Below the pieces are notes generated by a model, which did no database searches, was not told the DNA's origin, and saw only the letters and a program-made list of their open reading frames with translations. Source: Abditibacterium sp. (GTDB taxonomy: Bacteria > Armatimonadota > Abditibacteriia > Abditibacteriales > Abditibacteriaceae). From it: a stretch of DNA of 64,000 nt. The position numbers and the translations under genes are program-made. This document shows positions 1 to 64,000 of this stretch, in pieces; the first letter of the stretch is position 1; the number at the start of each line of letters is the position of its first letter. Location of the stretch: the NCBI GenBank assembly GCA_965199495.1, contig CBDASK010000003.1, forward strand, positions 3,424,001 through 3,488,000. Direction: 5' to 3'.

Positions 1-782
1 ACTGTGTCCATCGCCGTGACCGCCTGGCCGCTACCCAGAACTTCGGCGACTTGTTCGCTCGTCGCGTCGTCCATTTGCTGCGCTTGCTCAAGGCGCAGAC
101 GCACTTCGCTGTCGGTCAAATAGGGCAAGACTTCGCCGATCAAATCCAATTCTTCGTCCGCATCTAAATCGCGCGCGCGCGCCATGAAACACGCGGCCAT
201 CGCCACAGCCACGGCGCCCGCGACGCCTTCGGGATGCGCGTGCGTCACGCGCGCGCTGCGGCGCGCTTGCTCGGCGACGATTTCGGGATTGTCGGCGAAA
301 TAGGCGCCAATCGGTGCCGCGCGCATCGCGGCGCCGTTGCCGAAACTGCCCATTCCCTCGAACAGTTGCGGCGATTCTACGCGCCAATCGCCCGCGCCGA
401 TGGCGGGCAACAACGCGAACATCGCTCCGCCGTAACCGCGATTCGGGTCGGCGGCGTAGCGACGCGAAAATCCGCGCGCCAGAGCGTCGGGATTAATCTC
501 GCCGAATTCGCGCAAATTGGCGACGATTTCCAATGTCATCGCGGTGTCGTCCGTCCAAACCCACGGCGTCTCGATGAACTCGGTGCGCCGCGTGTCAATT
601 AAAAGTTGCAGCGCGCGCGTGCCCTCGAACTCGAACGGAATGTCTTCGAGTAAACCCGTCGGCAACATGCGTTGCGCCAGTTCGAGGCTCATGAAAAAGC
701 CTTCGCCAAACGCATCGCCGACGCTTGTGCCTTCGAGCGCATCAAGGGCGCGCGCTAAACGCGCTTCGGGAGTGGATTGCAT
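1..782 (-). CDS. ADP-ribosylglycohydrolase family protein (3' end runs off window)
   Basis: Manual translation from ATG at 782: MQSTPEARLARALDALEGTSVGDAFG...WTDDTAMT...GSFGNGAAMRAAPIG...VTHAHPEG; GDA, TDDT and GNGAAMR motifs. Confidence 0.9.
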   Translation of the reverse strand, partial: MQSTPEARLARALDALEGTSVGDAFGEGFFMSLELAQRMLPTGLLEDIPFEFEGTRALQLLIDTRRTEFIETPWVWTDDTAMTLEIVANLREFGEINPDALARGFSRRYAADPNRGYGGAMFALLPAIGAGDWRVESPQLFEGMGSFGNGAAMRAAPIGAYFADNPEIVAEQARRSARVTHAHPEGVAGAVAVAMAACFMARARDLDADEELDLIGEVLPYLTDSEVRLRLEQAQQMDDATSEQVAEVLGSGQAVTAMDT

Positions 783-804
783 AATTTATAGTTTGAAAAC
801 TCTT

Positions 805-1281
805 TTATTCTACTCCGCACATCACGTCACCTTTAGGGCATCCGGGGCACGCGGATGTAGGAGTTTCGGCCAGTAACTTGTTGATAGCGCGCAACGATTT
901 CGGGGTCAAACGACTGCCAGTCCCTTTACTCTGAGTTGGATAGATCGAAAAATGACCATGCAAAGGATCGAGTATTCGGTAAGAAATCGAGCTATCTCGG
1001 TAGGTTTCAATGAACGCCAAATCGGAAGGTGAACTCCAACTACCAGCGCTTGCTGGCTTCGTCCAGTTTGGATCGGTTTCCCATAAATCTATCATCTGTT
1101 TGGCGGCTTCGCCTTCCAAATGGCGCATTCGACACTTGTCTTTGGGCGGGCGTATCATCCGAATTTCGAGGCTCGCCAATTGGGTGCCCGCAATTTTATA
1201 GCGTTGATAAAGCGTCGCACTCAGTGGTACCGCTAACGCGAGCAAGACTGTTAAAGCCAACCATCGCAAATCTTTCTTCAT
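805..1281 (-). CDS. hypothetical protein with N-terminal membrane anchor
   Basis: 158 aa ORF, hydrophobic N-terminus, co-oriented with the downstream gene. Confidence 0.6.
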   Translation of the reverse strand: MKKDLRWLALTVLLALAVPLSATLYQRYKIAGTQLASLEIRMIRPPKDKCRMRHLEGEAAKQMIDLWETDPNWTKPASAGSWSSPSDLAFIETYRDSSISYRILDPLHGHFSIYPTQSKGTGSRLTPKSLRAINKLLAETPTSACPGCPKGDVMCGVE

Positions 1282-1336
1282 GGCGATTCCAAAAATCAGG
1301 CGCGCTTGAAATGACGCACGTTGTAAATTATAATCC

Positions 1337-1711
1337 GTGAAAATTCACGGTTTGCATCATATTTTACTGCCCGCCCGCGATGTCGCGCGCGCCGCAGCCT
1401 TCTACGAAAAACTAGGCATGGAAGCGGTTTCGCCCATCAACCCGCGCATGGCGTGGATGCAGTTCGGCGGCAACCAACTGCACTTGTGGTTGAACGACGA
1501 AAAACACCCTTACAACGGCTGGACGCACGAGCCGTCGCCGCATTTCGCCATCGCCGTTGACGACGTTCACGCTTACGAATCGCATATTGCGGCAATCGGC
1601 GGCGAAGTGATTCAAAAAGCTGGACAACGCCCCAACGGAACATGGTATCTGTTCGCTTTGGACACCGAAGGCAATCGCTTCGAGTTGATGGAATTGCCAT
1701 CGGAGAATTAG
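1337..1711 (+). CDS. VOC/glyoxalase family protein
   Basis: GLHHI...FYEKLG...HFAIAVDD...DTEGNRFEL motifs. Confidence 0.9.
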   Translation: MKIHGLHHILLPARDVARAAAFYEKLGMEAVSPINPRMAWMQFGGNQLHLWLNDEKHPYNGWTHEPSPHFAIAVDDVHAYESHIAAIGGEVIQKAGQRPNGTWYLFALDTEGNRFELMELPSEN

Positions 1712-1830
1712 CCACAGAGAACACAGAGGGACACAGAGAAGACGAAGGAAATATGAAGTAGAGGAACTAATCTCACATTTCCGCTTCTACTTCTAATTTT
1801 CTTCGTCTTCTCTGTGTTCTCTGTGGCTAA
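1708..1830. repeat. inverted repeat built from CACAGAG(AA) units between convergent genes
   Basis: ttagccacagagaacacagag ... ctctgtgttctctgtggctaa; acacagagaagacgaag pairs with cttcgtcttctctgtgt. Confidence 0.85.
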
Positions 1831-1833
1831 AAA

Positions 1834-2715
1834 TTAGCGTTCGCTATACCCGAAACGGCTGAGCCACGCATCGTTGTCGCGCCATTTATCGCGGACTTTG
1901 ACGCGCAATTCCAGAAACACTTTTTTGCCCAACGAACTCTCGATTTCGCGGCGCGCTTGCTGGCCGATTTCTTTGATGCGCGCGCCCTTTTCGCCGATAA
2001 CGATTTTCTTCTGGCCTTCGCGTTCGACGTAGACAATCGCCTCGATATACATGCGATTGTCGGGGCGTGGCTGCATCTGCTCGACAGCCACGGCGACCGA
2101 ATGCGGGATTTCTTCGCGCAACTGCGCCAACGCTTGTTCGCGAATTAATTCTTCAACGTGGAATTCGGGCGTGCGGTCGCCGATCATATCGGGCGGGAAA
2201 TACGGTTCGCCTTCGGGCAATCGCGCGATAATTGCGGCGCGCAACTCGTCCAAACCCGCGCCGGTCAACGCCGAAATTTCGTAAGTGCCATCGAAAACGC
2301 GCAGAGCCTCGAACTGGCGGCGGCGATAATCGCTCACCGCTAACGCGTCAATTTTGTTGAGCGCCAGCAAAACCGGGCCTTGGTAATGTTTCAGCAGTTC
2401 GGCGGCGCGGCGGTCGTCGGCGTGCGGCGCGTCGGTGGCATCGGCGACGAACAACACGCATTCGACATCGGCCAAAGCGCTGCGCGCGTTTTTGACGAGA
2501 GTTTCACCCAACTTATGCTGCGGCTCGTGAATGCCGGGCGTGTCCAAAAAGACGATTTGAAACTCGTCGCCGCCGTGCAAAACGCCGGTAATTCTGTGGC
2601 GCGTGGTTTGTGGCCGAGGCGAAACGATGACGTGCTTGCGGCCCAATAACGCGTTGAGAAGCGTTGACTTACCGGCGTTGGGTCGGCCCCACAAAGTGCA
2701 AAATCCTGATTTCAT
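1834..2715 (-). CDS. era: GTPase Era
   Basis: GRPNAGKS, QTTR, DTPG, NKID, EIPHS and KH-domain IVIGEKG motifs. Confidence 0.97.
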   Translation of the reverse strand: MKSGFCTLWGRPNAGKSTLLNALLGRKHVIVSPRPQTTRHRITGVLHGGDEFQIVFLDTPGIHEPQHKLGETLVKNARSALADVECVLFVADATDAPHADDRRAAELLKHYQGPVLLALNKIDALAVSDYRRRQFEALRVFDGTYEISALTGAGLDELRAAIIARLPEGEPYFPPDMIGDRTPEFHVEELIREQALAQLREEIPHSVAVAVEQMQPRPDNRMYIEAIVYVEREGQKKIVIGEKGARIKEIGQQARREIESSLGKKVFLELRVKVRDKWRDNDAWLSRFGYSER

Positions 2716-2761
2716 GTGTAAACAGTTTGGCTGATATGGGCGCGCGCTGAAACTTCGCCCC

Positions 2762-2812
2762 TTGACAACGCGCGCACTTTATTTTAATCTGTTTATTGAA
2801 TGAACATTCAAT
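2762..2812 (+). promoter_or_regulatory. sigma70 promoter and probable TetR operator
   Basis: TTGACA 2762-2767, 17 bp spacer, TAATCT 2785-2790; palindrome ATTGAATG-AA-CATTCAAT 2795-2812 overlaps the tetR start. Confidence 0.7.
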
Positions 2813-3414
2813 CAAAAAGCGAAGAATTAGAAAAGTCCTCGAAAGGCGGGCGGCAGTTGCAGTCGCAGGAACAGAGTCGGCGGTTGGTCGAGACGGCGTT
2901 GCGGTTGTTTTCGCAGCGCGGCTACGACGCGACTTCAATTAAGGCGATTGCGACTGCGGCGGGCGTGGCCGTCGGGCTGCTCTACCATTATTTTCCGTCC
3001 AAGGAGGCGTTGTTGGGCGAGATTTTGGAAACGCACTCGTTTCTGCCCGAACTGCGCGCACTGCTTTTAGTCGAACATGACCTGCCCACCGAAAGAGTGC
3101 TGCTCGATGTGGCGCGCGGGTTTGCCAGTTTGATCGAGGACAAAGACGAGATTTTTCGCCTGATGGTGCGCGAAAGCCAGAGCAACGCCGCAATTGCGGC
3201 GACTCTGAGCCAGACCGTGCAGGAAGGCATCGCGACACTATCGGCGTTTTTGCAGACGCGCGTGCAGGTCGGCGAACTGCGCCCTCACGACACCACGCTA
3301 ACCGCGCGGGCGCTCTTGGCGACGGTCTTTACTACGCACCTGATGCGACTCCCCAAACCCGATTGGGAATCGCTGGTTGCGCAGACGTTGGACGGAGTGC
3401 GCGCCCAGAACTGA
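2800..3414 (+). CDS. TetR/AcrR family transcriptional regulator
   Basis: LFSQRGYDATSIKAIATAAGVAVGLLYHYFPSKEAL helix-turn-helix. Confidence 0.95.
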   Translation: MNIQSKSEELEKSSKGGRQLQSQEQSRRLVETALRLFSQRGYDATSIKAIATAAGVAVGLLYHYFPSKEALLGEILETHSFLPELRALLLVEHDLPTERVLLDVARGFASLIEDKDEIFRLMVRESQSNAAIAATLSQTVQEGIATLSAFLQTRVQVGELRPHDTTLTARALLATVFTTHLMRLPKPDWESLVAQTLDGVRAQN

Positions 3415-3447
3415 CGCGCGGGCCGAGCGCCCGCAGGGAGAACACAC

Positions 3448-5016
3448 ATGAAAACCGAAACTACCGAAGTGATAATTGTGGGCGCCGGGCCGACGGGCCT
3501 TTCGCTGGCAGCCCAACTGGTGCGCTATGGAATATCTTTTGTCATTGTTGACAAAAAATCGGGCGTGACCGATTTGTCCAAAGCCCTCGTCGTTCACGCG
3601 CGCACCCTGGAAATTTACGATCAAATTGGTCTGGCGCAACCCGCCATTGCTGATGGGCAAGAGTTTCGTCGCGTCACATTACTGAAGCAGGGAAAAATCA
3701 AAGCGGAGCTTGATTTCGCTGAACTGGGCGAGAACATTAGCCAATATCCGTTGCCGCTCATTTATGAGCAGAGCAAAAACGAGAGTTTGCTTTACGAATT
3801 TTTGCGCGACAAAAATCAGGATGTGCGCTGGCAAACCGAACTCGAAAGCCTGACGCAAAACGACGAAGGCGTGACCGCGACTTTGCGCAACACTGATGGA
3901 AAAACGCAGCAATTAACCGCGCGTTATCTGGTGGGTTGCGATGGCGCCAGCAGCACGACGCGCCACGATTTGGGTTTTGAGTTCGAGGGTTCGACGGCGG
4001 CGCGTCTGTTTTATGTCGCCGATGTGACGATGGAAATCGAGACTCCGCAAGATTCCGTTCAACTTTCGTTTGGGCGCGAAGAGTTCGTGGCCATGTTTCC
4101 GATGCCGGGCGAAAAACATTGGCGTCTGCTGGGCAATTTGACTCGCAACGATGCCGATTCGCAGCGCGAAATCCTTTATGATGAAATCGAAAGCAAAGTC
4201 AAAGCTTTGGTGGAAAAGCCGCTCGACATCACCGAAGTGCGCTGGTTTTCGAGTTACAAAATTCACACGCGCCACGCCAAACGTTTTCTGATGGGGCGCT
4301 GTCTTCTGGCCGGAGACGCCGCGCACGTTCACACTCCCGTCGGCGGGCAGGGCATGAATACCGGCATTCAAGATGCCTACAATTTGGCGTGGAAACTGGC
4401 GCTACTATTACGTGGCGTGGCAGACGAAAAACTGCTCGAAACCTACAACTCCGAGCGCTTGGCTAACGCAAAAAAATTGCTCGATACGACCGATAAAGCC
4501 TTCGATATGATCGTGGCTGGGCACTGGTATGGCGAAGTTTTTCGCGATACTCTGTTGCCACTTCTGGCGAGCGTTGCCTGGCAATTCGAGGGCGCCAGAG
4601 AATTCATTTTTGCCACGGTGACGATGTTGGCCATTCATTATCCCGACAGTCCGCTCAGCCGTCACGCGGGCGATAAGTCGTTTGCGGTGAAAGCGGGCCA
4701 ATATCTGCCGTATTTCCTGAGCGAGGGAAAAAGCATTTACGAATTGCTTTATGCGCCGAAATTCCATCTGCTCGCTTTTTCCAACGATGCGAGTGCGCTC
4801 GATAAATTAAACGTGAATGCCAGCGATTGGCTGGATGTTTATCGGGTGCCGCTTTCGGCGCGCGTAACCGAGATTTTCGGGGCGGACAAAGCGTTTTTCG
4901 TGTTGCTACGTCCCGATAATTACATCGCGATTATCGCGGAGAATGTCGCAGAAGACGACGTTAATAATTATTTTGGTGGCTTGTTATCGCGTGTCGCTGG
5001 CGCGAGTCGACAATAA
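3448..5016 (+). CDS. FAD-dependent monooxygenase (aromatic hydroxylase family)
   Basis: GAGPTG, GCDGASS and GDAAHVHTPVGGQGMNTGIQDAYNL motifs. Confidence 0.93.
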   Translation: MKTETTEVIIVGAGPTGLSLAAQLVRYGISFVIVDKKSGVTDLSKALVVHARTLEIYDQIGLAQPAIADGQEFRRVTLLKQGKIKAELDFAELGENISQYPLPLIYEQSKNESLLYEFLRDKNQDVRWQTELESLTQNDEGVTATLRNTDGKTQQLTARYLVGCDGASSTTRHDLGFEFEGSTAARLFYVADVTMEIETPQDSVQLSFGREEFVAMFPMPGEKHWRLLGNLTRNDADSQREILYDEIESKVKALVEKPLDITEVRWFSSYKIHTRHAKRFLMGRCLLAGDAAHVHTPVGGQGMNTGIQDAYNLAWKLALLLRGVADEKLLETYNSERLANAKKLLDTTDKAFDMIVAGHWYGEVFRDTLLPLLASVAWQFEGAREFIFATVTMLAIHYPDSPLSRHAGDKSFAVKAGQYLPYFLSEGKSIYELLYAPKFHLLAFSNDASALDKLNVNASDWLDVYRVPLSARVTEIFGADKAFFVLLRPDNYIAIIAENVAEDDVNNYFGGLLSRVAGASRQ

Positions 5017-5019
5017 TCA

Positions 5020-5052
5020 AAAGAGCCGTGAATTTTAAATTCACGGCTCTTT
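5020..5052. terminator. bidirectional intrinsic terminator
   Basis: aaagagccgtgaatt...aattcacggctcttt between convergent genes. Confidence 0.75.
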
Positions 5053-5066
5053 CAAAGCGATTTAAT

Positions 5067-5948
5067 TCAGCTCCACGGCGACGCGCCGACCGGCGGCACT
5101 TGCGAGCGTAAGGCTTCGAGCGCGGCGATGCGTTTGTCCATCGGCGGGTGCGTTGAAAATAGCGCTTGAATGCCACCTAAGCCGCGAAACGGATTGACGA
5201 TGCACAGATGCGCGGTTTGCGGCGACATCGAATGATTCGGAATTTGCGCGGCGCCTAATTCGAGCTTTCGCAGACCGCTAATCAAACCGTCGGGCGAACC
5301 GGTAAGGCGCGCCGAAAACGCGTCAGCTTCGTATTCGCGCGAGCGCGAAACGGCGCTTTGAATCATCGCCGCGACGATTGGGCCGACGATCATCATCGCG
5401 ATCACGGTGAGGAAATTGTTGCCGTCGCGCGAGTTGCCGCCGATGCCAAAGATGGCGCCAAAACGCGCGATTTGCACCAGCACCATTAACGCGCCCGCGA
5501 GCGTGGCGACAATCGCCATCGTCAACGTATCGCGGTTGGCGACGTGACCCAATTCGTGCGCAATAACGCCCTCGATTTCTTTTTGTGACAATAAACTCAG
5601 CAATCCCATATTAACAGCCACGGCGGCGTGGCTGGGGTTGCGCCCGGTGGCAAAGGCGTTGGGCGAGGGATCGTTGATGATGTAAAGTTTGGGCATCGGC
5701 AATTGCGCGCGTTGCACCAAAGTTTCGGTCATGCGATACAAATCGGGCGCCTGTTGCGCGTCAACGGGTTGCGCGCCCGTCATCTTCAGCACGATTTTGT
5801 CGGAAAACCAATAGGAGCCGAAGTTCATCGCCATCGCGATAACGAACGCGATTATCATGCCCTGCGTGCCACCGAGCATGCGCCCGACGAGCAAAACCAA
5901 GGCGGTAAGAGCCGCCAGCAACAGGCCGACTTTGAGGGTGTTTAACAT
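5067..5948 (-). CDS. htpX: zinc metalloprotease HtpX
   Basis: PNAFATGRNP, HELGH, SRSREYEAD, FSTHPP; start taken at MLNTLK. Confidence 0.95.
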   Translation of the reverse strand: MLNTLKVGLLLAALTALVLLVGRMLGGTQGMIIAFVIAMAMNFGSYWFSDKIVLKMTGAQPVDAQQAPDLYRMTETLVQRAQLPMPKLYIINDPSPNAFATGRNPSHAAVAVNMGLLSLLSQKEIEGVIAHELGHVANRDTLTMAIVATLAGALMVLVQIARFGAIFGIGGNSRDGNNFLTVIAMMIVGPIVAAMIQSAVSRSREYEADAFSARLTGSPDGLISGLRKLELGAAQIPNHSMSPQTAHLCIVNPFRGLGGIQALFSTHPPMDKRIAALEALRSQVPPVGASPWS

Positions 5949-6029
5949 CGAAATGCGCTTAAATGAAAGCGTCGTATCAACAGACGAAAAGCGCGAGGCA
6001 AAGCCCCGCGCTTTCACGATAATTTACCT

Positions 6030-7145
6030 TTATTCCAAGTTGTAATCCACCACATAACGATAGCCCGAATCCTGTTTCATCTCCTCAAACGCTTCGTTGA
6101 TTTTCGATAGCGGAATCACCTGCGTAATCAGTTCGTCAACCTTGACTTTGCCGTCCATATACAAATCAATCAGTTCGGGCAACTGCGTTTTGCCGCGACA
6201 ACCGCCAAATGCGGTGCCGATGAGTTTGCGTCCGGCGATGAGCAAGCGCGGCGTGACTTCCATCGTCTCGCCAGTTTTGGCGACGCCGATGAGGCAACAA
6301 ACGCCGCCACCGTAAATCGCCGATTCCAACGCCTGCGTCATGACTTTGGTGTTGCCGGTCGCTTCAAACGTATAATCCGCGCCGCCGCCCGTTAGTTCCT
6401 TGACCAGAGCCACGGCGTCGCCGCCGGTTGGATTGAGTGTGTGAGTGGCGCCGAACTCTTTCGCGCGTTCGAGCCGCTCGTCGTTCAAATCAACGGCGAT
6501 GATCATTGCGGCGCCCGCGAGTTTGCAGCCCTGCAACACGTTCAGGCCAATCGGCCCGACGCCGAAAACCGCGCATTTGCTGCCCGCTTGCACTTTCGAG
6601 GTATAAAGCGCGGCGCCGATGCCGGTCGTGACGGCGCAACCAAACAGCGCCGCGACATGAGCGGGCGCGTCGTCGCGCACTTTCGCGACCGCTTCCTGAT
6701 GCACGACGGTGTATTGGCTAAACGTCGAACACAGCATGAAGTGATGCAAATCTTCGCCATCTTTATGAAAGCGCATCGTGCCGTCGTTCATCGAACCGCC
6801 GAAATAGGCGTCATCTAAGGCCGAACACAAATTGCTTTCGCCGCCCAGACATTCGCGGCACTGCCCGCACTGCGGAATATAAATCGGTACCACGCGGTCG
6901 CCGACTTTGAACTCCGTCACGCCCTCTCCGACTTTGACGATGGTGCCGCAACCTTCGTGGCCCAACACCGAGTTGGCGCGCGTGGTGGTGTCGCCGCCCG
7001 CCATATACCAAATTTCGGTGTGACACAAGCCGGTCGCGTCGAGTTTGATCATCACTTCGCCAGCTTGTGGGTCGTCCACTTCGATTTCCGTCACCAGCAA
7101 CGGCTGGTTGATGCCTTGAAAAACGGCGGCTTTAGATTGAATCAT
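6030..7145 (-). CDS. zinc-dependent alcohol dehydrogenase, class III-like
   Basis: CHTE, GHEG, CGQCRECL...C, GCAVTTG and GVGPIG motifs. Confidence 0.9.
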   Translation of the reverse strand: MIQSKAAVFQGINQPLLVTEIEVDDPQAGEVMIKLDATGLCHTEIWYMAGGDTTTRANSVLGHEGCGTIVKVGEGVTEFKVGDRVVPIYIPQCGQCRECLGGESNLCSALDDAYFGGSMNDGTMRFHKDGEDLHHFMLCSTFSQYTVVHQEAVAKVRDDAPAHVAALFGCAVTTGIGAALYTSKVQAGSKCAVFGVGPIGLNVLQGCKLAGAAMIIAVDLNDERLERAKEFGATHTLNPTGGDAVALVKELTGGGADYTFEATGNTKVMTQALESAIYGGGVCCLIGVAKTGETMEVTPRLLIAGRKLIGTAFGGCRGKTQLPELIDLYMDGKVKVDELITQVIPLSKINEAFEEMKQDSGYRYVVDYNLE

Positions 7146-7187
7146 GAGGATGGAAGTCTAAGCAATTGGCGGTAAACTCTGCTTCAT

Positions 7188-7802
7188 ATGAGCGCACAAC
7201 TTCAACTCGAAACGTGGACGCAAGACGAATATCTGACGATGGAAGAGAATTCGCCCATCAAACATGAACTGATTTACGGCATTCCCTACGCGATGGCGGG
7301 CTGCACGTTCAATCACACGCGCGTTTGCACCAACTTGGCTCGACACATAGGAAACCGTTTGAGCGGCAAACCTTGTAACGTGCATTCGAGCGAGCAGAAA
7401 GTCAAAGTCGAAAAATCGGGCAATACCTTTTATCCCGACGCGGTGATTTTCTGCCCGCCGTCGCGTTTCGCGGGCAAGGGCGACCAACTTCTGCTCACGC
7501 CAACGGTGATTTTCGAGGTTCTCTCGCCCTCGACCGCCGAATACGACCGCGCCGATAAATTCAAGGATTATCGCCGCATCGAGACTTTAACCGACTACGT
7601 TCTCATCGATCCCGACCGCATTTACGTTGACCATTTTCGCCGTCAGAGCGACGGTTGGCTGTTGCGCAATTACACGTTGCGCTCCGACGTTTTGCTGTTT
7701 CCCGATTTACAAATCGAACTGCCGCTCGAAGAAATCTACGAAGAGTTGGACGTGCCCGAATCGTTGCAATTGGTGTGGCCACCCGCCAGCGACGAAGATT
7801 GA
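7188..7802 (+). CDS. Uma2 family restriction-endonuclease-like protein
   Basis: YAMAG...H, YPD, EVLSPSTAEYDRADKF motifs. Confidence 0.92.
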   Translation: MSAQLQLETWTQDEYLTMEENSPIKHELIYGIPYAMAGCTFNHTRVCTNLARHIGNRLSGKPCNVHSSEQKVKVEKSGNTFYPDAVIFCPPSRFAGKGDQLLLTPTVIFEVLSPSTAEYDRADKFKDYRRIETLTDYVLIDPDRIYVDHFRRQSDGWLLRNYTLRSDVLLFPDLQIELPLEEIYEELDVPESLQLVWPPASDED

Positions 7803-7830
7803 TCGTATCGAATCGGGGAAACTATTGAGC

Positions 7831-8298
7831 ATGAACGAGACATTGCACGCGCGGGCCGCCAGCGCGCCGGGAAAATTAATTTTCATTGCGGGCGTGGCTG
7901 TGCTTTACGGCTGTTTGTGGGGCGCGTTTGCCATTTTTTCCCGCGCCATTACGGTGTTATTATGGAGTTTCGCAACGGCAGACCCGGCTTATCACATCGA
8001 CGGTTTTGCTTCGCTCTATCTGGCTCTGGTTTATGGGCCGATTGAAATCGTGCCCTACATTTTCCCTCTGGCACTGGCTTTCGCCGTCGTTTTGGCCGTG
8101 GGCGAAAGCAAAGAACGCGATTTAGTTCGCCTCAGCTTTGGGCTGGGAGTTCTAAGCGGCGTGATTCAACTGGCGATTCTCGCTCTGGTTTATCCGATAG
8201 CTGGAATTACGCCTGAACTTGCGCTCTTCGCTTCGCCCGCATTTTTAGGTTCGGTTGGCGCTGGATGCTTCATCGGACGCATGCTTGAACACGATTAA
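7831..8298 (+). CDS. hypothetical membrane protein
   Basis: About four hydrophobic segments; start taken at MNETLH; 3' end overlaps the convergent gene. Confidence 0.55.
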   Translation: MNETLHARAASAPGKLIFIAGVAVLYGCLWGAFAIFSRAITVLLWSFATADPAYHIDGFASLYLALVYGPIEIVPYIFPLALAFAVVLAVGESKERDLVRLSFGLGVLSGVIQLAILALVYPIAGITPELALFASPAFLGSVGAGCFIGRMLEHD

Positions 8299-10182
8299 TT
8301 TCTGTTTGACAATCGCGCCCGCGCTTGTAAATCCCAGCATCATCAACGAGACGAAGACGCCGAGGCGAAACGTTTCGGGATTGTAGCCGCCGTCTTTCCA
8401 GCCGGGCGAAAACGCCGCGCCACTGATGCGCGTTTGTCCGACAATCGGACGTTCCCACACGTCGCAACCATCGGCGGAAAATACGATTTTTCCCTGCGGC
8501 GTATTGGTGCCCAAATCCAAACTTTGCGGCACAACAATAAAGCGCGTCGCCAGCGAATCCAAGACCGGCGAGCGCAAATTATTGATCAAAACCATGTTGC
8601 CGTTGAGCGCGGGTTCGGCGCCCTCGACCTGTTGGCCGCCTAAATTGGTGAACTCTTCGCCGTTGATATAAGCGCGATATTGGCGCAACGAAAGCGAATC
8701 GTAGCCGTTGACTTCGTTGAGACGATAAACCGTCGCGCCGTTGGGCGGCAGCGCGCCGATTGGATGGGTTTGCGGCGGGCGAAACGCTTCGTTGGGCAGC
8801 CACTGCGTGCGCGGCGTATAAAACAAAACGCGATTGTTTTGGTCAACGCGCGCTTGCAGCCACGTCGTCAAAGTCGTGGTCGGATAAATCTGCGCGCGCG
8901 GCGCTGTCGGTTGCGCGATGAACGCATTGAATCCCAATTCGGCGGCGACGAGAAGCAAAGCCACGGCGGGCACGAGGGAACTTTTTAGCTTCGCGCGCAA
9001 GAAATCTACGCCAAATCCGCACAATAGCGCCGCGCCCAAATTCCACAAAACTAAAGCGCGGCCCGTGCCGCCCATTTGCGAAACGCCGGGCACGCCATAA
9101 AAAAACAATTGCGCGAGGGGCGTCGCGAGCGCGTAGAGCAAACCGAAAATCGTCAAAGCCAACGCGAACCATTTGCCACTCGAACTTTGATTTGGGCGCG
9201 CGCGCCAGGCCAAACCGGCCAGCGCCAAGAGCGCGACGCCGACGCCGACGTAACCGAAATTTTCGTTAAGTGACGCCCAACTCATCGGCCAACCGGGAAT
9301 AAACAGCGACGGCAGTTCGCCAATTTGTAAAGCGCGTTTGTGAACTTCCTGCCACGCCTCCGGCGTGGCTGCTCCGACCGCGCGATGACCGTAGCGCGCC
9401 AATTCGAGCGTCGGCAAAATTTGTAGCATCGAAAGCAGTGCCGCGCCGAATAATGCGCTGAACCAGATTAAGTAACCGCGCCCGCGCTTTTTCAAAAACG
9501 GCACGCGTAGCAACAACGCCAGAACAATGTAAAAGAAAATCTGCGCGTGTCCCGCCAACAGCGCGCACGAAAGCGCCAAAACCAAACCTAACGCCGACAG
9601 ATGCGCGCGCTTGTCGTCGCAGGCTTTCTCGAATAACAACAGACAGAGCGGCAACCAACTCGCCGTCGCAAATAGCGTCGGCAACAGCGCCCACGCGGCC
9701 AAATAGCCGCAAAACGCAAACGCAATCGCCGCGACAACGCTCGCCGCGCGGCTCAGGCGCCAGCGTTGGCACAGAAAATACGTCGAAAACGCCGCCAAAA
9801 GCGTGTGCGCCAATGCAGCCACGCCGAAGGCGTAGGCGGTATCGAAGAGCCAAAACGGCAAATTGAGCGGGTAGAAAACCGCGCTTTGCGCGTTGGCCAC
9901 GAACGGCGTGCCGGAGAACTCGAACGGATTCCAGAGCGGAATGTGTCCGCGCTGCAATTCTTGCGCGGCGAAGTGACGCCACGGATAATACTGCGCCAGC
10001 GAATCCCATTGCAAAATTGTCCACGGCGCCTGCGGATTGCCGCCAAAGGGCGCGAAGCCGGACAGCATCGCGCCGGGTAGCAAAACCTGGCCGGTGAACA
10101 AAACGCGGCTCCACAGCGCGAGGGCAAAAAGCGTGAGAAGTCCCAGCGACGGCGCGTGTTTCTGCGGTAAAATAGATTTCAT
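8245..10182 (-). CDS. YfhO-like GT-C membrane glycosyltransferase
   Basis: D..QYYPW, PLWNP..SGTPF, FYP, GHAQ, GYDS motifs; many transmembrane helices; start taken at MKSILP. Confidence 0.8.
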   Translation of the reverse strand: MKSILPQKHAPSLGLLTLFALALWSRVLFTGQVLLPGAMLSGFAPFGGNPQAPWTILQWDSLAQYYPWRHFAAQELQRGHIPLWNPFEFSGTPFVANAQSAVFYPLNLPFWLFDTAYAFGVAALAHTLLAAFSTYFLCQRWRLSRAASVVAAIAFAFCGYLAAWALLPTLFATASWLPLCLLLFEKACDDKRAHLSALGLVLALSCALLAGHAQIFFYIVLALLLRVPFLKKRGRGYLIWFSALFGAALLSMLQILPTLELARYGHRAVGAATPEAWQEVHKRALQIGELPSLFIPGWPMSWASLNENFGYVGVGVALLALAGLAWRARPNQSSSGKWFALALTIFGLLYALATPLAQLFFYGVPGVSQMGGTGRALVLWNLGAALLCGFGVDFLRAKLKSSLVPAVALLLVAAELGFNAFIAQPTAPRAQIYPTTTLTTWLQARVDQNNRVLFYTPRTQWLPNEAFRPPQTHPIGALPPNGATVYRLNEVNGYDSLSLRQYRAYINGEEFTNLGGQQVEGAEPALNGNMVLINNLRSPVLDSLATRFIVVPQSLDLGTNTPQGKIVFSADGCDVWERPIVGQTRISGAAFSPGWKDGGYNPETFRLGVFVSLMMLGFTSAGAIVKQKLIVFKHASDEASSANRT

Positions 10183-10233
10183 GCGGGAATGTGACGCCCT
10201 TGGGAGTTGCGTTTGTCCAACCCTTTTTAATTC

Positions 10234-10704
10234 ATGCGACAATTGATTAAGTTTTGCATCGTCGGCGCCTCCAGCACGGTGATTGATAAAGGCATTTTCT
10301 GGTTATTGCTCAACGCGTTTCCGCTCGTGCCGTGGTGGGTGATGCAAAGTATTTCGTTTTGCTTCGGCGTTTCCAACGGTTTTTTCTGGAACCAACGCTG
10401 GACGTTTCGCGCGCATAAACAAGGCGCGACGCGCTCGCAATATTCCAAGTTTTTCCTCACCAATGTCATCGGATTGGGTATCAATCTGCTGATTACCAAA
10501 GGTTTTTTGTTTTTGTTCACCGGCAAGTTCATTCACGTCGTCAATCCCGATAAGAAAACAGTTCTGATTGCGTCTTTGTGCGCCGTCCCGATTGTGGTGG
10601 TTTGGAATTTCGGCGCCTCGCGTTTGTGGACGTTCAAGGCGCCCAGCGAGCCAAAGTCGAACGTCGAAAGTGAAATTGGCGCGCCGCCGATTGCGGCGCC
10701 GTAA
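10234..10704 (+). CDS. GtrA family protein (lipid-linked sugar translocase)
   Basis: QLIKFCIVG, NQRWTF and WNF..SRLWTF motifs. Confidence 0.9.
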   Translation: MRQLIKFCIVGASSTVIDKGIFWLLLNAFPLVPWWVMQSISFCFGVSNGFFWNQRWTFRAHKQGATRSQYSKFFLTNVIGLGINLLITKGFLFLFTGKFIHVVNPDKKTVLIASLCAVPIVVVWNFGASRLWTFKAPSEPKSNVESEIGAPPIAAP

Positions 10705-10712
10705 ACAGCGCC

Positions 10713-11291
10713 TTACTTTTCCACACTGCCGCGCCGACTCCACGGCCACAACCGGTAAACCGCGCGCGCGGTAATATCGCCTTCGCTAATCGGCCCATTC
10801 CGGCTCGAATCGTCCGAGTTGTTGCGGTTGTCGCCCAAAACCCAATACTGATTTGGCCCCAAAGTCACAGGCGCGCGCTTAAATTCATCGGACGGTTCTT
10901 TGAGATAAGGCTCAATGGGAATATCTTGGTTGACGTGAAAGCGTCCGTCGGTATAATGAATCACTTCGCCCGGCATTCCGACGATACGTTTGATCAAAGT
11001 TTCGCCCTGTGAATCCCAAGTGTTAGGCGCGATGAAAGTCACGATGTCGCCGCGTTTCCAAGTGCCGCGCAAAACCACGCGATGATCGGTCAACAAATAA
11101 TCGCCGATTTGTAGTGTCGGCTCCATCGAACCCGAAATAACCAGCGCGGTATCGAAAACTAACGATTTGAGCAGCAATACAAAGAGCAGTGGCAGGAGGA
11201 TCAAACCCATGCGAAACAGCGATTTATTGAAGCGGGTTTTGGCCGGGTCAGGCGCCGTGGCTGATGTGCCGGAAGAGAATTCGATGGGCAT
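10713..11291 (-). CDS. lepB: signal peptidase I
   Basis: SGSMEPTL, RGDIV, IKRIVGMPG, LGDNRNNSDDS. Confidence 0.95.
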   Translation of the reverse strand: MPIEFSSGTSATAPDPAKTRFNKSLFRMGLILLPLLFVLLLKSLVFDTALVISGSMEPTLQIGDYLLTDHRVVLRGTWKRGDIVTFIAPNTWDSQGETLIKRIVGMPGEVIHYTDGRFHVNQDIPIEPYLKEPSDEFKRAPVTLGPNQYWVLGDNRNNSDDSSRNGPISEGDITARAVYRLWPWSRRGSVEK

Positions 11292-11299
11292 ATGTTTTT

Positions 11300-11396
11300 C
11301 GTAGAGACGCCGATTTATCGCGTCTAAAACGTTTAAGATTCCGCAAAACTTGTGCGTTCATTCACGTTTTAGACGCGATAAATCGGCGTCTCTACG
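11300..11396. repeat. GTAG-type REP doublet (REPIN), variant A
   Basis: 33-bp perfect inverted arms cgtagagacgccgatttatcgcgtctaaaacgt. Confidence 0.92.
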
Positions 11397-11404
11397 GGCC
11401 TTTT

Positions 11405-12748
11405 CTACAAATCTAACTTATCGCGCAAATAGCTTTCGACACGATCTAAGCCGACGCGTTCTTGCAACATCGTGTCGCGGTCGCGCACCGTCACGGCGTT
11501 GTCTTTTTCGATGGTATCGAAATCCACCGTCACGCAGTAGGGCGTGCCGATTTCGTCCTGACGGCGATACAATTTGCCGATGGCGCCGGTATCGTCATAT
11601 TGCGCGGCCATGCGTTTGGCCAGTTCGCCTTTGAGCTTTTTGGCGACTTCGACAATCGGCGCTTTATTTTTGGCGAGCGGCAAAACCGCGACTTTGACGG
11701 GCGCGATTTTGGGATGAAACTTCAAAACCGTGCGCATATCGCCCGGCTTGACTTCTTCTTCGTGATAAGCGTCTACCAAAAACGCCAGCGTCGCGCGGTC
11801 GGCGCCCGCGCTCGGCTCGATGACGTAGGGCACGATATGTTGATTAGTTTGCGGATCGAGGTAAGTCAGCTTTTTGCCGCTCATTTCGGCGTGCGCCTTC
11901 AAATCGAAGTCGGCGCGGTTGGCGATGCCTTCCAATTCCGACGGCTCGTCCATAAACGGAAATTGATACTCGATGTCGGTCGTTCCGGTCGAGGCTTCGG
12001 ATTGCGCGTAGTGCGCCAGTTCGTCTTTGTCGTGCGGGCGCAAACTGAGGTTTTCGGGTTTAATTCCTAAATCCAAATACCATTGATAACGCGCGTCAAT
12101 CCATTCCTGATGAATGCGCGGCGCATCTTCGGGGCGACAGAAATACTCGATTTCCATCTGCTCGAATTCGCGCGTGCGAAAGGTAAAGTTGCCCGGCGTG
12201 ATTTCGTTGCGAAACGCCTTGCCGACTTGGGCAATGCCAAACGGCAACTTCTTGCGCGTGGTGGTTTGCACGTTGCTGAAGTTGACGAAAATGCCCTGCG
12301 CCGTTTCGGGCCGCAGATAGGCGATGTTCGAGCCGTCCTCGCGCTCGACCGGCCCCACGCTCGTCTTAAACATCAAGTTAAATTCGCGCGGCGGCGTGAA
12401 CGAATCCTTCGCGCCACAGTTCGGGCACGGAGCCGACAAATCAACGTGATCGGCGCGAAAGCGCGCGTTGCAGTTTTTGCAGTCCACCAACGGGTCGGAA
12501 AATGTGTCCAAATGCCCCGACGCTTTCCAGACAATCGGCGCCATCAAAATCGCCGAATCGAGTCCGACCATATCATCGCGCTGACGAACGACGGCATTCC
12601 ACCACGCCTCTTTGACGTTGCGCTTGAGTTCGACTCCGAGCGGGCCATAATCCCACACCGAGGCGAAACCGCCATAAATTTCCGATGATTGAAACACAAA
12701 GCCACGTCGCTTGCACAGCGACACGATCTCTTCCATTTTTAAAGCCAT
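11405..12748 (-). CDS. glyQS: glycine--tRNA ligase, homodimeric (alpha2) type
   Basis: [54 protein letters not shown]. Confidence 0.97.
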
Positions 12749-12805
12749 AGCCGTTAAAGGTTAGCGAATTTGGACGCGTTCAGTCGAAAGAATCGGTCAA
12801 TTCGA

Positions 12806-13810
12806 TCATAAAGGTGTTTCAAACTTCAGTGGCCAATTTTCGTTTACCGAAATTTTGCCGCGCAACGTGAGTTTGTGGCGCGCTTTGAAAAGCGAATCCA
12901 GATGAACTGAGAGGCTGTTGACATCCTCGCCCTCAACAAGTTGTTTTTTGAGTTTCCTTTCGGCTGCCGACCAGCCAACATCCTCGAAATCAAAGTTGCC
13001 TTTGCGATTATATCGATGAATATTTCCTTTTTCGTCCACGATTTCCACATCGTAAATGCGCGAGGAAGATAGAGCGGATTTGAAATTATCATTCTTTTGG
13101 CGGCGATAAATGATGTGGACTTCTGCCTCTTCTCTCATCGCAATATCTCTTCGACTGGGGTCGTTCAAATTTACGAAAGGATCGACCACAACTTTGATTA
13201 TCTGCCCACCCGTCGTGCGATCATTGGATGAAGGCATTGTTTCGCCTGCTTTACGAATCTCGCGCTCGATTTTTAAAGGCGCAAGTCCCGCCAGACTGTA
13301 TAGTCCGCGAAATTTAACTGCTCCTGCCTCTGAGGGCACGCTATTAAGCCGCACGAAGCTAACGAAGACGTAGTTTCCATCTTCGTCAACAGAATACTTT
13401 GTCGTTCGTTCTTCACCGACTTTGGTTTGTCTAACCGCAATCCCGTTGCGTGTCGTCGTTAGAACTCCGCCCGTCCATGCCGTTTGTTTTCTTCTGCCAA
13501 GCGGCAATGATGCTATCGAAGATAGCAATGCTTCTGGGTGCAACGGGTCTGCTGGGCCGTTGCCGTTGCAACAATCGTTCGTCCATTCTGGCCGAGGCCA
13601 ACCCGGAGAAATTGTTACTGTCACTTGATGGCTGAAACCTCGTTCCTGCCAATACCCCGGCGCCGATTCGGCTTTGAAATCCGAAACATACATCGAACGC
13701 GGTTGAGGCTTAGGTCGTGCTTCTCGCCCCTGCCACCAAAACGCCAGCGCGCCGATGAGTAAAAATGGCGCGAACAGCCACAGTTCGCGCGCTTTGAATC
13801 GTTGTCGCAT
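12806..13810 (-). CDS. lineage-specific membrane-anchored paralog, copy 1 (RFKARELWLFAPF family)
   Basis: 334 aa; shared N-terminal anchor and C-terminal GKIS...WPL.F motif. Confidence 0.85.
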   Translation of the reverse strand: MRQRFKARELWLFAPFLLIGALAFWWQGREARPKPQPRSMYVSDFKAESAPGYWQERGFSHQVTVTISPGWPRPEWTNDCCNGNGPADPLHPEALLSSIASLPLGRRKQTAWTGGVLTTTRNGIAVRQTKVGEERTTKYSVDEDGNYVFVSFVRLNSVPSEAGAVKFRGLYSLAGLAPLKIEREIRKAGETMPSSNDRTTGGQIIKVVVDPFVNLNDPSRRDIAMREEAEVHIIYRRQKNDNFKSALSSSRIYDVEIVDEKGNIHRYNRKGNFDFEDVGWSAAERKLKKQLVEGEDVNSLSVHLDSLFKARHKLTLRGKISVNENWPLKFETPL

Positions 13811-13814
13811 TTCT

Positions 13815-13836
13815 TTAGTTTACATTTGCATCGAAG
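13815..13836. repeat. 22-bp direct repeat, left copy (matches 16698-16719)
   Basis: ttagtttacatttgcatcgaag. Confidence 0.9.
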
Positions 13837-13912
13837 ACAAACATCGCTAATCGTGCGACGATAAATTCCAAATTATTTTATATTTGAGCCGAATTTGACA
13901 TATATTTGGCGT

Positions 13913-14286
13913 GTGAATCCTGAAGAGAAACCACTGGATCGATTTAAGGGCGTGCAAATCACCACTCCACCGATGGGGGCGGTTGCGCGGCGTGAGGCCG
14001 GTTTTTTGCTGGGGCGCATTGCTGGGGCGCATTGCTGGGGCGCATTCAGGATGGCGAAGTTTTGGGAATGCCGCACGCGCGACCATTGTCAAACATCGCC
14101 GCTGGTCTCTACGAATTGCGTATTCGCGAGGCCGATAAAAACTGGCGCATCTTCTATCGCGTTGATGATGACCGTATTCTGCTGATTCACCAGATCAATA
14201 AAACGACGCAAACTTTGCCCGACAAAGACAAAGCGTTAATTCGTCAACGTCTCGCTGCTTACGATGCAGCCAAAGCCGAGGAGTAA
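13913..14286 (+). pseudogene. RelE/ParE-family (Gp49/DUF891-like) toxin, frameshifted by a tandem 13-bp repeat
   Basis: N-half ITTPPMGAVARREAGFLLGRI and C-half QDGEVLGMPHARPL...LYELRI...WRIFY lie in different frames, joined at (TTGCTGGGGCGCA)x3. Confidence 0.85.
14006..14046. repeat. tandem repeat, 13 bp x3
   Basis: TTGCTGGGGCGCA at 14006, 14019 and 14032. Confidence 0.97.
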
Positions 14287-14292
14287 ACCAAA

Positions 14293-14586
14293 ATGAAAAC
14301 CGAAGATTTGGGCCGCGAAGTCACGCGCGCCGAACTGTTGGGACTCACGCCCGAAGACGAAGCCATCGTTAATATCCGCTTGGCGCTGCACCGCAAACTC
14401 AAAGAAGCGCGCGCGCGCAGTGGCTTGAGTCAGGCGGCGCTGGCGCAGCGCATCGGGTCGAGCCAATCGCGCATCGCCAAAGCCGAAGCGGGTTCGCGCG
14501 AAATTTCGCTCGATTTAATCTTGCGCGCCGCCATCGCGAGTGGAGCCACGGCGCGCGAAATTGGCGAAGCGATCCAGGCGATGTAA
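14293..14586 (+). CDS. XRE-family HTH antitoxin
   Basis: GLSQAALAQRIGSSQSRIAKAEAG...SLDL; directly after the RelE-like toxin. Confidence 0.9.
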   Translation: MKTEDLGREVTRAELLGLTPEDEAIVNIRLALHRKLKEARARSGLSQAALAQRIGSSQSRIAKAEAGSREISLDLILRAAIASGATAREIGEAIQAM

Positions 14587-14601
14587 CTTGAAAGCGCAAA
14601 G

Positions 14602-15600
14602 CTACTTCGCGGGCGCCGTGGCTGCTGGTCGCGGCGGCAGTTTTATCTCGAATGGAATCGGCCATCTGTCGCCTAAATATACGTTGCCTTTGACAGTGAT
14701 GCGGCCTTTGGTTTTATCTTGCGCGTCTATGGACAAATTGAAAACTTTGCCGATCTGACCGGGCTTCAACGAGATTTTTGGCTCTTCCGGAAAGCCTGTT
14801 CCGTAAGTTGTATAGCCAGAAACTCCAGTCGTTTCGTCATTCATGTCGGTGATTGTGCAATTTAATTCGGGCTTTTTTGTCTTGGATGCCAGCGGCAGAA
14901 TCGGTTCGACAATGATTTTAATCGCGGTTAGATCAGAGGTTTTCGATAAGTTGCTGACTGCGCCCATCGGGTTGTTTTTCCATGGCGTTGCTTCAATCGA
15001 GACCAACTTAACGCCCGGATTTTTATCTACTGGCGGAAACTTCTCGCCCGCCGCGCGCACCACTTTTTGTGCCCTGACTAAATCGCCATTCTTAAACTGG
15101 TAAAGCCCCCGGAAAGTGACTTTGCCCAACTTCGGCGACACCCCGCGCAGATTGAAAGGATGCTTGATTTTATAGTTTTGTCCATCAAATTGAACAATTC
15201 TTGGATAGCCCGTGGAAATAGCATCCACGAACACCGTTTTGTCCGGTCGAAGAGCTGTTATAATTCCGCCCGCCGCCCATTTGATGTTGGTTTTGGGCGT
15301 ATAATAAACAGTTGGCGGCCTTTTCTCATTCATCGGATCGAGCGAAAGTGGCGTTTCGTCTATTTCGCCCCACCAACGCGGCTTAGGCCACGAATGCGAG
15401 AGCGTTACCGTAACATAATGGCTCACATCCATCGCTTCATCGCGCCCCGTTGCGGGCGTGCGCTCGATTTTCGACACATACATCCCGCGTTTTTCCGGTG
15501 GATTGACTTGTTCCCAACGCCGGTAAAATAAGGCCGCCACGCCGATGAGTAAAAATGGCGCGAACAGCCACAGTTCGCGCGCTTTGAATCGTTGTCGCAT
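14602..15600 (-). CDS. lineage-specific membrane-anchored paralog, copy 2
   Basis: First 60 nt identical to copy 1; WPKPRW, FRGLY and RWPIPFEIKLP motifs. Confidence 0.85.
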   Translation of the reverse strand: MRQRFKARELWLFAPFLLIGVAALFYRRWEQVNPPEKRGMYVSKIERTPATGRDEAMDVSHYVTVTLSHSWPKPRWWGEIDETPLSLDPMNEKRPPTVYYTPKTNIKWAAGGIITALRPDKTVFVDAISTGYPRIVQFDGQNYKIKHPFNLRGVSPKLGKVTFRGLYQFKNGDLVRAQKVVRAAGEKFPPVDKNPGVKLVSIEATPWKNNPMGAVSNLSKTSDLTAIKIIVEPILPLASKTKKPELNCTITDMNDETTGVSGYTTYGTGFPEEPKISLKPGQIGKVFNLSIDAQDKTKGRITVKGNVYLGDRWPIPFEIKLPPRPAATAPAK

Positions 15601-15615
15601 AAAATAGAGTTTCGC

Positions 15616-16692
15616 TTATGGCGTTTCGATTGGCTTGCCATCGCGCCAGAGCGGAATGGGAAAATCGTCGGCTTTGCCAACGTAGGTATCAGCGCCGCCG
15701 CGAGGTGGCAATTCGACCTTGAATTGTAAGGGCCAGCGTTGATCGAGCGAGATTTTCCCGCTCATGGTCAGGCGCCCCGTTGTTTTAATGCGCTGATCTA
15801 TCATCAATACCGTCCCTTGCACTCGCTCATTGTGCGCACGATTGGCGTTTGCCGAAGTCTCGCCGCTACTCGTGCCTTGAGAAAAACCTGTGGTCGAGTA
15901 AGGGCTGATTATCACGCCCTTTTCGTCTTTCAACTCGATGTCATAAACCGGAAATCCACCGAAATTTGATTGCGAAGCAGTCGCTTGCAAATCTCGAACG
16001 CGGAAGTTCAAACGGCAATCATCCTCTTTGCTGGTTTTGCCGCGCACCGTGGCACCATTGAAAACTTGAAATGGTTTCGCATCAATTGCGAGCAGTTGCG
16101 CGCCCGGATTTTTGTCCGTCGCCATCGGCAAAGTTTCGCCCGCCTTGCGCACGGCTCGCTCAAGGGCAATCTGCGGTTGTCCGACAATGCGATACAAACC
16201 GTGAAACGTGATCGCGCCCGCTTTAGCCGGAATTTCGCTGAGCTTAATATAGTGAGAAAAGCGATAGGTGTCGTTTTCAAACGTTCCTGAAGTTGTCAGA
16301 ATCGCGTCTTTGTCGGGCCATCGAATATTTCTGCCATCCTGCACGAAGGTAATCGCTCCACCCGGCGAAAGATATTGATTGAGTGTCGTGCCGCCAATCA
16401 GGCTTTCGGGTCTTTCCGGATGAAGCGGATCACACCGGCTACTAATATTTCCCGTTTGCCCCCACCATTTTGGGCGCGGCCACGGATGCGAAACACTCAC
16501 TTCGACTTGATGGCTGTAACCTTTTTCCCGCCAATATCCCGGCGCCGCCTCGACTTTGAAATCTGAAACAAGCATTCCGCCTGCGCCCGGTCTGGAAACT
16601 TGTTCGACGCGCGCCCAGTAAATTGCGCCCGCGATAATTAGTAAAAACGGCGCGAACAGCCACAGTTCGCGCGCTTTGAATTTGAGTTTCAT
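15616..16692 (-). CDS. lineage-specific membrane-anchored paralog, copy 3
   Basis: KFKARELWLFAPFLLI, WPRPKW, FHGLY, GKISLDQRWPLQFKVELP. Confidence 0.85.
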   Translation of the reverse strand: MKLKFKARELWLFAPFLLIIAGAIYWARVEQVSRPGAGGMLVSDFKVEAAPGYWREKGYSHQVEVSVSHPWPRPKWWGQTGNISSRCDPLHPERPESLIGGTTLNQYLSPGGAITFVQDGRNIRWPDKDAILTTSGTFENDTYRFSHYIKLSEIPAKAGAITFHGLYRIVGQPQIALERAVRKAGETLPMATDKNPGAQLLAIDAKPFQVFNGATVRGKTSKEDDCRLNFRVRDLQATASQSNFGGFPVYDIELKDEKGVIISPYSTTGFSQGTSSGETSANANRAHNERVQGTVLMIDQRIKTTGRLTMSGKISLDQRWPLQFKVELPPRGGADTYVGKADDFPIPLWRDGKPIETP

Positions 16693-16697
16693 CGGCG

Positions 16698-16719
16698 TTA
16701 GTTTACATTTGCATCGAAG
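16698..16719. repeat. 22-bp direct repeat, right copy (spans the 3' end of the UbiA-family gene)
   Basis: ttagtttacatttgcatcgaag. Confidence 0.9.
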
Positions 16720-17629
16720 GCAAAAGCGTCAGAAATGCGACCCACAGCGCCCACAAAATGCCGTTGATAACCAAAGGTTTGTCGCGCAACATTTGTTCGG
16801 GTTCGCCGCCGACGGGCGAACCGTGCGCCAATAATAAATAGCGGAACACGCCGTAAATCACGAACGGAATCGAAGTCATCATTAAGGGCGTTTGCGCCAA
16901 GTTGCCCAACGGTTTAACCAAAGGCGCTTGGAAGGTGTAGAGCGAATACGAGATAATCGTCAGGCCCGCCGCGACCGAGATGAAAGTATCGAGCATTTCG
17001 GCGGTGTAACCTTTCAACACGCCGCGCGTGGCTCCGTCGCTGCCGACTTCTAAAAGTTCGGCGCGCCGTTTACATAAGGCGACGAACAAAGCGAGATTAA
17101 AGGTGCAGAACAGAATCCACGGCGAAATCAAAACCGGAATCGCCACGCAACCCGCGACAACGCGCACCACGAAACCCAGAGCCACGGCGAGAACATCAAT
17201 CACAACTTCGTGTTTGAGGCGCAGCGAGTAACTCACGGTTAAAGCGAAATAAGCCAATCCCGCCACGCCAAACCAACGCGATGCCGGGTGCGAAACGCCG
17301 ATGGCAATCGCCAAAATTGTGGCGGAGATTAACAAGCCGACGAATAAAAACAGCGCGCCACGCGGCGAAATGCGGCCCGCCGCCAACGGGCGATTGCGCT
17401 TAATCGGATGCAAACGGTCGCGTTCGATGTCGAGCCAATCGTTGAGCAAATAGGCCGCGCCCGACAACGCGCAAAAGCAGCCAAACGCCAGCAAAACGCG
17501 CAAGAGTTCGTCGAGCAAAACGCCGCCGGGCGCGCGCAGTCGTCCGGCGAAGATGAAGCCGCCGAAAAGCAAAGCGTTCTTGGCCCACTGGCGCGTGCGA
17601 ACGGCTTTGGAAATGTCACGAAATTTCAT
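16703..17629 (-). CDS. UbiA-family prenyltransferase, decaprenyl-phosphate phosphoribosyltransferase-like
   Basis: R..QW.KN, YLLNDWLDIERDRLHP.KR.RPLAAG, YS..LK, KRR.E motifs. Confidence 0.9.
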   Translation of the reverse strand: MKFRDISKAVRTRQWAKNALLFGGFIFAGRLRAPGGVLLDELLRVLLAFGCFCALSGAAYLLNDWLDIERDRLHPIKRNRPLAAGRISPRGALFLFVGLLISATILAIAIGVSHPASRWFGVAGLAYFALTVSYSLRLKHEVVIDVLAVALGFVVRVVAGCVAIPVLISPWILFCTFNLALFVALCKRRAELLEVGSDGATRGVLKGYTAEMLDTFISVAAGLTIISYSLYTFQAPLVKPLGNLAQTPLMMTSIPFVIYGVFRYLLLAHGSPVGGEPEQMLRDKPLVINGILWALWVAFLTLLPSMQM

Positions 17630-17663
17630 TGTTGGATAAATTGAGAGATTTAGTTTGAGGAGC

Positions 17664-17762
17664 GCGCTTCGCTTTCAGCGGGGCTGACGCCCTCTTCCAA
17701 TCGGGAATTTGTCTTTCCACCAAGATTGGAAGAGGGCGCAAGCCCCGCACAAAGCGAAGCGC
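17664..17762. repeat. imperfect long inverted repeat (REP-like)
   Basis: gcgcttcgcttt..gcggggct..cgccctcttccaatc / gattggaagagggcg..agccccgc..aaagcgaagcgc. Confidence 0.8.
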
Positions 17763-17773
17763 ACGTCAAATGA

Positions 17774-18868
17774 TTAAATCCCGCAACTCTCTCGCACCGC
17801 TTCCGCCTTTACGTTCTCGACTTTGACCATCGCGCCCAAACGCGACGGCAAAATGAAATTCACGCTGGCGCCGCGATTCTTTTTGTCCAAGGCCATCGCC
17901 GCCCATAACTCGTCCCAATTTAAATGATTGGGCACGCGCGTTGGCAAATCGCAACGCTCGAACAAACGCGTCTGTCGTGCCAACAAATCGGCGCCCGCCG
18001 TTTGGCTAATCGTGCCCAACTGCATCGCCAAACGCGCTTCGACCGTCATGCCAATGGCAATCGCTTCGCCGTGCAAATGGGCGCCGTATGCGCTGACAGC
18101 TTCGATGGCGTGCCCGACGGTGTGGCCGTAATTCAAAATCGCGCGCCGCCCGACGCTATCGCTTTCGCGCTCGTCTTGCCCGACGACATCGGCTTTAATC
18201 TGACACGAACGCGCGATAACGTGAGTCAACGCGTCAGGTTTTAGCGCCAAAACGTCGTCCAAGTTTTCTTCGAGCCAGCCGAAAAATTCGGCGTCGTCAA
18301 TCACACCATATTTGATGACTTCGGCCAAACCCGCGCGAACTTCTCGCGGCGGCAAAGTTTGCAGACAATTCGGGTCAACGATAACAGCCCGTGGCTGCCA
18401 GAAGGCGCCCAACAAGTTTTTGGCGCGCGGATGATTGACGCCGGTTTTGCCGCCGACACTTGAATCCACCATCGCCAGCAAAGTCGTCGGCACCTGCACC
18501 CACGAAACGCCGCGCATCCAACTGGCGGCGACAAAACCCGCCAAATCGCCGGTCACGCCGCCGCCCAGCGCCCACACGCAGCCACGCCGACTGAAGCGCG
18601 CATTTGCCAAAGCGTCGAAAGCAGTTTCCATCGTGGAAATAGATTTGAATTGCTCGCCGTCGCCCATGTTGAAACGCATCACTTTTTGGCCGCGATTTTC
18701 GAGTTGTGCTGTCAATTGGTCGGCGTAAAGCGGCGCGACGGATGCGTTGGATAAAAGCGCGATTTCGCCGGGAAGGGCGGCGTCGGGCAATTCGGGCAAT
18801 TGGGCGAGGGCGCCGCTTTCGATGATGATTGGATAAGCGCGCTCGGCGAGGGGAACGGTGACGATCAT
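17774..18868 (-). CDS. aroB: 3-dehydroquinate synthase
   Basis: GEQFKS, GGGVTGDLAGF, PTTLLAMVDSSVGGKTG, LNYGHTVGHAIE; start taken at MIVTVP. Confidence 0.96.
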   Translation of the reverse strand: MIVTVPLAERAYPIIIESGALAQLPELPDAALPGEIALLSNASVAPLYADQLTAQLENRGQKVMRFNMGDGEQFKSISTMETAFDALANARFSRRGCVWALGGGVTGDLAGFVAASWMRGVSWVQVPTTLLAMVDSSVGGKTGVNHPRAKNLLGAFWQPRAVIVDPNCLQTLPPREVRAGLAEVIKYGVIDDAEFFGWLEENLDDVLALKPDALTHVIARSCQIKADVVGQDERESDSVGRRAILNYGHTVGHAIEAVSAYGAHLHGEAIAIGMTVEARLAMQLGTISQTAGADLLARQTRLFERCDLPTRVPNHLNWDELWAAMALDKKNRGASVNFILPSRLGAMVKVENVKAEAVRESCGI

Positions 18869-18942
18869 GGGCGCGCCATAGTTTGCCGCACGCGGGCGAT
18901 TCGGGTTTAAAGTTGCATAAGCTCCCTTGTTATTGGCTCTTC

Positions 18943-19088
18943 TGTCATTTCGAGTGAGGCACGAACCGAGAAATCTTGCGGCCCCGCGCCAGCGGAAACC
19001 ATGCTTTCTCCTCAACGTTGAAGTGTGATTGACCTGCGCTGCCGCGCGGGCGTAAGATTTCTCGGTTCGTGCCTCACTCGAAATGACA
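18943..19088. repeat. MITE/REP-like element with 35-bp perfect terminal inverted repeats
   Basis: tgtcatttcgagtgaggcacgaaccgagaaatctt at 18943-18977 and its reverse complement at 19054-19088. Confidence 0.9.
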
Positions 19089-19257
19089 ATGATAGGAGAC
19101 ATATGTTGAATTGCTAAACGCTCACAACTCGGCACTTGACGCGCTTTTAAACGTCTAAACCTTGCAGAAAACAACCGGGCGTGTTAAGATTGTTTGAGCG
19201 CCTTTCGCCCGAAGAAAATTTCGGAGAAATCGAGCGCCCACACCATCATGTTGAATT

Positions 19258-19330
19258 GGGTCGTTAGCTCAGTTGGTAGAGCAGGGGACTCTTAATCCCA
19301 AGGTCGTAGGTTCGATCCCTACACGGCCTA
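19258..19330 (+). tRNA. tRNA-Lys(CTT)
   Basis: GGGTCGT/ACGGCCT acceptor stem, AGCTCAGTTGGTAGAGC D arm, CTCTTAA anticodon loop, GGTTCGATCC T arm; CCA not encoded. Confidence 0.95.
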
Positions 19331-19379
19331 CTCATTTCACGTCTATCGCCTTGCGGTGCAACCGGCAACGATAGCCACG

Positions 19380-19415
19380 ACGCGAGACTTCTGCTTCCAG
19401 AAGTCTCGCGTTTTT
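19380..19415 (+). terminator. intrinsic terminator after tRNA-Lys
   Basis: acgcgagacttctg...cagaagtctcgcgt followed by a T tract. Confidence 0.75.
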
Positions 19416-19448
19416 GTTTTTCCGTCTCTTTTTCACAATCCTAAATAT

Positions 19449-20843
19449 ATGTCTAATCATCCCAAATCCGAAGTCGTCGTTCGCAACGTGAACGGCCTAA
19501 TTTCGACGCAAGCCCCGCGCGAACGCGCGCTGTTGGGCGAACTTATTCTCAGCGAGCGCCCGGTCAAGCCGGAACTCGCCAATCATATCGAGGAGGAAAC
19601 CCCAGCCGATAGCCTCGAAGAACTCGCCGGTTTAGCCGATGCTGCGGGCGCAACTGTCGTCGGCGAAGTCTCGCAAAAGCGCGCCCAACCCGACGGCGCC
19701 ACGCTGTTTGGTTCGGGCAAAGTCGAGGAAATCAAACAACTCATTGACGAGCAAAACATCGAAGTTTTCATCGTTGACCGCGACTTATCGCCCGCGCAGG
19801 GCCGCAACTTGGAAAAGAAACTCGAATGTCGCGTCATTGATCGCACCGAATTAATCCTCGATATTTTCGCGCGCCGCGCGCAAACCAAACAGGCCAAATT
19901 GCAAGTCGAATTGGCGCAGTTGCGCTATCAACTGCCGCGATTGAAACGGATGTGGAGCCATTTGGAGCGTCAGGGCGGCAACATTGGAATGCGCGGGCCG
20001 GGCGAAACCCAGCTCGAAACCGATAAATCGTTGGCGCGCGACCGTATTTCGATGCTCGAAAAACAGTTGGGCACGATTCGTCGCCAGAAAGACATCGAAC
20101 AGGCCGGACGCTCCGAATTCGATTTGGGCGCTCTGGTTGGCTACACCAACGTCGGCAAAAGCGCGCTTCTGAACGCGTTGTCGCGCCCGACCGGCGACGG
20201 CGTGTTGGAAGCCGATATGTTGTTCGCGACATTGGGAGCCACGACGCGCAAAGTCGAATTGGGCGGAGGTCGCACCGTTTTGATGTCCGACACTGTTGGA
20301 CTCGTGCGCCGTTTGCCGCACAATTTGGTCGAGAGTTTTCATTCGACTTTGGCCGAAGTCAAAAACGCCGATTTTCTGTTGTGGGCCGTCAACGCCGCCG
20401 ACCCGGAAATGGAAGACAAATTGCGCGCCGTGCGCGAAGTTCTGGACGAACTCGAAGTTTTAGACACGCCGCATTTGTTGGTTTTAAACCAGTGCGATTT
20501 ATTGGACGCCGAACGCCGCGCCGAACTGGCCCATCGCTATCCGGACGCGGTTTTTACTTCGGCTTTAACCGGCGAAGGTTTGAATGATTTAAAAGAAGCG
20601 ATTTTCCAATTGCTCGATGAACAGGCGCAAGACATCGCGCTGGAATTGCCCGCCGCCAGCGAAAAAACTGGCAAAATTTTGGCGCAAATCGCGCTGCACG
20701 GACGCATTTTAGGTCAAGATTGGAGCAATGAAGGCGACGGCACCAATCCGCTTTTATGCGTGCAAGCGCGTCTGGCCAAACGTTGGTGGGAACTGGCGGG
20801 CGTCGAGCCATATTTGCAAAATGTGGGAGTGGGCGCACGCTGA
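19449..20843 (+). CDS. hflX: GTPase HflX
   Basis: IDRTELILDIFARRA, LQVELAQLRY, GPGETQLE, GYTNVGKS, LFATL, DTVG. Confidence 0.96.
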   Translation: MSNHPKSEVVVRNVNGLISTQAPRERALLGELILSERPVKPELANHIEEETPADSLEELAGLADAAGATVVGEVSQKRAQPDGATLFGSGKVEEIKQLIDEQNIEVFIVDRDLSPAQGRNLEKKLECRVIDRTELILDIFARRAQTKQAKLQVELAQLRYQLPRLKRMWSHLERQGGNIGMRGPGETQLETDKSLARDRISMLEKQLGTIRRQKDIEQAGRSEFDLGALVGYTNVGKSALLNALSRPTGDGVLEADMLFATLGATTRKVELGGGRTVLMSDTVGLVRRLPHNLVESFHSTLAEVKNADFLLWAVNAADPEMEDKLRAVREVLDELEVLDTPHLLVLNQCDLLDAERRAELAHRYPDAVFTSALTGEGLNDLKEAIFQLLDEQAQDIALELPAASEKTGKILAQIALHGRILGQDWSNEGDGTNPLLCVQARLAKRWWELAGVEPYLQNVGVGAR

Positions 20844-20858
20844 ATTTAAATCAACCAA

Positions 20859-20888
20859 GGCGCCGTGGCTGCATGCAGCCACGGCGCC
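20859..20888. terminator. 30-bp perfect palindrome made of two inverted GCAGCCACG motifs; candidate terminator between convergent genes
   Basis: GGCGCCGTGGCTGCA|TGCAGCCACGGCGCC. Confidence 0.7.
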
Positions 20889-20893
20889 CCAAT

Positions 20894-22174
20894 TTAAATC
20901 TCGAACAACGCAAGTGACGCGAAACTGACGACGATGTTTTGGTCGCGATGGTACGCCTGATCGTAATCCAACAATTGCCCGCGCAGGTCGGGAAACGCCG
21001 CCATCAGCGTGTAAAGCGCCGGATGCGCGTCCACGTTGAAACGATTCTGGTCGCGCGCGAAATGCTGATGCAAATTGGCGCGGTCGCCCGCTTCGATTGA
21101 AGCGCACCAATTTCTGTCTTCGCGCGCGATTTCGCGCAGTTTTTCGGGCGTCAAAGTCGTGTCGTCGCCGAATTGCGTGCCGACGTGCGCGCCATCAACC
21201 GACGCGATAAACCCAATTTTGCGGCCCGCGTTTTCGTGTTGCTCCGTGACTTCGCGTAGCGCTTCGATGAAAGCAGCCACGCCGTCATCGGCGGTTTCGG
21301 GTGCATTTCCGGTTCGTAGACTTTCCCAGAAGCCGCCGCACAAAATCGGCACGATTTGGGCGTTATTTAGTTCGGCAAAGTGCTGGCACATGACCGCCGA
21401 AAATTCGATGGAATGTTCGTCTTTGTGAACGAAATTTTCGCTCAACAATTGCGGCCCGACGCGCGCGGCTAAATCCCCGACGAATTCGTGGTCGCATCGC
21501 ATGGTACCAAGCGGCGTTTGAAAATCTTTGTCGAGCGCGCAAAACGGGTAGCGCACGCCCGCGTGCGCGATGCCGAAAACGACGAGCGTGTCGAACGGTT
21601 TGCCGGTCGCGCGCACGTTTTCGATGAGCGGCGCGTAGGACGCCGCTTCGACGTGGCCGCCGCGATGAAAATCAATGTGCGGCGTCACGATGCCGCGCAC
21701 CTTTTCCGCTTCGTAAGCGCGCGCGGGCAAACGCGCTTCGCCGGTTGCAAGTTTGGCTTCCAAAAACGTGTTCAATTCGGCGGCCTTGGCCGGATACGAC
21801 CGCCCGGCAAACGCCGCCGGACGCGCTCTGGAATTTGTCCAATCGCTTTCGCGCGCGTCACGCTGCACGGCGAAACGCGGCGAATCGAGCAGCAAATTTT
21901 CGTCGAGTTCGTCGAGCAAACTTTCGATCCAATCGTCGGGCAAATCGGGATTGGCGCGGCGCACTAATTCGCCGATTTGCTCGGCGCTGTGCGTACCGTC
22001 GAGCAACATGAGCAAAGGCGCCAATCCGGCGTCCAACGCCAAATCGGGCGCGTAACCGGCGCGGTCGTGGAAAACCAAAAGTTCTTCGCCCGGTTCGTCG
22101 GGCGAGGGTACGCGCGAAATATCGAGGCGGCGCAAACGTGGGTTCATCGCGTCAAAGTTTAGACGGTTGGCCAT
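20894..22174 (-). CDS. AmmeMemoRadiSam system protein B (MEMO1 family) with N-terminal extension
   Basis: RPAAFAGRSYP, PHID, FQTPLG, EHSIEF, SVDGAHVG motifs. Confidence 0.9.
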   Translation of the reverse strand: MANRLNFDAMNPRLRRLDISRVPSPDEPGEELLVFHDRAGYAPDLALDAGLAPLLMLLDGTHSAEQIGELVRRANPDLPDDWIESLLDELDENLLLDSPRFAVQRDARESDWTNSRARPAAFAGRSYPAKAAELNTFLEAKLATGEARLPARAYEAEKVRGIVTPHIDFHRGGHVEAASYAPLIENVRATGKPFDTLVVFGIAHAGVRYPFCALDKDFQTPLGTMRCDHEFVGDLAARVGPQLLSENFVHKDEHSIEFSAVMCQHFAELNNAQIVPILCGGFWESLRTGNAPETADDGVAAFIEALREVTEQHENAGRKIGFIASVDGAHVGTQFGDDTTLTPEKLREIAREDRNWCASIEAGDRANLHQHFARDQNRFNVDAHPALYTLMAAFPDLRGQLLDYDQAYHRDQNIVVSFASLALFEI

Positions 22175-22453
22175 TCAACCTGCGTCGTGCGCGAGCAACA
22201 CGCTCTCGCACGAAATCTCGCTCGCCATCAATTGTTCTGCTTCGGTTTTGGAAATACTCAATCGCTTGTATCGGCCCGTCAACTCACCGGAAATATAGCC
22301 TAAAACGTAGGTTTCGTCTTTGAGGTAAACCGACCAATACGGCCCGCGAAACAGTTCGTTGGGTTCAAGCGGCGACGGCACAAAAGGCGGCGCAGATTTA
22401 ATCGTGTAAAAAGGATTGTCGTCCATATCAGAATGGATGTCGGCGCTCCACAT
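22175..22453 (-). CDS. small hypothetical protein
   Basis: Fills the gap between co-oriented genes and abuts the MEMO start; true start may be 22426. Confidence 0.55.
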   Translation of the reverse strand: MWSADIHSDMDDNPFYTIKSAPPFVPSPLEPNELFRGPYWSVYLKDETYVLGYISGELTGRYKRLSISKTEAEQLMASEISCESVLLAHDAG

Positions 22454-22462
22454 CGCGTTGCC

Positions 22463-23708
22463 TTATCTTTTTCGCAAAATCACGACGCGATTAGAATTGG
22501 TGCCACGCGCGCCGTTGGTCACGCCCCACAAATGCGCGGTTTTGGTAAATTCCTGCGCATTAACGACAATGCACTCGATTTCAAACCCGACAGTTGCGCC
22601 GATTTGAACGGCTTCGATTTCCAATCGCACTTTCTTTGCGGCGACTTCGCCGACTTCAAAACAGAGCGCGCCGCCCGGTTTTAAAACACGATGCCATTCG
22701 ACAAACGCGCGCTGCATCCAGGCGCGCCATTGATTTAAGTCGCGCGTTTGCCATAAATTTAGCGGCTCCAAATCGCGTCCACAAAACCACGCGCGCAACC
22801 AATTATCGAGTTTGTAATCCACGACATCCAGAAACGGCGGCGAGGTGACGATCAGATCAACCGATTCGTTTGATGCAGCCACATCGTCTGCCGCGCCCGT
22901 CCAAATGCGATGATTCAGGCCAAAATCACAAAAGTCGTCGCGCAACAATTGCCGCGATTTGCGCGCGATGAGTTTGCGCGTGTCGCGGTAAGTCGGAGTT
23001 TGCGCGCGCTTCTCGTTAATCTTTTGCTGCGATTGGAGCGCAACCGCTTGATTAGGCGGCATCGTGTAAACCGAGAAAAAGCCGGGCGAATGTCCAGTCA
23101 GACGATTGGCCGCCACCATTTCGAGCCACGCATCAACGTTGTCGAAATCGTCTGTTAAACGTCGCAAGTTGAAATAACGCCGCCACGCTTCGAGTTCTTG
23201 GAGAGTTTGGCGCTCGAAGAAAACCAGCAGTTCTTCGTTTTGCAGCGGCGCGATTGGCAATTCGATTTCGCGTAACCGTGCCTCGATTTGCGCCAACTTC
23301 GGTGGCCTCACGCGCGGCGTGGCTAATGTTTGCGCGACCGGATTCAAATCGCTGCCCAGCGCGCGACGTCCCAAAAGCGCCGCTTCAATCGGCGTCGTGC
23401 CGCGTCCCATTGAACGGATCGAAAACCGTGTCGCCGGGCATGGTTAGTCGTTCGATAAAAAAGCGCGGCACCTGCGGTTTAAAACACGCGCGATACGAAA
23501 CTTCGTGCAACAAATGGCACGCGCGCTGACGTGAAGTCCAAAACTCGTTGATGTAAACCGCGACTTGTCCGCCGTCGAACTCCCAATTTTCATATTGCGT
23601 CGGCGTGCCGAACTCGTTGAAGTCACGCAATTGTGCATGGAAATCGTCCCAACTCTGGCAAGTCTGAATTGGCGCGAGTTCGATATCAGGAAATAAGGAG
23701 GCTTGCAT
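22463..23708 (-). pseudogene. DNA methyltransferase (amino-MTase, SPPF motif IV), +1 frameshift in motif I
   Basis: Coding strand reads GAT CCG TTC A ATG GGA CGC near 23411, splitting DPF-MGRGTT; DLIVTSPPF and RVLKPGG follow. Confidence 0.85.
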
Positions 23709-23723
23709 GGGTCGAATCCCCAA

Positions 23724-24767
23724 CTACTCATCTTCAAAAGGCGATGAGTCCTCTATCATCTGGAATCTCAAGCGGCGAGGAGAATCCATTACTTCGTTAA
23801 TCTTCTCTTCAAATGGCAATCGTTTAGTTGCTTCTGTGGCCTTTGCACAATGGAACTCTTTGGTAAATCCGAGAATAATTTCATCTTCAGTTAAGGCAAG
23901 AGGCTGAGCGTCATGAAGATACGCCGCAGCCGCTACACCTATCTTTTTCCTAATCCTCATAATTACTGCTGGCCACAATTCTACCAAATCGTCAAAATTA
24001 TGGATCCTCCTGGGCTTGTGATGCAATTGAGCGGGATTATTTTCTGAGAACGGATCGGAATCAGAAGGTGAGGAATCTTCTGGTTTAGTAGTAGCGAATG
24101 GCGGACTCAAGACATTCGATTGCTTTGAGATCGGGGAGAAATCTCTGCTCGCTTTCGGTCGTCCTTGTGCTACTTCCACAACTTTACGAAGCGCTGAAAT
24201 CTCACCACCTTGAACGCGCAGAAGTTCTAACGCCTCCTGTAACATCTCGTCAGACGAGCGCGCTGGCGCTGGATTTTGAATTGGTAACTCAGTCGCCTCT
24301 TGTAATTTACTTTCCAATTCCGGCCAACAACGCTCGAAATTACGATTTAGTCGCTCATCCGAAAGTGGTTTCTCCTCATGGTTTGCGAGACATCCATTGA
24401 TGCTTTGAAGTAACTTGAAAACTTCGTCACGATCAACAGAAGTATGTTGAAACATAGCGAGAGGAAATTCTACTTCTGCGGGCTTTATATCCAACAGAAA
24501 AGTTTAAGTGTGGGCGACGCGCGCCTTTGCCAATGCTCCCGCTTCGAAATGCAGCCATTTGGAATCGAGATTATCTTGAGTTAAGCAAAGAATACCGATA
24601 GGCGCTTGTTCTAAGCCGGACATGATTTCATCTGCCCATCGTTTGCCCTTCTCAATTTCCGTAGACATCCAAGGCTCAACGGCTTGCACAACATCGCCTA
24701 ACCAATTGGTTAGAGCTTCTGCGACTCTCCTGCTTCGTGGCCCAGACCAAGAAATAAAAACTTGCAT
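23724..24767 (-). pseudogene. TIR-domain protein with in-frame TAA at 24504-24506 and a DnaX/tau-like C-terminal domain
   Basis: VFISWSG...WLHFEAGAL TIR motifs; reading CAC ACT TAA ACT TTT CTG TTG GAT keeps the frame into the 256 aa ORF. Confidence 0.85.
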
Positions 24768-24775
24768 AATAATTT

Positions 24776-24810
24776 GAAAGCGCCGCCCAAAAATTTTGGG
24801 CGGCGCTTTC
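24776..24810 (-). terminator. intrinsic terminator after aspS
   Basis: gaaagcgccgcccaaaa...ttttgggcggcgctttc. Confidence 0.75.
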
Positions 24811-24814
24811 GAGT

Positions 24815-26632
24815 TTACTCATCTTCCTCGCGCGGCAATTCCGCCAAGCCCATCTCCGCCCAACGCTCGACAGGAATATAAGTCGGCGCGCCCGTCAGAG
24901 GGTCTTGGCCACCGCTCGTTTTGGGAAACGGAATTACTTCGCGGATGTTGCCGTCGGCGATGCCTGCCAGCAAAGCCACGACGCGGTCGAAACCGGGCGC
25001 GATGCCGCCGTGTGGCGGCGCGCCGTATTCAAACGCATCGAGCATAAATCCGAAACGTTCCTGCGCGATTTCCATTGGCAAACCGATAACATCGAAGATT
25101 TGCTGCTGAATGTCGCGGCGATGGCAACGAATCGAACCGCTCGCCAACTCGAAACCGTTGAGAACTAAATCGTAAAGCCACGCGCGAATCAAAGCGTGCG
25201 GGTGCAGCGAGTCGCCTTTGGATAGGTTTGTGGTGAAACCCTCGGCGAGCAAATGCATATCTTCCGGGTTGGGCAGGCAAAACGGATGATGCGCGGCGTC
25301 GAAAGTGCCGGATGACGCGTCGTATTCAAACATCGGCGTATCCACGATCCACAGAAAATTGAATTTGTCGCGCGGAATCAAATCCAATCGCTGCGCCATT
25401 TCGCGGCGCAAAAAGTCGAGCGATTGCGCGACAACGCTCGGTTTATCGGCGACGACCAACACTAAATCGCCCGGCCCGGCGTTCATGCGCTCGAAAATGC
25501 CGTTCATCTGATCTTCGGTGAAAAACTTGGCGACGTTCGATTTAATTTCACTTTCGCCCTTAGCAAACGTGGCCAATCCGCGCGCACCGAAACGTTTGAC
25601 GAGTTCGGTCAATGCGTCCACTTCCTTGCGCGAATAAGCAGCCACGCCGGGCGCGCAGATCGCTTTGACCTGTCCGCCCGTGGCGAGGGCGTTGGTGAAA
25701 ACTTTGAATTGCGAATCGGCAACGATGTCGCTGATGTCGGTCAACTCCATGCCAAAACGCGTGTCGGGTTTATCGGTGCCAAAACGTCGCATCGATTCGG
25801 CGTAGGGCATCCGCTCGAACGGAAGCGAAATGTCGATGTTTTTCACCGATTTCATCAAATGCGCGAAGAGTTTCTCGGTGAGTTCGAGAATATCGTCTTG
25901 CACGACGAAACTCATCTCGATGTCGATCTGGGTGAATTCGGGTTGGCGGTCGGCGCGCGCGCTTTCGTCGCGGAAACAGCGCGCGATTTGGAAATACTTC
26001 TCGATGCCGCCAACCATCAACAACTGCTTGGCGATTTGTGGCGATTGCGGCAACACGAACGCTTTGCCGACCGGCTGGCGAACAGGCACGACATATTCGC
26101 GCGCGCCTTCGGGCGTGGATTTCCATAGCAATGGCGTCTCGACTTCCCAGAAACCTTCGGCGTCCAAGAAATTGCGCGTCTCGCGCGACAGGCGATAACG
26201 CATTTCCAAAATATCGCGCACCGGCGCGCGGCGCATATCGAGATAGCGATATTGCAAACGCACGTCTTCCGAAGCGCGCGTGTCGGGCGTCAATTCAAAC
26301 GGCAGCGGCTTGGATGTGTTGAGAATAATCACTTCGTCAACGCGCACTTCGATTTGGCCGGTGGGAAGTTTGGGATTCTCTTTGCCCGCGACGCGCGCCA
26401 CGACTTCGCCGGTGATTTGCAGACAAAACTCGGATTTGACTTGCGCCAGAACATCGTAGATTTCGGCGTTGATTTCGCGGTCGGCGACGATTTGCACCAA
26501 ACCGGAACGGTCGCGCAGGTCAATGAAGCATTGATACGATTGGTCGCGGACGGTGGAAGACCAACCGCAAAGAGTGACGGTTTGGCCGATATTTTCGGGG
26601 CGAAGTTCGCCGCAATGATGGGTGCGTTGCAT
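24815..26632 (-). CDS. aspS: aspartate--tRNA ligase
   Basis: RTHHCGEL, YRYLDMR, STPEGAR, LPQSPQ, CFRDE, RQPEFTQIDIE, GAPPHGG. Confidence 0.97.
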   Translation of the reverse strand: MQRTHHCGELRPENIGQTVTLCGWSSTVRDQSYQCFIDLRDRSGLVQIVADREINAEIYDVLAQVKSEFCLQITGEVVARVAGKENPKLPTGQIEVRVDEVIILNTSKPLPFELTPDTRASEDVRLQYRYLDMRRAPVRDILEMRYRLSRETRNFLDAEGFWEVETPLLWKSTPEGAREYVVPVRQPVGKAFVLPQSPQIAKQLLMVGGIEKYFQIARCFRDESARADRQPEFTQIDIEMSFVVQDDILELTEKLFAHLMKSVKNIDISLPFERMPYAESMRRFGTDKPDTRFGMELTDISDIVADSQFKVFTNALATGGQVKAICAPGVAAYSRKEVDALTELVKRFGARGLATFAKGESEIKSNVAKFFTEDQMNGIFERMNAGPGDLVLVVADKPSVVAQSLDFLRREMAQRLDLIPRDKFNFLWIVDTPMFEYDASSGTFDAAHHPFCLPNPEDMHLLAEGFTTNLSKGDSLHPHALIRAWLYDLVLNGFELASGSIRCHRRDIQQQIFDVIGLPMEIAQERFGFMLDAFEYGAPPHGGIAPGFDRVVALLAGIADGNIREVIPFPKTSGGQDPLTGAPTYIPVERWAEMGLAELPREEDE

Positions 26633-26687
26633 GATACTTAAATGAGAGCTTGGAAAGTATAACGATGGGAATTTTACGGGTTGCGAT

Positions 26688-27599
26688 ATGAAACGATTTT
26701 CCGCGCGCGAGTTCGCGCTATTGTGCGTGCCGGTGGCTGTTGTTGCGGGCGCGGGTTGGTGGGCGGCGCGTCGCCCAAAGCCTGAACCTTATATCGCGCC
26801 GAAATTCTCGCTGAGTTATGAACCTCCGTCGTCGCTCAAAGCGTTCGAGGGCGCCAGAACTGTGATCGTCGCCAAATTGAGTAAGGATTCGCAGGGCAAT
26901 CCCTATATGTTAGACGGTTTGAAAAGTCCCAAATTTTGGCTCGATGTTACCACGCCGCAGGGCATTAAGAGTTGGCGCACCGATGGAACCGGCACTTTTC
27001 AAATCAAAGGTGCTTCTGCGATGAATGGCGCAAACCAGTGGTATTACATCTATCTGACTCAATTGCCCGCTGGCGATTTGACTTTTGGTGTCAGTGGAAC
27101 GGCTGTGAGTTCGTCTTTTCCAAGTTCAGCCCAACCGCATTGGATCAAACAGAAATTGCCCGTAGATAAAACCAAACTGCAAGAATTCGATTTCTCGTTG
27201 CCACGCGCGCCGCTTATCAAACTAAAATCCGCGACGATTTCACAAATCACCCGGCCAATCAGAGCGATCATTCAATTGACTTTCGTTTTGCAGGGCACAA
27301 AGAAAGCAGAAGAAATTGCTGTTCAAACAGATTTGAAAGAATCACATGGCTACGTCCTTTCCAGTTCGATGCAGTTGGATTCAAACGTGCCCCGAAGCCT
27401 CATCGTTGAACCAGATGTTGCTGATGCCAACGGTTTGACCGAGAAAATTGAATTGACCGGACGCATCAGCGCCGATAATCGTTGGCCGCTCGCTTTTAAA
27501 ATCGAGCCGTTCGATTTCAAAAACATTAAAGTTGGTCAAAAACTCAAATTCAAATCGTGGCCCGCGCCGCTTCCATCTGGCGTTGTGTTGAAGAAGTAA
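26688..27599 (+). CDS. lineage-specific membrane-anchored protein, distant member of the RFxARE family
   Basis: MKRFSAREFALL... anchor and GRISADNRWPLAFKI C-terminal motif. Confidence 0.8.
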   Translation: MKRFSAREFALLCVPVAVVAGAGWWAARRPKPEPYIAPKFSLSYEPPSSLKAFEGARTVIVAKLSKDSQGNPYMLDGLKSPKFWLDVTTPQGIKSWRTDGTGTFQIKGASAMNGANQWYYIYLTQLPAGDLTFGVSGTAVSSSFPSSAQPHWIKQKLPVDKTKLQEFDFSLPRAPLIKLKSATISQITRPIRAIIQLTFVLQGTKKAEEIAVQTDLKESHGYVLSSSMQLDSNVPRSLIVEPDVADANGLTEKIELTGRISADNRWPLAFKIEPFDFKNIKVGQKLKFKSWPAPLPSGVVLKK

Positions 27600-27725
27600 A
27601 CCTAATTTAGAACCGCGTTTTAATCGCTGGTTTCAGGTAACTTTAAGGTTTAACACGCTATTTTTTGTCAATTTTTAAACCCTGTGTCAATTCTCGCGTC
27701 GAATCGGGCGCTTGGAGAATGACAC

Positions 27726-28853
27726 ATGATTCAACCTAACTTTCACAGCAACGATGGCGCGACCGGTGTTTTTGCGGGTGTTCCTGCGATGTCAATGCCG
27801 ACTTTGATGCCGCTGGGCGAAGGCTTGCTCTTTTTACGTTTCGAGAGTCTGAGCGCGATTCGATTGGCCGTGGCTGCATTGAAGAGCGCGCGGTTTGAAT
27901 TGCAACGCAGTGGCGAAGTTTTGTCGGTTCGCGTTGCGCGAACTGATATCGAGCGCTTGACGCAAACGTTGGCGGGTTGCTTGAGTTTGGTCGAGCAGGG
28001 CGCGATTCGCGTGATCTGGGAAGCCGTTGGTCGCGCGCTTTCGATTCGCGATTGCTTCGATGTGCAGACGCTACGCGAGTGGCTGGCGCGCGCGCAGTCC
28101 GGTTGGTTTTTGCAGATGATGCGCGACGACAAGTTCGAGGCGCATTTTCAGCCGATTGTTTCCGTGCGTAATCCCGGCGAAATTTTCGGTTACGAAAGTT
28201 TGTTGCGCGGCGTCTCCGAGCAGGGTTTAATCGCGCCGCTCTCGCTTTTTGAAGTCGCGGGCGGTTTACAGATGCGCGGCGCTCTCGATGGCAAGGCGCG
28301 CCAGAACGCGATTTGCCGGGCCGGTTCGCTGAACATGAAAGAACGTTTGTTCATTAATTGTCTGCCCTCGGCTTTGGACGACGCGCCCGCCGCGTTGCGC
28401 GCGACGTTGAACATCGTGGAAGACGCCGGTTTGAAACACGAGCAGATCGTGTTGGAAATTGTCGAAAGCGAACGCATCGAAGACGCCAAGGCTTTGCGCG
28501 CGGGTTTGGAACTGTTCCGGCGCGCGGGCATCGGCATCGCACTGGACGACTTGGGCGCGGGTTACGCGTCGCTGCATTTATTGGAAAGGTTGCGCCCCGA
28601 TTACGTCAAGCTCGACCGCGAGTTGATTGGTGGCGTGGATAAAGACGGATTCAAAGCCGTCATCGCGCACAAGTTGTTGGAAACCGCGCATGGTTTGAAT
28701 ATCGTCACCGTCGCCGAGGGCGTCGAAACGGCGGACGAATGGGATTGGTTGCGCGCTCACGGCGGCCAGTTGGCGCAGGGTTATTTCTTCGCGCGACCAG
28801 CAGCCACGTTGCCTTTGCCAGCGCAATGGATGAACGCGATTTCGTTGAATTAA
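27726..28853 (+). CDS. EAL-domain c-di-GMP phosphodiesterase
   Basis: FQPIV, YESLLR, FIN, LEIVE, LDDLGAGYASL, KLD, AEGVE, QGYFFARP. Confidence 0.93.
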   Translation: MIQPNFHSNDGATGVFAGVPAMSMPTLMPLGEGLLFLRFESLSAIRLAVAALKSARFELQRSGEVLSVRVARTDIERLTQTLAGCLSLVEQGAIRVIWEAVGRALSIRDCFDVQTLREWLARAQSGWFLQMMRDDKFEAHFQPIVSVRNPGEIFGYESLLRGVSEQGLIAPLSLFEVAGGLQMRGALDGKARQNAICRAGSLNMKERLFINCLPSALDDAPAALRATLNIVEDAGLKHEQIVLEIVESERIEDAKALRAGLELFRRAGIGIALDDLGAGYASLHLLERLRPDYVKLDRELIGGVDKDGFKAVIAHKLLETAHGLNIVTVAEGVETADEWDWLRAHGGQLAQGYFFARPAATLPLPAQWMNAISLN

Positions 28854-28904
28854 TTGGCGTTTTCGCGCGCAACGCGGAAACTGTAACGCAAGTTTTTCAT
28901 TCCC

Positions 28905-29452
28905 ATGTCGCGCCGCGTTTTTCTCGCTTTATTTCTGTGCGCCCTCGTTTCGCCCGCGCCCGCGCAAACTTTGCATCGCGAATTCGCCCAAGCCGACGCC
29001 GCGTGGGACAAGCGCGATTATGCGGCGGCGGAAGCGCATTTTAATAGCGCGCTTAAGTGGGTTGGCGATGATGAAAACGCTGAAGCGCACGCCTATTTTG
29101 GACGTGGCGCGATGCGTTTGCAGCAAAAAAGTGGTCGAGCGCGCGCGACGATTTGACGCGTTCGATTGATCTCAATCCCAATAATCCCGAAGCGTTCGCT
29201 TCGCGCGGCATGGCGCGCAAAGCGCTGGGCGATTACACCGGTTTGCTCGCCGATGCGCATCGCGCCGCGCAACTTGACGCGGATTATGTGGGCTTTGAAG
29301 ACGACGCGAAATCCACCGTCAACTGGAAGCGCGCGATGCTGGGCTTTCTCGTTTTGGCCTTCATTTTGGGAGCCGTGGGAGTCGTGCCGATGATGCGCAG
29401 TTTTGCGCACATTATCAAAGCCGAATCACAGGCGCGCGCGAAAGAGGGATGA
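28905..29452 (+). pseudogene. secreted/membrane TPR protein, frameshifted at an A6 run (~29125-29130)
   Basis: AYFGRGAMRLQQK continues as WSSARDDLTRSIDLNPNNPEAFASRG in another frame. Confidence 0.75.
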
Positions 29453-29653
29453 GCGGAAGCATTTGTGAAAACCCAAAGAATGAATTGGCGTGCGCAACGT
29501 CGGCATTGGATGTGCGTTGGAAAATATGCAAGGTAAAATATCATGAAACCAAAAATGTTCTCCAAACCCGTCCGATGGCTCCTCGAAGGCGCGCTCGCTA
29601 TCGCCGCAAGCGGCGCGATTTTCTTTTTGAGCTAACGCCGCAATTCTCCTTTT

Positions 29654-30106
29654 ATGAACTCGCGTGAGCGCACCCGTTGGATGCCGTGGACAGACCCGAT
29701 TTGTCTGGCGGCGTGGGGTGCGTATTGTCTCAATCGTTTCGTGTTGGCGCCGCAATGGGGCGATACATTGCCGTTTTTGCGCGAACACTTCAACGATTCC
29801 CTGCTCATTCCTGCCGCGTTGCCATTGCTTTATTGGGCGCGTTTTGGGTTGGGATTGCGCGAAACCGATGCGCCGCCAACGTGGCGCGATGTTTTGTTGT
29901 GGTGCGCGGGTTGGTCGCTCTTCTTCGAGTGGATCGGCCCCCGCTATTTGCATTATTCGGTCGGCGATTGGGGCGACGTGGCTGCTTATTTCGTCGGTGG
30001 CATCATCGCGGCGGCGTGGTGGAATCGCGGTTGCAAACGCGCTCATAAACGCGAAATGCTCGAAGCAAAACAGGGTGGACGAAGCGGCGCGTCTCCATTA
30101 AGCTAA
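29654..30106 (+). CDS. hypothetical membrane protein
   Basis: Hydrophobic ORF with LNR, HFND, FE and GDWGDVAAY motifs. Confidence 0.6.
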   Translation: MNSRERTRWMPWTDPICLAAWGAYCLNRFVLAPQWGDTLPFLREHFNDSLLIPAALPLLYWARFGLGLRETDAPPTWRDVLLWCAGWSLFFEWIGPRYLHYSVGDWGDVAAYFVGGIIAAAWWNRGCKRAHKREMLEAKQGGRSGASPLS

Positions 30107-30117
30107 AGTGCCCCCTT

Positions 30118-30525
30118 ATGGAACGCACCCTCATTGTTTTGAAACCCGACTGCGTGCAGCGCGGTCTGTGCGGCGACGTTTTGTCCCGCTTCGAGAAGCG
30201 CGGCTTTAAAATCGCCGCCATGAAACTGCTCACCGTCTCCAAAGACCTCGCCGAGCAACATTACGCTGAACACGCCGAAAAACCGTTCTTCCCCGGATTG
30301 GTCGAGTTCATCACCGGCGCGCCGAGTTTGGCGATGGTTTTGGAGGGTCAGGACGCCATCGCGCTATCGCGCCAGATGATCGGCGCGACCAACCCGCTCG
30401 ATGCCAACCCCGCCACGATTCGCGGCTCGTTGACCAACGACAAACAGTTCAACCTGATTCACGGTTCGGATTCCGCTGATTCGGCCAGCCGCGAATTGAA
30501 GTTGTGGTTTCCCGAATTGAGTTAG
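30118..30525 (+). CDS. ndk: nucleoside diphosphate kinase
   Basis: KPD, HYAEH, GATNP, TIRG, NLIHGSDS. Confidence 0.97.
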   Translation: MERTLIVLKPDCVQRGLCGDVLSRFEKRGFKIAAMKLLTVSKDLAEQHYAEHAEKPFFPGLVEFITGAPSLAMVLEGQDAIALSRQMIGATNPLDANPATIRGSLTNDKQFNLIHGSDSADSASRELKLWFPELS

Positions 30526-30607
30526 TTTTCTTCGCTGCACCATCTGCCCGTAGAGACACGACAAGTCGGTGTCTCTACGGGCAGATGGTGCAGCGAAGAA
30601 AACTAAC
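30521..30607. repeat. 39-bp perfect inverted repeat centred on a GTAG-REP (variant B)
   Basis: gttagttttcttcgctgcaccatctgcccgtagagacac / gacaagtcg / reverse complement. Confidence 0.92.
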
Positions 30608-30611
30608 AAAG

Positions 30612-30651
30612 AAAAAGCGACGAGCAAATTTTCATTTGCTCGCCGCTTTTT
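30612..30651. terminator. bidirectional intrinsic terminator
   Basis: aaaaagcgacgagcaaat...atttgctcgccgcttttt. Confidence 0.75.
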
Positions 30652-30663
30652 GCTTATCCAAAT

Positions 30664-31998
30664 TCACGCCCGAATCACGCCGCGATAATCTTTGGCATCC
30701 GCCGCGAAACCGGGGAAAACCGCTTGCATATCTTTCAGCCCCATGTGTTTGTCGGCGATTTCGGCGAAGACGCTACGAAAATCGGTCGTGACGGCCAAGT
30801 CGCGGTTTTCATACAATTTGTCGGGTGCCAAGCCGGGCCATTGGCCCAGCACTTTGCCGCCAGCCACGTCGCCGCCCAGCGCGATGAAACAGGTGCCGTG
30901 ACCGTGATCCGTTCCGCCGTTGCCGTTCTGGCGCGCGGTGCGACCAAACTCGCTCATCGTCAAAACCGTCACGTCGGCCATGCGGTCGCCCATGTCCGTC
31001 CAGAACGCGGCCAAACTTTGGCCGACATCGCCCAGACGGCGCGCCAACTGGCCATTGGCGCCGCCCTGATTGGCGTGCGTGTCCCAGCCGCCGGTTTCGG
31101 CGAACGCGATTTCGGTTCCGACATCGGCTTTGATCATCTGCGCGATCTGTTTCAGCGAACGGCCCAACTGCGAGTTGCCATAATTCGCGTTGCCGTCGGG
31201 CGCGTATTTATTGGGGTCTAAGCTCGACAGAATTTTGATTGCCTCGAAGGTTTCCTGACCGGTGCCATGCAAAACGTCGCCGACCGCGCCATCGTAAAGC
31301 GCCTCGAATCCGCCGTTGTTATTGCCGCCGCCCATCGAAGCCATCGCGGTTTTTCCGCCGCCGCCACCACTCATGCCGCGACCGACGCCAAAAGTCGCTA
31401 AATCGGCAATCGCGAGCGCGTCGGGATCGCCGTCGAGCGAGCGCGGCAAACGCGCGGTCATCGCGACGGTTTGGATTTGCTTGCCGTGGCTGGTGTCTTC
31501 GGGGCACTGCGCCGAAACGCGCGCCAGCCAACCGGTATTGATGGATTTGTTGCCCGGCACCGCCGATTCCATGTAATCCTGCGCGTCGAAGTGCGAGCGC
31601 GTCGCGTTGGGCGAGCCGACCGCCTGAATCGGCGCCAGATGCCCGGCGTCGTAAATCGGCTTGAGCGCCGCCAACGCCGGGTTCAATCCGAACTTGCCGT
31701 CCAAATCAATCACGCCGCCTTCGCCCGAACGCGCCAGAGCGATGCCATTGTTGCTGACCGAGCGCAGATTATAATAATCAGCGTCGCCGTGCGGCACAAC
31801 AACCGATAATCCGTCAACGGCGCCGCGCAGGAAAATGCAAACCAGCACTTTCTTGCCACCCGCCTTGCGCGTGTTGCGCTGTGCGTCGGCGGCAAACGCC
31901 GTCCCACGCAGAAAATCGGGGCCAAGGCCCGGCATCAAGCCAATCGAAGCCAGCGCCAGAGCGCCGGACTTAAGAAATACGCGTCGTGAAGTGTTCAT
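30664..31998 (-). CDS. DUF1501 family protein with Tat signal
   Basis: SRRVFLK, FLRGAVDGL, RSHFDAQ, GGWDTH, SEFGRT, GTDHG. Confidence 0.92.
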   Translation of the reverse strand: MNTSRRVFLKSGALALASIGLMPGLGPDFLRGTAFAADAQRNTRKAGGKKVLVCIFLRGAVDGLSVVVPHGDADYYNLRSVSNNGIALARSGEGGVIDLDGKFGLNPALAALKPIYDAGHLAPIQAVGSPNATRSHFDAQDYMESAVPGNKSINTGWLARVSAQCPEDTSHGKQIQTVAMTARLPRSLDGDPDALAIADLATFGVGRGMSGGGGGKTAMASMGGGNNNGGFEALYDGAVGDVLHGTGQETFEAIKILSSLDPNKYAPDGNANYGNSQLGRSLKQIAQMIKADVGTEIAFAETGGWDTHANQGGANGQLARRLGDVGQSLAAFWTDMGDRMADVTVLTMSEFGRTARQNGNGGTDHGHGTCFIALGGDVAGGKVLGQWPGLAPDKLYENRDLAVTTDFRSVFAEIADKHMGLKDMQAVFPGFAADAKDYRGVIRA

Positions 31999-32005
31999 TT
32001 TTTTG

Positions 32006-32122
32006 GGTGACAAGTGACAGGTAGTAAGTTTCAGGTGAAAGCGGGTTGCGAAGTCGAAGTTACGCGTGAGCTTTCGCGTGCGGTAACTCACTTGATACTT
32101 GCCACCTGACACTTGTCACCTG
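32006..32122. repeat. degenerate ~7-bp tandem units arranged as an inverted pair
   Basis: ggtgacaagtgacaggt...tcaggtga / tcacttga...acctgacacttgtcacc. Confidence 0.6.
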
Positions 32123-32132
32123 ATCCTGCCGT

Positions 32133-33935
32133 TTATCGTCGTTGGAATTCGGGCGAACCCAGAATCAGCGCGCGGACTTTGGCGCCGTCGCCGGGAGTGG
32201 TCTTAATTTCGTCTTGAATTGTCGAAAGCGATTGTGCGCTGAGCGGCGCGCTGAGCAGGTTGTCGGCGACAGTAGCCACGTCGGTGTTGCGGAAGGTATC
32301 TTTTTCGATGGCGACATCGCCGATGCGGCCCGTCGTCAGCGACAAAGCGAAGTTGAGGCGCGAAATCAAGGCGCTCGACGAAACCCATTCCTGCGAGTTT
32401 TCGGGGTAACCCGTCGGCGCCTGATAGCCCCACAACGGCTGGCCCATCGTCGCGATTTCTGAAGCGAGCGGGCGGCGCGGCAGGTTGCCGCGATTGTTGC
32501 TGCGGTCGCGCGAGGAAAGTCCGATTAAAGTCAGCCACTGCCGTTGGCGCGGGTTGTCGGGGTCGGGCAGGGCGAAGGTGCCATCGAGCGCGCGCACCGC
32601 AGAAACCGCGAATTCGAGCGGCGACTTGATTTTGGAACGATATGCGCCTTTCGAGTTGAATTCGGGCGTGGCAAAAAGCGCCGCGTAAACCGTTTTCAAA
32701 TCGCCGCCCGAATCGGTGAACGACTTGGCGACGGCGTCAACGGCGGATTGGGGCGGCGCGTCGGCGATGAATCGCTGGCACAACTGAAACGCGATATGCT
32801 TGGCCGTGGCTGGATTTGAGGCCAGAATATCCAAAACCATTTCGCCATCTTTCTGCCCTCCGCCAGCGGGAATGGTGTGGCCCAACACGGTTTTTGCGCC
32901 GTTATCGTGCGCGAAGGGACGGAACATAAAGTTCCCATCTTGACCAACGCTCCAACCGGTGAAACAGCGCGCCACTTCGGTCACGTCCTGCTGCGTGTAA
33001 CCGCCATCAACGCCCAGCGTGTGCAACTCCATGATCTCGCGGCCATAATTTTCGTTGAGGCCGCCCGCTTTCTTTTTGACTTGCTGTTTGCCTTGCAAAC
33101 CGCGCTGGCCGCGTCTGGCGTTGACCCGCGTCGCGTTATCGGCGGTCGAGGTGGCGTTATCCAAATAAACCATCATCGCCGGGCTGTGGGCCGAGGCGCC
33201 CAGCAGTTCGCGAAACGAGGTGAAAACGTGCGGGCGAATCGTAGCGCGGTCATCGAGCAATTTGAGCGCGCTGACCTGCTTTTTGTTCACGTCGAGATTG
33301 AAGTGATTGCTCCAAAAGTCCACCAAAACTTCCTGCAACTGCCGCTTGGAATCGGTGGCGCGCGCCAGTTTGGCGGCGCTGAGTTCGCCTATCGCCTGAT
33401 ACAAAGTGCCGGGGTCTATACCGGCGGCCTGCATATCTTTGATCGTCTGCTCTTCGCGCTCGTTGAGAACCGTGGGCTTTTGCTGGCCCGGCGTGGCTGC
33501 TTGCCCGCCAGCGACGCGTTGCTGCTCCTGAATCGCGCGCCGGATTTTGCCGTTGTAGCCTCGATAGGCCAACAACAAATAATCGGGCGTCTGGCTCAAC
33601 AATTTGAGCGTGCCAAGTTCCGCGTCCAGCGCGCTATCGTCAATCGAACCGGCGTTGATTTGCCCGTTAATCCAACGATCCAATCCCATTTGCTTAACAG
33701 CAGCCACGTCGCCGGGACGCGGCCCAAACGTCAGACGATTGATCGCGTTGAGAATTTTCTCGTCGCCCATCAACGGCGCTTGCCACTTCGCGTCGGTGGA
33801 AAGGTTCGCCGCGTTCATCGCCGGAGCTTTTTGACCGGACGCTTTGGCGACAGGCTTGGGCGCGGCCCAGACCAGAGCGGGCGCAAAGGCCGCGCTCAGC
33901 AAAGCGGCTCGGAGCAAAAAAGAAGGACGTTTCAT
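32133..33935 (-). CDS. DUF1800 family protein
   Basis: RLTFGPRPG, FWSNHF, YLDN, NENYGREIMELHTLG, KIKSP, SPEFQRR; usual partner of DUF1501. Confidence 0.93.
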   Translation of the reverse strand: MKRPSFLLRAALLSAAFAPALVWAAPKPVAKASGQKAPAMNAANLSTDAKWQAPLMGDEKILNAINRLTFGPRPGDVAAVKQMGLDRWINGQINAGSIDDSALDAELGTLKLLSQTPDYLLLAYRGYNGKIRRAIQEQQRVAGGQAATPGQQKPTVLNEREEQTIKDMQAAGIDPGTLYQAIGELSAAKLARATDSKRQLQEVLVDFWSNHFNLDVNKKQVSALKLLDDRATIRPHVFTSFRELLGASAHSPAMMVYLDNATSTADNATRVNARRGQRGLQGKQQVKKKAGGLNENYGREIMELHTLGVDGGYTQQDVTEVARCFTGWSVGQDGNFMFRPFAHDNGAKTVLGHTIPAGGGQKDGEMVLDILASNPATAKHIAFQLCQRFIADAPPQSAVDAVAKSFTDSGGDLKTVYAALFATPEFNSKGAYRSKIKSPLEFAVSAVRALDGTFALPDPDNPRQRQWLTLIGLSSRDRSNNRGNLPRRPLASEIATMGQPLWGYQAPTGYPENSQEWVSSSALISRLNFALSLTTGRIGDVAIEKDTFRNTDVATVADNLLSAPLSAQSLSTIQDEIKTTPGDGAKVRALILGSPEFQRR

Positions 33936-34160
33936 GGGCATCTCGCGGAAATTACCGCTTGCGCCTCGTCGTCCGACCAAAAAAGAAAGCGTTGCCCGGT
34001 GAGGAGAGATCACCGGACAACGCCAGCACCCTAAGACTATCTTTCAGTCCGATAGGTTGCGCATTGTCAAGTAATCTTGGCAAAAATCCTTTAATAGGTG
34101 AGACGAGAAATTGAGGCGTTTTAAAATGGGCTATTTATAGTATCAGCCCGCCGCTATTTT

Positions 34161-34607
34161 CTACTGCGCGCCATTGGCCATCGGTTGGGCGTTGCCCGTG
34201 GCTGGTGTCGCCGGAGCTGCGGGCGTCATTTTGTTTTTGCCGCCGGGCTTATCTATGGCTTTGGCCTGATCTTGCGTCAGTCCAGTCGCCTGCGCCATCG
34301 CCGCATAAAAAGTTTCGTTGGCCGCTTTGACGGCGGCTTCGCGGGCGCGCAGAGCGGTCGTCAATTGGTCTTTGACTTCGGGCGTTAGCGGTTTGCCGGT
34401 TTGAGCTTCAATGGCTTTGGCCATGCGGGGCGTCAGTTTTTTGCCCTGCTTTTTGCCCGCGCCCGCGCGCTTGCCAGCTTTTCCAGCTTTGCCAACATTG
34501 GGCGCGGGCGCTTCGGGTTGGGCATACGAGGTTTGGGCGAAACCCAACGCGCCAAGCGCGATGGTGGCGACCAACAGACGGGGCGCGAAATTGCGTGTAT
34601 TTTTCAT
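34161..34607 (-). CDS. secreted Ala/Lys-rich hypothetical protein
   Basis: Signal peptide; co-oriented with DUF1800/DUF1501. Confidence 0.7.
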   Translation of the reverse strand: MKNTRNFAPRLLVATIALGALGFAQTSYAQPEAPAPNVGKAGKAGKRAGAGKKQGKKLTPRMAKAIEAQTGKPLTPEVKDQLTTALRAREAAVKAANETFYAAMAQATGLTQDQAKAIDKPGGKNKMTPAAPATPATGNAQPMANGAQ

Positions 34608-34757
34608 GCTAATTTGGAAAGAGAAACTAACGACTCACCTGCTCTTTGATGATTGCAATAAGTGATGGTTCCGGCCCGAAAGGCCCGCGTAATAAAAGTT
34701 CAGATTAAGCGCGCTGGCAAAGTTTAAGAAGTTCCTTTTTTAGTTCAATTTCTCTGT

Positions 34758-34775
34758 TTGTGAAATTTTTCCCAA
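34758..34775. promoter_or_regulatory. probable Rex operator
   Basis: TTGTGAA-ATTT-TTCCCAA, one mismatch to TTGTGAA-N4-TTCACAA, upstream of rex. Confidence 0.75.
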
Positions 34776-34857
34776 AGTCTGGCGCAAGGATTGTAAAATA
34801 AAGAGGGCGCGCTCTTTTGCAGCTGTGGGCGCGCCGTTGTTTTTGCAGGGAACACCA

Positions 34858-35502
34858 ATGGAAACCAGACCGCCCGACGGATTGACGCGCATTCCCGAAC
34901 CGACCATCGAGCGGCTGAGCGCCTATTTGCAATGCGTGCGCGTCTTGCGCGCCGAATCGCACGCCTCGGCTTCGAGCGCCGAAATCGCGCGGCGCACCGG
35001 CATTCACGCGGCGCAGTTGCGCAAGGATTTATCGTATTTCGGCGAGTTCGGCAAACCGGGTTTGGGCTACGATTTGGCGGCGCTCGAAGCGCATCTGGCG
35101 CGCATCATGGGTTTGGACAAAGAGCGCGATGTGCTGTTGGTCGGCGCGGGCAACCTGGGGCGCGCGCTTTCGAGTTATACCGGATTCGGGCGGCGTGGCT
35201 TTCGCATTGTGGCGGCGTTCGATGTGGACGCGCACAAAGTCGGCGCCAAATTGGGCGAGTGTCCGGTTTACGATTTGGGCGAATTAAAACGCGTCAACGC
35301 GAAGTTGGGCGCCGAAGTCGGTATCGTAGCGGTTCCGACGGCGGCGGCGCAAGCAGCCACCGACGCCTTGGTGGAAGCGGGCGTGCGGGCGATTTTGAAT
35401 TTCGCGCCCACAACGGTCGAAGTGAGCGAGAAAATTACTGTGCGTAACGTTGATTTGACATCGCAGATGGAGATTCTTTCGTATTACTTACGGGTGGAAT
35501 AA
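34858..35502 (+). CDS. rex: redox-sensing transcriptional repressor Rex
   Basis: IPEPTIERL..Y, QLRKDLSYFGEFGKPGLGY, GAGNLG, ILNFAP. Confidence 0.96.
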   Translation: METRPPDGLTRIPEPTIERLSAYLQCVRVLRAESHASASSAEIARRTGIHAAQLRKDLSYFGEFGKPGLGYDLAALEAHLARIMGLDKERDVLLVGAGNLGRALSSYTGFGRRGFRIVAAFDVDAHKVGAKLGECPVYDLGELKRVNAKLGAEVGIVAVPTAAAQAATDALVEAGVRAILNFAPTTVEVSEKITVRNVDLTSQMEILSYYLRVE

Positions 35503-35585
35503 GGCGAGCGCGCCAATAACGAAGAGATGGGGCGCGGGCTTTGCGGCGAAACGCGCATAATTGGGATTAAATCCAAGAGTTGACA

Positions 35586-36920
35586 ATGAATCATTACACC
35601 AACGGAAACGGCGGGGCCGCTGGCGCAACCAACGGCGCGCAGGGCGAAACGGCAATCGAGCCGGGCGAAATCACGGCTCTTCTGGAGCCGCGTCCCGATT
35701 TGCATCGCGCGCTGGAAGAGGCCATCGAAATTTCGGCGCGTCGCGGCACCGCGCTCGCCGACGTTGTCAAAGCCAACACCATTAAACCCAACGGCATTAA
35801 GCCCGGCGTGGCTGCTTCCGACGGCCAAAAGAATAGCGCGAAGAACGGCGCGAAAAATACTGGCAAAGAAGCCGAATTCGCCACGCCCGTCCCGCATCGC
35901 GACAATCTGCCGCCCGAAGCGCTCGAAGGCATTCGCTCGGTGGACATCATGCAATCGCTGGCGCCCCTCGCGCCGCGCATGAAATCGGTCGAACGCGAAA
36001 TCGAGCGCATGATCACCACGCCGGTCAAACTCGTCGCCGACATCGCCGGGCACGTTCTGGGCGCGGGCGGCAAACGTTTACGCCCGGCGCTGGCTCTTTT
36101 GGCCGCGCAAATCTGCGGCGACGACGGCGATAATCCGGCGCCACGCGCCGTGACCTGCGCGTGTTTGGTCGAATTGACGCACACCACGACGTTGCTGCAC
36201 GACGACGTGGTTGATGGAGCGACAACGCGGCGCGGCAAGCCCGCCGCCAATTTGGTTTGGGGCAACGAAACCAGCGTTTTGGTCGGCGATTATCTATTCG
36301 CGCAGGTTTTCGTGACGGCCTCGCGGCGCGGCATCGCCGAATTGATGCACCCTTTGGCGCACGCGACGGCGCAAATGTGCGCGGGCGAATTGCTGGAAAC
36401 GCAAATGCGCGGCTTCTGGGAGATGAGCGACACGCAATATCTCGAAATCGTGGCTTTGAAAACCGGCTCGCTGACCGAATGCGCCACGCGCATGGGCGCT
36501 CTGGCGGTCGAAGCGAGCGAAGAGCAGGTCGAGGCGCTGGGCAATTTCGGGCGCTTCATTGGCGTCGCGTTTCAAATCGTGGATGACGTGTTCGACGTGA
36601 CTTCGACTTCGGACGAAATCGGCAAACCCGTCGGCAACGATTTACGCGAAGGCGCGATTACGCTGCCGATGTTGTGGACGCTCAAACATTCGCCCGACGC
36701 CGACGAACTGCGCGATATTTTAGCGAGCGAAGAAAAAGAAGACGCGCAGGTTGTGCGCGCGCTGGAAATCATGCGCGCGGGCGACGCCGTCACGCGCTCG
36801 CTGAAACTGGCGCGCGATTACACTGACAAAGCCAAAGCGCAATTAGATATTTTCCCCGACAGCGAAGCGAAAGTCATGTTCAACGACATCGCCGATTACG
36901 TGTTGTCGCGGGAGAAATAA
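35586..36920 (+). CDS. polyprenyl diphosphate synthase with low-complexity N-terminal extension
   Basis: GGKRLRP, LLHDDVVD..RRG, GDYL, KT, FQIVDDVFD, GKPVGNDL. Confidence 0.93.
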   Translation: MNHYTNGNGGAAGATNGAQGETAIEPGEITALLEPRPDLHRALEEAIEISARRGTALADVVKANTIKPNGIKPGVAASDGQKNSAKNGAKNTGKEAEFATPVPHRDNLPPEALEGIRSVDIMQSLAPLAPRMKSVEREIERMITTPVKLVADIAGHVLGAGGKRLRPALALLAAQICGDDGDNPAPRAVTCACLVELTHTTTLLHDDVVDGATTRRGKPAANLVWGNETSVLVGDYLFAQVFVTASRRGIAELMHPLAHATAQMCAGELLETQMRGFWEMSDTQYLEIVALKTGSLTECATRMGALAVEASEEQVEALGNFGRFIGVAFQIVDDVFDVTSTSDEIGKPVGNDLREGAITLPMLWTLKHSPDADELRDILASEEKEDAQVVRALEIMRAGDAVTRSLKLARDYTDKAKAQLDIFPDSEAKVMFNDIADYVLSREK

Positions 36921-36924
36921 TTTA

Positions 36925-37020
36925 GGGGACAGGAGAAAAGGGAGACAGAAAACAGGGATAAGCGACATATCAAATGAAATTCGCCTCACCTGTCTCCCTT
37001 GTCTCTTGTCTTCCGTCTCC
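36925..37020. repeat. purine-rich/pyrimidine-rich degenerate inverted short tandem repeats
   Basis: gggacaggaga..gggagacag / ctgtctcccttgtctcttgtc. Confidence 0.5.
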
Positions 37021-37027
37021 TTGTAAA

Positions 37028-37603
37028 ATGCTCACGGCCCATCGCGTTTTTAAACGCTATGAATCGCGTTTGGTTTTGCGCGATCTCAGCTTTGAAATCG
37101 CGCCCGGCAGTTGCGTGGCCGTGCTGGGGCCAAACGGCGCGGGCAAATCCACTTTATTGCGATTGGTCGCCGGATTATTAACGCCGTCGCGCGGCGAAAT
37201 CTTGTGGCGAGGTGCAGCCACGCGCGGCCAGTGCGCGCTTAGTGCGCCCGATGCGCCGGTTTATCGTGAGCTAAGTTGTCTGGAAAACCTCAAATTTTTT
37301 AGTGGCGGCGCCGACAACGAAGCGTTGAGAACTCATTTGTCGAATTGGAACTTGGGCCAGCGCGCCAACGATTTGGCGGGCGAACTGTCGTCGGGACTTC
37401 GCGCGCGCCTGGGTTTGGCCGTGGCTGCCTGGTTCGAGTCGCCGATTTTGTTATTAGACGAACCTTCGGCGAACTTGGACGAAGCCGGACGCGAACTCGT
37501 CCAAACGTTAATCGCGGCGCAACGCGCGCGCGGCGTGACGCTGTTGGCCACCAACGATGCGCGCGATTTGAGTTGGTGCGATGGCGAAGTGCGCGTGAGT
37601 TAG
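37028..37603 (+). CDS. ccmA: heme exporter ATP-binding protein CcmA
   Basis: GPNGAGKST, LSSG, LLDEP; first of the ccm genes. Confidence 0.88.
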   Translation: MLTAHRVFKRYESRLVLRDLSFEIAPGSCVAVLGPNGAGKSTLLRLVAGLLTPSRGEILWRGAATRGQCALSAPDAPVYRELSCLENLKFFSGGADNEALRTHLSNWNLGQRANDLAGELSSGLRARLGLAVAAWFESPILLLDEPSANLDEAGRELVQTLIAAQRARGVTLLATNDARDLSWCDGEVRVS

Positions 37604-37620
37604 CGCGTTAAACTCGAATT

Positions 37621-38319
37621 GTGACTTCGACTTCCCCCAACGCTACGCTTCGCGCTTCGCCGGTTTGGTGGCGCGGCGCGTGGGCCGTCGCCGTCAAAGA
37701 TTTCCGCTCCGAATGGCGTTCGCGCGCCGCGTTTAATGCCATCGCGTTGTTCTCGCTCGCCGCGCCAGTCGCGCTGGGCTACGCTTTAACTAATCTCAAA
37801 CTCGAACCCGAAGTTTTGGGCGGATTGTTGTGGACGACCTTATTTTTCGCCGCGATGGTCGGTCTGCCGCGCGCGTTCGTCAAAGAAGAAGAGAGCGGCA
37901 CATCGGCGCTCTTACGTTTGCATTACAGCGCGCAATCGGTCTTGTGGGGCAAAGTGTTGGGACAATTGATTCTATTATTGTCCACGCAAATCGCGGCGGT
38001 GCCGTTGTTTTTGCTGTTGTTTAATGCCAAAGTCGCGCAGCCGTTTTCTTTGTTGGCGATTCTGATCGGCGGCGATATTGGTCTGGCGATTTCGTCGTGC
38101 ATCGTCGGCGCGATGGCGGCGCAGGCGCGCGCGCGCGGCGCATTGTTTCCGGCTTTGGCGGCGCCGCTTTTGTTGCCGCTTTTGGCGACGCTTTCGGTCG
38201 CGACGGGCTTTGCTTTTGGCGCGCGGGGCGATATTTGGCCCGCCATGAAAGTGATCTTGGCCTTCGACGTGGCTCTACTCGCGGCATCGTGGATTTTGTT
38301 CGATTTTGTCTGGGACTAA
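37621..38319 (+). CDS. ccmB: heme exporter membrane protein CcmB
   Basis: KDFRSEWRSR, RAFVKEEESGT, PLLLP motifs. Confidence 0.9.
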   Translation: MTSTSPNATLRASPVWWRGAWAVAVKDFRSEWRSRAAFNAIALFSLAAPVALGYALTNLKLEPEVLGGLLWTTLFFAAMVGLPRAFVKEEESGTSALLRLHYSAQSVLWGKVLGQLILLLSTQIAAVPLFLLLFNAKVAQPFSLLAILIGGDIGLAISSCIVGAMAAQARARGALFPALAAPLLLPLLATLSVATGFAFGARGDIWPAMKVILAFDVALLAASWILFDFVWD

Positions 38320-38429
38320 GCACCCGTAGAGACACCGACTTGTCGTGTCTAAAACGTTTTAATATCCACCTATTTACGTTTTAGACATCCGCCCAGGGGG
38401 CACCCGGTCGGTGTCTCTACGGGTGCTTA
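38317..38429. repeat. GTAG-type REP doublet (variant B); right arm interrupted
   Basis: taagcacccgtagagacaccgacttgtcgtgtctaaaacg ... gtcggtgtctctacgggtgctta. Confidence 0.88.
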
Positions 38430-38489
38430 CTTCCATATGCAAAAGCTGACAGCCAAAGCTCACCTAATTCGTCCAAACTATCAATTCTC

Positions 38490-39134
38490 ATGAATATCTT
38501 GATTGGAATCTGGATTACGATTTCCATCGTCGCGGCGTTTCTGGTGCCCGAAGTGCGCGAACTCAACGCGACGCCCATCGCGTTTTTTCATGTGCCGATG
38601 GCCATCACCATGTTCGGTTGCTTTTTCGCGGCGGCGTTTTGCGGCCTCTGTTGGCTTTCTTATCGCGATGAACGCTGGGACGCGTGGTCGCTGGCGTGGG
38701 GCGAAGTCGGTTTTGCCGCCGGTTGCATTACGTTTCTGACGGGACTTGTTTTCGCGGGCGCCAACTGGGGCGCCTATTGGACGGGGGATCCGCAGCAGGT
38801 CGGCGTTCTGGGCACTTTGATGCTTTATGCCGCGATGCTTTCGCTGCGCTCGGCGATTGACGACGACGGCAAAAAACGCAATTTCTGGGCGGTTTACTCG
38901 CTGTTTGGTCTGTTAGTCGCGTGCTTTGGCGGCTATATTTATAGTCGCATCGTGCCGCCCAACGCGAGTTTGCATCCCAACGGCACGCTCAAAAATTCGT
39001 CGGCGATTTATAAGTTCGTGTTTACTTTCAATATTCTCGGCTTTTTTCTGTTGATGAGCCGCATCACGTTCTTGCGTGCTAAGCTGGAACGCGTCAGCAA
39101 CCGTTTGCGCGAGTTGAGTTGGGAGGCGATTTAA
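38490..39134 (+). CDS. ccmC: cytochrome c biogenesis protein CcmC
   Basis: FFHVP, WGAYWTGDP (WWD-type motif), LHP. Confidence 0.88.
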   Translation: MNILIGIWITISIVAAFLVPEVRELNATPIAFFHVPMAITMFGCFFAAAFCGLCWLSYRDERWDAWSLAWGEVGFAAGCITFLTGLVFAGANWGAYWTGDPQQVGVLGTLMLYAAMLSLRSAIDDDGKKRNFWAVYSLFGLLVACFGGYIYSRIVPPNASLHPNGTLKNSSAIYKFVFTFNILGFFLLMSRITFLRAKLERVSNRLRELSWEAI

Positions 39135-39136
39135 AA

Positions 39137-39298
39137 ATGGGAAACAAAGAAATGTTCGTTTTGGCCGTCACGCTGATAACGTGGGCGGGCGTGTTTGTAT
39201 ATTTGGTTCGTTTGGACGGCATCGCCAAAAAACTGGAGCGCGAATTAAAATATCGCGAGGAAGAAAAATCGCCCGTCGAATGGGGTGAGCGTCCTTAA
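39137..39298 (+). CDS. ccmD: CcmD family small membrane protein (not in the ORF track)
   Basis: Manual translation MGNKEMFVLAVTLITWAGVFVYLVRLDGIAKKLERELKYREEEKSPVEWGERP; one TM helix plus charged tail, directly after ccmC. Confidence 0.8.
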   Translation: MGNKEMFVLAVTLITWAGVFVYLVRLDGIAKKLERELKYREEEKSPVEWGERP

Positions 39299-39334
39299 AA
39301 AGGATGCGCGATTTTATAGCGTAACTGAAAAATT

Positions 39335-39928
39335 ATGCTCCCCGTCGCCTTAAATCTTGCCAATCGCCGCGTGTTAATCGTCGGCGGCGGCGCCGTGGCT
39401 GCTCGCAAGGCGGCGGCGTGTTTAGATGCGGGCGCGCAGGTTTCGATTGTCGCGCCTGCTTTAATCGAAAATTTTCCAGCGCCCGTTGAACATCTCGCGC
39501 GCTCTTATCAACGCGGCGATTGCGCAAATTACGATTTGGTTTTCGCTGCCACCAACAGCAGCCACGTCAACCGACAAATCGGTGAAGAGGCGCGCAGTAA
39601 CAAGATTTGGTGCAACATCGCCGACGATCCCGAAGCGTCCGATTTTCATACGCAAAGCGTGGTGCGGCGCGGTCAAATCGAAATCGGCGTTTCGACCGGA
39701 CGTTTGAGTCCGGTTTTGGCGCGCCATCTGCGCGAGCGCATCGAAGCGGTCGTCGGGCCGGGATATGACGCGTTACAAACTCTGGCGAGCGAAATTGAAG
39801 TGCCGCTTGCCAAACGTGGCGAGTTCTGGCGCGCTGTTTTGAACAGCGAAGTTTTAGATTTACTGCGCGCCGGAAAAGACGAAACGGCGCGTGCGCGGCT
39901 TGGCGAACTGCTGGAAAAGGTAAAATAG
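39335..39928 (+). CDS. precorrin-2 dehydrogenase / sirohydrochlorin ferrochelatase
   Basis: IVGGGAVAARK, AAT, NIADDP, STGRLSP. Confidence 0.9.
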   Translation: MLPVALNLANRRVLIVGGGAVAARKAAACLDAGAQVSIVAPALIENFPAPVEHLARSYQRGDCANYDLVFAATNSSHVNRQIGEEARSNKIWCNIADDPEASDFHTQSVVRRGQIEIGVSTGRLSPVLARHLRERIEAVVGPGYDALQTLASEIEVPLAKRGEFWRAVLNSEVLDLLRAGKDETARARLGELLEKVK

Positions 39929-39943
39929 AACGCGCCCCCATTT

Positions 39944-41227
39944 ATGTTGCATCTGCTTGGACTGAACCACAAAACCGCGCCCGTCGAAGTGCGCGAGCGG
40001 TTCGCGTTGTCGGCGCCCCGGCAAATCGGGCACGCGCTGAGTTACGTGCGCGGCGTGGCTGGCATTCGCGAGGCGGCGATTTTATCCACTTGCAATCGCG
40101 TCGAGATTTACGCGTGGGGCGATGCCAACGCGGGCGCGCAGTTGCGCGCTTCGATGCACGATTATCACGAATTTGGACAAGGCGCGAGCGACGATATTTT
40201 TTATGCGCGCGCGGGCGATGACGCCGCCAATCATCTGTTTCGCGTCGCATCAGGTTTGGATTCGCTCGTTCTGGGCGAGGCCGAAATTTTGGGACAAGTC
40301 AAAGTCGCGCTGGAAAATTCGCGCTTCAACGGAAGCGGTGGCCCAGCTTTGGATGAACTGTTTCGGCGCGCCATCGGTTGCGGCAAACGCGCGCGCAGCG
40401 AAACCGCGATTTCGCGCGGCGGTTTGAGCGTGGGCGCGGCGGCGGTCGAACTGGCGCGTCAGATTTTCGGCGATTTGCGCGGGCGCACGGTTTTGATTTT
40501 GGGCGCCGGAAAAATGTCGGCGCGCGTGGCGCAGTGTCTGGTTTCGAGCGGCGCCCATCGCGTTTTGGTCGCCAATCGCACCTTCGAGCGCGCGCAGGAA
40601 TTGGCCCGCGAATTCAGCGACGCCAACGCGCCGTCGCACGCCGTGATGTGGGACGAATTTCCCGAAAAATTGGTCGAGGCTGATATTGTTATCGCCTCGA
40701 CGCGCGCGCCGCATTATGTCGTCACGCGCGAACAGATTGCGGCGGTCGCGCGCCGTCGCCGCCGCTCGTTGCTCTTAATTGACATCGCCGTGCCGCGCGA
40801 TATTGACCCTAAATGCAACGAGTTAGACGATGTGTTTTGTTTCGATATTGACGATTTGCAAGATGTCGTCGAGAACAATCGCGGCGGGCGCTCAGGCGAA
40901 GTGGCGGCTGTCGAGGCGATTATCGCGCAGGAAATCGAAAGTTGGAACGGTTGGACGCGCGCCCACGACGCGCGCCCGGTGATGGCGGCGCTGGCACGTA
41001 AAGCCGCTCAGGTGCGCGAAAACGAATTGGAAACGACGCTGGCCAAATTGTCTCATCTCAGCGACAAAGACCGCGCGGCTATCGAAGCGATGGCGCGCGC
41101 GATTTCGCAGAAAATCGTTCACGCGCCATTATCGCATTTGCGCAATGGCGGCGAGGCCGACGCCGAAATACTCGCGCGCGCCTTCGATTTAGGTGACGGA
41201 GCATCCGCGAGCGGAGGTGACGCGTAA
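39944..41227 (+). CDS. hemA: glutamyl-tRNA reductase
   Basis: HKTAPVEVRE, STCNRVE, GLDSLVLGEAEILGQ, GAGKM, DIAVPRDI. Confidence 0.97.
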   Translation: MLHLLGLNHKTAPVEVRERFALSAPRQIGHALSYVRGVAGIREAAILSTCNRVEIYAWGDANAGAQLRASMHDYHEFGQGASDDIFYARAGDDAANHLFRVASGLDSLVLGEAEILGQVKVALENSRFNGSGGPALDELFRRAIGCGKRARSETAISRGGLSVGAAAVELARQIFGDLRGRTVLILGAGKMSARVAQCLVSSGAHRVLVANRTFERAQELAREFSDANAPSHAVMWDEFPEKLVEADIVIASTRAPHYVVTREQIAAVARRRRRSLLLIDIAVPRDIDPKCNELDDVFCFDIDDLQDVVENNRGGRSGEVAAVEAIIAQEIESWNGWTRAHDARPVMAALARKAAQVRENELETTLAKLSHLSDKDRAAIEAMARAISQKIVHAPLSHLRNGGEADAEILARAFDLGDGASASGGDA

Positions 41228-41228
41228 A

Positions 41229-42065
41229 ATGGAGTTTCTCGCGCGCGCCGAAGCGCCGTTATTAATGCTGTCGTGCGTAGCAGCCACGGCGGCGATGCTG
41301 TTGTTCTGGATTCAACTGTTATTGTGGCCCGCCGCTCAAAACGAAAGTCCGCGTTACAATCCTGCGCAAATCGGGCGCGTTTTGCTGTGGAGCGGTGCGG
41401 TTTTTCAATTGCTTTCCTTAGCCGGACAAGGCCCGGAATTGTTTATGCAACGCGCGGGCGTCGTCGGGTTGTTTGGCTGGATTTTGATCGTTTCCTATCT
41501 CGTCGGCGGCAAGCGATTGGGCGTGGGCAGTGGCGCTTTGGTCGCGTCGGTCGCGCTGTGCGCGTTGCTCTATTCGCTGGCGGCGCCGGTTCACCAGACG
41601 TGGGCGCCCGACGGCAATCTCGAAAGTTTTTGGCTGGCCACGCACGTTTTCCTCATCGTTGCCGCTTATGTCGCGCTCGCGTTCGCGTTCGTGGCGTCGT
41701 TGCTCTATTTAGTGCAGGAAGGTTTGCTCAAGCGCAAGAAATTGACGGGACTATGGCAAAAATTGCCATCGCTGGGCGCCGCCGACGAATGGATTTTTCG
41801 CGCGACCGCTTTTGGTGTGGCGCTACTGACTTTGGGTTTAATCACAGGCGTGGCGTTTTCGAGCGTGCAAATCGCGGGATACGCGCCCTTAGCGGATCCG
41901 AAAGTTTTGTTTTCGGGCGCGACTTGGGCGATCTTCGCGGCTTATCTCGTCACGCGTTGGCAATGGGGCTGGCACGGACGGCGCTCTAATCTGGTCGTGA
42001 TTTATGGTTTCGTCGTGCTGGCCGTTTCGTTTTTCGGCGTGCCACACTTGGTGCCGGGCGGCTAA
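41229..42065 (+). CDS. CcsA/HemX-family heme-handling membrane protein
   Basis: HV, LYLVQE..LK.K, LPSL, DPKV, GWHGRR; lies between hemA and hemC. Confidence 0.85.
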   Translation: MEFLARAEAPLLMLSCVAATAAMLLFWIQLLLWPAAQNESPRYNPAQIGRVLLWSGAVFQLLSLAGQGPELFMQRAGVVGLFGWILIVSYLVGGKRLGVGSGALVASVALCALLYSLAAPVHQTWAPDGNLESFWLATHVFLIVAAYVALAFAFVASLLYLVQEGLLKRKKLTGLWQKLPSLGAADEWIFRATAFGVALLTLGLITGVAFSSVQIAGYAPLADPKVLFSGATWAIFAAYLVTRWQWGWHGRRSNLVVIYGFVVLAVSFFGVPHLVPGG

Positions 42066-42090
42066 TTGAAAGCGTCGTTGCTTTGCGTTC

Positions 42091-42188
42091 CGTAGAGACA
42101 CCGACTTGTCGTGTCTAAAATGTTGTGATTGCAGCCAACAATCTCGGTTTCATTAACGTTTTAGACACGACAAGTCGGTGTCTCTACG
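42091..42188. repeat. GTAG-type REP doublet (variant B)
   Basis: cgtagagacaccgacttgtcgtgtctaaaa ... ttttagacacgacaagtcggtgtctctacg. Confidence 0.92.
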
Positions 42189-42209
42189 AGAAAGAAATCT
42201 AATTTAGAT

Positions 42210-43139
42210 ATGAAAACTTTAACGATGGGCACGCGCGGCAGCGCTTTAGCTTTGGCGCAGGCGCGCGGGTTCGCGCGCGATTTGGAAGCGTTGCATCCCG
42301 ACCTCAAAGTCGAGGAGCGCATTATTCGCACGACGGGCGACAAGCAGCAAGGCCAACCGTTGCCCGAAATCGGTGGCAAAGGCGTGTTCACGCTTGAAAT
42401 CGAGGACGCATTGCTCAACGGTTCGATTGACTTCGCGGTTCACTCGCTCAAAGATTTGCCGCCGACGATGCCCGAAGGTTTGGTTTTGGCGTGCGTGCCT
42501 CTGCGCGAAAGTCCCGCCGATGCGCTGATTTTGCGCTCGGACTCTGAAACTTGGGAAAGCGCCAATGCCGAATTGCCCGAACTGCCGATGGGCGCGCGCG
42601 TCGGCACATCGAGTCTGCGCCGCGCCGCAATGTTGCGGCATATTCGGCCCGATTTGGTCATTGAAAGTGTGCGCGGCAACGTCGAAACGCGTTTGATGAA
42701 ACTCGAAACGCAGGGCTTTCACGCGATTGTTCTGGCGCGCGCCGGTTTGCGGCGCTTGGAAGTTGAAGGCGCGGACGCGCGCAATTTGCCGGAAAGTTGG
42801 TTTATTCCCGCGCCCGGTCAAGGCGCTTTAGCGATTCAAAGTCGCATTGATGATGTGAATACGCGCGCGATTTTGCTGGGCCTCGAAGACGCAGCCACGC
42901 GCGCCGCCATCGAAGCCGAACGCGCGATTGTCAGCGAATTGAACGCCGGATGTTCGACGCCTTTGGGCGCTCTGGCGCGCGCTTATGGCGATGCGCTTTC
43001 GATTAACGCCGCCGTTTTGTCGCCCGACGGAACGCGCCGCATTTCGGTCAACGTGCAGGGTAGCGGCGCGCCCGAAATCATCGGCAAACGCGCGGCGCAA
43101 TCGTTGATGGATAAGGGCGCGCTCGAATTGTTGGTTTGA
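42210..43139 (+). CDS. hemC: hydroxymethylbilane synthase
   Basis: GTRGSALALAQ, GKGVF, VHSLKDLP, GTSSLRR, RGNV, PAPGQGAL, GC. Confidence 0.97.
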   Translation: MKTLTMGTRGSALALAQARGFARDLEALHPDLKVEERIIRTTGDKQQGQPLPEIGGKGVFTLEIEDALLNGSIDFAVHSLKDLPPTMPEGLVLACVPLRESPADALILRSDSETWESANAELPELPMGARVGTSSLRRAAMLRHIRPDLVIESVRGNVETRLMKLETQGFHAIVLARAGLRRLEVEGADARNLPESWFIPAPGQGALAIQSRIDDVNTRAILLGLEDAATRAAIEAERAIVSELNAGCSTPLGALARAYGDALSINAAVLSPDGTRRISVNVQGSGAPEIIGKRAAQSLMDKGALELLV

Positions 43140-43163
43140 AATAATCGGGAAAATCCCTGTTTT

Positions 43164-43292
43164 CAAGCGAATAAATTCGCGGCAACATAGAGCAAAGTCC
43201 GCCTGCGCGGACTAAAATTCTTACCTTGAAAGATTCGCCCGCAGTCCGCGCAGGCGGACTTTGCTCTATGTTGCCGCGAATTTATTCGCTTG
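43164..43292. repeat. REP-like element with 50-bp perfect inverted arms, each holding two small hairpins
   Basis: caagcgaataaattcgcggcaacatagagcaaagtccgcctgcgcggact and its reverse complement at 43243-43292. Confidence 0.92.
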
Positions 43293-43311
43293 GACGTGCA
43301 ACCTATCCCTT

Positions 43312-44799
43312 ATGTCTTCTCTCGTTTCTCTCGTCGGCGCTGGCCCCGGCGATCCCGGACTTCTCACCCGTCGCGGTTTGCAACGCCTGCAAACCTGCGA
43401 TGTTTTAATCTACGACGCCCTCGTCGGCGCCGAATTGCCGACATTGGCGCGCGCCGATGCCGAATTGATTTACGTCGGCAAACGCGCCGGGCATCATTCG
43501 ATGACGCAGGAAGAAATCAACGAAGTCATTGTTAAACACGCGCGCGACGGCAAAACCGTGTGCCGCCTTAAAGGCGGCGATCCGTTCGTCTTCGGGCGCG
43601 GCGGCGAAGAAGCCTTGTTTTGTCGCGAAAACGATGTTCCGTTCGAGATCGTGCCCGGCGTGACTTCTTCGATTGCCGCGCCCGCTTACGCTGGAATTCC
43701 CGTCACGCACCGCGACGTGGCGGCCTCGTTCGCCGTGGTGACTGGACACACCGCCAGTGACGACGCGCCGCCCGAAAAATTCCCCGTCGCCGATACGCTC
43801 GTGTTTTTGATGGGCGTGCGCGCCCTACCAAAAATCGTGGAGCGACTCAAAGAGCGCGGCGAAAGCGACGACAAACCGGTCGCGCTCGTGCGCTGGGGCA
43901 CGACGACCGAGCAGCAAACCGTCGTCGGAACTTTGGCGACAATCGAAAGCGAGGTCGAAAAAGCGGGACTCAAATCGCCCGCGCTCATCGTCGTCGGCGA
44001 TGTCGTGAATCTGCGCGACAAATTAAAATGGTTTGACCAGCGTCCGTTGTGGGGCCAAACCGTCGTCGTGACTCGCTCGCGCGAGCAGGCGTCGAGTTTG
44101 GTCGAAAATCTGGAACAGATGGGCGCGCGCGTGTTGCAGTGCCCGACAATTCACGTCGAACCGTTGCCGTTGACGCCCGAATTAGATATTCAAATCGCGG
44201 GGTTGGCGCGCTACAATTGGATCGTCTTTACTTCGACCAACGGCGTCGAAATGTTGTGGCGCCACTTGGACGAACGCCGCCTGGACGCGCGCATTTTCGG
44301 CTCGGCGCAAATCGCGGCGATTGGCCCGGCGACGGTCGCGGCGCTGAATACGCGCGGCATTAAACCCGATTTCGTGCCGGAAAGTTCGGTTTCGGAAAGC
44401 GTGGCGCAAGGCTTAATCGAACGCGGCGCCGATGCGGGCAAAACGCTCATCGTGCGCGCGCTCGAAACGCGCGAAGTCATCGAAACCGGGTTGCGCGAGG
44501 CGGGCGGCGATGTCGAAGCCGCGCCGGTTTATCGCACGTTGCCCGATTTATCGAACGTCGAAGCGACGCGCGCCGCTATCGAAAATGGCGAAGTCAATTG
44601 GGTTTCGTTTACTTCGAGTTCGACGGTGAAAAACTTCGTCGAAGCGTTGGGCGCCGATTTCGTCAAAGCCAATCGCGATAAATTTCGTGTCGCGGTCATT
44701 GGGCCGATTACGGCAAACAGCGCGCGCGAATATGGATTAACGCCCGATGTCGAAGCGGGGGCGGCGAGCGTCGAAGCGTTGGCGAGCGCATTGGTTTAA
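43312..44799 (+). CDS. cobA: uroporphyrinogen-III C-methyltransferase / uroporphyrinogen-III synthase fusion (CobA-HemD)
   Basis: VGAGPGDPGLLT, RLKGGDPFVFGRGGEE, then VTRSREQ, FTSTNGV, IGPAT, FTSSSTV. Confidence 0.93.
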   Translation: MSSLVSLVGAGPGDPGLLTRRGLQRLQTCDVLIYDALVGAELPTLARADAELIYVGKRAGHHSMTQEEINEVIVKHARDGKTVCRLKGGDPFVFGRGGEEALFCRENDVPFEIVPGVTSSIAAPAYAGIPVTHRDVAASFAVVTGHTASDDAPPEKFPVADTLVFLMGVRALPKIVERLKERGESDDKPVALVRWGTTTEQQTVVGTLATIESEVEKAGLKSPALIVVGDVVNLRDKLKWFDQRPLWGQTVVVTRSREQASSLVENLEQMGARVLQCPTIHVEPLPLTPELDIQIAGLARYNWIVFTSTNGVEMLWRHLDERRLDARIFGSAQIAAIGPATVAALNTRGIKPDFVPESSVSESVAQGLIERGADAGKTLIVRALETREVIETGLREAGGDVEAAPVYRTLPDLSNVEATRAAIENGEVNWVSFTSSSTVKNFVEALGADFVKANRDKFRVAVIGPITANSAREYGLTPDVEAGAASVEALASALV

Positions 44800-44807
44800 T
44801 CCGCAAT

Positions 44808-45422
44808 TCAACCCGGCAACGATTCATCGCGGTCAAACGGCAACGCTTCGTGCGGCGGCATTTCGTCGTCGGGAAACTGCTCGGCCCAATCGGCGCGCTC
44901 GGCTTCGTCGGCGTAATAGCGATTGTAGATAATCATTTCTTTCTCGCCGTAGCTGCCGATGGGCGAGGCGTGCCAGACCATGCCGGGCGTGTAATTCTCG
45001 CGTTGATGGAAATAATCGTCGCGCAGCCAGACATATAATTCGCGGTCGCTGAGGTGGTCGGTGTTTTCGTAGACCGCGCCGTTTTCGGCGCTCCAACGAA
45101 TGATTTCCCACAACTTCTCGTGCAATTGCGCATCGTCCAATTCGCTATCGTCGGGCATCGTGAGTGCGGCCACGGCGAGCTTGTCGTGCAATGTGGTGAG
45201 CGGCGCGCGCTCGAAAGCGACGACGTTTTCCCAGAACTCTTCCAAAATTTCACTGGGCGCATCGCTCGATTCGGATAGTGACATTTGGCCGCCCGTTAAT
45301 TCGTTCGCCTCGTTTTGGAGGCGATTAATGTTCATGCGACGTTCGGTTTCTTCGTGATTGAGTTCATCGGCGAACGGGTCGGTGTCGTCGAAATCGTCGG
45401 CGGGCAGGGGACTTTTGGGCAT
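44808..45422 (-). CDS. acidic hypothetical protein
   Basis: 204 aa with TDHLSDRELY..L and YY..E..R..W motifs. Confidence 0.75.
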   Translation of the reverse strand: MPKSPLPADDFDDTDPFADELNHEETERRMNINRLQNEANELTGGQMSLSESSDAPSEILEEFWENVVAFERAPLTTLHDKLAVAALTMPDDSELDDAQLHEKLWEIIRWSAENGAVYENTDHLSDRELYVWLRDDYFHQRENYTPGMVWHASPIGSYGEKEMIIYNRYYADEAERADWAEQFPDDEMPPHEALPFDRDESLPG

Positions 45423-45483
45423 CGTCGCAGTTTATATTCTGTCGAAGCCGACGGCGATTACGGGTGGTTTGCAAATTCAAAAG

Positions 45484-45520
45484 AAAAAGGCCCGTGCTTT
45501 ATAATCAGACGGGCCTTTTT
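45484..45520 (-). terminator. intrinsic terminator
   Basis: aaaaaggcccgt...acgggccttttt. Confidence 0.7.
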
Positions 45521-45537
45521 CTCTTTTGGGGATCACC

Positions 45538-46320
45538 TTAAAATATCTCGCCAAAAAACGATTTCATGCGCGCCCACGAGCGCGCGTCGGCTTGCGCGTT
45601 GTAGGCGGCGCCGGTCGAATTGTCGTTGCCCGCGTCTTTCTCGGTGAACGAGTGAACTGTATCGCCATACAAATCGACTTCGTAATTGACTTTGGCGGCC
45701 TTCATTTCGGCCATCAACGCCAAAACATCTTTCATCGGCGAAAACGGATCGTCGGCGCCGTGCAACACCAAAACTTTGCCCTTGATGTTTTTGGCATCGG
45801 CGGGCGTTGGCGTGTCGAGGGAACCGTGAAATGTGACGAAACCCTTTAAATCGGCGCCGCTCCGTGCCAGTTCGAGCGCCGTGCCGCCGCCGAAACAATA
45901 ACCAATTATCGCCAATTTATGCACGTCAACATTGGGCTGTTTGCGCAGTTCGATGACCGCCGCCCGCGCGCGATTGCGCAAAAGCGGGCGATTCGCTTTG
46001 TATTGGCCCGCCAATTTACCAGCTTCCGTTGTGTTCTTCGGACGCACGCCTTTGCCATAAATATCGAGGGCAAACGCGACATAACCCATTTTGGCGAGCA
46101 TGCGGGCGCGTTCTTTTTCGTAGTCGGTCAGGCCGAGCCATTGGTGCGCGACCAAAACGCCGGGACGCTTACCCTGAAAGGAATCGTCGTAAGCCAGATA
46201 ACCTTCGAGCGTTTTGCCGCCCTGTTTGTAATCCACATTTTTCGTGATCATTTTGGCGTGAGCCGTCGCCGTGGCTGCCGTGAAGACAACAGCGAGAGCG
46301 AGTAGGGGTTTCAATTTCAT
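45538..46320 (-). CDS. dienelactone hydrolase family protein, secreted
   Basis: GYCFGG, FHG, HGADDP, HSFT; signal peptide. Confidence 0.93.
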   Translation of the reverse strand: MKLKPLLALAVVFTAATATAHAKMITKNVDYKQGGKTLEGYLAYDDSFQGKRPGVLVAHQWLGLTDYEKERARMLAKMGYVAFALDIYGKGVRPKNTTEAGKLAGQYKANRPLLRNRARAAVIELRKQPNVDVHKLAIIGYCFGGGTALELARSGADLKGFVTFHGSLDTPTPADAKNIKGKVLVLHGADDPFSPMKDVLALMAEMKAAKVNYEVDLYGDTVHSFTEKDAGNDNSTGAAYNAQADARSWARMKSFFGEIF

Positions 46321-46426
46321 CGCGCGGATGTGGGGCAATTTAAACGCCGTTGTATTCGCTATTTCTGGCGCACCAAAATCAAGTGCGCGTGCGCGAGAGG
46401 GGCGATTTATCTCAAACTAAGCTGCG

Positions 46427-47629
46427 ATGCTCTATCCACTCAAGTTTGCGCCCGCGCTGAAGTTTTATCCCTATGGCGGACGCCGTTTTGTTGAAGTCCT
46501 CGAACTCGATTTGCCGCGCGACCGCGACATCGCCGAATCGTGGGAAATCGCCGACCGAGGCGAAGACCAATCCACCGTCGTCAACGGCCCCTTGGCCGGA
46601 CAATCGGTGCGCGATCTGATGAACAGCCACGGCGCCGAACTGGTCGGCGGCGAAGTTCACGCGCGCTATGGCGATTATTTCCCGCTTTTGATTAAATTTC
46701 TCGATTGCGACAAGCGTTTGCCCGCGCATATGCACCCGTCCGACACGACGGCGCTGGCGCTGGGCATGAAAGATTGCGGCAAATCCGAGGCATGGTATAT
46801 GGTGCGCAGCGACGCCGGAGCGTTCGCTTATTGCGGTGCCAAACCCGGTTTGACGCCCGAAAAATTCGCGCAAGCCATTACCGATGGCGATACCTACGAT
46901 GCGGTAATGAAGAAAATTCCGACGCGCACCGGCGATTGTTATTTCGTGCCGCCCCAACGTTTGCACGGTTTGGACGGCGGCAATTTGGCTTTTGAAGTTC
47001 AGCAAAACTCCGACGCTGGTTTCGGCTGGGATTGGGCCGGGTTTGTCGAAGCTGGCGTTGTTACAGCCGAAGACGCCGAGCGCCATAAAAAATTGGCTGT
47101 CGAATACGCCTTATACGAAGACGGCATTCAGGAACAGACGCGCCAAGTCACGCTCGAAGACGGCGGCAACGAGCGCACGTTTTGTTGCGCTTGTCGCTAT
47201 TTTGTGCTGGAAAACATGAAAATTCGCGGCAACACGCAATTCACCGACGCGCAAAATCGCTTCAACACTTTCACGCTGATTAACGGCGCGGCCACGATTA
47301 GCGGCGGCGGCGAAACCGTGTTCGCCAAACGCGGCGAAAGTTTGATTATCCCGGCGAACGTCGAAATCGAAATCGCGCCGAACTCGTTGACCAACGCGGG
47401 CGAAGTCGAAATTTTGCGCTGTTACGTGCCCGATTTGCAACGCGATGTCGTGGATTTCCTGCGCCACTCGAACGTGTCGGACAAAGAAATCGCGTGGCTG
47501 GGTTCGTATGGCGTGGGCAACGATTTGTTGCCTCTGCTCGATTTGCCGCAGGATTTGTTCAACACCGATATGGCGGAGCGTCACGAAGCCGCGCTCGAAC
47601 ACAAAGCCTCGCGCGACGAGACTTCGTAA
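46427..47629 (+). CDS. type I mannose-6-phosphate isomerase-like cupin protein
   Basis: ESWE, FPLLIKFLD, HP, GKSEAWY, EVQQNSD. Confidence 0.88.
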   Translation: MLYPLKFAPALKFYPYGGRRFVEVLELDLPRDRDIAESWEIADRGEDQSTVVNGPLAGQSVRDLMNSHGAELVGGEVHARYGDYFPLLIKFLDCDKRLPAHMHPSDTTALALGMKDCGKSEAWYMVRSDAGAFAYCGAKPGLTPEKFAQAITDGDTYDAVMKKIPTRTGDCYFVPPQRLHGLDGGNLAFEVQQNSDAGFGWDWAGFVEAGVVTAEDAERHKKLAVEYALYEDGIQEQTRQVTLEDGGNERTFCCACRYFVLENMKIRGNTQFTDAQNRFNTFTLINGAATISGGGETVFAKRGESLIIPANVEIEIAPNSLTNAGEVEILRCYVPDLQRDVVDFLRHSNVSDKEIAWLGSYGVGNDLLPLLDLPQDLFNTDMAERHEAALEHKASRDETS

Positions 47630-47634
47630 ATTAA

Positions 47635-47733
47635 CCGTAGAGACGCCGATTTATCGCGTCTAAAACCTAAGAGTTGCCACTATAATGAAAGCAGCTTCAA
47701 CGTTTTAGACGCGATAAATCGGCGTCTCTACGG
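47635..47733. repeat. GTAG-type REP doublet (variant A)
   Basis: ccgtagagacgccgatttatcgcgtctaaaac ... gttttagacgcgataaatcggcgtctctacgg. Confidence 0.92.
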
Positions 47734-47736
47734 GAG

Positions 47737-48573
47737 TTGAAAACAATGAACTCCATTCACTTTGCCCTCGCCCTAATGGCAGCCACGGCGCCACTGGTTA
47801 CGCCCGCCGTGGCTGCACCTTCGACCGATACCATCGCCGCCAAAGGCGCGCCGATTGTTGTGACCGCGCTCGTTCACGCCTCGACGCTGCTGCAATACGG
47901 CCCGCTCACGATTTACGTTGATCCGGTCGCTGGCCCAACTTACACACGCAAAGCCGACGCGATTCTCATTACGCATTCGCATCCCGACCATCTCGATTTG
48001 GCGACGATTCGTAAAGTTCTCAAACCCGGCGGCGTTTTGATCGGTTCGCGCGGAACCGCCGATCAATTGGGACAAGTCACGGGCGCCGACCGGCGGATTC
48101 TGGGTTATTATCAGGGCACAAATTTTAGCTACGCAGGGCGTCTGGCCGGTTTCAATCCGGGCCAAGTCAAAGTGCGCGCCGTGCCCGCTTACAACATCGT
48201 GCGCGGACCGAAGCAGGGCCAGAAGTATCATCCGAAATATATTTTCGATGGCTACGTTTTAACGATGGGCGGCAAGCACATTTACTTCGCGGGCGATACC
48301 GAAAACACGCCCGAAATGCGCGATTTAAAGGATATTGACGCCGCGTTTTTGCCGATGAATTTGCCTTACACCATGACGCCCGACGAAGCAGCCACGGCGG
48401 CTAAGGCGTTTCGGCCAAAAGTGGTTTATCCCTATCATTTTCGCTATCCGTTCGATAAGCCAAGCGGCAACGCCGAGAAATTCGCCGCCGATATGAAAGG
48501 TTCGGGGGTTCAAGTCAAGATTTTGGATTGGTATCCGCGCGCCGCCGTCGCGAAGATGATGAATAAAAAATGA
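47737..48573 (+). CDS. secreted MBL-fold metallo-hydrolase
   Basis: ITHSHPDH, AGDT, PYH motifs; signal peptide. Confidence 0.9.
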   Translation: MKTMNSIHFALALMAATAPLVTPAVAAPSTDTIAAKGAPIVVTALVHASTLLQYGPLTIYVDPVAGPTYTRKADAILITHSHPDHLDLATIRKVLKPGGVLIGSRGTADQLGQVTGADRRILGYYQGTNFSYAGRLAGFNPGQVKVRAVPAYNIVRGPKQGQKYHPKYIFDGYVLTMGGKHIYFAGDTENTPEMRDLKDIDAAFLPMNLPYTMTPDEAATAAKAFRPKVVYPYHFRYPFDKPSGNAEKFAADMKGSGVQVKILDWYPRAAVAKMMNKK

Positions 48574-48577
48574 GAAT

Positions 48578-48913
48578 TTATTTCTCGTTTTTCAATTCGA
48601 TGACGATGTTGCGATAGAAATTATCGCCGACGTTGACCAGACGATTATGTACGATACCTTCGCCCGCTTCGTGAAAAACGACTAAACCATCGTCGTATTG
48701 CACGGCGCGGTCGTGTTCGGGCTGACCCGGCACAATGTGTTTGAGCGAGCCGCCATCGGTGACGACAAAGAGAAAATCGTCGCGGTGAATATGCTTTTCC
48801 AAGAATTCGCCCGGTTGCAGCGCCAAATCCCACACGCGCACGCGGTCGTTCTCGAAGAGTAGGCGCGTGCCCACGTTTTGGGTGGGAGCGATGTCAGGGT
48901 TTGGCGATTCCAT
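48578..48913 (-). CDS. cupin domain protein
   Basis: LFENDRVRVW, H.H, H...N and IELK motifs. Confidence 0.85.
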   Translation of the reverse strand: MESPNPDIAPTQNVGTRLLFENDRVRVWDLALQPGEFLEKHIHRDDFLFVVTDGGSLKHIVPGQPEHDRAVQYDDGLVVFHEAGEGIVHNRLVNVGDNFYRNIVIELKNEK

Positions 48914-49010
48914 TGGTTGTAAAATTAGCTGCTCCGAGACAATCGTTTGTTCAATTGGCCGGAATGATGAAAGTGAAAAGAAGTCGCAACACGAACGGGG
49001 GAAATGCGAG

Positions 49011-49040
49011 TGGCCGGTGAACTTTTGGGTTCACCGGCCA
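49011..49040 (-). terminator. hairpin downstream of tRNA-Leu
   Basis: tggccggtgaac-ttttgg-gttcaccggcca. Confidence 0.65.
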
Positions 49041-49050
49041 ACTGGAAAAT

Positions 49051-49124
49051 TGCCTGCGAGAGGACTCGAACCTCCAACATCCTGATCCTAAATCAGACGC
49101 CTCTGCCAATTGGGCCACACAGGC
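49051..49124 (-). tRNA. tRNA-Leu(TAG), 74 nt, short variable loop
   Basis: GCCTGTG/CGCAGGC acceptor, A discriminator, TCTGA-TTTAGGA-TCAGG anticodon arm, GGAGG-TTCGAGT-CCTCT T arm. Confidence 0.9.
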
Positions 49125-49206
49125 AAACGTTTTGAAAAACGCTTGAAACCGTAGTATAGAAAATTTGTTTGCCCTCGGTTTGGGCGCATCTGCCACACTA
49201 AAAAAT

Positions 49207-50367
49207 ATGGAAGCCTCCGAACTTATTCCCGCTTTGCGCCCGTTGCTGCATCCCGGAGCGCGCATTTTATTGATGGGCGCGCCCGCCGAAGAACGGTCGG
49301 GTCTCAAGTGGGGCAAGGCCGTGCGTCCGCTCGCCCGCTTGGGCGAAATCGCGCGCGAATGCGGTTTTGTCGTCGAGGAATCGGTGCAATATACCGACAT
49401 CGCCGGAGAAATTCCCGAAGTCATCGTGTTCGATGGCGCCGCGCTTTTGGCTTCCGCCAGAGAAGACAAAGCGGGCCAAAACGGACATTCGACGCCCTTT
49501 GCGATTGTTGATCTGGATAGCGTGCGCGAACTGCACGCCATGCCGCTACTCAACGAAGTCACCTTTGTCGCGACGATTTCCGAGCGCATGACGAGCCACG
49601 AAACGGCGCAATTGGAAGGCGCGGGCGTGGGCGCGTTTTTGAGCGCCGAGGCTTCAACTGTTGAAGTGGCGAGTTGTCTGCAAAGCGTGACGCAACTCAG
49701 CCGCGCGCGCGCCGAAATCGCCGACTTGCGCGCACAAATCGCGCGTTCGTTGCGCGTTGACGACATCACCGGCGTCATGACACGGCGTTTCTTTTTTCAG
49801 CAAGCCTATCGCGAGTGCGCCCGCGCGCGGCGCTACGGTCATCCGCTTTCGTGTTTGATGGTCGAAGTGGATCATTATCGTATGTTGTGCGCGCGCTTTG
49901 CCGACTCGACGGGCGAAAGCGTTTTGCGCAGTGTCGCCACCGTTATCGGCCAGTGGACGCGCGATTCCGACATTATCGCGCGCTTTGCCGAATCGAAATT
50001 TATCGTGCTTTTGCCCGAAACCGACATCGCGGGCGCCACTTCGGCGCGCGAGAAAGTGTTGAGCGCGCTCGCCAACTACCCGTGGAACAAGGGCGACGAA
50101 GAATTGCCGGTTTCGGTTTCGGTGGGCGAAGCGCAGTTGGAACGCATCGCGCCTTCGCGCCCCAATGACGAAGATGCGTCCGAAAGCGACGACATGGGCG
50201 AAACCGCGCTTTCGACGCGCGAAGCGATGGCCGGACTTTTGGAAGACGCCGATGCCGCGCTCTTTATCGCGCGCAAAGGCGCGCGCGTGCCCGACGTTTT
50301 GGTGCCGCAAATGATCGTCGAAAACCAGACGCTTCCCTTGAATAATGCGAACTCATTGGGCGCTTGA
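49207..50367 (+). CDS. GGDEF-domain protein with degenerate active site
   Basis: DDITG...RR, RDSDIIARFAESKF in place of RxxD...GGEEF, ADAALF. Confidence 0.88.
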   Translation: MEASELIPALRPLLHPGARILLMGAPAEERSGLKWGKAVRPLARLGEIARECGFVVEESVQYTDIAGEIPEVIVFDGAALLASAREDKAGQNGHSTPFAIVDLDSVRELHAMPLLNEVTFVATISERMTSHETAQLEGAGVGAFLSAEASTVEVASCLQSVTQLSRARAEIADLRAQIARSLRVDDITGVMTRRFFFQQAYRECARARRYGHPLSCLMVEVDHYRMLCARFADSTGESVLRSVATVIGQWTRDSDIIARFAESKFIVLLPETDIAGATSAREKVLSALANYPWNKGDEELPVSVSVGEAQLERIAPSRPNDEDASESDDMGETALSTREAMAGLLEDADAALFIARKGARVPDVLVPQMIVENQTLPLNNANSLGA

Positions 50368-50378
50368 AATCCAACGCT

Positions 50379-52547
50379 TTATAATTCTTCGATGCGCGCC
50401 AACGCCGTCGTCGCGAGTGCATCGAACCAGCGGCCATTGGGCGAAACCATTGGCAACCACCATGCGGTCGGGCGCACGTTGTTCTGGCGCAAACTTTCCG
50501 ATGCGCGCATCGCGTTGCGCACCAACAATAAGCGCGCCAATTCCGCCTGCGATTCCAACGCCTCAATGCGCGCGCGCAAGAGAACGGCGGCTTCGCTTTT
50601 CTCCAGTTCGAGTTGTGCTTGAAGTTTCTTATCCGCCTGCGCCCGTGCCGACCGCGCGCCGTTTTGCGCGGCCTTGATGCGCCCGTCAAATTCGCGCCAC
50701 TGTGTTTCCCGCTCGGCGATTTGCGCGCGTAATTCGCTTTCGCGCGTCGCTTCGCGCGCTTCCAGTTCGGCGACGTGGCTGCGTTCGAGCTTGGATAATT
50801 TGCGCGGTTTGCCGTTTTCGCCGAGCGGATTGAGGCGTTGCGCGGCGGCCTCTTTGATGTCGCGGATTTGTTCTTTCCGTGGCCAAATCTGCGCGCGAAA
50901 GAAATCGCCTTTTTCGCGCTCCAAAGTCTGCGCTTTCTGAGTCGCCAGATGCGCTTGCTTCTGCAATTCGTCGCGTTGATTTTTTAATGGTTCGACTTGC
51001 TCGCGTAACGCGCGTAAATCTTCGCGCACGGCTTCGTATTCCGCTTTTTTTGCAAGCCATTTTTCGCCATCCAAATCGGCGAGAGCGTCCATCAAATCTT
51101 CGGTTTTGTGACACGCTTTCAAGCGCGCGCGCACCGCGTCGCATTGCGCGCATTTGTCGCGCCATGTCGCGGCGAACTCGGAAGCCGAAACTTTTCCATC
51201 GTCCCACAAATGCGCTAAGTGCGGCGGCAATTGAAAATGAGCCTCCACGCCCGCAAGCGCGTCCCACGTCTCGTATTTGAGGCGCAACATCGGATGTAAA
51301 TTTAGCTCGATGCCGTGCGAACGCAGTGCGTCATTCATCTTCTGGGTGCGCGAAGTGTAGCCCGACGCTTTTTCGTGGAACACGAAAATAAACTCGGCGC
51401 TGAGCATCGAAATCAAACTCACGGCTTTGCCAACGAGGGCGATGTCCGGCCCAAAATGTCCTTCCAGCAACGCGGCCAAGCGGCCAATCGAATGCGGATC
51501 GCAGTTTTGGCAAATTTCGATGGGCGTTTCGGTTTCGACGATGACGTTGCCTTCGTGCAAGCGCAAGGTGCCGCGCCCGTGACCGGGCACGACAACATCA
51601 AAGGGCAGGGCGCCCGGCCCAAACTGATCCAAAGCGTAAATGCCCGATCCGCGCAGAGCTTCGTTATAACATCGTTTGGCCAGTTCGCGCGTCGCCGGAT
51701 TGAGAAAAATATCAACGAAATTAAATCTTGGCAAATTGGCGGTTTGCGCGTTGAAACGAAACAAATCGAGCGAAGTCGTGGTTTCGAGTTCGCAGGTCGC
51801 GCCGCCGCGCACCAAACGCCAAATCTTCGGAATTAAATCTTGGTATAAATCCGACAAACTCGCGTCGGCGTGTAACATCGCGAACTCTTCGACCCAGCCC
51901 AAAATCGCGCGCGCCACGTCGCGCGCCGCGCACGGTTCGTCGTCCTCAAAATCGGGCGGACAACCGTTAATTGTCAAACTTTGCCGAAATCCCCAGCGCA
52001 ATTGCTCACGCAAAGCGGGCAAAATATCGCTCAATTTTACATCGGCGGAAATCAACGGATGCGGCTCGGTATGGACAATCGCGCGCCATAAGGGCGCGTC
52101 GGTTTCCTGATTGAGTAACGCTTCGGCGTCGCCAAAATAGGCTTTGGCGGCTTTGGCGAACGCGATGTTTTCGCGCGTAAAATCGCCGCGCGAAGGCACG
52201 ATTTCGGCGCCGAACAATGCCGACAATTCGCCCGCCGCGCTCCACAAACCGCGCGTATCGCCGTCGTTGTGACGCAACACGGCGAACGGTTCGCTTTGGA
52301 TCGCCAAACCTTCGAGTTTGGCGAAATAGTCGGTGTCATGAACACCAGCCACGACGCGCGCGCCCGGTGGCACTTGCCCGCCAAATTCGAGCGATTCGCA
52401 CAAACGGCAAAACGCGGCTTTGACCGGTTCGTCCCACAAAACGGTCTGCCCAAGCGTAAGAAATGGTGTATCGGGATAGCGAGTGCGAAGCTCGCGCAAA
52501 GCCGCGACTGTCGCGGCGGGAATAGTGGAAGACTGCGGGGAGGCCAT
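50379..52547 (-). CDS. large hypothetical protein with C-terminal coiled coil (possibly BshC-like fold)
   Basis: ~720 aa ORF with host-like codon usage; start taken at MASPQ. Confidence 0.8.
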   Translation of the reverse strand: MASPQSSTIPAATVAALRELRTRYPDTPFLTLGQTVLWDEPVKAAFCRLCESLEFGGQVPPGARVVAGVHDTDYFAKLEGLAIQSEPFAVLRHNDGDTRGLWSAAGELSALFGAEIVPSRGDFTRENIAFAKAAKAYFGDAEALLNQETDAPLWRAIVHTEPHPLISADVKLSDILPALREQLRWGFRQSLTINGCPPDFEDDEPCAARDVARAILGWVEEFAMLHADASLSDLYQDLIPKIWRLVRGGATCELETTTSLDLFRFNAQTANLPRFNFVDIFLNPATRELAKRCYNEALRGSGIYALDQFGPGALPFDVVVPGHGRGTLRLHEGNVIVETETPIEICQNCDPHSIGRLAALLEGHFGPDIALVGKAVSLISMLSAEFIFVFHEKASGYTSRTQKMNDALRSHGIELNLHPMLRLKYETWDALAGVEAHFQLPPHLAHLWDDGKVSASEFAATWRDKCAQCDAVRARLKACHKTEDLMDALADLDGEKWLAKKAEYEAVREDLRALREQVEPLKNQRDELQKQAHLATQKAQTLEREKGDFFRAQIWPRKEQIRDIKEAAAQRLNPLGENGKPRKLSKLERSHVAELEAREATRESELRAQIAERETQWREFDGRIKAAQNGARSARAQADKKLQAQLELEKSEAAVLLRARIEALESQAELARLLLVRNAMRASESLRQNNVRPTAWWLPMVSPNGRWFDALATTALARIEEL

Positions 52548-52596
52548 AAAAACAAAAAAGGGACGCTTGAAGCAGGGCAAGAGGCGCGCCGATTTT

Positions 52597-52725
52597 TTCG
52601 GATAGCGGATTTCAGAGGGCCGATTTCAGATCGGGTTGAAGAGATTGTAATGTCTGATTTAGTTCGTCACATTTCGCCCGATTTGACCGTATCCGAAATC
52701 GGCTCTCTGAAATCCGACATCCGAT
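52597..52725. repeat. imperfect inverted repeat of GATTTC(A/G)-type units
   Basis: tcggatagcggatttcagagggccgatttc ... gaaatcggctctctgaaatccgacatccga. Confidence 0.7.
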
Positions 52726-52821
52726 ATAGTAAAATCTTCTTTACAAACGCGCCACGTTGCGCGCGGTGTCAAATTTGCCGCGTAAACTTTGACGCACCAA
52801 GGATTCCAATTTTAGGAAATT

Positions 52822-53568
52822 ATGAATATGCCACGCGCCCTTTTGATTGATGACGACATTGAACTCGCCGAACTGGCCAACGAGTTTCTGACGCTCGAAG
52901 GCTTCGACGTTGAAGTCGCTCCACGCGGCGATACCGGTCTCGAACGCGCTCTGGCCGGTGGCTTCGATGTCATCGTATTGGACGTAATGCTGCCCGGTCT
53001 GGGCGGCTTTGAAGTTTTGCGTCGTTTGCGCGCCCAATCGAGCGTGCCCGTCGTGATGTTGACCGCGCGCGGCGATGAAGGCGACCGCATTTTGGGCCTC
53101 GAAAGTGGCGCCGACGATTATCTGCCCAAACCATTTAACCCGCGCGAATTAGCCGCTCGTCTGCGCGCGGTTTTGCGCCGTTCGAGTGGTGAAGGCGCGA
53201 GTGCGCCGCATCGCGAAAAAATGGAAGTGGGCGATTTGGAAATTAATTCGGCCTCTCGCGTGATGCGCAAAAACGGCGAGAAAATAGAACTCACGGGTTT
53301 GGAATTCGATTTGATGGTCGCGTTTCTGCGCGAGGCGGGCAAAGTCGTGGCGCGCGAACAGATTTTTCGCGAAGTTTTCGGTCGTAAACTGTTGCCCGGC
53401 GACCGCTCGATTGATACGCACGTTTCCAATTTGCGCCGCAAACTCGGTTCGCATCCCGACGGCAGCGACCGCTTCAAGAATTTGCGCGGCGTCGGCTACG
53501 GTTACACGCTGCCAGAAAATTTCGTGCCCGCCGTGGCGGTTGAGGACGATGAGGAAAATGAAGAGTAG
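52822..53568 (+). CDS. OmpR/CpxR-family response regulator
   Basis: IDDD, LDVMLPG, LTARG, GADDYLPKPF, RSIDTHVSNLRRKL, RGVGY. Confidence 0.95.
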   Translation: MNMPRALLIDDDIELAELANEFLTLEGFDVEVAPRGDTGLERALAGGFDVIVLDVMLPGLGGFEVLRRLRAQSSVPVVMLTARGDEGDRILGLESGADDYLPKPFNPRELAARLRAVLRRSSGEGASAPHREKMEVGDLEINSASRVMRKNGEKIELTGLEFDLMVAFLREAGKVVAREQIFREVFGRKLLPGDRSIDTHVSNLRRKLGSHPDGSDRFKNLRGVGYGYTLPENFVPAVAVEDDEENEE

Positions 53569-53577
53569 AAATTAAAT

Positions 53578-53956
53578 TCAAAAAAGCCCGCCGATTAACT
53601 TCGACGGGCTTTTTAAATTAAAAGAGGTTGCACTCAATCTTCGGAAATTCAGTTTTAACGGAAAACCCGTCAGAGCAAAGTGAATGAAATCCTGACTTAC
53701 GGTTTGGCTGGTGCCGGTTTGAAAACGCACCCACGCCGGGATGATGTGCAACTCGTCGGGCCGCAAATCAATGCGTTCTTGCCGAAAAATAAGATGCGCA
53801 CCGGGACGGTCATTGACATAAATGTGCCAGAATGGACTGAGTAAGTCGAGTTGCCATGTTTGCGGGTTAATTTCGAGATTCCATGAGGTAACGACCTTGC
53901 AATTGCGCGTGCCGCAGTAAGTTAGCCCAGATCGTGGGTGAAAATTGGATTGGCAT
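53578..53956 (-). pseudogene. truncated AraC-type regulator remnant (ligand-binding part only)
   Basis: Manual translation WQLDLLSPFWHIYVNDRPGAHL...LRPDELHIIPAWVRF...DFIHF; no HTH, probable frameshift near 53895; divergent from the fucosidase. Confidence 0.55.
53580..53614. terminator. bidirectional intrinsic terminator
   Basis: aaaaagcccg.cga...tcg.cgggcttttt. Confidence 0.75.
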
Positions 53957-54107
53957 AAGCGAAGTTCGTGTGCGGTAATTTACATAAGTTGGGCTAATTC
54001 TGCCATAGAATTTGAAGAACCTTTGTCCTAAGCTAAAAATCTGTGCATAAAGAGGCTCTGTCCGAGCGCTGTCGCTGCAATGGGCAGAATTTTTGTCCTG
54101 TTTTACG

Positions 54108-55913
54108 ATGAAACCAATCAACTATTTTTTGCTGACTTTGTTTGGCCTTGCGGCATTTGTCGTAAATTCGCGCGCGCCAACCGCGTGGGCGCAAGTTGCG
54201 ACGTCGCAAAGCGCGCCGTCGCCCGATCCGCGCGCGAACGAAACTAAAGCGCAACGCGATGCGCGCATGAAATGGTGGCGCGAGGCCCGTTTTGGTATGT
54301 TCATTCACTGGGGACTTTACGCGGTGCCCGCCGGACGCTGGAACGGCGGCGAAGTGCCCGGAGCGGGCATCAACGTTCAGGGTTACGGAGAATGGCTGAT
54401 GCACAACGCTCAAATTCCTGTCGCGCAGTATGCGGCGCTGGCGCCTCAATTCGATCCGACGCAATTCAATGCCGAGCGCTGGGTCGGCTATGCTAAAGCC
54501 GCAGGCATGAAATATATCATCGTCACCGCCAAGCATCACGACGGTTTCGCGATGTATCCGAGTAAGGCGAGCCGTTACAACATCAGAGACGCCACGCCTT
54601 TTGAGCGCGACCCGTTGGCGGAACTTAAAGCGGCGTGCGAGAAACAAGGAATTAAATTCGGCATTTACTACTCGCAAAATCTCGATTGGTCGTATCCCGG
54701 TGGCGGAATGTCGGGCGAAGCGTGGGATCCGGCGGCGCAAAATGGCAGCTTCCACGATTATGTAAAAAACCTCGCTGCGCCGCAGGTTGACGAACTTTTG
54801 ACGAACTATAAACCCGCCGTTTTGTGGTGGGATATTCCCGGCGATTTGACGCCCGATGAGGCGCGTGCGCTCACGGCTTCGTTTAATAAAGCGCCCGGTC
54901 TAATCGCCAACGACCGCATGGGCGGTGGGGTGCCCGGCGATACCAGCACGCCCGAACAATACATTCCCGCGACCGGTTTGCCCCATCGCGATTGGGAAGT
55001 GTGCATGACGATGAACGACACCTGGGGCTACAAAGTGGACGATCACAACTTCAAGTCGAGCGCGTCATTGATTCGCAATTTGATTGATATCGCGTCCAAA
55101 GGCGGCAATTATCTGCTCAACGTCGGCCCCGATGCGAACGGCGTCATTCCCTCACCAGAAGTCGAGCGCCTCGCCGCGATAGGCGCGTGGATGGACAAAA
55201 ATGGGGAAAGCATTTACGCGACGACTCCCAGTCCGTTCAAGCGCTTGAGTTGGGGCCGCGCCACCACCAAGCGCGAGGGCGACCTAACCACGCTCTATCT
55301 GCACGTCTGGGATTGGCCCGCCAATGGAAAATTGCTCGTGCCCGGTCTGCAAAACGCGCCGCGCCGCGCCTATTTACTGAACTCGAAAAAAGGTTTGACC
55401 GCCATCAAAACCGCTGATGGCGTCACCATTTCGCTGCCCCCTACCGCGCCCGATGCGGTCAGTTCGACCATCGCGTTGGAGTTCGCGGGCGCGCCCATCG
55501 TTGTGGCGCCTCCAATCGTGCAAAACGCTGATGGCACATTGCAACTTGCGCCGATTGACGCCACTACGCACGGCGCCATCAGCGTTGAGCAGAAAACCGA
55601 TGGCAAAGATAATTTCGGTTTCTGGCTTAACCCGACCGATTTCGTCGAATGGGATTTTCGCGCGGTGCGCGCGGGCCAATACGAAGTGACCGCAGAAGTC
55701 GCCGCGCCCGTAGCCACGTCGCTAAATTTGATGGTGAACGCTCAAAGCAACACTGTCGCTGTGCCCGCGACGGGCGATTACGGCAAATTTCAACGGATTT
55801 CGCTGGGTAAAATTGTCTTCGATGCGCCCGGCCCGATGACACTAAAACTCAAACCCGGCATCAATTGGAACGCCATCAATTTGCGCGCGGTAAATCTGCG
55901 CCCAATGAAATAG
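54108..55913 (+). CDS. alpha-L-fucosidase (GH29) with C-terminal carbohydrate-binding-like domain
   Basis: RFGMFIHWG, AGMKY, TAKHHDGF, WWD, TPEQ, WGY, LLNVGP. Confidence 0.94.
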   Translation: MKPINYFLLTLFGLAAFVVNSRAPTAWAQVATSQSAPSPDPRANETKAQRDARMKWWREARFGMFIHWGLYAVPAGRWNGGEVPGAGINVQGYGEWLMHNAQIPVAQYAALAPQFDPTQFNAERWVGYAKAAGMKYIIVTAKHHDGFAMYPSKASRYNIRDATPFERDPLAELKAACEKQGIKFGIYYSQNLDWSYPGGGMSGEAWDPAAQNGSFHDYVKNLAAPQVDELLTNYKPAVLWWDIPGDLTPDEARALTASFNKAPGLIANDRMGGGVPGDTSTPEQYIPATGLPHRDWEVCMTMNDTWGYKVDDHNFKSSASLIRNLIDIASKGGNYLLNVGPDANGVIPSPEVERLAAIGAWMDKNGESIYATTPSPFKRLSWGRATTKREGDLTTLYLHVWDWPANGKLLVPGLQNAPRRAYLLNSKKGLTAIKTADGVTISLPPTAPDAVSSTIALEFAGAPIVVAPPIVQNADGTLQLAPIDATTHGAISVEQKTDGKDNFGFWLNPTDFVEWDFRAVRAGQYEVTAEVAAPVATSLNLMVNAQSNTVAVPATGDYGKFQRISLGKIVFDAPGPMTLKLKPGINWNAINLRAVNLRPMK

Positions 55914-55980
55914 TGCGCGAGTTTTGTGCGCGAAACTGGCCTCAACAATTTCTGGCACCGCGTTATTTTGAAGGAGTAAT

Positions 55981-56053
55981 TTCGCACAAAGGAGACAAAG
56001 ATATTCGGATGATTCTTTGTTTCCTTTGTGCGATCTCTGTGTCTTTGTGCGAA
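55981..56053. repeat. degenerate inverted repeat of CACAAAG units (related in style to 1708-1830)
   Basis: ttcgcacaaagga ... tcctttgtgcga ... ctttgtgcgaa. Confidence 0.6.
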
Positions 56054-56054
56054 C

Positions 56055-56357
56055 CTAATTTAAAGTCTTTTTCGGCTCGCGATATTTTAGATAAGCCCAA
56101 ACGCCCAGAACGCCAGCTGGCAAATTCGCCACGCCGACGGCGATCATTGGCCATTCGCCCAGCGCCAAACCGTAGTTGAGCCAGGTGATTTCGTTGACCA
56201 GAGAAAGCCAGATCAAACTCGCCGAAATATCGCCCACACTTTTGGTGCGCCACATTTTCCAGACCTGATCATAAAAACCGTAAGTAACGACGGCGCTGCT
56301 CGCCAACGCGAGGAGGCGGGCGGCCTCGACATATTGAGGCGCGAAAGTGAAGAACAT
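56055..56357 (-). CDS. SemiSWEET/PQ-loop family small membrane protein
   Basis: QVWKMWRTKSVGDIS, WLNYG, N motifs; about three TM helices. Confidence 0.8.
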   Translation of the reverse strand: MFFTFAPQYVEAARLLALASSAVVTYGFYDQVWKMWRTKSVGDISASLIWLSLVNEITWLNYGLALGEWPMIAVGVANLPAGVLGVWAYLKYREPKKTLN

Positions 56358-56411
56358 AATTTAAGGTGCGCCGGGCATCAGCTACGGCGCGCGGTGCGCT
56401 CTGTAAACCGC

Positions 56412-57326
56412 GTGACGAAATTATCGGCCCAACCGCGCGTTCTGGATTTAGACGGCAGTTTAACCGCGCAACCCGCGCTCTCAGAACGAGCGACGATAGC
56501 AGCCACGTCGCAAGAATTGGGGCCATATCTGCGCTATCTTTGCACGCGCGCCGCGTTAAATCGTTTCGCCGCGTCTCTCGATCCGTCGCAAAGCCACCAA
56601 CTGACGTTTTATGGTTCGGGCGATTTTCATCATCTGACGGCGGTTTTGCTGGCTCAGTTTCGCGCGCAGCTCAGCGTTGTGGTTTTCGATCAGCATCCCG
56701 ATTGGGACATCACGGCGCCGGTGGCTTGTTGCGGCAGTTGGGTCAACACCGCTTTAAAATTGCCGCACATCAAGAAAATCGTCGTCATCGGCGCGGGCGA
56801 CGAAGATTTGGGCGGACAGCATCTATTGCGCGGCAACACGACGGCATTGCGCAACGGACGCCTCGAAATTTATCCGGCGACTTTCGCGCGTTCCCAAACG
56901 CTGTCGCGGCGCACGCGCCGTTTGCGTTGCGCCCGGCAAAGCGGTGGTTTTATCCATTGGAAAACCGTCGAACAATTGGGCTGGAACGATTTGATGAGCC
57001 ACGTCATCGCCGGTTTGCCGACGCGCCAGATTTACGTTTCGCTCGATAAAGATTGTCTGGTCGAACAAAACGCGATTTCTAATTGGGACGCGGGCGAATT
57101 GAAATTGGAAGACGTATGCGCCGCGATTGAAAGATTGAATCGCGAATGTGAAATCGTCGGCGCCGATGTGACCGGCGAATGGAGCGCGGGACAACCGGCT
57201 TCGCCCATATTTCGCGCGGTTTCGCGCGCCGATCATCCGCAGTTGCCAATACCTACGGCGGCGGAATTAACGCGCAATCAAGACACTAATTTACGCTTAC
57301 TCGACACGTTTTTGTCGTTGTGCTGA
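56412..57326 (+). CDS. arginase/ureohydrolase-fold protein
   Basis: GSGDFHH, FDQHPD, CGSW, YVSLDKD, TNW-like SNWDAG, GADVTG. Confidence 0.85.
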   Translation: MTKLSAQPRVLDLDGSLTAQPALSERATIAATSQELGPYLRYLCTRAALNRFAASLDPSQSHQLTFYGSGDFHHLTAVLLAQFRAQLSVVVFDQHPDWDITAPVACCGSWVNTALKLPHIKKIVVIGAGDEDLGGQHLLRGNTTALRNGRLEIYPATFARSQTLSRRTRRLRCARQSGGFIHWKTVEQLGWNDLMSHVIAGLPTRQIYVSLDKDCLVEQNAISNWDAGELKLEDVCAAIERLNRECEIVGADVTGEWSAGQPASPIFRAVSRADHPQLPIPTAAELTRNQDTNLRLLDTFLSLC

Positions 57327-57432
57327 GAATGCTCTCACTCGTTGGTTCCGGCGCAACTCGCGAGCGTTCAATGCAAGGTCAAAGTGAGCGTTGATAATTT
57401 CGCATCAACAACGCTCACTTTTAAGGTTTCGC

Positions 57433-58692
57433 ATGAACTTCGCTCCCACTCGTCATCATTCGGGTTTATCTCCTCTGGCTCCCGAAGAAACTCTGTTGAA
57501 CGCGCCGCTTGAATTTGTCGTGCCGCGCGCGCTTCAGGTCGCCGTTGCCGATTCGATTTCGCAATTCGCCGTCGCGCAGTGGAACGGCTTAATTCCACGC
57601 GACGAGCCGCAATTGCGCCACGATGTTTTGTGCGCCGCCGAAAAATCGGGCATGGTCAACAATCCGCGTTACGTTACCGTCGAGCGGAGCGGCGAACTCG
57701 TCGCCGTGGCTGTCACTGATGACCTGCCGATTGACCTATTGACGTTGGCTGCGCCCAATTTGAAATCGCTGGCCACCAAGATTCGCCGTGGCCCGTTTCG
57801 CAATTTCTTAATGCTCAAATCGGTCGCGTGCGGCCCGGTCATTACCAATTGCCGCCCGAATTTATACATCGCGCCCAACTTGACTGGCCCAGCGCGCGCC
57901 GAAGTTTGCGCCGCTCTCATCGAAGCGATTGACGCGTTGCCCGGCGGCGGTCTGCGCGTTTTCTTCGAGCATACGACAGAGAGCGCCGACGATTTGCAAA
58001 ACGCCTTCGACCAAAACGGTTATGTGCGCGCCTTATCTTTGCCGGGCACACGCTTGGAAATTCGCTGGCCCGACTTTAAGAGTTATACGGATGGAATGCG
58101 CAAATTTTACCGTCGCACGATCCGCCACGATCAAAAAGCGGGCACCAATTTAGAGTTCAACATCGAACGCGATTTCGGTCATCTGGCGCCCGAAGTTCAT
58201 CGTCTGTATTTGAATGTTCTGGCGCGCGCCAATACGGGTTTCGAGGCACTGAGCGAAAAGTTTTTTCGCGAAATCGGCGGTTGCGAGGACGCGCGTTTGG
58301 TGACGGCGCGCCTGAAAACGACGGGCGAATTGGTCGGCGTCGAACTGTTGTTGCTGGGCGAAACCGGCATGCAAGACCTCTATACCGGCGTCAACTACGA
58401 TTACAACGACGAATGCCATCTCTATTTTAACTTGATTTATCCGGGTATCGCGATGGCGTGCGAAAACGGCTATCAGCGTTTAACAACCGGCCAAACTTCA
58501 TATAAATTCAAGAGCCGTCTGGGCGTCGAAACCTTCGATTTGTTCCTGTTTCTCAAGCATCGCAACCCAATTGTCAACGCGATTTTGCACCGCTTCCACG
58601 CGGTATTTTGCCCGCCGACCGAAACGTTTCGCCATCACGTTTTCCGCGATGAGAAAGTGCCGGACGAAAGCGAGTTATGCTCAATCGTCTAA
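57433..58692 (+). CDS. GNAT/FemAB-like acyltransferase
   Basis: F..Y...M.K.YRR.IR, YTGVNY, LYFNL, GQTSYKFKSRLG. Confidence 0.8.
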   Translation: MNFAPTRHHSGLSPLAPEETLLNAPLEFVVPRALQVAVADSISQFAVAQWNGLIPRDEPQLRHDVLCAAEKSGMVNNPRYVTVERSGELVAVAVTDDLPIDLLTLAAPNLKSLATKIRRGPFRNFLMLKSVACGPVITNCRPNLYIAPNLTGPARAEVCAALIEAIDALPGGGLRVFFEHTTESADDLQNAFDQNGYVRALSLPGTRLEIRWPDFKSYTDGMRKFYRRTIRHDQKAGTNLEFNIERDFGHLAPEVHRLYLNVLARANTGFEALSEKFFREIGGCEDARLVTARLKTTGELVGVELLLLGETGMQDLYTGVNYDYNDECHLYFNLIYPGIAMACENGYQRLTTGQTSYKFKSRLGVETFDLFLFLKHRNPIVNAILHRFHAVFCPPTETFRHHVFRDEKVPDESELCSIV

Positions 58693-58705
58693 ACTTCAAT
58701 TTCCC

Positions 58706-59011
58706 ATGACGATGATTTTGGAACTGCCCGCCGAACTGGAAGCGCGCCTCCAAGCCGATGCGCGCGCGCGTGGAGTTGCGCCCGAAATCGTCGTTGTAGA
58801 GGCGGTCAGCGCGCGTTACTCAGAGCAAACAAACGCCGACGAGCAAAGGCGCCAGGCGGCGTTGGCAGGATTGGGAATGTTCGCGGGCCGAGGCCGCAGC
58901 GTGGATGAGTTTTTGGCCGAACGCCATGCTGAAGGTCAGGCCGAATACGAGAAATGGAGCGCGCAGCGTTTGGGCGACGAAGTTGACAACGCCGCCGGAG
59001 ATGTTTCGTGA
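58706..59011 (+). CDS. putative antitoxin
   Basis: LELPAELEARL..A..RG and SVDEFLAERHAE motifs; GTGA overlap with the PIN gene. Confidence 0.75.
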   Translation: MTMILELPAELEARLQADARARGVAPEIVVVEAVSARYSEQTNADEQRRQAALAGLGMFAGRGRSVDEFLAERHAEGQAEYEKWSAQRLGDEVDNAAGDVS

Positions 59012-59496
59012 GAATCGTCGCCCCGGTGAGCGTCGCGCCCGGTGGAACTTACGTTTTAGATTCGTCGGGAATGTTGGCCTACCTGAAGAACGAGGCGGGC
59101 GGCGCTTTGGTCGCCAGCATTCTGAGCGATGTCACTTCGACGGTTTACGCTCACAGCGTCAACCTGGTCGAGGTGCGTTACGATTTTGGCGCACCATCCG
59201 TAGAAGCGAATCGTAGCGCGGCAAAGCGGGCCTTGGCTCAACTTTTCGCGGCGGGCGTGCAAGAAAGACGCGATAACGATTCCGAATTTTTTGAAGATGT
59301 GGCGCTTTTAATCGCCGAGCGGCGCGCGCAATTGCCCGATCCAAATAATCCAAGACAGAAACCGCGCTTGGCTCTGGGCGATGCGTTTGGTCTGGCGTTA
59401 TCGAGACGGTTAGGCGTTGGGTTCGTCACCGCCGACCAAAGCGAAATCGTGCCGATGCAAACCGCCGGATTTTGCCGCGCGCTGTTTATTCGGTGA
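59008..59496 (+). CDS. PIN-domain (VapC-like) toxin
   Basis: VLDSS..LAYL..EAG, VNLVEV, LGDAF.LAL, VTAD. Confidence 0.88.
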   Translation: MRIVAPVSVAPGGTYVLDSSGMLAYLKNEAGGALVASILSDVTSTVYAHSVNLVEVRYDFGAPSVEANRSAAKRALAQLFAAGVQERRDNDSEFFEDVALLIAERRAQLPDPNNPRQKPRLALGDAFGLALSRRLGVGFVTADQSEIVPMQTAGFCRALFIR

Positions 59497-59514
59497 CTAA
59501 TCGAGTAACTCACT

Positions 59515-62094
59515 CTAACTCACGCGCACCAAATTCAATTTGTCGCCCCAGAATCGCTGTAATCCGCGCTCCAACGCCTGATGCTCCGGCCATTCGAGCG
59601 TCGGATCGGCTTGCACGACATCTTGCGCCGCCTCGCGCGCGAGGGCAATTACGTCAATATCTTCAATTAAATTCGCCAAGCGAAAATCGGGCATTCCGCT
59701 TTGGCGCGTGCCGTAAAACTCGCCCGGCCCGCGCAGTTGCAAATCGTGTTCGGCGATCTCGAAACCGTTTTGCGTTTTGACCATCACGTTTAAACGGGCT
59801 TTGCCGTCGTCGCCTTTGGGGTCGGCGAGCAAAATACATTTGCTGGCGCCCGGCCCGCGCCCGACGCGCCCGCGCAACTGGTGCAATTGCGAAAGTCCAA
59901 AGCGGTCGGCGTCTTCGATGAGCATTACCGTCGCGTTGGGCACGTCAACGCCGACTTCGATGACGGTTGTCGAAACCAACACGTCGTGCATTCCCTGCCG
60001 GAACAGTTCCATCTGTTCGTCGCGCTCGTAAATGTCCATTTGGCCGTGAACCAGACCGACGCGAAGCCCGTTCAACTCGTTTTCGCGCAACGATTCGGCG
60101 ACCGCCGTGGCTGCCTTGAGGTTGGCGAGTTTTTCCGATTCTTCGACGAGCGGGCAAACCACATACGCCTGATGGCCTTTGCCAACTTCGGCGCGCACAT
60201 AATTGTAAGCGCGCTCGCGGGCCGATGGCTTGATTTTCATCGTCTTAATCGGCTGGCGACCGGGCGGCAGTTCGTCCAAAACCGAGACGTCCAAATCGCC
60301 GTAAACCGTCAAAGCTAAAGTGCGCGGAATCGGCGTTGCTGTCATTACCACGACATCGGGGCGCACGCCGCCCGCGCCTTTTTCGGCGAGCGCCGCGCGC
60401 TGCATCACGCCGAAACGATGTTGCTCGTCCACCACGCAAACGCCCAACTTATGAAACTCGACGCCTTCCTGAATCAAGGCGTGCGTGCCGACGACGACGT
60501 GCGTGCGGCCCTCGGCCAAATCCGCCAAAATCGCGCGCTTGTTTTTGGCTTTTAAGCTGCCTTCCAACAAACCGACTTCGACGCCCAATGGCTTGAGCAA
60601 CCGATCTAAAACATAGAAATGTTGCTCGCTCAAAATCTCGGTCGGCGCCAAAAGCGCGCCCTGATAACCGGCCTTGAACGCCGACCACAACGCATAAGCC
60701 GCGACAATGGTTTTGCCGCTTCCCACGTCGCCGTGCAAAAGCCGGTTTGTGGGGCGCGGCGAGCGCAAGTCGAGGCGAATTTCGTTCATCACACGCTTTT
60801 GCGCGCCGGTGAGTTTAAACGGTAGCGCCGCGATGAACTTTTTGATTTCGTCGTTTTCGACGATGACGCGATTGCCCGCTTCCTCGAAATGCGCGCTGCG
60901 TTTTTTCTGGGCCAGCGCGACTTGCAACAGAAATAATTCCTCGAAAACCAGACGATAACGCGCGCGTTCTTTGGTGTCTTCGTCATCGGGAAAATGAATC
61001 GCGCGGAGAGCCGGTTCCATTTCCATCAAATCGAATTTTTCGCGAATATCGGGCGGAATCATCTCTTCCAAAGTTGGCCCGTATCTATCCAGAGCGTCGG
61101 CGATTGCGCGGCGCATATTCGACTGGAACAAGCCGTCGGAAAGCGGATAGACCGGCACGATGCGTCCGATTTGCGAGCCGTCGCCTTCGCTGACAATTTC
61201 AAATTCGGGACTGTCCACCTGCAAGACGCCGTTAAATTCCGAGATTTTGCCGAACGCGAAAACCTGCGTGCCAACCGGAAACTGTTTGGCGCGCCATGCC
61301 TGATTCCACCATTGCAAATCCACGAAGCCGGTTCCGTCGCCCACGCGCACGCGCGTGATTTTGCGATGGCCCATGTCGCGCGTTTGCGCTTCGTATTGCA
61401 CCGTCGCCAGAAACGAATCTTTGTCGCCCGGCAATAACTCGGCGATAGATTTCACGATGCGCCGGTCTTCGTAGCGCGCCGGAAAATGATGCAGCAGATC
61501 GTCAATGGTGCGAATGCCTAATTTCGCCAACGTCTTGGCGCGCCCGGTGCCGATACCTTTTAAATAAAGCACGCCTTCGTCAATCGAAATCGGTTCGGGT
61601 TCGGGCTTTTCGGCACGTTCTGTTTTCGCGATGGGCGCCACTTCTTCGATTTCATCGGCTGTTCGCGGCAACGATTCGATTGGCGCCGCCGATGCAGCCA
61701 CGGCGGGCGCCTGCGCTTCGCGGCGTTGCTGCGCTTGCGCGCGCGAAACCGTAATTGCCGGACGCGGCGGCGTGGCTGCATTGCGTTCGGCGATGGGCGC
61801 GCTATCCAATGTATCTTCGAGTTTGTCCACCAATTCGCCGGTCACGCGCACGATATGGCGGCGCGTGTCTTCGTCTTCATAAGGATAACGCTTCCAAATA
61901 TCGTGCAATCGTTGCAGCGTAAATTCGCATGTCACTGGCACGGCGTCGTCGCCTGAGGCAATCGCGTCCAGAGCGCGTTGGGTTATCGTCATATAAAAGC
62001 GGCTGGTGCCGCCGTCCATCGCCGAATTGTTCCACTCTTTGGCGGTTTCGAGCGGGAGCGGCGCGCGTAATTTGTCGAGGTTTTCGCGAAGCAT
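59515..62094 (-). CDS. recG: ATP-dependent DNA helicase RecG
   Basis: GDVGSGKT, DEQHRFG, TATPIPRT, QLHQLRGRVGR, DLQLRGPGE. Confidence 0.97.
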   Translation of the reverse strand: MLRENLDKLRAPLPLETAKEWNNSAMDGGTSRFYMTITQRALDAIASGDDAVPVTCEFTLQRLHDIWKRYPYEDEDTRRHIVRVTGELVDKLEDTLDSAPIAERNAATPPRPAITVSRAQAQQRREAQAPAVAASAAPIESLPRTADEIEEVAPIAKTERAEKPEPEPISIDEGVLYLKGIGTGRAKTLAKLGIRTIDDLLHHFPARYEDRRIVKSIAELLPGDKDSFLATVQYEAQTRDMGHRKITRVRVGDGTGFVDLQWWNQAWRAKQFPVGTQVFAFGKISEFNGVLQVDSPEFEIVSEGDGSQIGRIVPVYPLSDGLFQSNMRRAIADALDRYGPTLEEMIPPDIREKFDLMEMEPALRAIHFPDDEDTKERARYRLVFEELFLLQVALAQKKRSAHFEEAGNRVIVENDEIKKFIAALPFKLTGAQKRVMNEIRLDLRSPRPTNRLLHGDVGSGKTIVAAYALWSAFKAGYQGALLAPTEILSEQHFYVLDRLLKPLGVEVGLLEGSLKAKNKRAILADLAEGRTHVVVGTHALIQEGVEFHKLGVCVVDEQHRFGVMQRAALAEKGAGGVRPDVVVMTATPIPRTLALTVYGDLDVSVLDELPPGRQPIKTMKIKPSARERAYNYVRAEVGKGHQAYVVCPLVEESEKLANLKAATAVAESLRENELNGLRVGLVHGQMDIYERDEQMELFRQGMHDVLVSTTVIEVGVDVPNATVMLIEDADRFGLSQLHQLRGRVGRGPGASKCILLADPKGDDGKARLNVMVKTQNGFEIAEHDLQLRGPGEFYGTRQSGMPDFRLANLIEDIDVIALAREAAQDVVQADPTLEWPEHQALERGLQRFWGDKLNLVRVS

Positions 62095-62312
62095 ATATTG
62101 ATAAATCTTAGTTTAGTCGAGTGCGGTTCAATGGATTGGATGAAATCGTTTGGCGACGAATTATAGCCGTTTATCATCCGTGAATAGACTGCTCCGAAAA
62201 TTTATTTTTTGAGCAGGGAACAACAACAAACCACTCGACTTTAGAGAACAAGGAAGCGAATGTTGCCGTAGGGCAAAACAAAAACATTCGCAAAGTAGAT
62301 CAAGCTAATATA

Positions 62313-62843
62313 ATGAAAATCCACAAATTCTCCCGCTACGGCCTCTTGGCCCTGACCCTCGCCACCAGCGCCATCGCCACACCGAACTTCGCTCACGCTC
62401 AGGACAAAATGTCTGACAGCAAAATGTCGGGCGACAAAATGCACGACAGCAAAATGTCCGGTGACAAAATGTCGGGCGACAAAATGCACGACAACAAAAT
62501 GGGCGCTGCGATGACATCGGCTCACTTGAGCGGCGGCTTCAAGCAGGTCACGCACGCCACGTCGGGCACCGCTACTCTCGTCGGCGATAAGCTGACGCTG
62601 ACGAACTTCAAAACGGGCGCTGGCCCCAAATTGCACGTTTACCTCGTGCAGGGCGACGTTTCGAGCAACGCGGCCATCAAAAAGGCCGTTGCCGCCAAAA
62701 AGTTCACCGATCTGGGCTTGCTCAAAAGCACTTCGGGCAACCAGAACTACGCTTTGCCCAAGGGAGCGCACGCCCAAGGCGCCAGCGTCGTGGTGTGGTG
62801 CGCTAAGTTCAATGTCGCCTTTGGTTCGGCGAAATTGGGTTAA
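62313..62843 (+). CDS. secreted DM13-domain protein with Met-rich pentapeptide repeats
   Basis: Signal peptide, (DKMSG/DKMHD) repeats, GPKLHVYL, LG.LK...GNQNY.LP, WC..F.V.FG. Confidence 0.88.
   Translation: MKIHKFSRYGLLALTLATSAIATPNFAHAQDKMSDSKMSGDKMHDSKMSGDKMSGDKMHDNKMGAAMTSAHLSGGFKQVTHATSGTATLVGDKLTLTNFKTGAGPKLHVYLVQGDVSSNAAIKKAVAAKKFTDLGLLKSTSGNQNYALPKGAHAQGASVVVWCAKFNVAFGSAKLG
62403..62501 (+). repeat. coding tandem repeat, 15-bp period
   Basis: gacaaaatgtcgggc / gacagcaaaatg variants encoding (D/S/N)KMxx pentapeptides. Confidence 0.85.
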
Positions 62844-62855
62844 TTCAGCACGCAG

Positions 62856-62892
62856 AAAAAACGGGCAACGATTCATCGTTGCCCGTTTTTTT
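62856..62892 (+). terminator. intrinsic terminator
   Basis: aaaaaacgggcaacgat-tc-atcgttgcccgtttttt. Confidence 0.8.
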
Positions 62893-62982
62893 GTGCCCGA
62901 TGCGACGCTGATCGGGCGGGAACAAAGCTCCGATGATCAACATTGAACCCAATAGAACGTTCTTTTGAGCGCGGACATTCTC

Positions 62983-63303
62983 ATGTTTTTGACACTTCTC
63001 CTTTGCAAACGAGCTTTACAGCAAATGGACGATTACCTTGATGGCGAACTTGTGCTGAGCGATATGTTGGCCGTTAGTCGGCATTTGCGGCTCTGTCACG
63101 CTTGCCAGAAAAAGTTTGCTTTCGAGGCCCAGTTGTCCCAAGAAATGAGAGACCAATTGCAAAAGATGACCGCTCTCGAAGAGCGCGCGTTGACAGATAT
63201 GTCGGCGCGCGTGTTGTGTTCTTTGAGCGAGCTTGACGAGTTCGATATTTCACCGCCCACTGGCGACGCGCCATTAACGCAAGAAAATAGAAACTTCATC
63301 TGA
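62983..63303 (+). CDS. zf-HC2 (ZAS) anti-sigma factor
   Basis: C...MDDYLDGEL...HLRLCHAC (HxxxCxxC). Confidence 0.85.
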   Translation: MFLTLLLCKRALQQMDDYLDGELVLSDMLAVSRHLRLCHACQKKFAFEAQLSQEMRDQLQKMTALEERALTDMSARVLCSLSELDEFDISPPTGDAPLTQENRNFI

Positions 63304-63314
63304 AAGGTTTCACT

Positions 63315-64000
63315 TTACTCGCTCGATCCAGCTTTTAGCAACTGCGACAAAGCTGCTTCGATACGTTGGGTTTCGCCGGTTTCGCCTCCGAAATCGCGCC
63401 AGAGTAGAGCGGCTTCGAGGCGTTCGTGTTGAGTTGACAATTTCGCTTTATAAGCCGGTTTTTGTTTGTCCCTTTTCTTTCCGCGCACGCCGATGGCGCG
63501 CCACAAATTCTTTTGATATTCGAGCGGATAATGGTTTTGAAGCACTTCGACCAATTCGAGAATTGGCGCTACCGAAGGGCGCGCCGTCCACTGATAAAGA
63601 GGATAAATCGACACGCCGTTGATGCGACTCCCATAAAGATACCATGTCCTCGAATTTTCGTCGGTTTCGTGATAACTGAGCTTTTGCAGCGCGGGCACGA
63701 GCGCATCCCACTTTTCCGGGGTTTCCAAATCGCGTGTCAAATCCGTCCATTTTCGCTCATCGTCGTTCAACCTTGCGAACGCGCGCGCCGCCTGTAAATC
63801 GCCATCGGCGTTTTCGCTCAGCCAATTCTCGAACCATTCGAGCGGTTGGCTCATCCACGCGATTTGTCCCTGCGGCGCCGGAAAATTCGCCTTCCAATGC
63901 CAAATTGCGCCCTTGCGCTGCACCGCCGATTTCACGAGGGCGCGTTTGGGCCGTACCAGCGCCCAATCGTCGCCATCGCTAAATGGCACGACGCGAAAGA
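63315..64000 (-). CDS. hypothetical protein (5' end may lie outside window)
   Basis: Open frame to the window edge; ends ...STQHERLEAALLWRDF... Confidence 0.65.
   Translation of the reverse strand, partial: FRVVPFSDGDDWALVRPKRALVKSAVQRKGAIWHWKANFPAPQGQIAWMSQPLEWFENWLSENADGDLQAARAFARLNDDERKWTDLTRDLETPEKWDALVPALQKLSYHETDENSRTWYLYGSRINGVSIYPLYQWTARPSVAPILELVEVLQNHYPLEYQKNLWRAIGVRGKKRDKQKPAYKAKLSTQHERLEAALLWRDFGGETGETQRIEAALSQLLKAGSSE

What the first reader, a model, noticed from the sequence alone, without database searches (positions are those of the whole stretch)
2066..61779. Dispersed 9-mer GCAGCCACG(NCG) at ~1 per 2 kb on both strands: candidate new DNA-uptake-sequence-like signal
Seen: 32 exact copies found by eye. 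GCAGCCACG starts at 8856, 9815, 18578, 20875, 21273, 25638, 28800, 33700, 37214, 39558, 41280, 42891, 47779, 48388, 56499, 61694. Its reverse complement CGTGGCTGC starts at 2066, 9364, 14617, 18390, 20864, 27869, 29977, 33492, 35807, 37420, 39394, 46270, 47808, 50774, 60106, 61771. Of these, 24 continue with NCG, and many one-mismatch AGCCACG variants also occur. A rough zero-order estimate assuming ~58% GC gives about one expected copy. The motif is read in all six frames: A-A-T, Q-P-R (era, aroB), S-H (39558, 50774), V-A-A, W-L (8856) and R-G-C (18578). It forces GCA/GCT Ala codons where GCG/GCC otherwise dominate, so the constraint looks DNA-level. Established: Neisseriaceae DUS and Pasteurellaceae USS are 9-12 bp, non-palindromic, unbiased by strand, about one per kb and mostly inside core genes. 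Inference: this lineage may have an undescribed sequence-specific transformation or self-recognition system. A nucleoid-protein or methylation-linked motif is the alternative.
Basis: partly seen in the sequence, partly recalled or inferred. Interest (0 to 1): 0.92.

Follow-up and report, generated by a model that had tools for sequence, protein, structure and literature searches.

The report
Uptake-signal-like DNA word in Abditibacteriales
Three closely related bacteria of a little-studied phylum carry one 12-letter DNA word about every 2-3 kb, on both strands and against their own codon habits, which is the pattern of the DNA-uptake 'self tags' known only from two proteobacterial families, although uptake itself is untested here.

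Summary
The window holds 32 GCAGCCACG (16+/16-); shuffles give 0.88. 24 of the 32 continue with NCG.

The full word is W-GCAGCCACG-N-CG. The chromosome holds 1780 copies of the 9-mer against about 77 expected by an order-3 Markov model. Synonymous-codon shuffles give about 100 against 1625 in genes.

It shows no strand or replichore skew, has near-Poisson spacing and is read in all six frames. It raises the tripeptides it encodes 1.5-2.1 fold.

Two small extra contigs and two strain-specific islands are poor in it.

Of 27 genomes of the family, only G000 and its two closest relatives are enriched. One of them, G004, has a dialect, GACACC-AGCCACG-TCC.

Sites arise by substitution. None of 56 is present in a motif-free congener.

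Chi/KOPS, codon bias, insertion elements and Vsr-type repair are not supported. Best reading, about 45%: a DNA-uptake-sequence-like signal without a ComP homologue. Uptake is untested.

This scan noted similar hyper-abundant words before, on other DNA with other motifs.

The parts
2066..2074 (-). motif copy; in gene 1834..2715(-), sense, frame 2, reads MQPR
8856..8867 (+). motif copy with NCG; gene 8245..10242(-), antisense, reads TWLQ
9361..9372 (-). motif copy with NCG; same gene, sense, AAT
9815..9826 (+). motif copy with NCG; same gene, antisense, GVAA
14614..14625 (-). motif copy with NCG; gene 14602..15600(-), sense, AAT
18390..18398 (-). motif copy; gene 17774..19174(-), sense frame 2, WQPR
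18578..18589 (+). motif copy with NCG; same gene, antisense frame 0, RGC
20853..20894 (.). intergenic inverted pair of two motif copies (20861-20872 minus strand, 20875-20886 plus strand) between convergent genes 19356..20843(+) and 20894..22174(-). It forms a perfect 13-bp stem with AT-rich tails and looks like a bidirectional terminator.
   Evidence: RNA fold -31.8 kcal/mol, z -6.4; terminator-like scan hit
21273..21284 (+). motif copy with NCG; gene 20894..22174(-), antisense, GVAA
25638..25649 (+). motif copy with NCG; gene 24815..26632(-), antisense, GVAA
27869..27877 (-). motif copy; gene 27726..28853(+), antisense, AVAA
28800..28808 (+). motif copy; same gene, sense, AAT
29974..29985 (-). 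motif copy with NCG; gene 29654..30106(+), antisense, DVAA
33489..33500 (-). motif copy with NCG; gene 32133..34013(-), sense, AAT; absent at the orthologous place in G011 and G004
33700..33711 (+). motif copy with NCG; same gene, antisense, DVAA; conserved in G011, GCGGCCAAG in G004
35804..35815 (-). motif copy with NCG; gene 35580..36920(+), antisense, GVAA; conserved in G011
37214..37222 (+). motif copy; gene 36974..37603(+), sense, AAT; conserved in G011, GCGGCAACG in G004, GCGGCGCGG in G006
37420..37428 (-). motif copy; same gene, antisense, AVAA; conserved in G011
39391..39402 (-). motif copy with NCG; gene 39335..39928(+), antisense, AVAA
39558..39566 (+). motif copy; same gene, sense frame 1, SSHV
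41280..41291 (+). motif copy with NCG; gene 41193..42065(+), sense, AAT
42891..42899 (+). motif copy; gene 42210..43139(+), sense, AAT. Orthologues read GGAGGCACG (G004), GGGCCGACG (G006), GAAGCGACC (G003) and GAGGCCACC (G012), so creating the motif changed amino acids.
46267..46278 (-). motif copy with NCG; gene 45538..46338(-), sense, AAT
47779..47816 (.). inverted pair inside gene 47737..48573(+): 47779-47790 plus strand (AAT) and 47805-47816 minus strand (AVAA)
48388..48399 (+). motif copy with NCG; same gene, sense, AAT; conserved in G011
50771..50782 (-). motif copy with NCG; gene 50379..52580(-), sense frame 1, RSHV
56499..56510 (+). motif copy with NCG; gene 56334..57326(+), sense, AAT
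60103..60114 (-). motif copy with NCG; gene 59515..62094(-), sense, AAT
61694..61705 (+). motif copy with NCG; same gene, antisense, AVAA
61768..61779 (-). motif copy with NCG; same gene, sense, AAT

Best explanation
W-GCAGCCACG-N-CG is a lineage-specific genomic 'self word' of the DNA-uptake-sequence kind. Proposed mechanism (inferred, not shown): a surface or periplasmic part of the competence machinery, most plausibly a minor type IV pilin or a ComEA-like protein, binds double-stranded DNA better when it carries the word. Conspecific fragments that carry it are then taken up through ComEC and recombined via DprA and RecA more often than fragments without it. This uptake bias converts near-matches into matches wherever protein function tolerates the change (molecular drive). 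The word therefore spreads evenly over the recombining core chromosome on both strands. It settles mainly in the cheapest reading frames (Ala-Ala-Thr and Val-Ala-Ala), and newly acquired DNA stays poor in it. Shown here: the hyper-abundance, its DNA-level nature, strand symmetry, origin by substitution, maintenance of the word itself, poverty in accessory DNA, restriction to three sister species, and a divergent flank dialect in one of them. Not shown: that any DNA is taken up, or that uptake depends on the word.
For: Abundance:
- 1780 copies against about 77 expected by an order-3 Markov model.
- The 11-specified-base form has 1350 copies against 12 for the reversed control.
- It is the commonest 10-, 11- and 12-mer of the genome.

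DNA-level nature:
- 1625 copies in genes against about 100 in 20 synonymous shuffles, whose maxima were 59 (sense) and 69 (antisense).
- 563 of 1424 AAT tripeptides are GCA GCC ACG, although codon usage predicts about 1%.
- All six frames are used, and sense 792 is close to antisense 833.
- Encoded tripeptides are raised: AAT 1424 against 948 expected, VAA 1801 against 1175, SSH 179 against 84. Findlay & Redfield report about a doubling for DUS/USS (PMC2817400, abstract).

Symmetry and spacing:
- 917 forward and 863 reverse. Forward roughly equals reverse in most 200-kb bins (extremes 43:24 and 23:42).
- Variance/mean of counts is 0.83-1.0.

Graded drive:
- Exact word 23x, one-off variants 1.7x, two-off variants 0.87x.

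Lineage:
- The core CAGCCACG is about 10x its control in G000, G011 and G004 only, of 27 family genomes.
- G004 has its own flanks, GACACC-AGCCACG-TCC. These occur both as coding singles made by substitution and as intergenic hairpin pairs.

Dynamics:
- G000 sites are kept in G011 at 53 of 81 (random 9-mers 34%).
- They are kept in G004 at 28 of 98 (random 26%), in G006 at 0 of 56 (random 12%) and in G012 at 0 of 34.
- The 20 bases next to sites are less conserved than average (0.818 against 0.856).

Accessory DNA:
- Contigs C1 and C2 hold 3 copies where 34 are expected.
- Two 20-kb regions with 6 core sites each (mean 19.2) are almost wholly missing from G011 and G004. A normal region aligns over most of its length.

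Machinery:
- ComEC, DprA, ComEA (SLBB+HHH_3), secretins, and a pilC-pilD plus four-pilin operon are present.
Against: - No functional data exist. Competence genes are near-universal (10-11 of 14 control genomes), so their presence says little.
- There is no ComP_DUS homologue (best E 1.0), and no candidate receptor could be tied to the three motif-bearing species. The minor pilins evolve too fast for the DNA-level test.
- In G000 only about 9% of copies are outside my gene calls, against 15% of the genome. Only 7 of 44 close inverted pairs are non-coding. By contrast, about half of DUS/USS lie in predicted terminators (bioRxiv 10.1101/2025.10.24.684340, passage), and 35-65% lie in ORFs (PMC2817400, table heading in the outline).
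- The favoured frames use rare codons (GCA, GCT), unlike the preferred-codon trend reported for DUS/USS (PMC2817400 abstract).
- The excess of inverted pairs inside genes is unexplained: 69 inverted against 5 direct within 100 bp.
- Poverty in accessory DNA and conservation of sites would also follow from any long-acting in-cell process.
- Half of G004's dialect copies sit in GTAG-headed hairpin doublets that may have spread as REPIN-like elements rather than by drive.
Confidence: 0.45

Rival explanations
1. An in-cell reader, as with HIP1: the word is kept by selection or biased repair for an unknown cytoplasmic function. Examples are an orphan methyltransferase with its repair partner, a self-marking defence system, or another sequence-specific DNA enzyme. 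Uptake plays no part.
For: - Hyper-abundant words of unknown function exist outside competent families. HIP1 in cyanobacteria is 15-300 fold over-represented and is linked to orphan methylases (PMC5861425 and PMC4390886; search listing and start of abstracts only).
- Every distribution feature found here would also follow from an in-cell process acting for a long time on resident DNA. These features are symmetry, maintenance of sites, the graded one-off excess and poverty in recent DNA.
- No uptake receptor was found.
- C5 methylases are present in all three motif-bearing genomes.
Against: - The word is not palindromic, unlike HIPs.
- Differences at unshared sites fall on all 11 specified positions and include transitions and transversions, with no single-position signature of Vsr type.
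- Vsr passes its cut-off in G004 only, of 13 genus genomes.
- The C5 methylases I compared are not orthologous among the three. G000's is at most 38% identical to G011's and 28% to G004's, and the closest relatives of G011's and G004's enzymes sit in motif-free G012 and G008.
- N6/N4 methylases and other enzymes were not examined.
Confidence: 0.33
2. A binding site for a nucleoid-organising or chromosome-handling protein that needs sites roughly every kilobase on either strand.
For: Spacing is even or near-Poisson, with a largest core-site gap of 9.4 kb in 4.7 Mb. The distribution is indifferent to strand.
Against: - Sites are not positionally conserved beyond the closest relative: 29% in G004 against 26% for random 9-mers.
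- Twenty-four related genomes do without the word.
- The flanks changed in G004 within about 20% sequence divergence.
- From my own knowledge, known nucleoid-protein sites are far fewer or degenerate.
Confidence: 0.12
3. A Chi-like recombination hotspot, or a KOPS/AIMS-like polar sequence.
For: The reverse complement of the G004 dialect contains GCTGGTGT, which I recall as 7 of 8 letters of E. coli Chi (recalled, not tested). The word is G/C-rich and frequent.
Against: - No orientation skew: 882 leading and 898 lagging with GC-skew-defined replichores, and forward roughly equals reverse in most 200-kb bins (extremes 43:24 and 23:42), which does not depend on knowing the origin.
- There are 11 specified positions and a 23-112 fold excess. 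From my own knowledge, this is far beyond known Chi sites.
Confidence: 0.03
4. A by-product of protein sequence or codon usage, or copies of a small insertion element.
For: 76% of coding copies sit in two frames, AAT and xVAA. G004 has hairpin doublets that look like mobile REPINs.
Against: - Synonymous shuffles give about 100 against 1625.
- All six frames are used.
- Orthologous alignments show substitutions without indels, including at inverted pairs.
- 91% of copies are inside genes.
- Y1 transposase genes occur in motif-free genomes too, and no motif doublets flank those I checked.
Confidence: 0.02

Closest known systems
DNA uptake sequences (DUS) of Neisseriaceae and their dialects (Frye et al. 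2013, PMC3630211; abstract read)
   Same: - A short non-palindromic word in thousands of copies, on both strands, inside genes and as inverted hairpin pairs.
- Conserved within species, with flank dialects around a shared core between related species.
- Poor in foreign DNA.
- Raises the tripeptides it encodes.
   Different: - A different phylum: order Abditibacteriales, inferred.
- A different word.
- No ComP_DUS homologue.
- Confined to three species of one genus instead of a whole family.
- In G000 it is mostly coding and under-represented between genes.
- Uptake is not tested.
Uptake signal sequences (USS) of Pasteurellaceae (Findlay & Redfield 2009, PMC2817400; abstract and outline read)
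   Same: - A 9-mer core with a weaker flank.
- Most copies inside ORFs (65% in H. influenzae by that paper's table heading; 91% here).
- About doubled tripeptides.
- Located at poorly conserved positions.
- Lacking in genes without homologues in relatives.
   Different: - The favoured frames here use rare codons.
- The receptor is unknown in both. A minor pilin is predicted for USS in PMC12616744, which I saw in the search listing only.
- There is no experimental uptake bias here.
HIP1 (GCGATCGC) and other highly iterated palindromes of cyanobacteria (PMC5861425, PMC4390886; search listing and start of abstracts only)
   Same: A hyper-abundant short word inside genes, maintained at the DNA level, with an unknown reader.
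   Different: HIPs are palindromic and, from my own knowledge, old and widespread in their phylum. This word is asymmetric, young and changes its flanks between sister species.
REP/REPIN elements mobilised by RAYT transposases (recalled from general knowledge; no paper read)
   Same: The G004 form occurs mostly as intergenic inverted doublets with a GTAG head. G000 has other GTAG-headed palindromic repeats.
   Different: The G000/G011 word is 91% intragenic, arises by substitution and does not form doublets with fixed spacing. No association with Y1 transposase genes was found at the six G000 regions and the one G004 locus that I inspected.
Chi and KOPS/AIMS polar sequences (recalled)
   Same: Over-represented oligomers read by DNA-handling machines.
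   Different: Those are skewed towards the leading strand. This word is not.

Membership tests
DNA uptake enhancing sequences (DUS/USS) | Short non-palindromic word, hundreds to thousands of copies, far above compositional expectation | tested here: met
   1780 copies against about 77 by order-3 Markov; 1350 against 12 for the reversed control
DNA uptake enhancing sequences (DUS/USS) | Both strands equally, no replichore polarity | tested here: met
   917/863 overall; forward roughly equals reverse in most 200-kb bins (extremes 43:24 and 23:42). The GC skew of this genome is weak, so the bins are the better evidence.
DNA uptake enhancing sequences (DUS/USS) | Constraint acts on DNA, not on protein or codon usage; encoded tripeptides are inflated | tested here: met
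   Synonymous shuffles give about 100 against 1625; AAT 1.5x, VAA 1.5x, SSH 2.1x
DNA uptake enhancing sequences (DUS/USS) | Lineage-restricted, with dialects around a shared core | tested here: met
   3 of 27 family genomes. G004 has flanks GACACC..TCC against GC..NCG. Part of the G004 copies may be REPIN-like.
DNA uptake enhancing sequences (DUS/USS) | Poor in recently acquired or accessory DNA | tested here: met
   C1 and C2 hold 3 copies against 34 expected. The 2 motif-poor 20-kb regions that I tested lack homologues in G011 and G004, against one control region. The sample is small.
DNA uptake enhancing sequences (DUS/USS) | Concentration in intergenic inverted-repeat terminators | tested here: not met
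   In G000, 9% of copies are outside genes and 7 of 44 close inverted pairs are non-coding; one clear terminator-like pair lies at window 20853-20894. The feature is met in G004: 112 of 178 copies are non-coding and 97 are in pairs.
DNA uptake enhancing sequences (DUS/USS) | DNA carrying the word is taken up or transforms preferentially | not testable with these tools
This is the defining functional feature.
Neisseriaceae ComP-DUS system | ComP minor pilin receptor (Pfam ComP_DUS, PF16732) | tested here: not met
   Best match E 0.998, 12.6 bits, with a stop codon inside
Competence machinery in general | ComEC, ComEA, DprA, secretin, prepilins, PilC, PilD | tested here: met
   Not specific: the same families ring in most control genomes.
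Chi / KOPS / AIMS | Orientation skew with replication | tested here: not met
   49.6% on the inferred leading strand; no sustained skew across the 200-kb bins
HIP (highly iterated palindromes) | Palindromic word | tested here: not met
   GCAGCCACG differs from its reverse complement CGTGGCTGC (seen directly in the sequence)
REP/REPIN | Extragenic hairpin doublets associated with a RAYT gene | tested here: not met
   For G000, 91% of copies are intragenic and no doublets flank the Y1_Tnp genes. For the G004 hairpins the test is inconclusive: I checked 1 of 8 Y1_Tnp matches.
Vsr / C5-methylase driven motif | Vsr and a cognate methylase shared by the motif-bearing genomes; a single-position transition signature | tested here: not met
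   Vsr passes its cut-off in 1 of 13 genus genomes. The methylases compared are not orthologous. Differences fall at all positions.

The most novel reading that the evidence does not exclude
This is the first DNA-uptake-sequence system outside the Proteobacteria. It arose recently inside one Abditibacteriales genus, is already split into two flank dialects, and has motif-free sister species at about 72% nucleotide identity. That would be a natural before-and-after series. From it the receptor could be identified by comparative genomics, and the birth of uptake specificity, never observed for DUS or USS, could be reconstructed.
Probability: 0.4. Interest if true: 0.92.

Novelty: new variant of a known kind. 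Interest (0 to 1): 0.8.

Why it matters
Sequence-specific DNA uptake is documented in only two proteobacterial families. The 2025 survey I read treats only these two (bioRxiv 10.1101/2025.10.24.684340; abstract start and passages). How such specificity originates is an open question, because both known systems are old and fixed across whole families.

Here the same genomic signature appears in a distant, barely studied phylum. It is confined to three sister species, and close relatives lack it. That gives a tractable contrast for finding the reader protein and for dating and modelling the drive.

My library searches found no report of this word or of uptake sequences in this group. These were keyword searches of open-access papers and bioRxiv only.

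Tried and rejected
1. Chi/KOPS-like polarity is rejected. The cumulative GC skew is weak (range -6109 to +210), so origin and terminus are uncertain. I relied on the 200-kb bins instead.
2. A codon or protein artefact is rejected. I did not run a dicodon-preserving shuffle.
3. The maximal-order Markov expectation (1679) is uninformative, because the sub-words belong to the same motif.
4. Insertion elements are rejected for G000. Sites, and 4 inverted pairs covered by my samples, align without motif-sized indels.
5. Vsr/C5-methylase drive is not supported. Only 6 methylase loci were compared, and N6/N4 methylases were not examined.
6. A RAYT link was not found. It remains open for G004.
7. There is no ComP homologue.
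8. The search for a receptor by phyletic pattern was inconclusive. The pilC-pilD genes are conserved in all 13 genus genomes. The four downstream pilin genes match at DNA level only in G011 (78-85%) and weakly in G004 (64-65%). This fits fast evolution as well as replacement. The other pilin-like genes (48 N_methyl matches, mostly of DUF1559 type) were not tested.
9. A test for recent interspecies exchange near sites found no raised flank identity.
10. In G000 the word's density varies only mildly with codon typicality (0.31-0.47 per kb over quintiles).
11. In G011, DNA not alignable to G000 still has 0.68 core sites per kb against 1.0 in alignable DNA. The core/accessory contrast is therefore modest outside clear islands.
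I redid it with faster code.

Full report
**1. Observation**

One hundred dinucleotide-preserving shuffles give a mean of 0.88 and never more than 4. Twenty-four of the 32 continue with NCG, against 0.04 in shuffles.

With an ORF-based gene model of my own, 30 of the 32 copies lie inside genes. They are read as AAT (12), xVAA (11), QPR (2), SH (2), WL (1) and RGC (1), so all six frames occur. The remaining two form a perfect inverted pair between convergent genes.

**2. Extent and shape of the word**

The window is G000:C3:3424001-3488000, in a genome of 4.81 Mb in three contigs.
- The 4.72-Mb chromosome (GC 55.7%) holds 917 forward and 863 reverse copies, 0.377 per kb. The 24.7-kb and 64.6-kb contigs hold 1 and 2.
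- Markov models of order 1 to 4 expect 63 to 129 copies on both strands together. Order 3 gives 77, a 23-fold excess.
- An alignment of all 1780 copies shows further information at -1 (A 49%, T 29%), +10 (C 85%) and +11 (G 79%). The word is therefore W-GCAGCCACG-N-CG. The positions GCCACG tolerate the fewest one-off variants.
- AGCCACGGCG, CAGCCACGGCG and GCAGCCACGGCG are the commonest 10-, 11- and 12-mers of the whole chromosome.
- The form with 11 specified bases occurs 1350 times, against 12 for the same pattern read backwards.

**3. The constraint is on DNA**
- 1625 of 1780 copies (91%) lie in my gene calls, which cover 85% of the chromosome.
- Sense and antisense are equal (792 and 833). 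Two frames take 76% of coding copies (AAT 563, xVAA 671), but the other four hold 391.
- Twenty shuffles that permute synonymous codons within each gene give 43.9 + 55.7 copies, with maxima of 59 and 69, against the 1625 observed.
- 563 of 1424 AAT tripeptides are written GCA GCC ACG. GCA is only 6.3% of alanine codons, so the product of codon frequencies predicts about 1% (the arithmetic is mine).
- The word also bends the proteome. AAT is 1424 against 948 expected from composition (TAA 774). VAA is 1801 against 1175 (AAV 835). SSH is 179 against 84.
- At window 42891 the relatives encode D-G-G, D-G-P or D-E-A where G000 has D-A-A. Making the word there cost amino-acid changes.

**4. Symmetry and spacing**
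- Forward and reverse counts are roughly equal in most 200-kb bins of the chromosome (extremes 43:24 and 23:42). Total counts per bin run from 47 to 98.
- With replichores set at the extremes of the (weak) cumulative GC skew, 882 copies lie on the leading and 898 on the lagging strand.
- Counts per 5 to 50 kb have a variance/mean of 0.83 to 1.0.
- The largest gap between AGCCACG cores is 9.4 kb.
- The exact word is 23-fold over-represented, its one-off variants 1.7-fold, and two-off variants 0.87-fold. This is what one expects if near-matches are being converted into matches.

**5. Who has it**
- Among 41 genomes (G000 plus 40 relatives out to the same phylum), the 12-mer is abundant only in G000 (1350), G011 (1047) and G004 (431). 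All three belong to the same genus. All others have 36 or fewer, like their controls.
- Over all 27 genomes held for the family, the 8-mer core CAGCCACG is about ten times its control in G000 (3091 against 300), G011 (2676 against 320) and G004 (3503 against 318). In the other 24 it is 0.5 to 1.6 times its control.
- These three are also the closest to each other in nucleotide identity. G011 is about 85% and G004 about 80% identical to G000. G006 is about 72.5% and G012 about 70.5%. I built no tree.
- A scan of one genome per species for an inverted pair of the 12-mer returned 104 loci, of which 80 were listed. Only one named genome, an Abditibacteriales MAG, had several (6). Five of those six align to G000 at 80-84%. 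That is my only basis for the taxon.

**6. A dialect**

In 400 kb of G004 the core AGCCACG is as dense as in G000 (0.87 against 1.0 per kb), but the flanks differ. The consensus is GACACC-AGCCACG-TCC(T)A.
- Of 178 ACCAGCCACG copies, 66 lie in my gene calls (0.20 per kb). In regions alignable to G000 they differ from the G000 sequence by substitutions.
- The other 112 are non-coding (1.55 per kb), and 97 of the 178 copies stand in inverted pairs that form hairpins. Many of these hairpins carry a GTAG head. They could therefore be REPIN-like mobile doublets or terminators that carry the word, and I could not decide which.
- G004 also keeps the G000 form at 0.21 per kb of coding DNA.
- At some orthologous places one species has GCAGCCACGNCG and the other CCAGCCACGTCC.
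- G006 and G012 show no abundant word of any kind in 400 kb each.

**7. Dynamics**

I fetched about 400 kb from each of four relatives and aligned them to G000.

| Relative | G000 9-mer sites kept | Random 9-mers kept |
|---|---|---|
| G011 | 53 of 81 (65%) | 34% |
| G004 | 28 of 98 (29%) | 26% |
| G006 | 0 of 56 | 12% |
| G012 | 0 of 34 | 8% |

- Seventeen sites are private to G011 and 27 to G004.
- The relatives' sequences at G000 sites differ by one to eight substitutions, nearly always without indels. This holds also at the inverted pairs that my samples cover.
- Differences fall on all 11 specified positions and include transitions and transversions.
- The 20 bases next to a site are less conserved than average: 0.818 against 0.856 with G011, and 0.745 against 0.800 with G004. 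The word itself is being maintained in otherwise poorly constrained places.

**8. Core against accessory DNA**
- The two small contigs have core counts at or below a third of the chromosomal density.
- Windows of 20 kb hold 19.2 cores on average. The poorest cluster at 420-520 kb, 1.12-1.26 Mb and 4.2-4.3 Mb.
- Two of these windows (6 cores each) have almost no counterpart in G011 or G004 at E <= 1e-30. A normal 20-kb stretch of the window aligns over most of its length, at 86% and 79% identity.
- Outside such islands the contrast is modest. G011 DNA not alignable to G000 still has 0.68 cores per kb, against 1.0 in alignable DNA.

**9. Inverted pairs**
- Neighbouring copies within 100 bp number 74, where about 66 are expected. 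But 69 are inverted and only 5 direct.
- Of 44 inverted pairs within 40 bp, 37 lie inside genes, with no fixed spacing.
- At least two non-coding pairs sit between convergent genes. The one in the window (20853-20894) folds at -31.8 kcal/mol (z -6.4) and is picked up as terminator-like.
- The excess of intragenic inverted pairs has no counterpart that I know of in DUS/USS biology, and I cannot explain it.

**10. Machinery**

G000 encodes:
- ComEC and DprA;
- a ComEA with SLBB and HHH_3 domains;
- eight secretin matches;
- 48 prepilin N-terminal motifs, mostly of the expanded DUF1559 type;
- an operon of PilC, the prepilin peptidase PilD and four pilin-like genes.

These families also ring in most control genomes, so they permit but do not support the reading. 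There is no ComP_DUS match.

**11. Rivals tested**
- Polarity (Chi, KOPS): rejected.
- Codon or protein artefact: rejected.
- Insertion elements: rejected for G000.
- Vsr-type repair: not supported. Vsr passes its cut-off in G004 only, of 13 genus genomes. C5 methylases occur in 8 of 13 genus genomes, including motif-free ones. Those I compared are not orthologous among the three motif-bearing genomes.
- Y1 transposases occur in all five genomes tested, without flanking doublets where I looked.

An unknown in-cell reader of the HIP1 kind cannot be excluded.

**12. Comparison with what is known**

The signature matches DUS/USS point by point:
- copy number and excess;
- strand symmetry;
- substitution origin;
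- tripeptide inflation (about doubled in PMC2817400, abstract);
- location at poorly conserved positions, and absence from genes without homologues in relatives (same abstract);
- dialects around a core (PMC3630211, abstract).

It departs in four ways: phylum, absence of ComP, a very narrow and therefore young distribution, and, in G000, under-representation between genes. For comparison, about half of DUS/USS fall in predicted terminators (bioRxiv 10.1101/2025.10.24.684340, passage).

My searches of the held library found no paper on this word or on uptake sequences in this group. For one search I saw only the top 10 of 252 listing rows, all unrelated primer contexts.

Earlier notes of this scan describe comparable hyper-abundant words with other sequences in other genomes, some of them viral. 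I did not test those.

**13. Caveats**
- Gene calls are from a home-made ORF and codon-likelihood model. It misses genes under 80 aa, so the intergenic counts are upper bounds.
- The comparative numbers rest on 386-400 kb samples of four relatives.
- Only two islands and one control region were tested.
- I built no phylogeny.
- I have no functional evidence.

**14. Verdict**

The most likely reading (about 45%) is a DNA-uptake-sequence-like signal that arose recently in one Abditibacteriales lineage. The main rival (about 33%) is an unknown in-cell reader.

Noticed in passing
window 42083-42199 and 47635-47735; also G000 genome-wide: About 100-bp intergenic palindromic repeats with a CCGTAGAGAC head (GTAG-type, REP/REPIN- or MITE-like). 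A 21-mer of the first has 87 exact copies in the chromosome, and a 25-mer of the second has 60. Many copies also occur in G004 and G011 on both strands. They do not contain the AGCCACG core.
   Followed up: partly
window 43166-43290: A third palindromic intergenic repeat family (GCGAATAAATTCGCGGCAAC...). It has many matches in G004 but only 2 exact copies of a 25-mer in G000. A related hairpin at G000:C3:1692031-1692110 carries the motif in both arms.
   Followed up: no
G000:C3:2766484-2775007: A large CRISPR-like array: 131 identical repeats at 62-68 bp spacing, on one strand. It lies in a stretch poor in the motif.
   Followed up: no
G004:C3:113163-200300 and onward (loci L173-L192): Intergenic hairpin doublets of the form CGACACCAGCCACGTCCTACGG ... 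CCGTAGGACGTGGCTGGTGTCG, about 1.5 copies per kb of non-coding DNA. Some single copies sit in the loop of an A-run/T-run hairpin. One array has three tandem 27-bp units at 129828-129908.
   Followed up: partly
G000:C3 whole chromosome: Alternating CG runs are extremely common for a 55.7% GC genome. GCGCGCGC, at 3776 copies, is the commonest 8-mer.
   Followed up: no
G000:C3:420000-520000, 1120000-1260000, 4200000-4300000: Clusters of motif-poor 20-kb windows. Two of them were tested and lack counterparts in G011 and G004, so they are probably genomic islands.
   Followed up: partly
G011:C5:27164-29067 (L268) and G012:C1:613519-615389 (L267): Tandem pairs of C5 DNA methylase genes, 67% identical between the two genomes. 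From my own knowledge, this layout is typical of systems with asymmetric recognition sites. G012 is motif-free.
   Followed up: no
G000 inverted motif pairs, e.g. C3:403739, 2607772, 4538796: Among neighbouring motif copies within 100 bp, inverted orientation outnumbers direct 69 to 5, and most close pairs are inside genes. Direct repeats seem to be avoided and inverted ones favoured, for reasons unknown.
   Followed up: partly

Follow-up and report, generated by a model that had tools for sequence, protein, structure and literature searches.

A TIR domain joined to a copy of the host tau subunit's C-terminal domain (TIR+DnaX_C) is a real, selected and recurrent fusion. The gene considered here lies in the window (the whole stretch of 64,000 nucleotides that was analysed); it is a pseudogene of such a TIR+DnaX_C fusion and no intact TIR can be made from it. 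We view the fusion as a variant of TIR-based defence that allows a testable integrated-decoy reading, in which our confidence is a little short of even.

The interrupted gene, its TIR family and its locus

The gene can be divided as follows, each feature being given with its basis.

23724-24767 (-): TIR+DnaX_C pseudogene (translation and Pfam)
24507..24767 (-): N-terminal half of the TIR, residues 1-87, FxSWS and FEAGA motifs kept (Pfam TIR_2, E 3.5e-9; column conservation)
24543..24545 (-): codon of Glu75, the catalytic-position glutamate (alignment; putative role)
24504..24506 (-): in-frame TAA, codon 88, inside the TIR domain (translation; identical in the run X1 contig)
24210..24503 (-): remainder of the TIR and the conserved helical extension of the family, residues 89-186 (PADLOC TIR-TM, PHROG 13899)
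24018..24209 (-): Ser/Pro-rich variable linker, residues 187-250 (sequence; unalignable among the fusions)
23757..24017 (-): globular (KH-like) C-terminal domain copied from DnaX/tau, residues 251-337 (Pfam DnaX_C, identity to own DnaX, model)
23724..23756 (-): acidic end, 10 residues and stop, without the DnaX terminal tail motif (sequence, tail profile)

The motifs listed in an earlier note on this DNA (VFISWSG, SKWLHFEAGAL, LWPAVIMRIRKKIG... and SSPFEDE) are all present in the translation of 23724-24767(-). The N-terminal TIR domain described there was recovered by Pfam (TIR_2, residues 3-80), and the glutamate said to occupy the catalytic position is E75, found in 102 of 102 aligned TIR rows, a position that suggests a catalytic role; the Pfam match and this residue together support the TIR_2 assignment. 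The gene is indeed AT-rich, with a GC of 0.456 and a GC3 of 0.40 against medians of 0.569 and 0.66, and its GC3 falls within the lowest 0.4% of the long ORFs of the genome (n=2628).

Exactly one in-frame TAA interrupts the TIR+DnaX_C frame, at a codon that specifies C (86), W (10), S (2), G (2) or F (1) among homologues, and a complete TIR fold in one frame is absent from the window gene and present in eight homologues. A contig of 1541 bases (depth 44) from the public run X1, which may be the source sample of the genome itself, covers 23482-25022 with 0 differences, stop included. As the stop is found in this separate assembly, an assembly slip is excluded, and a strain-specific lesion is still allowed. 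The window TIR is off consensus at 11 of 76 conserved columns, the median being 4. A programmed split at the stop was considered and rejected: the broken TIR of another genome (G021) begins nearby, but it has no recognisable N-half in any frame, so that a recurring split is without support.

When the stop was read as X, the PADLOC TIR-TM model (PDLC03016) matched residues 1-186 with an E-value of 4.9e-56 and PHROG 13899 matched residues 1-194; the extension is seen as helices in the model of an intact homologue. The kinship to phage defence that had been claimed for the TIR holds in that the family has a validated member, P2 AC1 (38% identity over 201 columns), and the TIR-TM model was built, to judge by its name, from the AC1 system. 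According to the passages of Rousset et al. 2022 (PMC9122126) on this system, the AC1 locus of three genes gives protection from lambda, LF82_P8 and P2, and its TIR "may generate a nucleotide messenger". A relative occurs in phage mEp390 as a lone gene flanked by Q and holin. The family as a whole has a constant core of TIR and helices and a highly variable C-terminal part, which is the site of the tau copy. AC1 shares the TIR and helical extension, but its C-terminal part is unrelated to the tau domain of the window protein, and it comes with two genes for transmembrane partners. No transmembrane effector gene is adjacent to the window gene or to the intact fusion of genome G020, and the one of the two AC1 partners that was searched for has no match in this genome; the TIR would therefore act alone as an NADase or signal to a distant effector. 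Thoeris ThsB and SPARTA TIR-APAZ have the TIR fold in common with it, the nearest solved folds being those of SPARTA and plant TIRs, but identity to solved TIRs is below 20% and there is no ThsA-type effector or Argonaute gene near the window TIR. Another C-terminal swap was observed in P0030 and P0044, proteins of the same TIR family that end in CxxC-x17-CxxC zinc fingers (PF23477). Two more TIR_2 genes are present in the genome, one joining a coiled coil to TIR (G000:C3:1140383-1141258) and the other joining pentapeptide-like repeats to TIR (449221-450354).

The gene sits, as the earlier note had it, between the terminator of aspS and a DNA methyltransferase.

24815..26632 (-): aspS, aspartyl-tRNA synthetase, upstream flank (named from sequence and the earlier note, not from a family scan)
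24776..24810 (-): 16-pair hairpin behind aspS, with a weak U-tract, 9 bases ahead of the TIR ATG
22463..23708 (-): type II DNA methyltransferase, downstream flank, frameshifted near 23406-23412 (PADLOC MTase_II on both pieces)

A sigma-70-like promoter for the TIR gene was looked for and none was found. Orthologues of aspS are 83-94% identical in five of five relatives. The methyltransferase, which the TIR gene overlaps or abuts, reads in two frames against the intact gene of a relative (G004), one base at 23411/23412 being absent in the relatives. Contigs of runs X1 (depth 2.9) and X2 run from the side of aspS to that of the methyltransferase and lack the TIR gene, with unknown letters between the two. 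The same slot is filled in G004 by another gene, of 184 aa (L088:918-1472), which has no Pfam or PADLOC match and for which a role as nuclease partner of the methyltransferase would be a guess, and a methyltransferase after aspS was not seen in the other four relatives checked (one contig stops there). The slot between aspS and the methyltransferase is variable. The defence-island context envisaged in the earlier note was not found: among 30 window proteins, PADLOC scores were confined to the two parts of the methyltransferase, a Uma2 protein at 7.2 kb (16 kb away) and RecG, the last through Cas3-like cross-hits. Since the contents of the slot differ among relatives and the PADLOC scan is near-empty, the gene is a lone insertion and not part of a defence island. 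No effector, cyclase or Argonaute of Thoeris, CBASS, Pycsar or SPARTA was matched by PADLOC in these 30 proteins and two neighbours of the G020 fusion. The latter is the sole intact fusion whose surroundings could be read; it is flanked by tmRNA and a chorismate-binding enzyme, with no defence island there. It lies (L033:9034-10581) directly behind the tmRNA gene and a hairpin, in parallel to the window gene behind aspS, and transcription of both genes may come from read-through at the terminator of a housekeeping gene.

Identity, selection and history of the tau-domain copy

Concerning the C-terminal part, the earlier note had proposed either the C-terminal domain of DnaX or domain I of DnaA. 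The first proposal stands: over 87 aa the domain is 77% identical to the DnaX of the same genome (E 2e-42), and Pfam DnaX_C (PF20964) matches within the last 100 residues (E 1.2e-6, 28.9 bits against a cut-off of 26.2). The second does not, and DnaA domain I and DciA were rejected as sources because they have the same fold yet only 15-16% identity. The model of the tau domain is confident (pLDDT 94) and its fold matches are DnaA domain I (Z 9.9, rmsd 2.6, 81 aligned), DciA (Z 6.4) and E. coli tau domain V, residues 520-592 (Z 6.1, rmsd 2.7, 72 aligned), with a weak match to residues 12-66 of T. aquaticus tau-c (E 0.26). The corresponding domain of the host lies at G000:C3:4711198-4711458, within the true, intein-bearing dnaX (G000:C3:4708432-4711599). 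Whatever the likeness in sequence and predicted fold, the window copy lacks the AAA+ ATPase (clamp-loader) module, domain III and the terminal polymerase-binding tail, and is therefore not a DnaX gene; it is, moreover, synonymously recoded and joined to an enzyme. Most DnaX-invariant residues are kept in it, and several other copies have diverged so far that they are 37-46% identical to any DnaX compared.

In E. coli tau, according to the sections of PMC4703070 on these contacts, the globular domain touches the polymerase fingers and the terminal tail provides the contact with the polymerase tail. Using a profile of 44 DnaX tails of the family, which is blind to tails of other phyla, the tail motif was found in a single one of 23 family-type copies (P0140) and is missing from the other 22. 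In all nine TIR fusions, the last strand is followed by no more than about 15 residues. By eye, both repeats of a Paenibacillus protein (P0160) retain a tail. The captured unit is exact, namely the globular domain alone without the terminal tail.

At the DNA level the window copy is 65% identical to its own dnaX and 52 of the 67 codons for identical residues differ (pS 1.07, dN 0.18); the DnaX orthologues of G000 and G001, taken for comparison, have a dN of 0.21 and a pS of 0.63. The synonymous difference is above that of a rough independence model (of 64, 43 were expected to differ and 52 did, with a P of about 0.006), and the G020 copy gives 40 against 37 of 56 (P 0.25). Saturated synonymous sites together with a dN of 0.18 indicate that the protein has been held by selection. 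To judge from these sequences, the copy would either be old at the DNA level and selected to stay near the host protein, or have been recoded fast in an AT-biased setting under selection.

In the careful tree, built from 64 domains, the window copy falls inside the clade of its own DnaX (87/92), the DnaX of G020 has the G020 fusion and P0003 as sisters (87/86) and two lone copies of genome G013 group with the DnaX of G013 (89/86), none of the three placements being starred; in a quick tree of 78 rows, the window and G020/P0003 placements persist and that of G013 does not. AU tests rejected a single clade of three TIR-fused domains (p 0.0115), of five (p 0.0261) and of 14 copies (p 0.0036), on quick trees of 87 columns with five outgroup and ten long-branch rows dropped and with groups named after the first tree. 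One clade of the nine TIR halves is compatible with the data (p-AU 0.39, with 57 of 102 rows used, and 0.65). The domain may thus have been captured several times, or one old fusion may have had its tail replaced or reshaped in each lineage; under either history, selection favoured a domain of the host type. Ranked by identity, own DnaX comes first for three of the five copies whose host is known (the window copy, G013 solo A and G049) and not for the G020 fusion (66% to its own, 70% to another) or G013 solo B (60% and 63%). The window domain is host-derived and host-like, as seen in its 77% identity, its place in the own-DnaX clade and its low dN.

Intact fusions and other carriers of the domain

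Intact TIR+DnaX_C fusions, the existence of which the earlier note had left to be checked, were found as eight uninterrupted proteins: P0002 (from G020), P0003, P0005, P0006, P0025, P0139, P0148 and P0157. The TIR parts of the fusions are only 34-81% alike. Among the 27 genomes of the family, the domain was found in 25 and extra copies in three, which are the genome of the window, G020 with its uninterrupted 371-aa TIR fusion (in a single-contig genome of 3.8 Mb) and G013 with two lone genes of 98 aa. The best 120 of 405 protein matches to the G020 protein include five with the domain (P0002, P0003, P0005, P0006 and P0025). A profile search of cluster representatives gave 83 matches, 28 of which were examined and 27 scanned with Pfam. 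Those 28 added the TIR fusions P0139, P0148 and P0157 and, by eye alone, three nuclease-like partners (P0135, P0138 and P0140). Most carriers are single metagenome proteins, known from their protein sequence alone.

Further partners are a Ser/Thr kinase (kinase-WD40), a beta-helix (P0137) and DnaJ (P0150), together with one N-terminal fusion and four lone copies. Weaker matches are a DUF1822 protein (P0204) and the Paenibacillus PLD protein P0160 with its two DnaX_C repeats, which are divergent versions of the domain, the PLD nuclease being matched by PADLOC MkoB (5.7e-24) and DrmC. Two repeats, likewise divergent, are also found in Streptomyces caspases of the EACC1 type (P0173, P0207 and P0209), with an NCBIfam match over the cut-off. 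The carriers span at least three phyla, and nine of 16 family-type fusions join the domain to one TIR family.

Seven lone copies of 94-101 aa were counted (two in G013, then L045, P0141, P0142, P0151 and P0153). Lone tau-domain genes of 98-101 aa were located at L036:810-1106, L037:5326-5622 and L045:905-1207; against the dnaX of G013, these have a pS of 0.74-0.86 and a dN of 0.16-0.32. In G049, of another family of the same phylum, a protein of 585 aa ends in a copy for which its own DnaX is the best of 129 sequences (36%, E 2e-13, the next match having an E-value of 1e-4).

A scan of the phylum with PF20964 matched 168 of 251 genomes, eight of them more than once; as it missed the window's own copy, it is an undercount. 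Besides G013 and G020, the extras correspond to DnaA (G017, G037 and G049), a weak unrelated match (G185), one further fusion (G049, L102) and a separate 235-aa family (G092 and G211). In these two genomes a conserved 212-aa protein (L101:1129-1833 and L100:1114-1818), separate from dnaX and dnaA, begins with a DnaX_C-like domain and has a C-terminal part made of helices. In metagenome contigs, 25 loci were 22 DnaX or DnaX fragments and three lone copies, with no fusion among them. A search with the domain region gave ten protein matches, all DnaX pieces besides the window protein and P0025, and the protein-cluster atlas contained TIR_2 clusters under 0.9 and DnaX-type clusters with no fusion cluster. 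Viral contigs searched with the domain alignment, P0138 and P0140 yielded no relative, and in phage and plasmid records the lone copy P0171 used as query gave none, and one dnaX; both searches reach close relatives only.

Candidate roles of the fusion

Domain identity, fold, purifying selection, unrelated partners, tail loss and TIR kinship all argue for a bait, a reading that we hold to be plausible at somewhat under an even chance. The occurrence of intact versions, and of the same domain on other partners, is suggestive of a bait built into the protein and meant for viral proteins by which replication is attacked or hijacked. With every binding and activation step taken as putative, the ancestral protein may have been an integrated decoy or sensor for phage replication proteins docking on tau, for which our confidence comes near to even without reaching it. 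It would be a one-piece immune sensor composed of a TIR of the P2-AC1/TIR-TM family and a tail-less host tau globular domain, the latter being bound by a protein of a phage or plasmid for which docking on host tau is a necessity. Candidate ligands would be a DnaB-type helicase borrowing the host Pol III holoenzyme, or a tau inhibitor. Clustering by an oligomeric ligand is general TIR behaviour; ligand binding would cluster the TIR domains, which would then switch on NAD+ cleavage or signal synthesis, by which the infection would be ended. Phages relying on the elongation machinery of their host dock on tau; at the level of the subunit, the SPP1 helicase G40P binds B. subtilis tau (a statement of PMC5737612 that cites an earlier paper).

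More generally, and with slightly less assurance, these comparisons would be compatible with bacteria repeatedly copying the tau C-terminal domain, stripping its tail and bolting it onto TIR, nuclease, caspase or kinase effectors as a phage bait similar to plant NLR-IDs, lone copies being free decoys. The PLD nuclease, the EACC1-type caspase and the Ser/Thr kinase are partner types typical of conflict systems. Against a bait stand the lack of a defence island and of an adjacent effector, the imperfect host matching, the seven lone copies without effector, the beta-helix and DnaJ partners, which are not plainly immune, the tail kept by the nuclease-like P0140 and, by eye, by the Paenibacillus repeats, and the compatibility of the TIR halves with one origin (p-AU 0.39 and 0.65).

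Plant NLRs with integrated decoys, such as RRS1-WRKY and Pik-HMA, are likewise immune receptors carrying a copy of a host protein domain, but the window protein has no NB-ARC/STAND, LRR or paired receptor and its bait role is putative. Reviews on plant NLRs describe integrated domains as mimics of host targets. The nearest bacterial precedent in the literature searched is the EACC1-protease fused to a lidless DnaK-like domain presented in the main text of PMC12642450, where a defence enzyme fused to a truncated housekeeping copy is read as a sensor; two caspases of the EACC1 type are also among the tau-domain carriers. DnaX has 0 occurrences in the main text of that paper and in the main texts of a TIR survey and of a conflict-system paper, the latter proposing, in its main text, decoy roles for inactive enzyme copies. 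No description of DnaX_C fusions was found in the literature searched, to which subscription journals are largely external, and supplementary domain lists may hold some. The candidate sensor of this TIR protein can be recognised as a domain copied from the replisome of the host. If the bait reading were true, the fusion would be a bacterial counterpart of plant integrated decoys; tau would be a target of phage proteins, and an unrecognised class of tau-targeting phage proteins would be predicted; and the pairing of an effector with a fragment of an essential host protein would offer a search rule for defence genes that is independent of defence islands.

It is conceivable, although somewhat unlikely, that the tau copy is a tether or guard that docks the TIR, nuclease or caspase on the host replisome via DnaB or the polymerase fingers, the enzyme firing on phage displacement or fork stalling and sensing the state of the host complex, not a phage protein. 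A host-like sequence under purifying selection suits a host partner equally well, the copy retains most DnaX-invariant residues, it shares its fold with DnaA domain I, DciA and tau domain V, and the globular domain of E. coli tau contacts the polymerase fingers (PMC4703070, in the same sections). Nevertheless, 22 of 23 copies have lost the terminal tail, through which the polymerase tail is contacted in E. coli, and the several copies at 37-46% identity to any DnaX are more like a diversifying bait than a fixed dock.

We consider it unlikely that the domain is a general docking or competitor module without phage sensing, through which mobile or accessory genes would reach or slow the replisome, lone copies acting as dominant-negative brakes and fusions as delivery, with TIR one use among many. 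The lone copies of 94-101 aa, the non-immune-looking beta-helix (P0137) and DnaJ (P0150) partners and the lack of a defence island around copies with readable context would fit such a module, but nine of 16 family-type fusions are on one TIR family with a validated defence member, the carriers outside the phylum are a PLD nuclease and EACC1-type caspases, and neither viral contigs nor phage records contained a copy in searches that reach close relatives only.

Neutral shuffling, by which part of dnaX would have landed behind a TIR gene and now be in decay, is very improbable. The window gene with its stop, no promoter found, no partner and a frameshifted neighbour could be so explained, as could the departure of its TIR at 11 of 76 conserved columns (median 4) and the extra copies in only three of 27 family genomes. 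Nevertheless, synonymous sites are saturated yet protein identity is 77%, eight fusions are uninterrupted and the same domain boundaries recur on unrelated partners; for the family, a dN far below dS largely refutes it. An assembly chimera of a TIR gene with dnaX, to which homologues that are mostly single-contig metagenome proteins might point, has a negligible probability in general and is ruled out for the window, since with a DNA identity of only 65% to the own dnaX reads could not be confused and an X1 contig spans the gene with 0 differences; the G020 fusion, too, lies within a single-contig genome of 3.8 Mb.

Some minor observations were made in passing. Both dnaX (G000:C3:4708432-4711599) and dnaE (3579549-3584525) carry intein-like insertions, in frames of 1055 and 1659 aa, and dnaB frames of 900-1390 aa are split by an insertion in many relatives, which is absent in this genome. 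Four paralogues of about 300-360 aa with a "KRFxARExxLxxxP"-like start, a lower GC3 and no Pfam match are located at 12809-16692 and 26688-27599 of the window, and relatives also carry one such paralogue before aspS.
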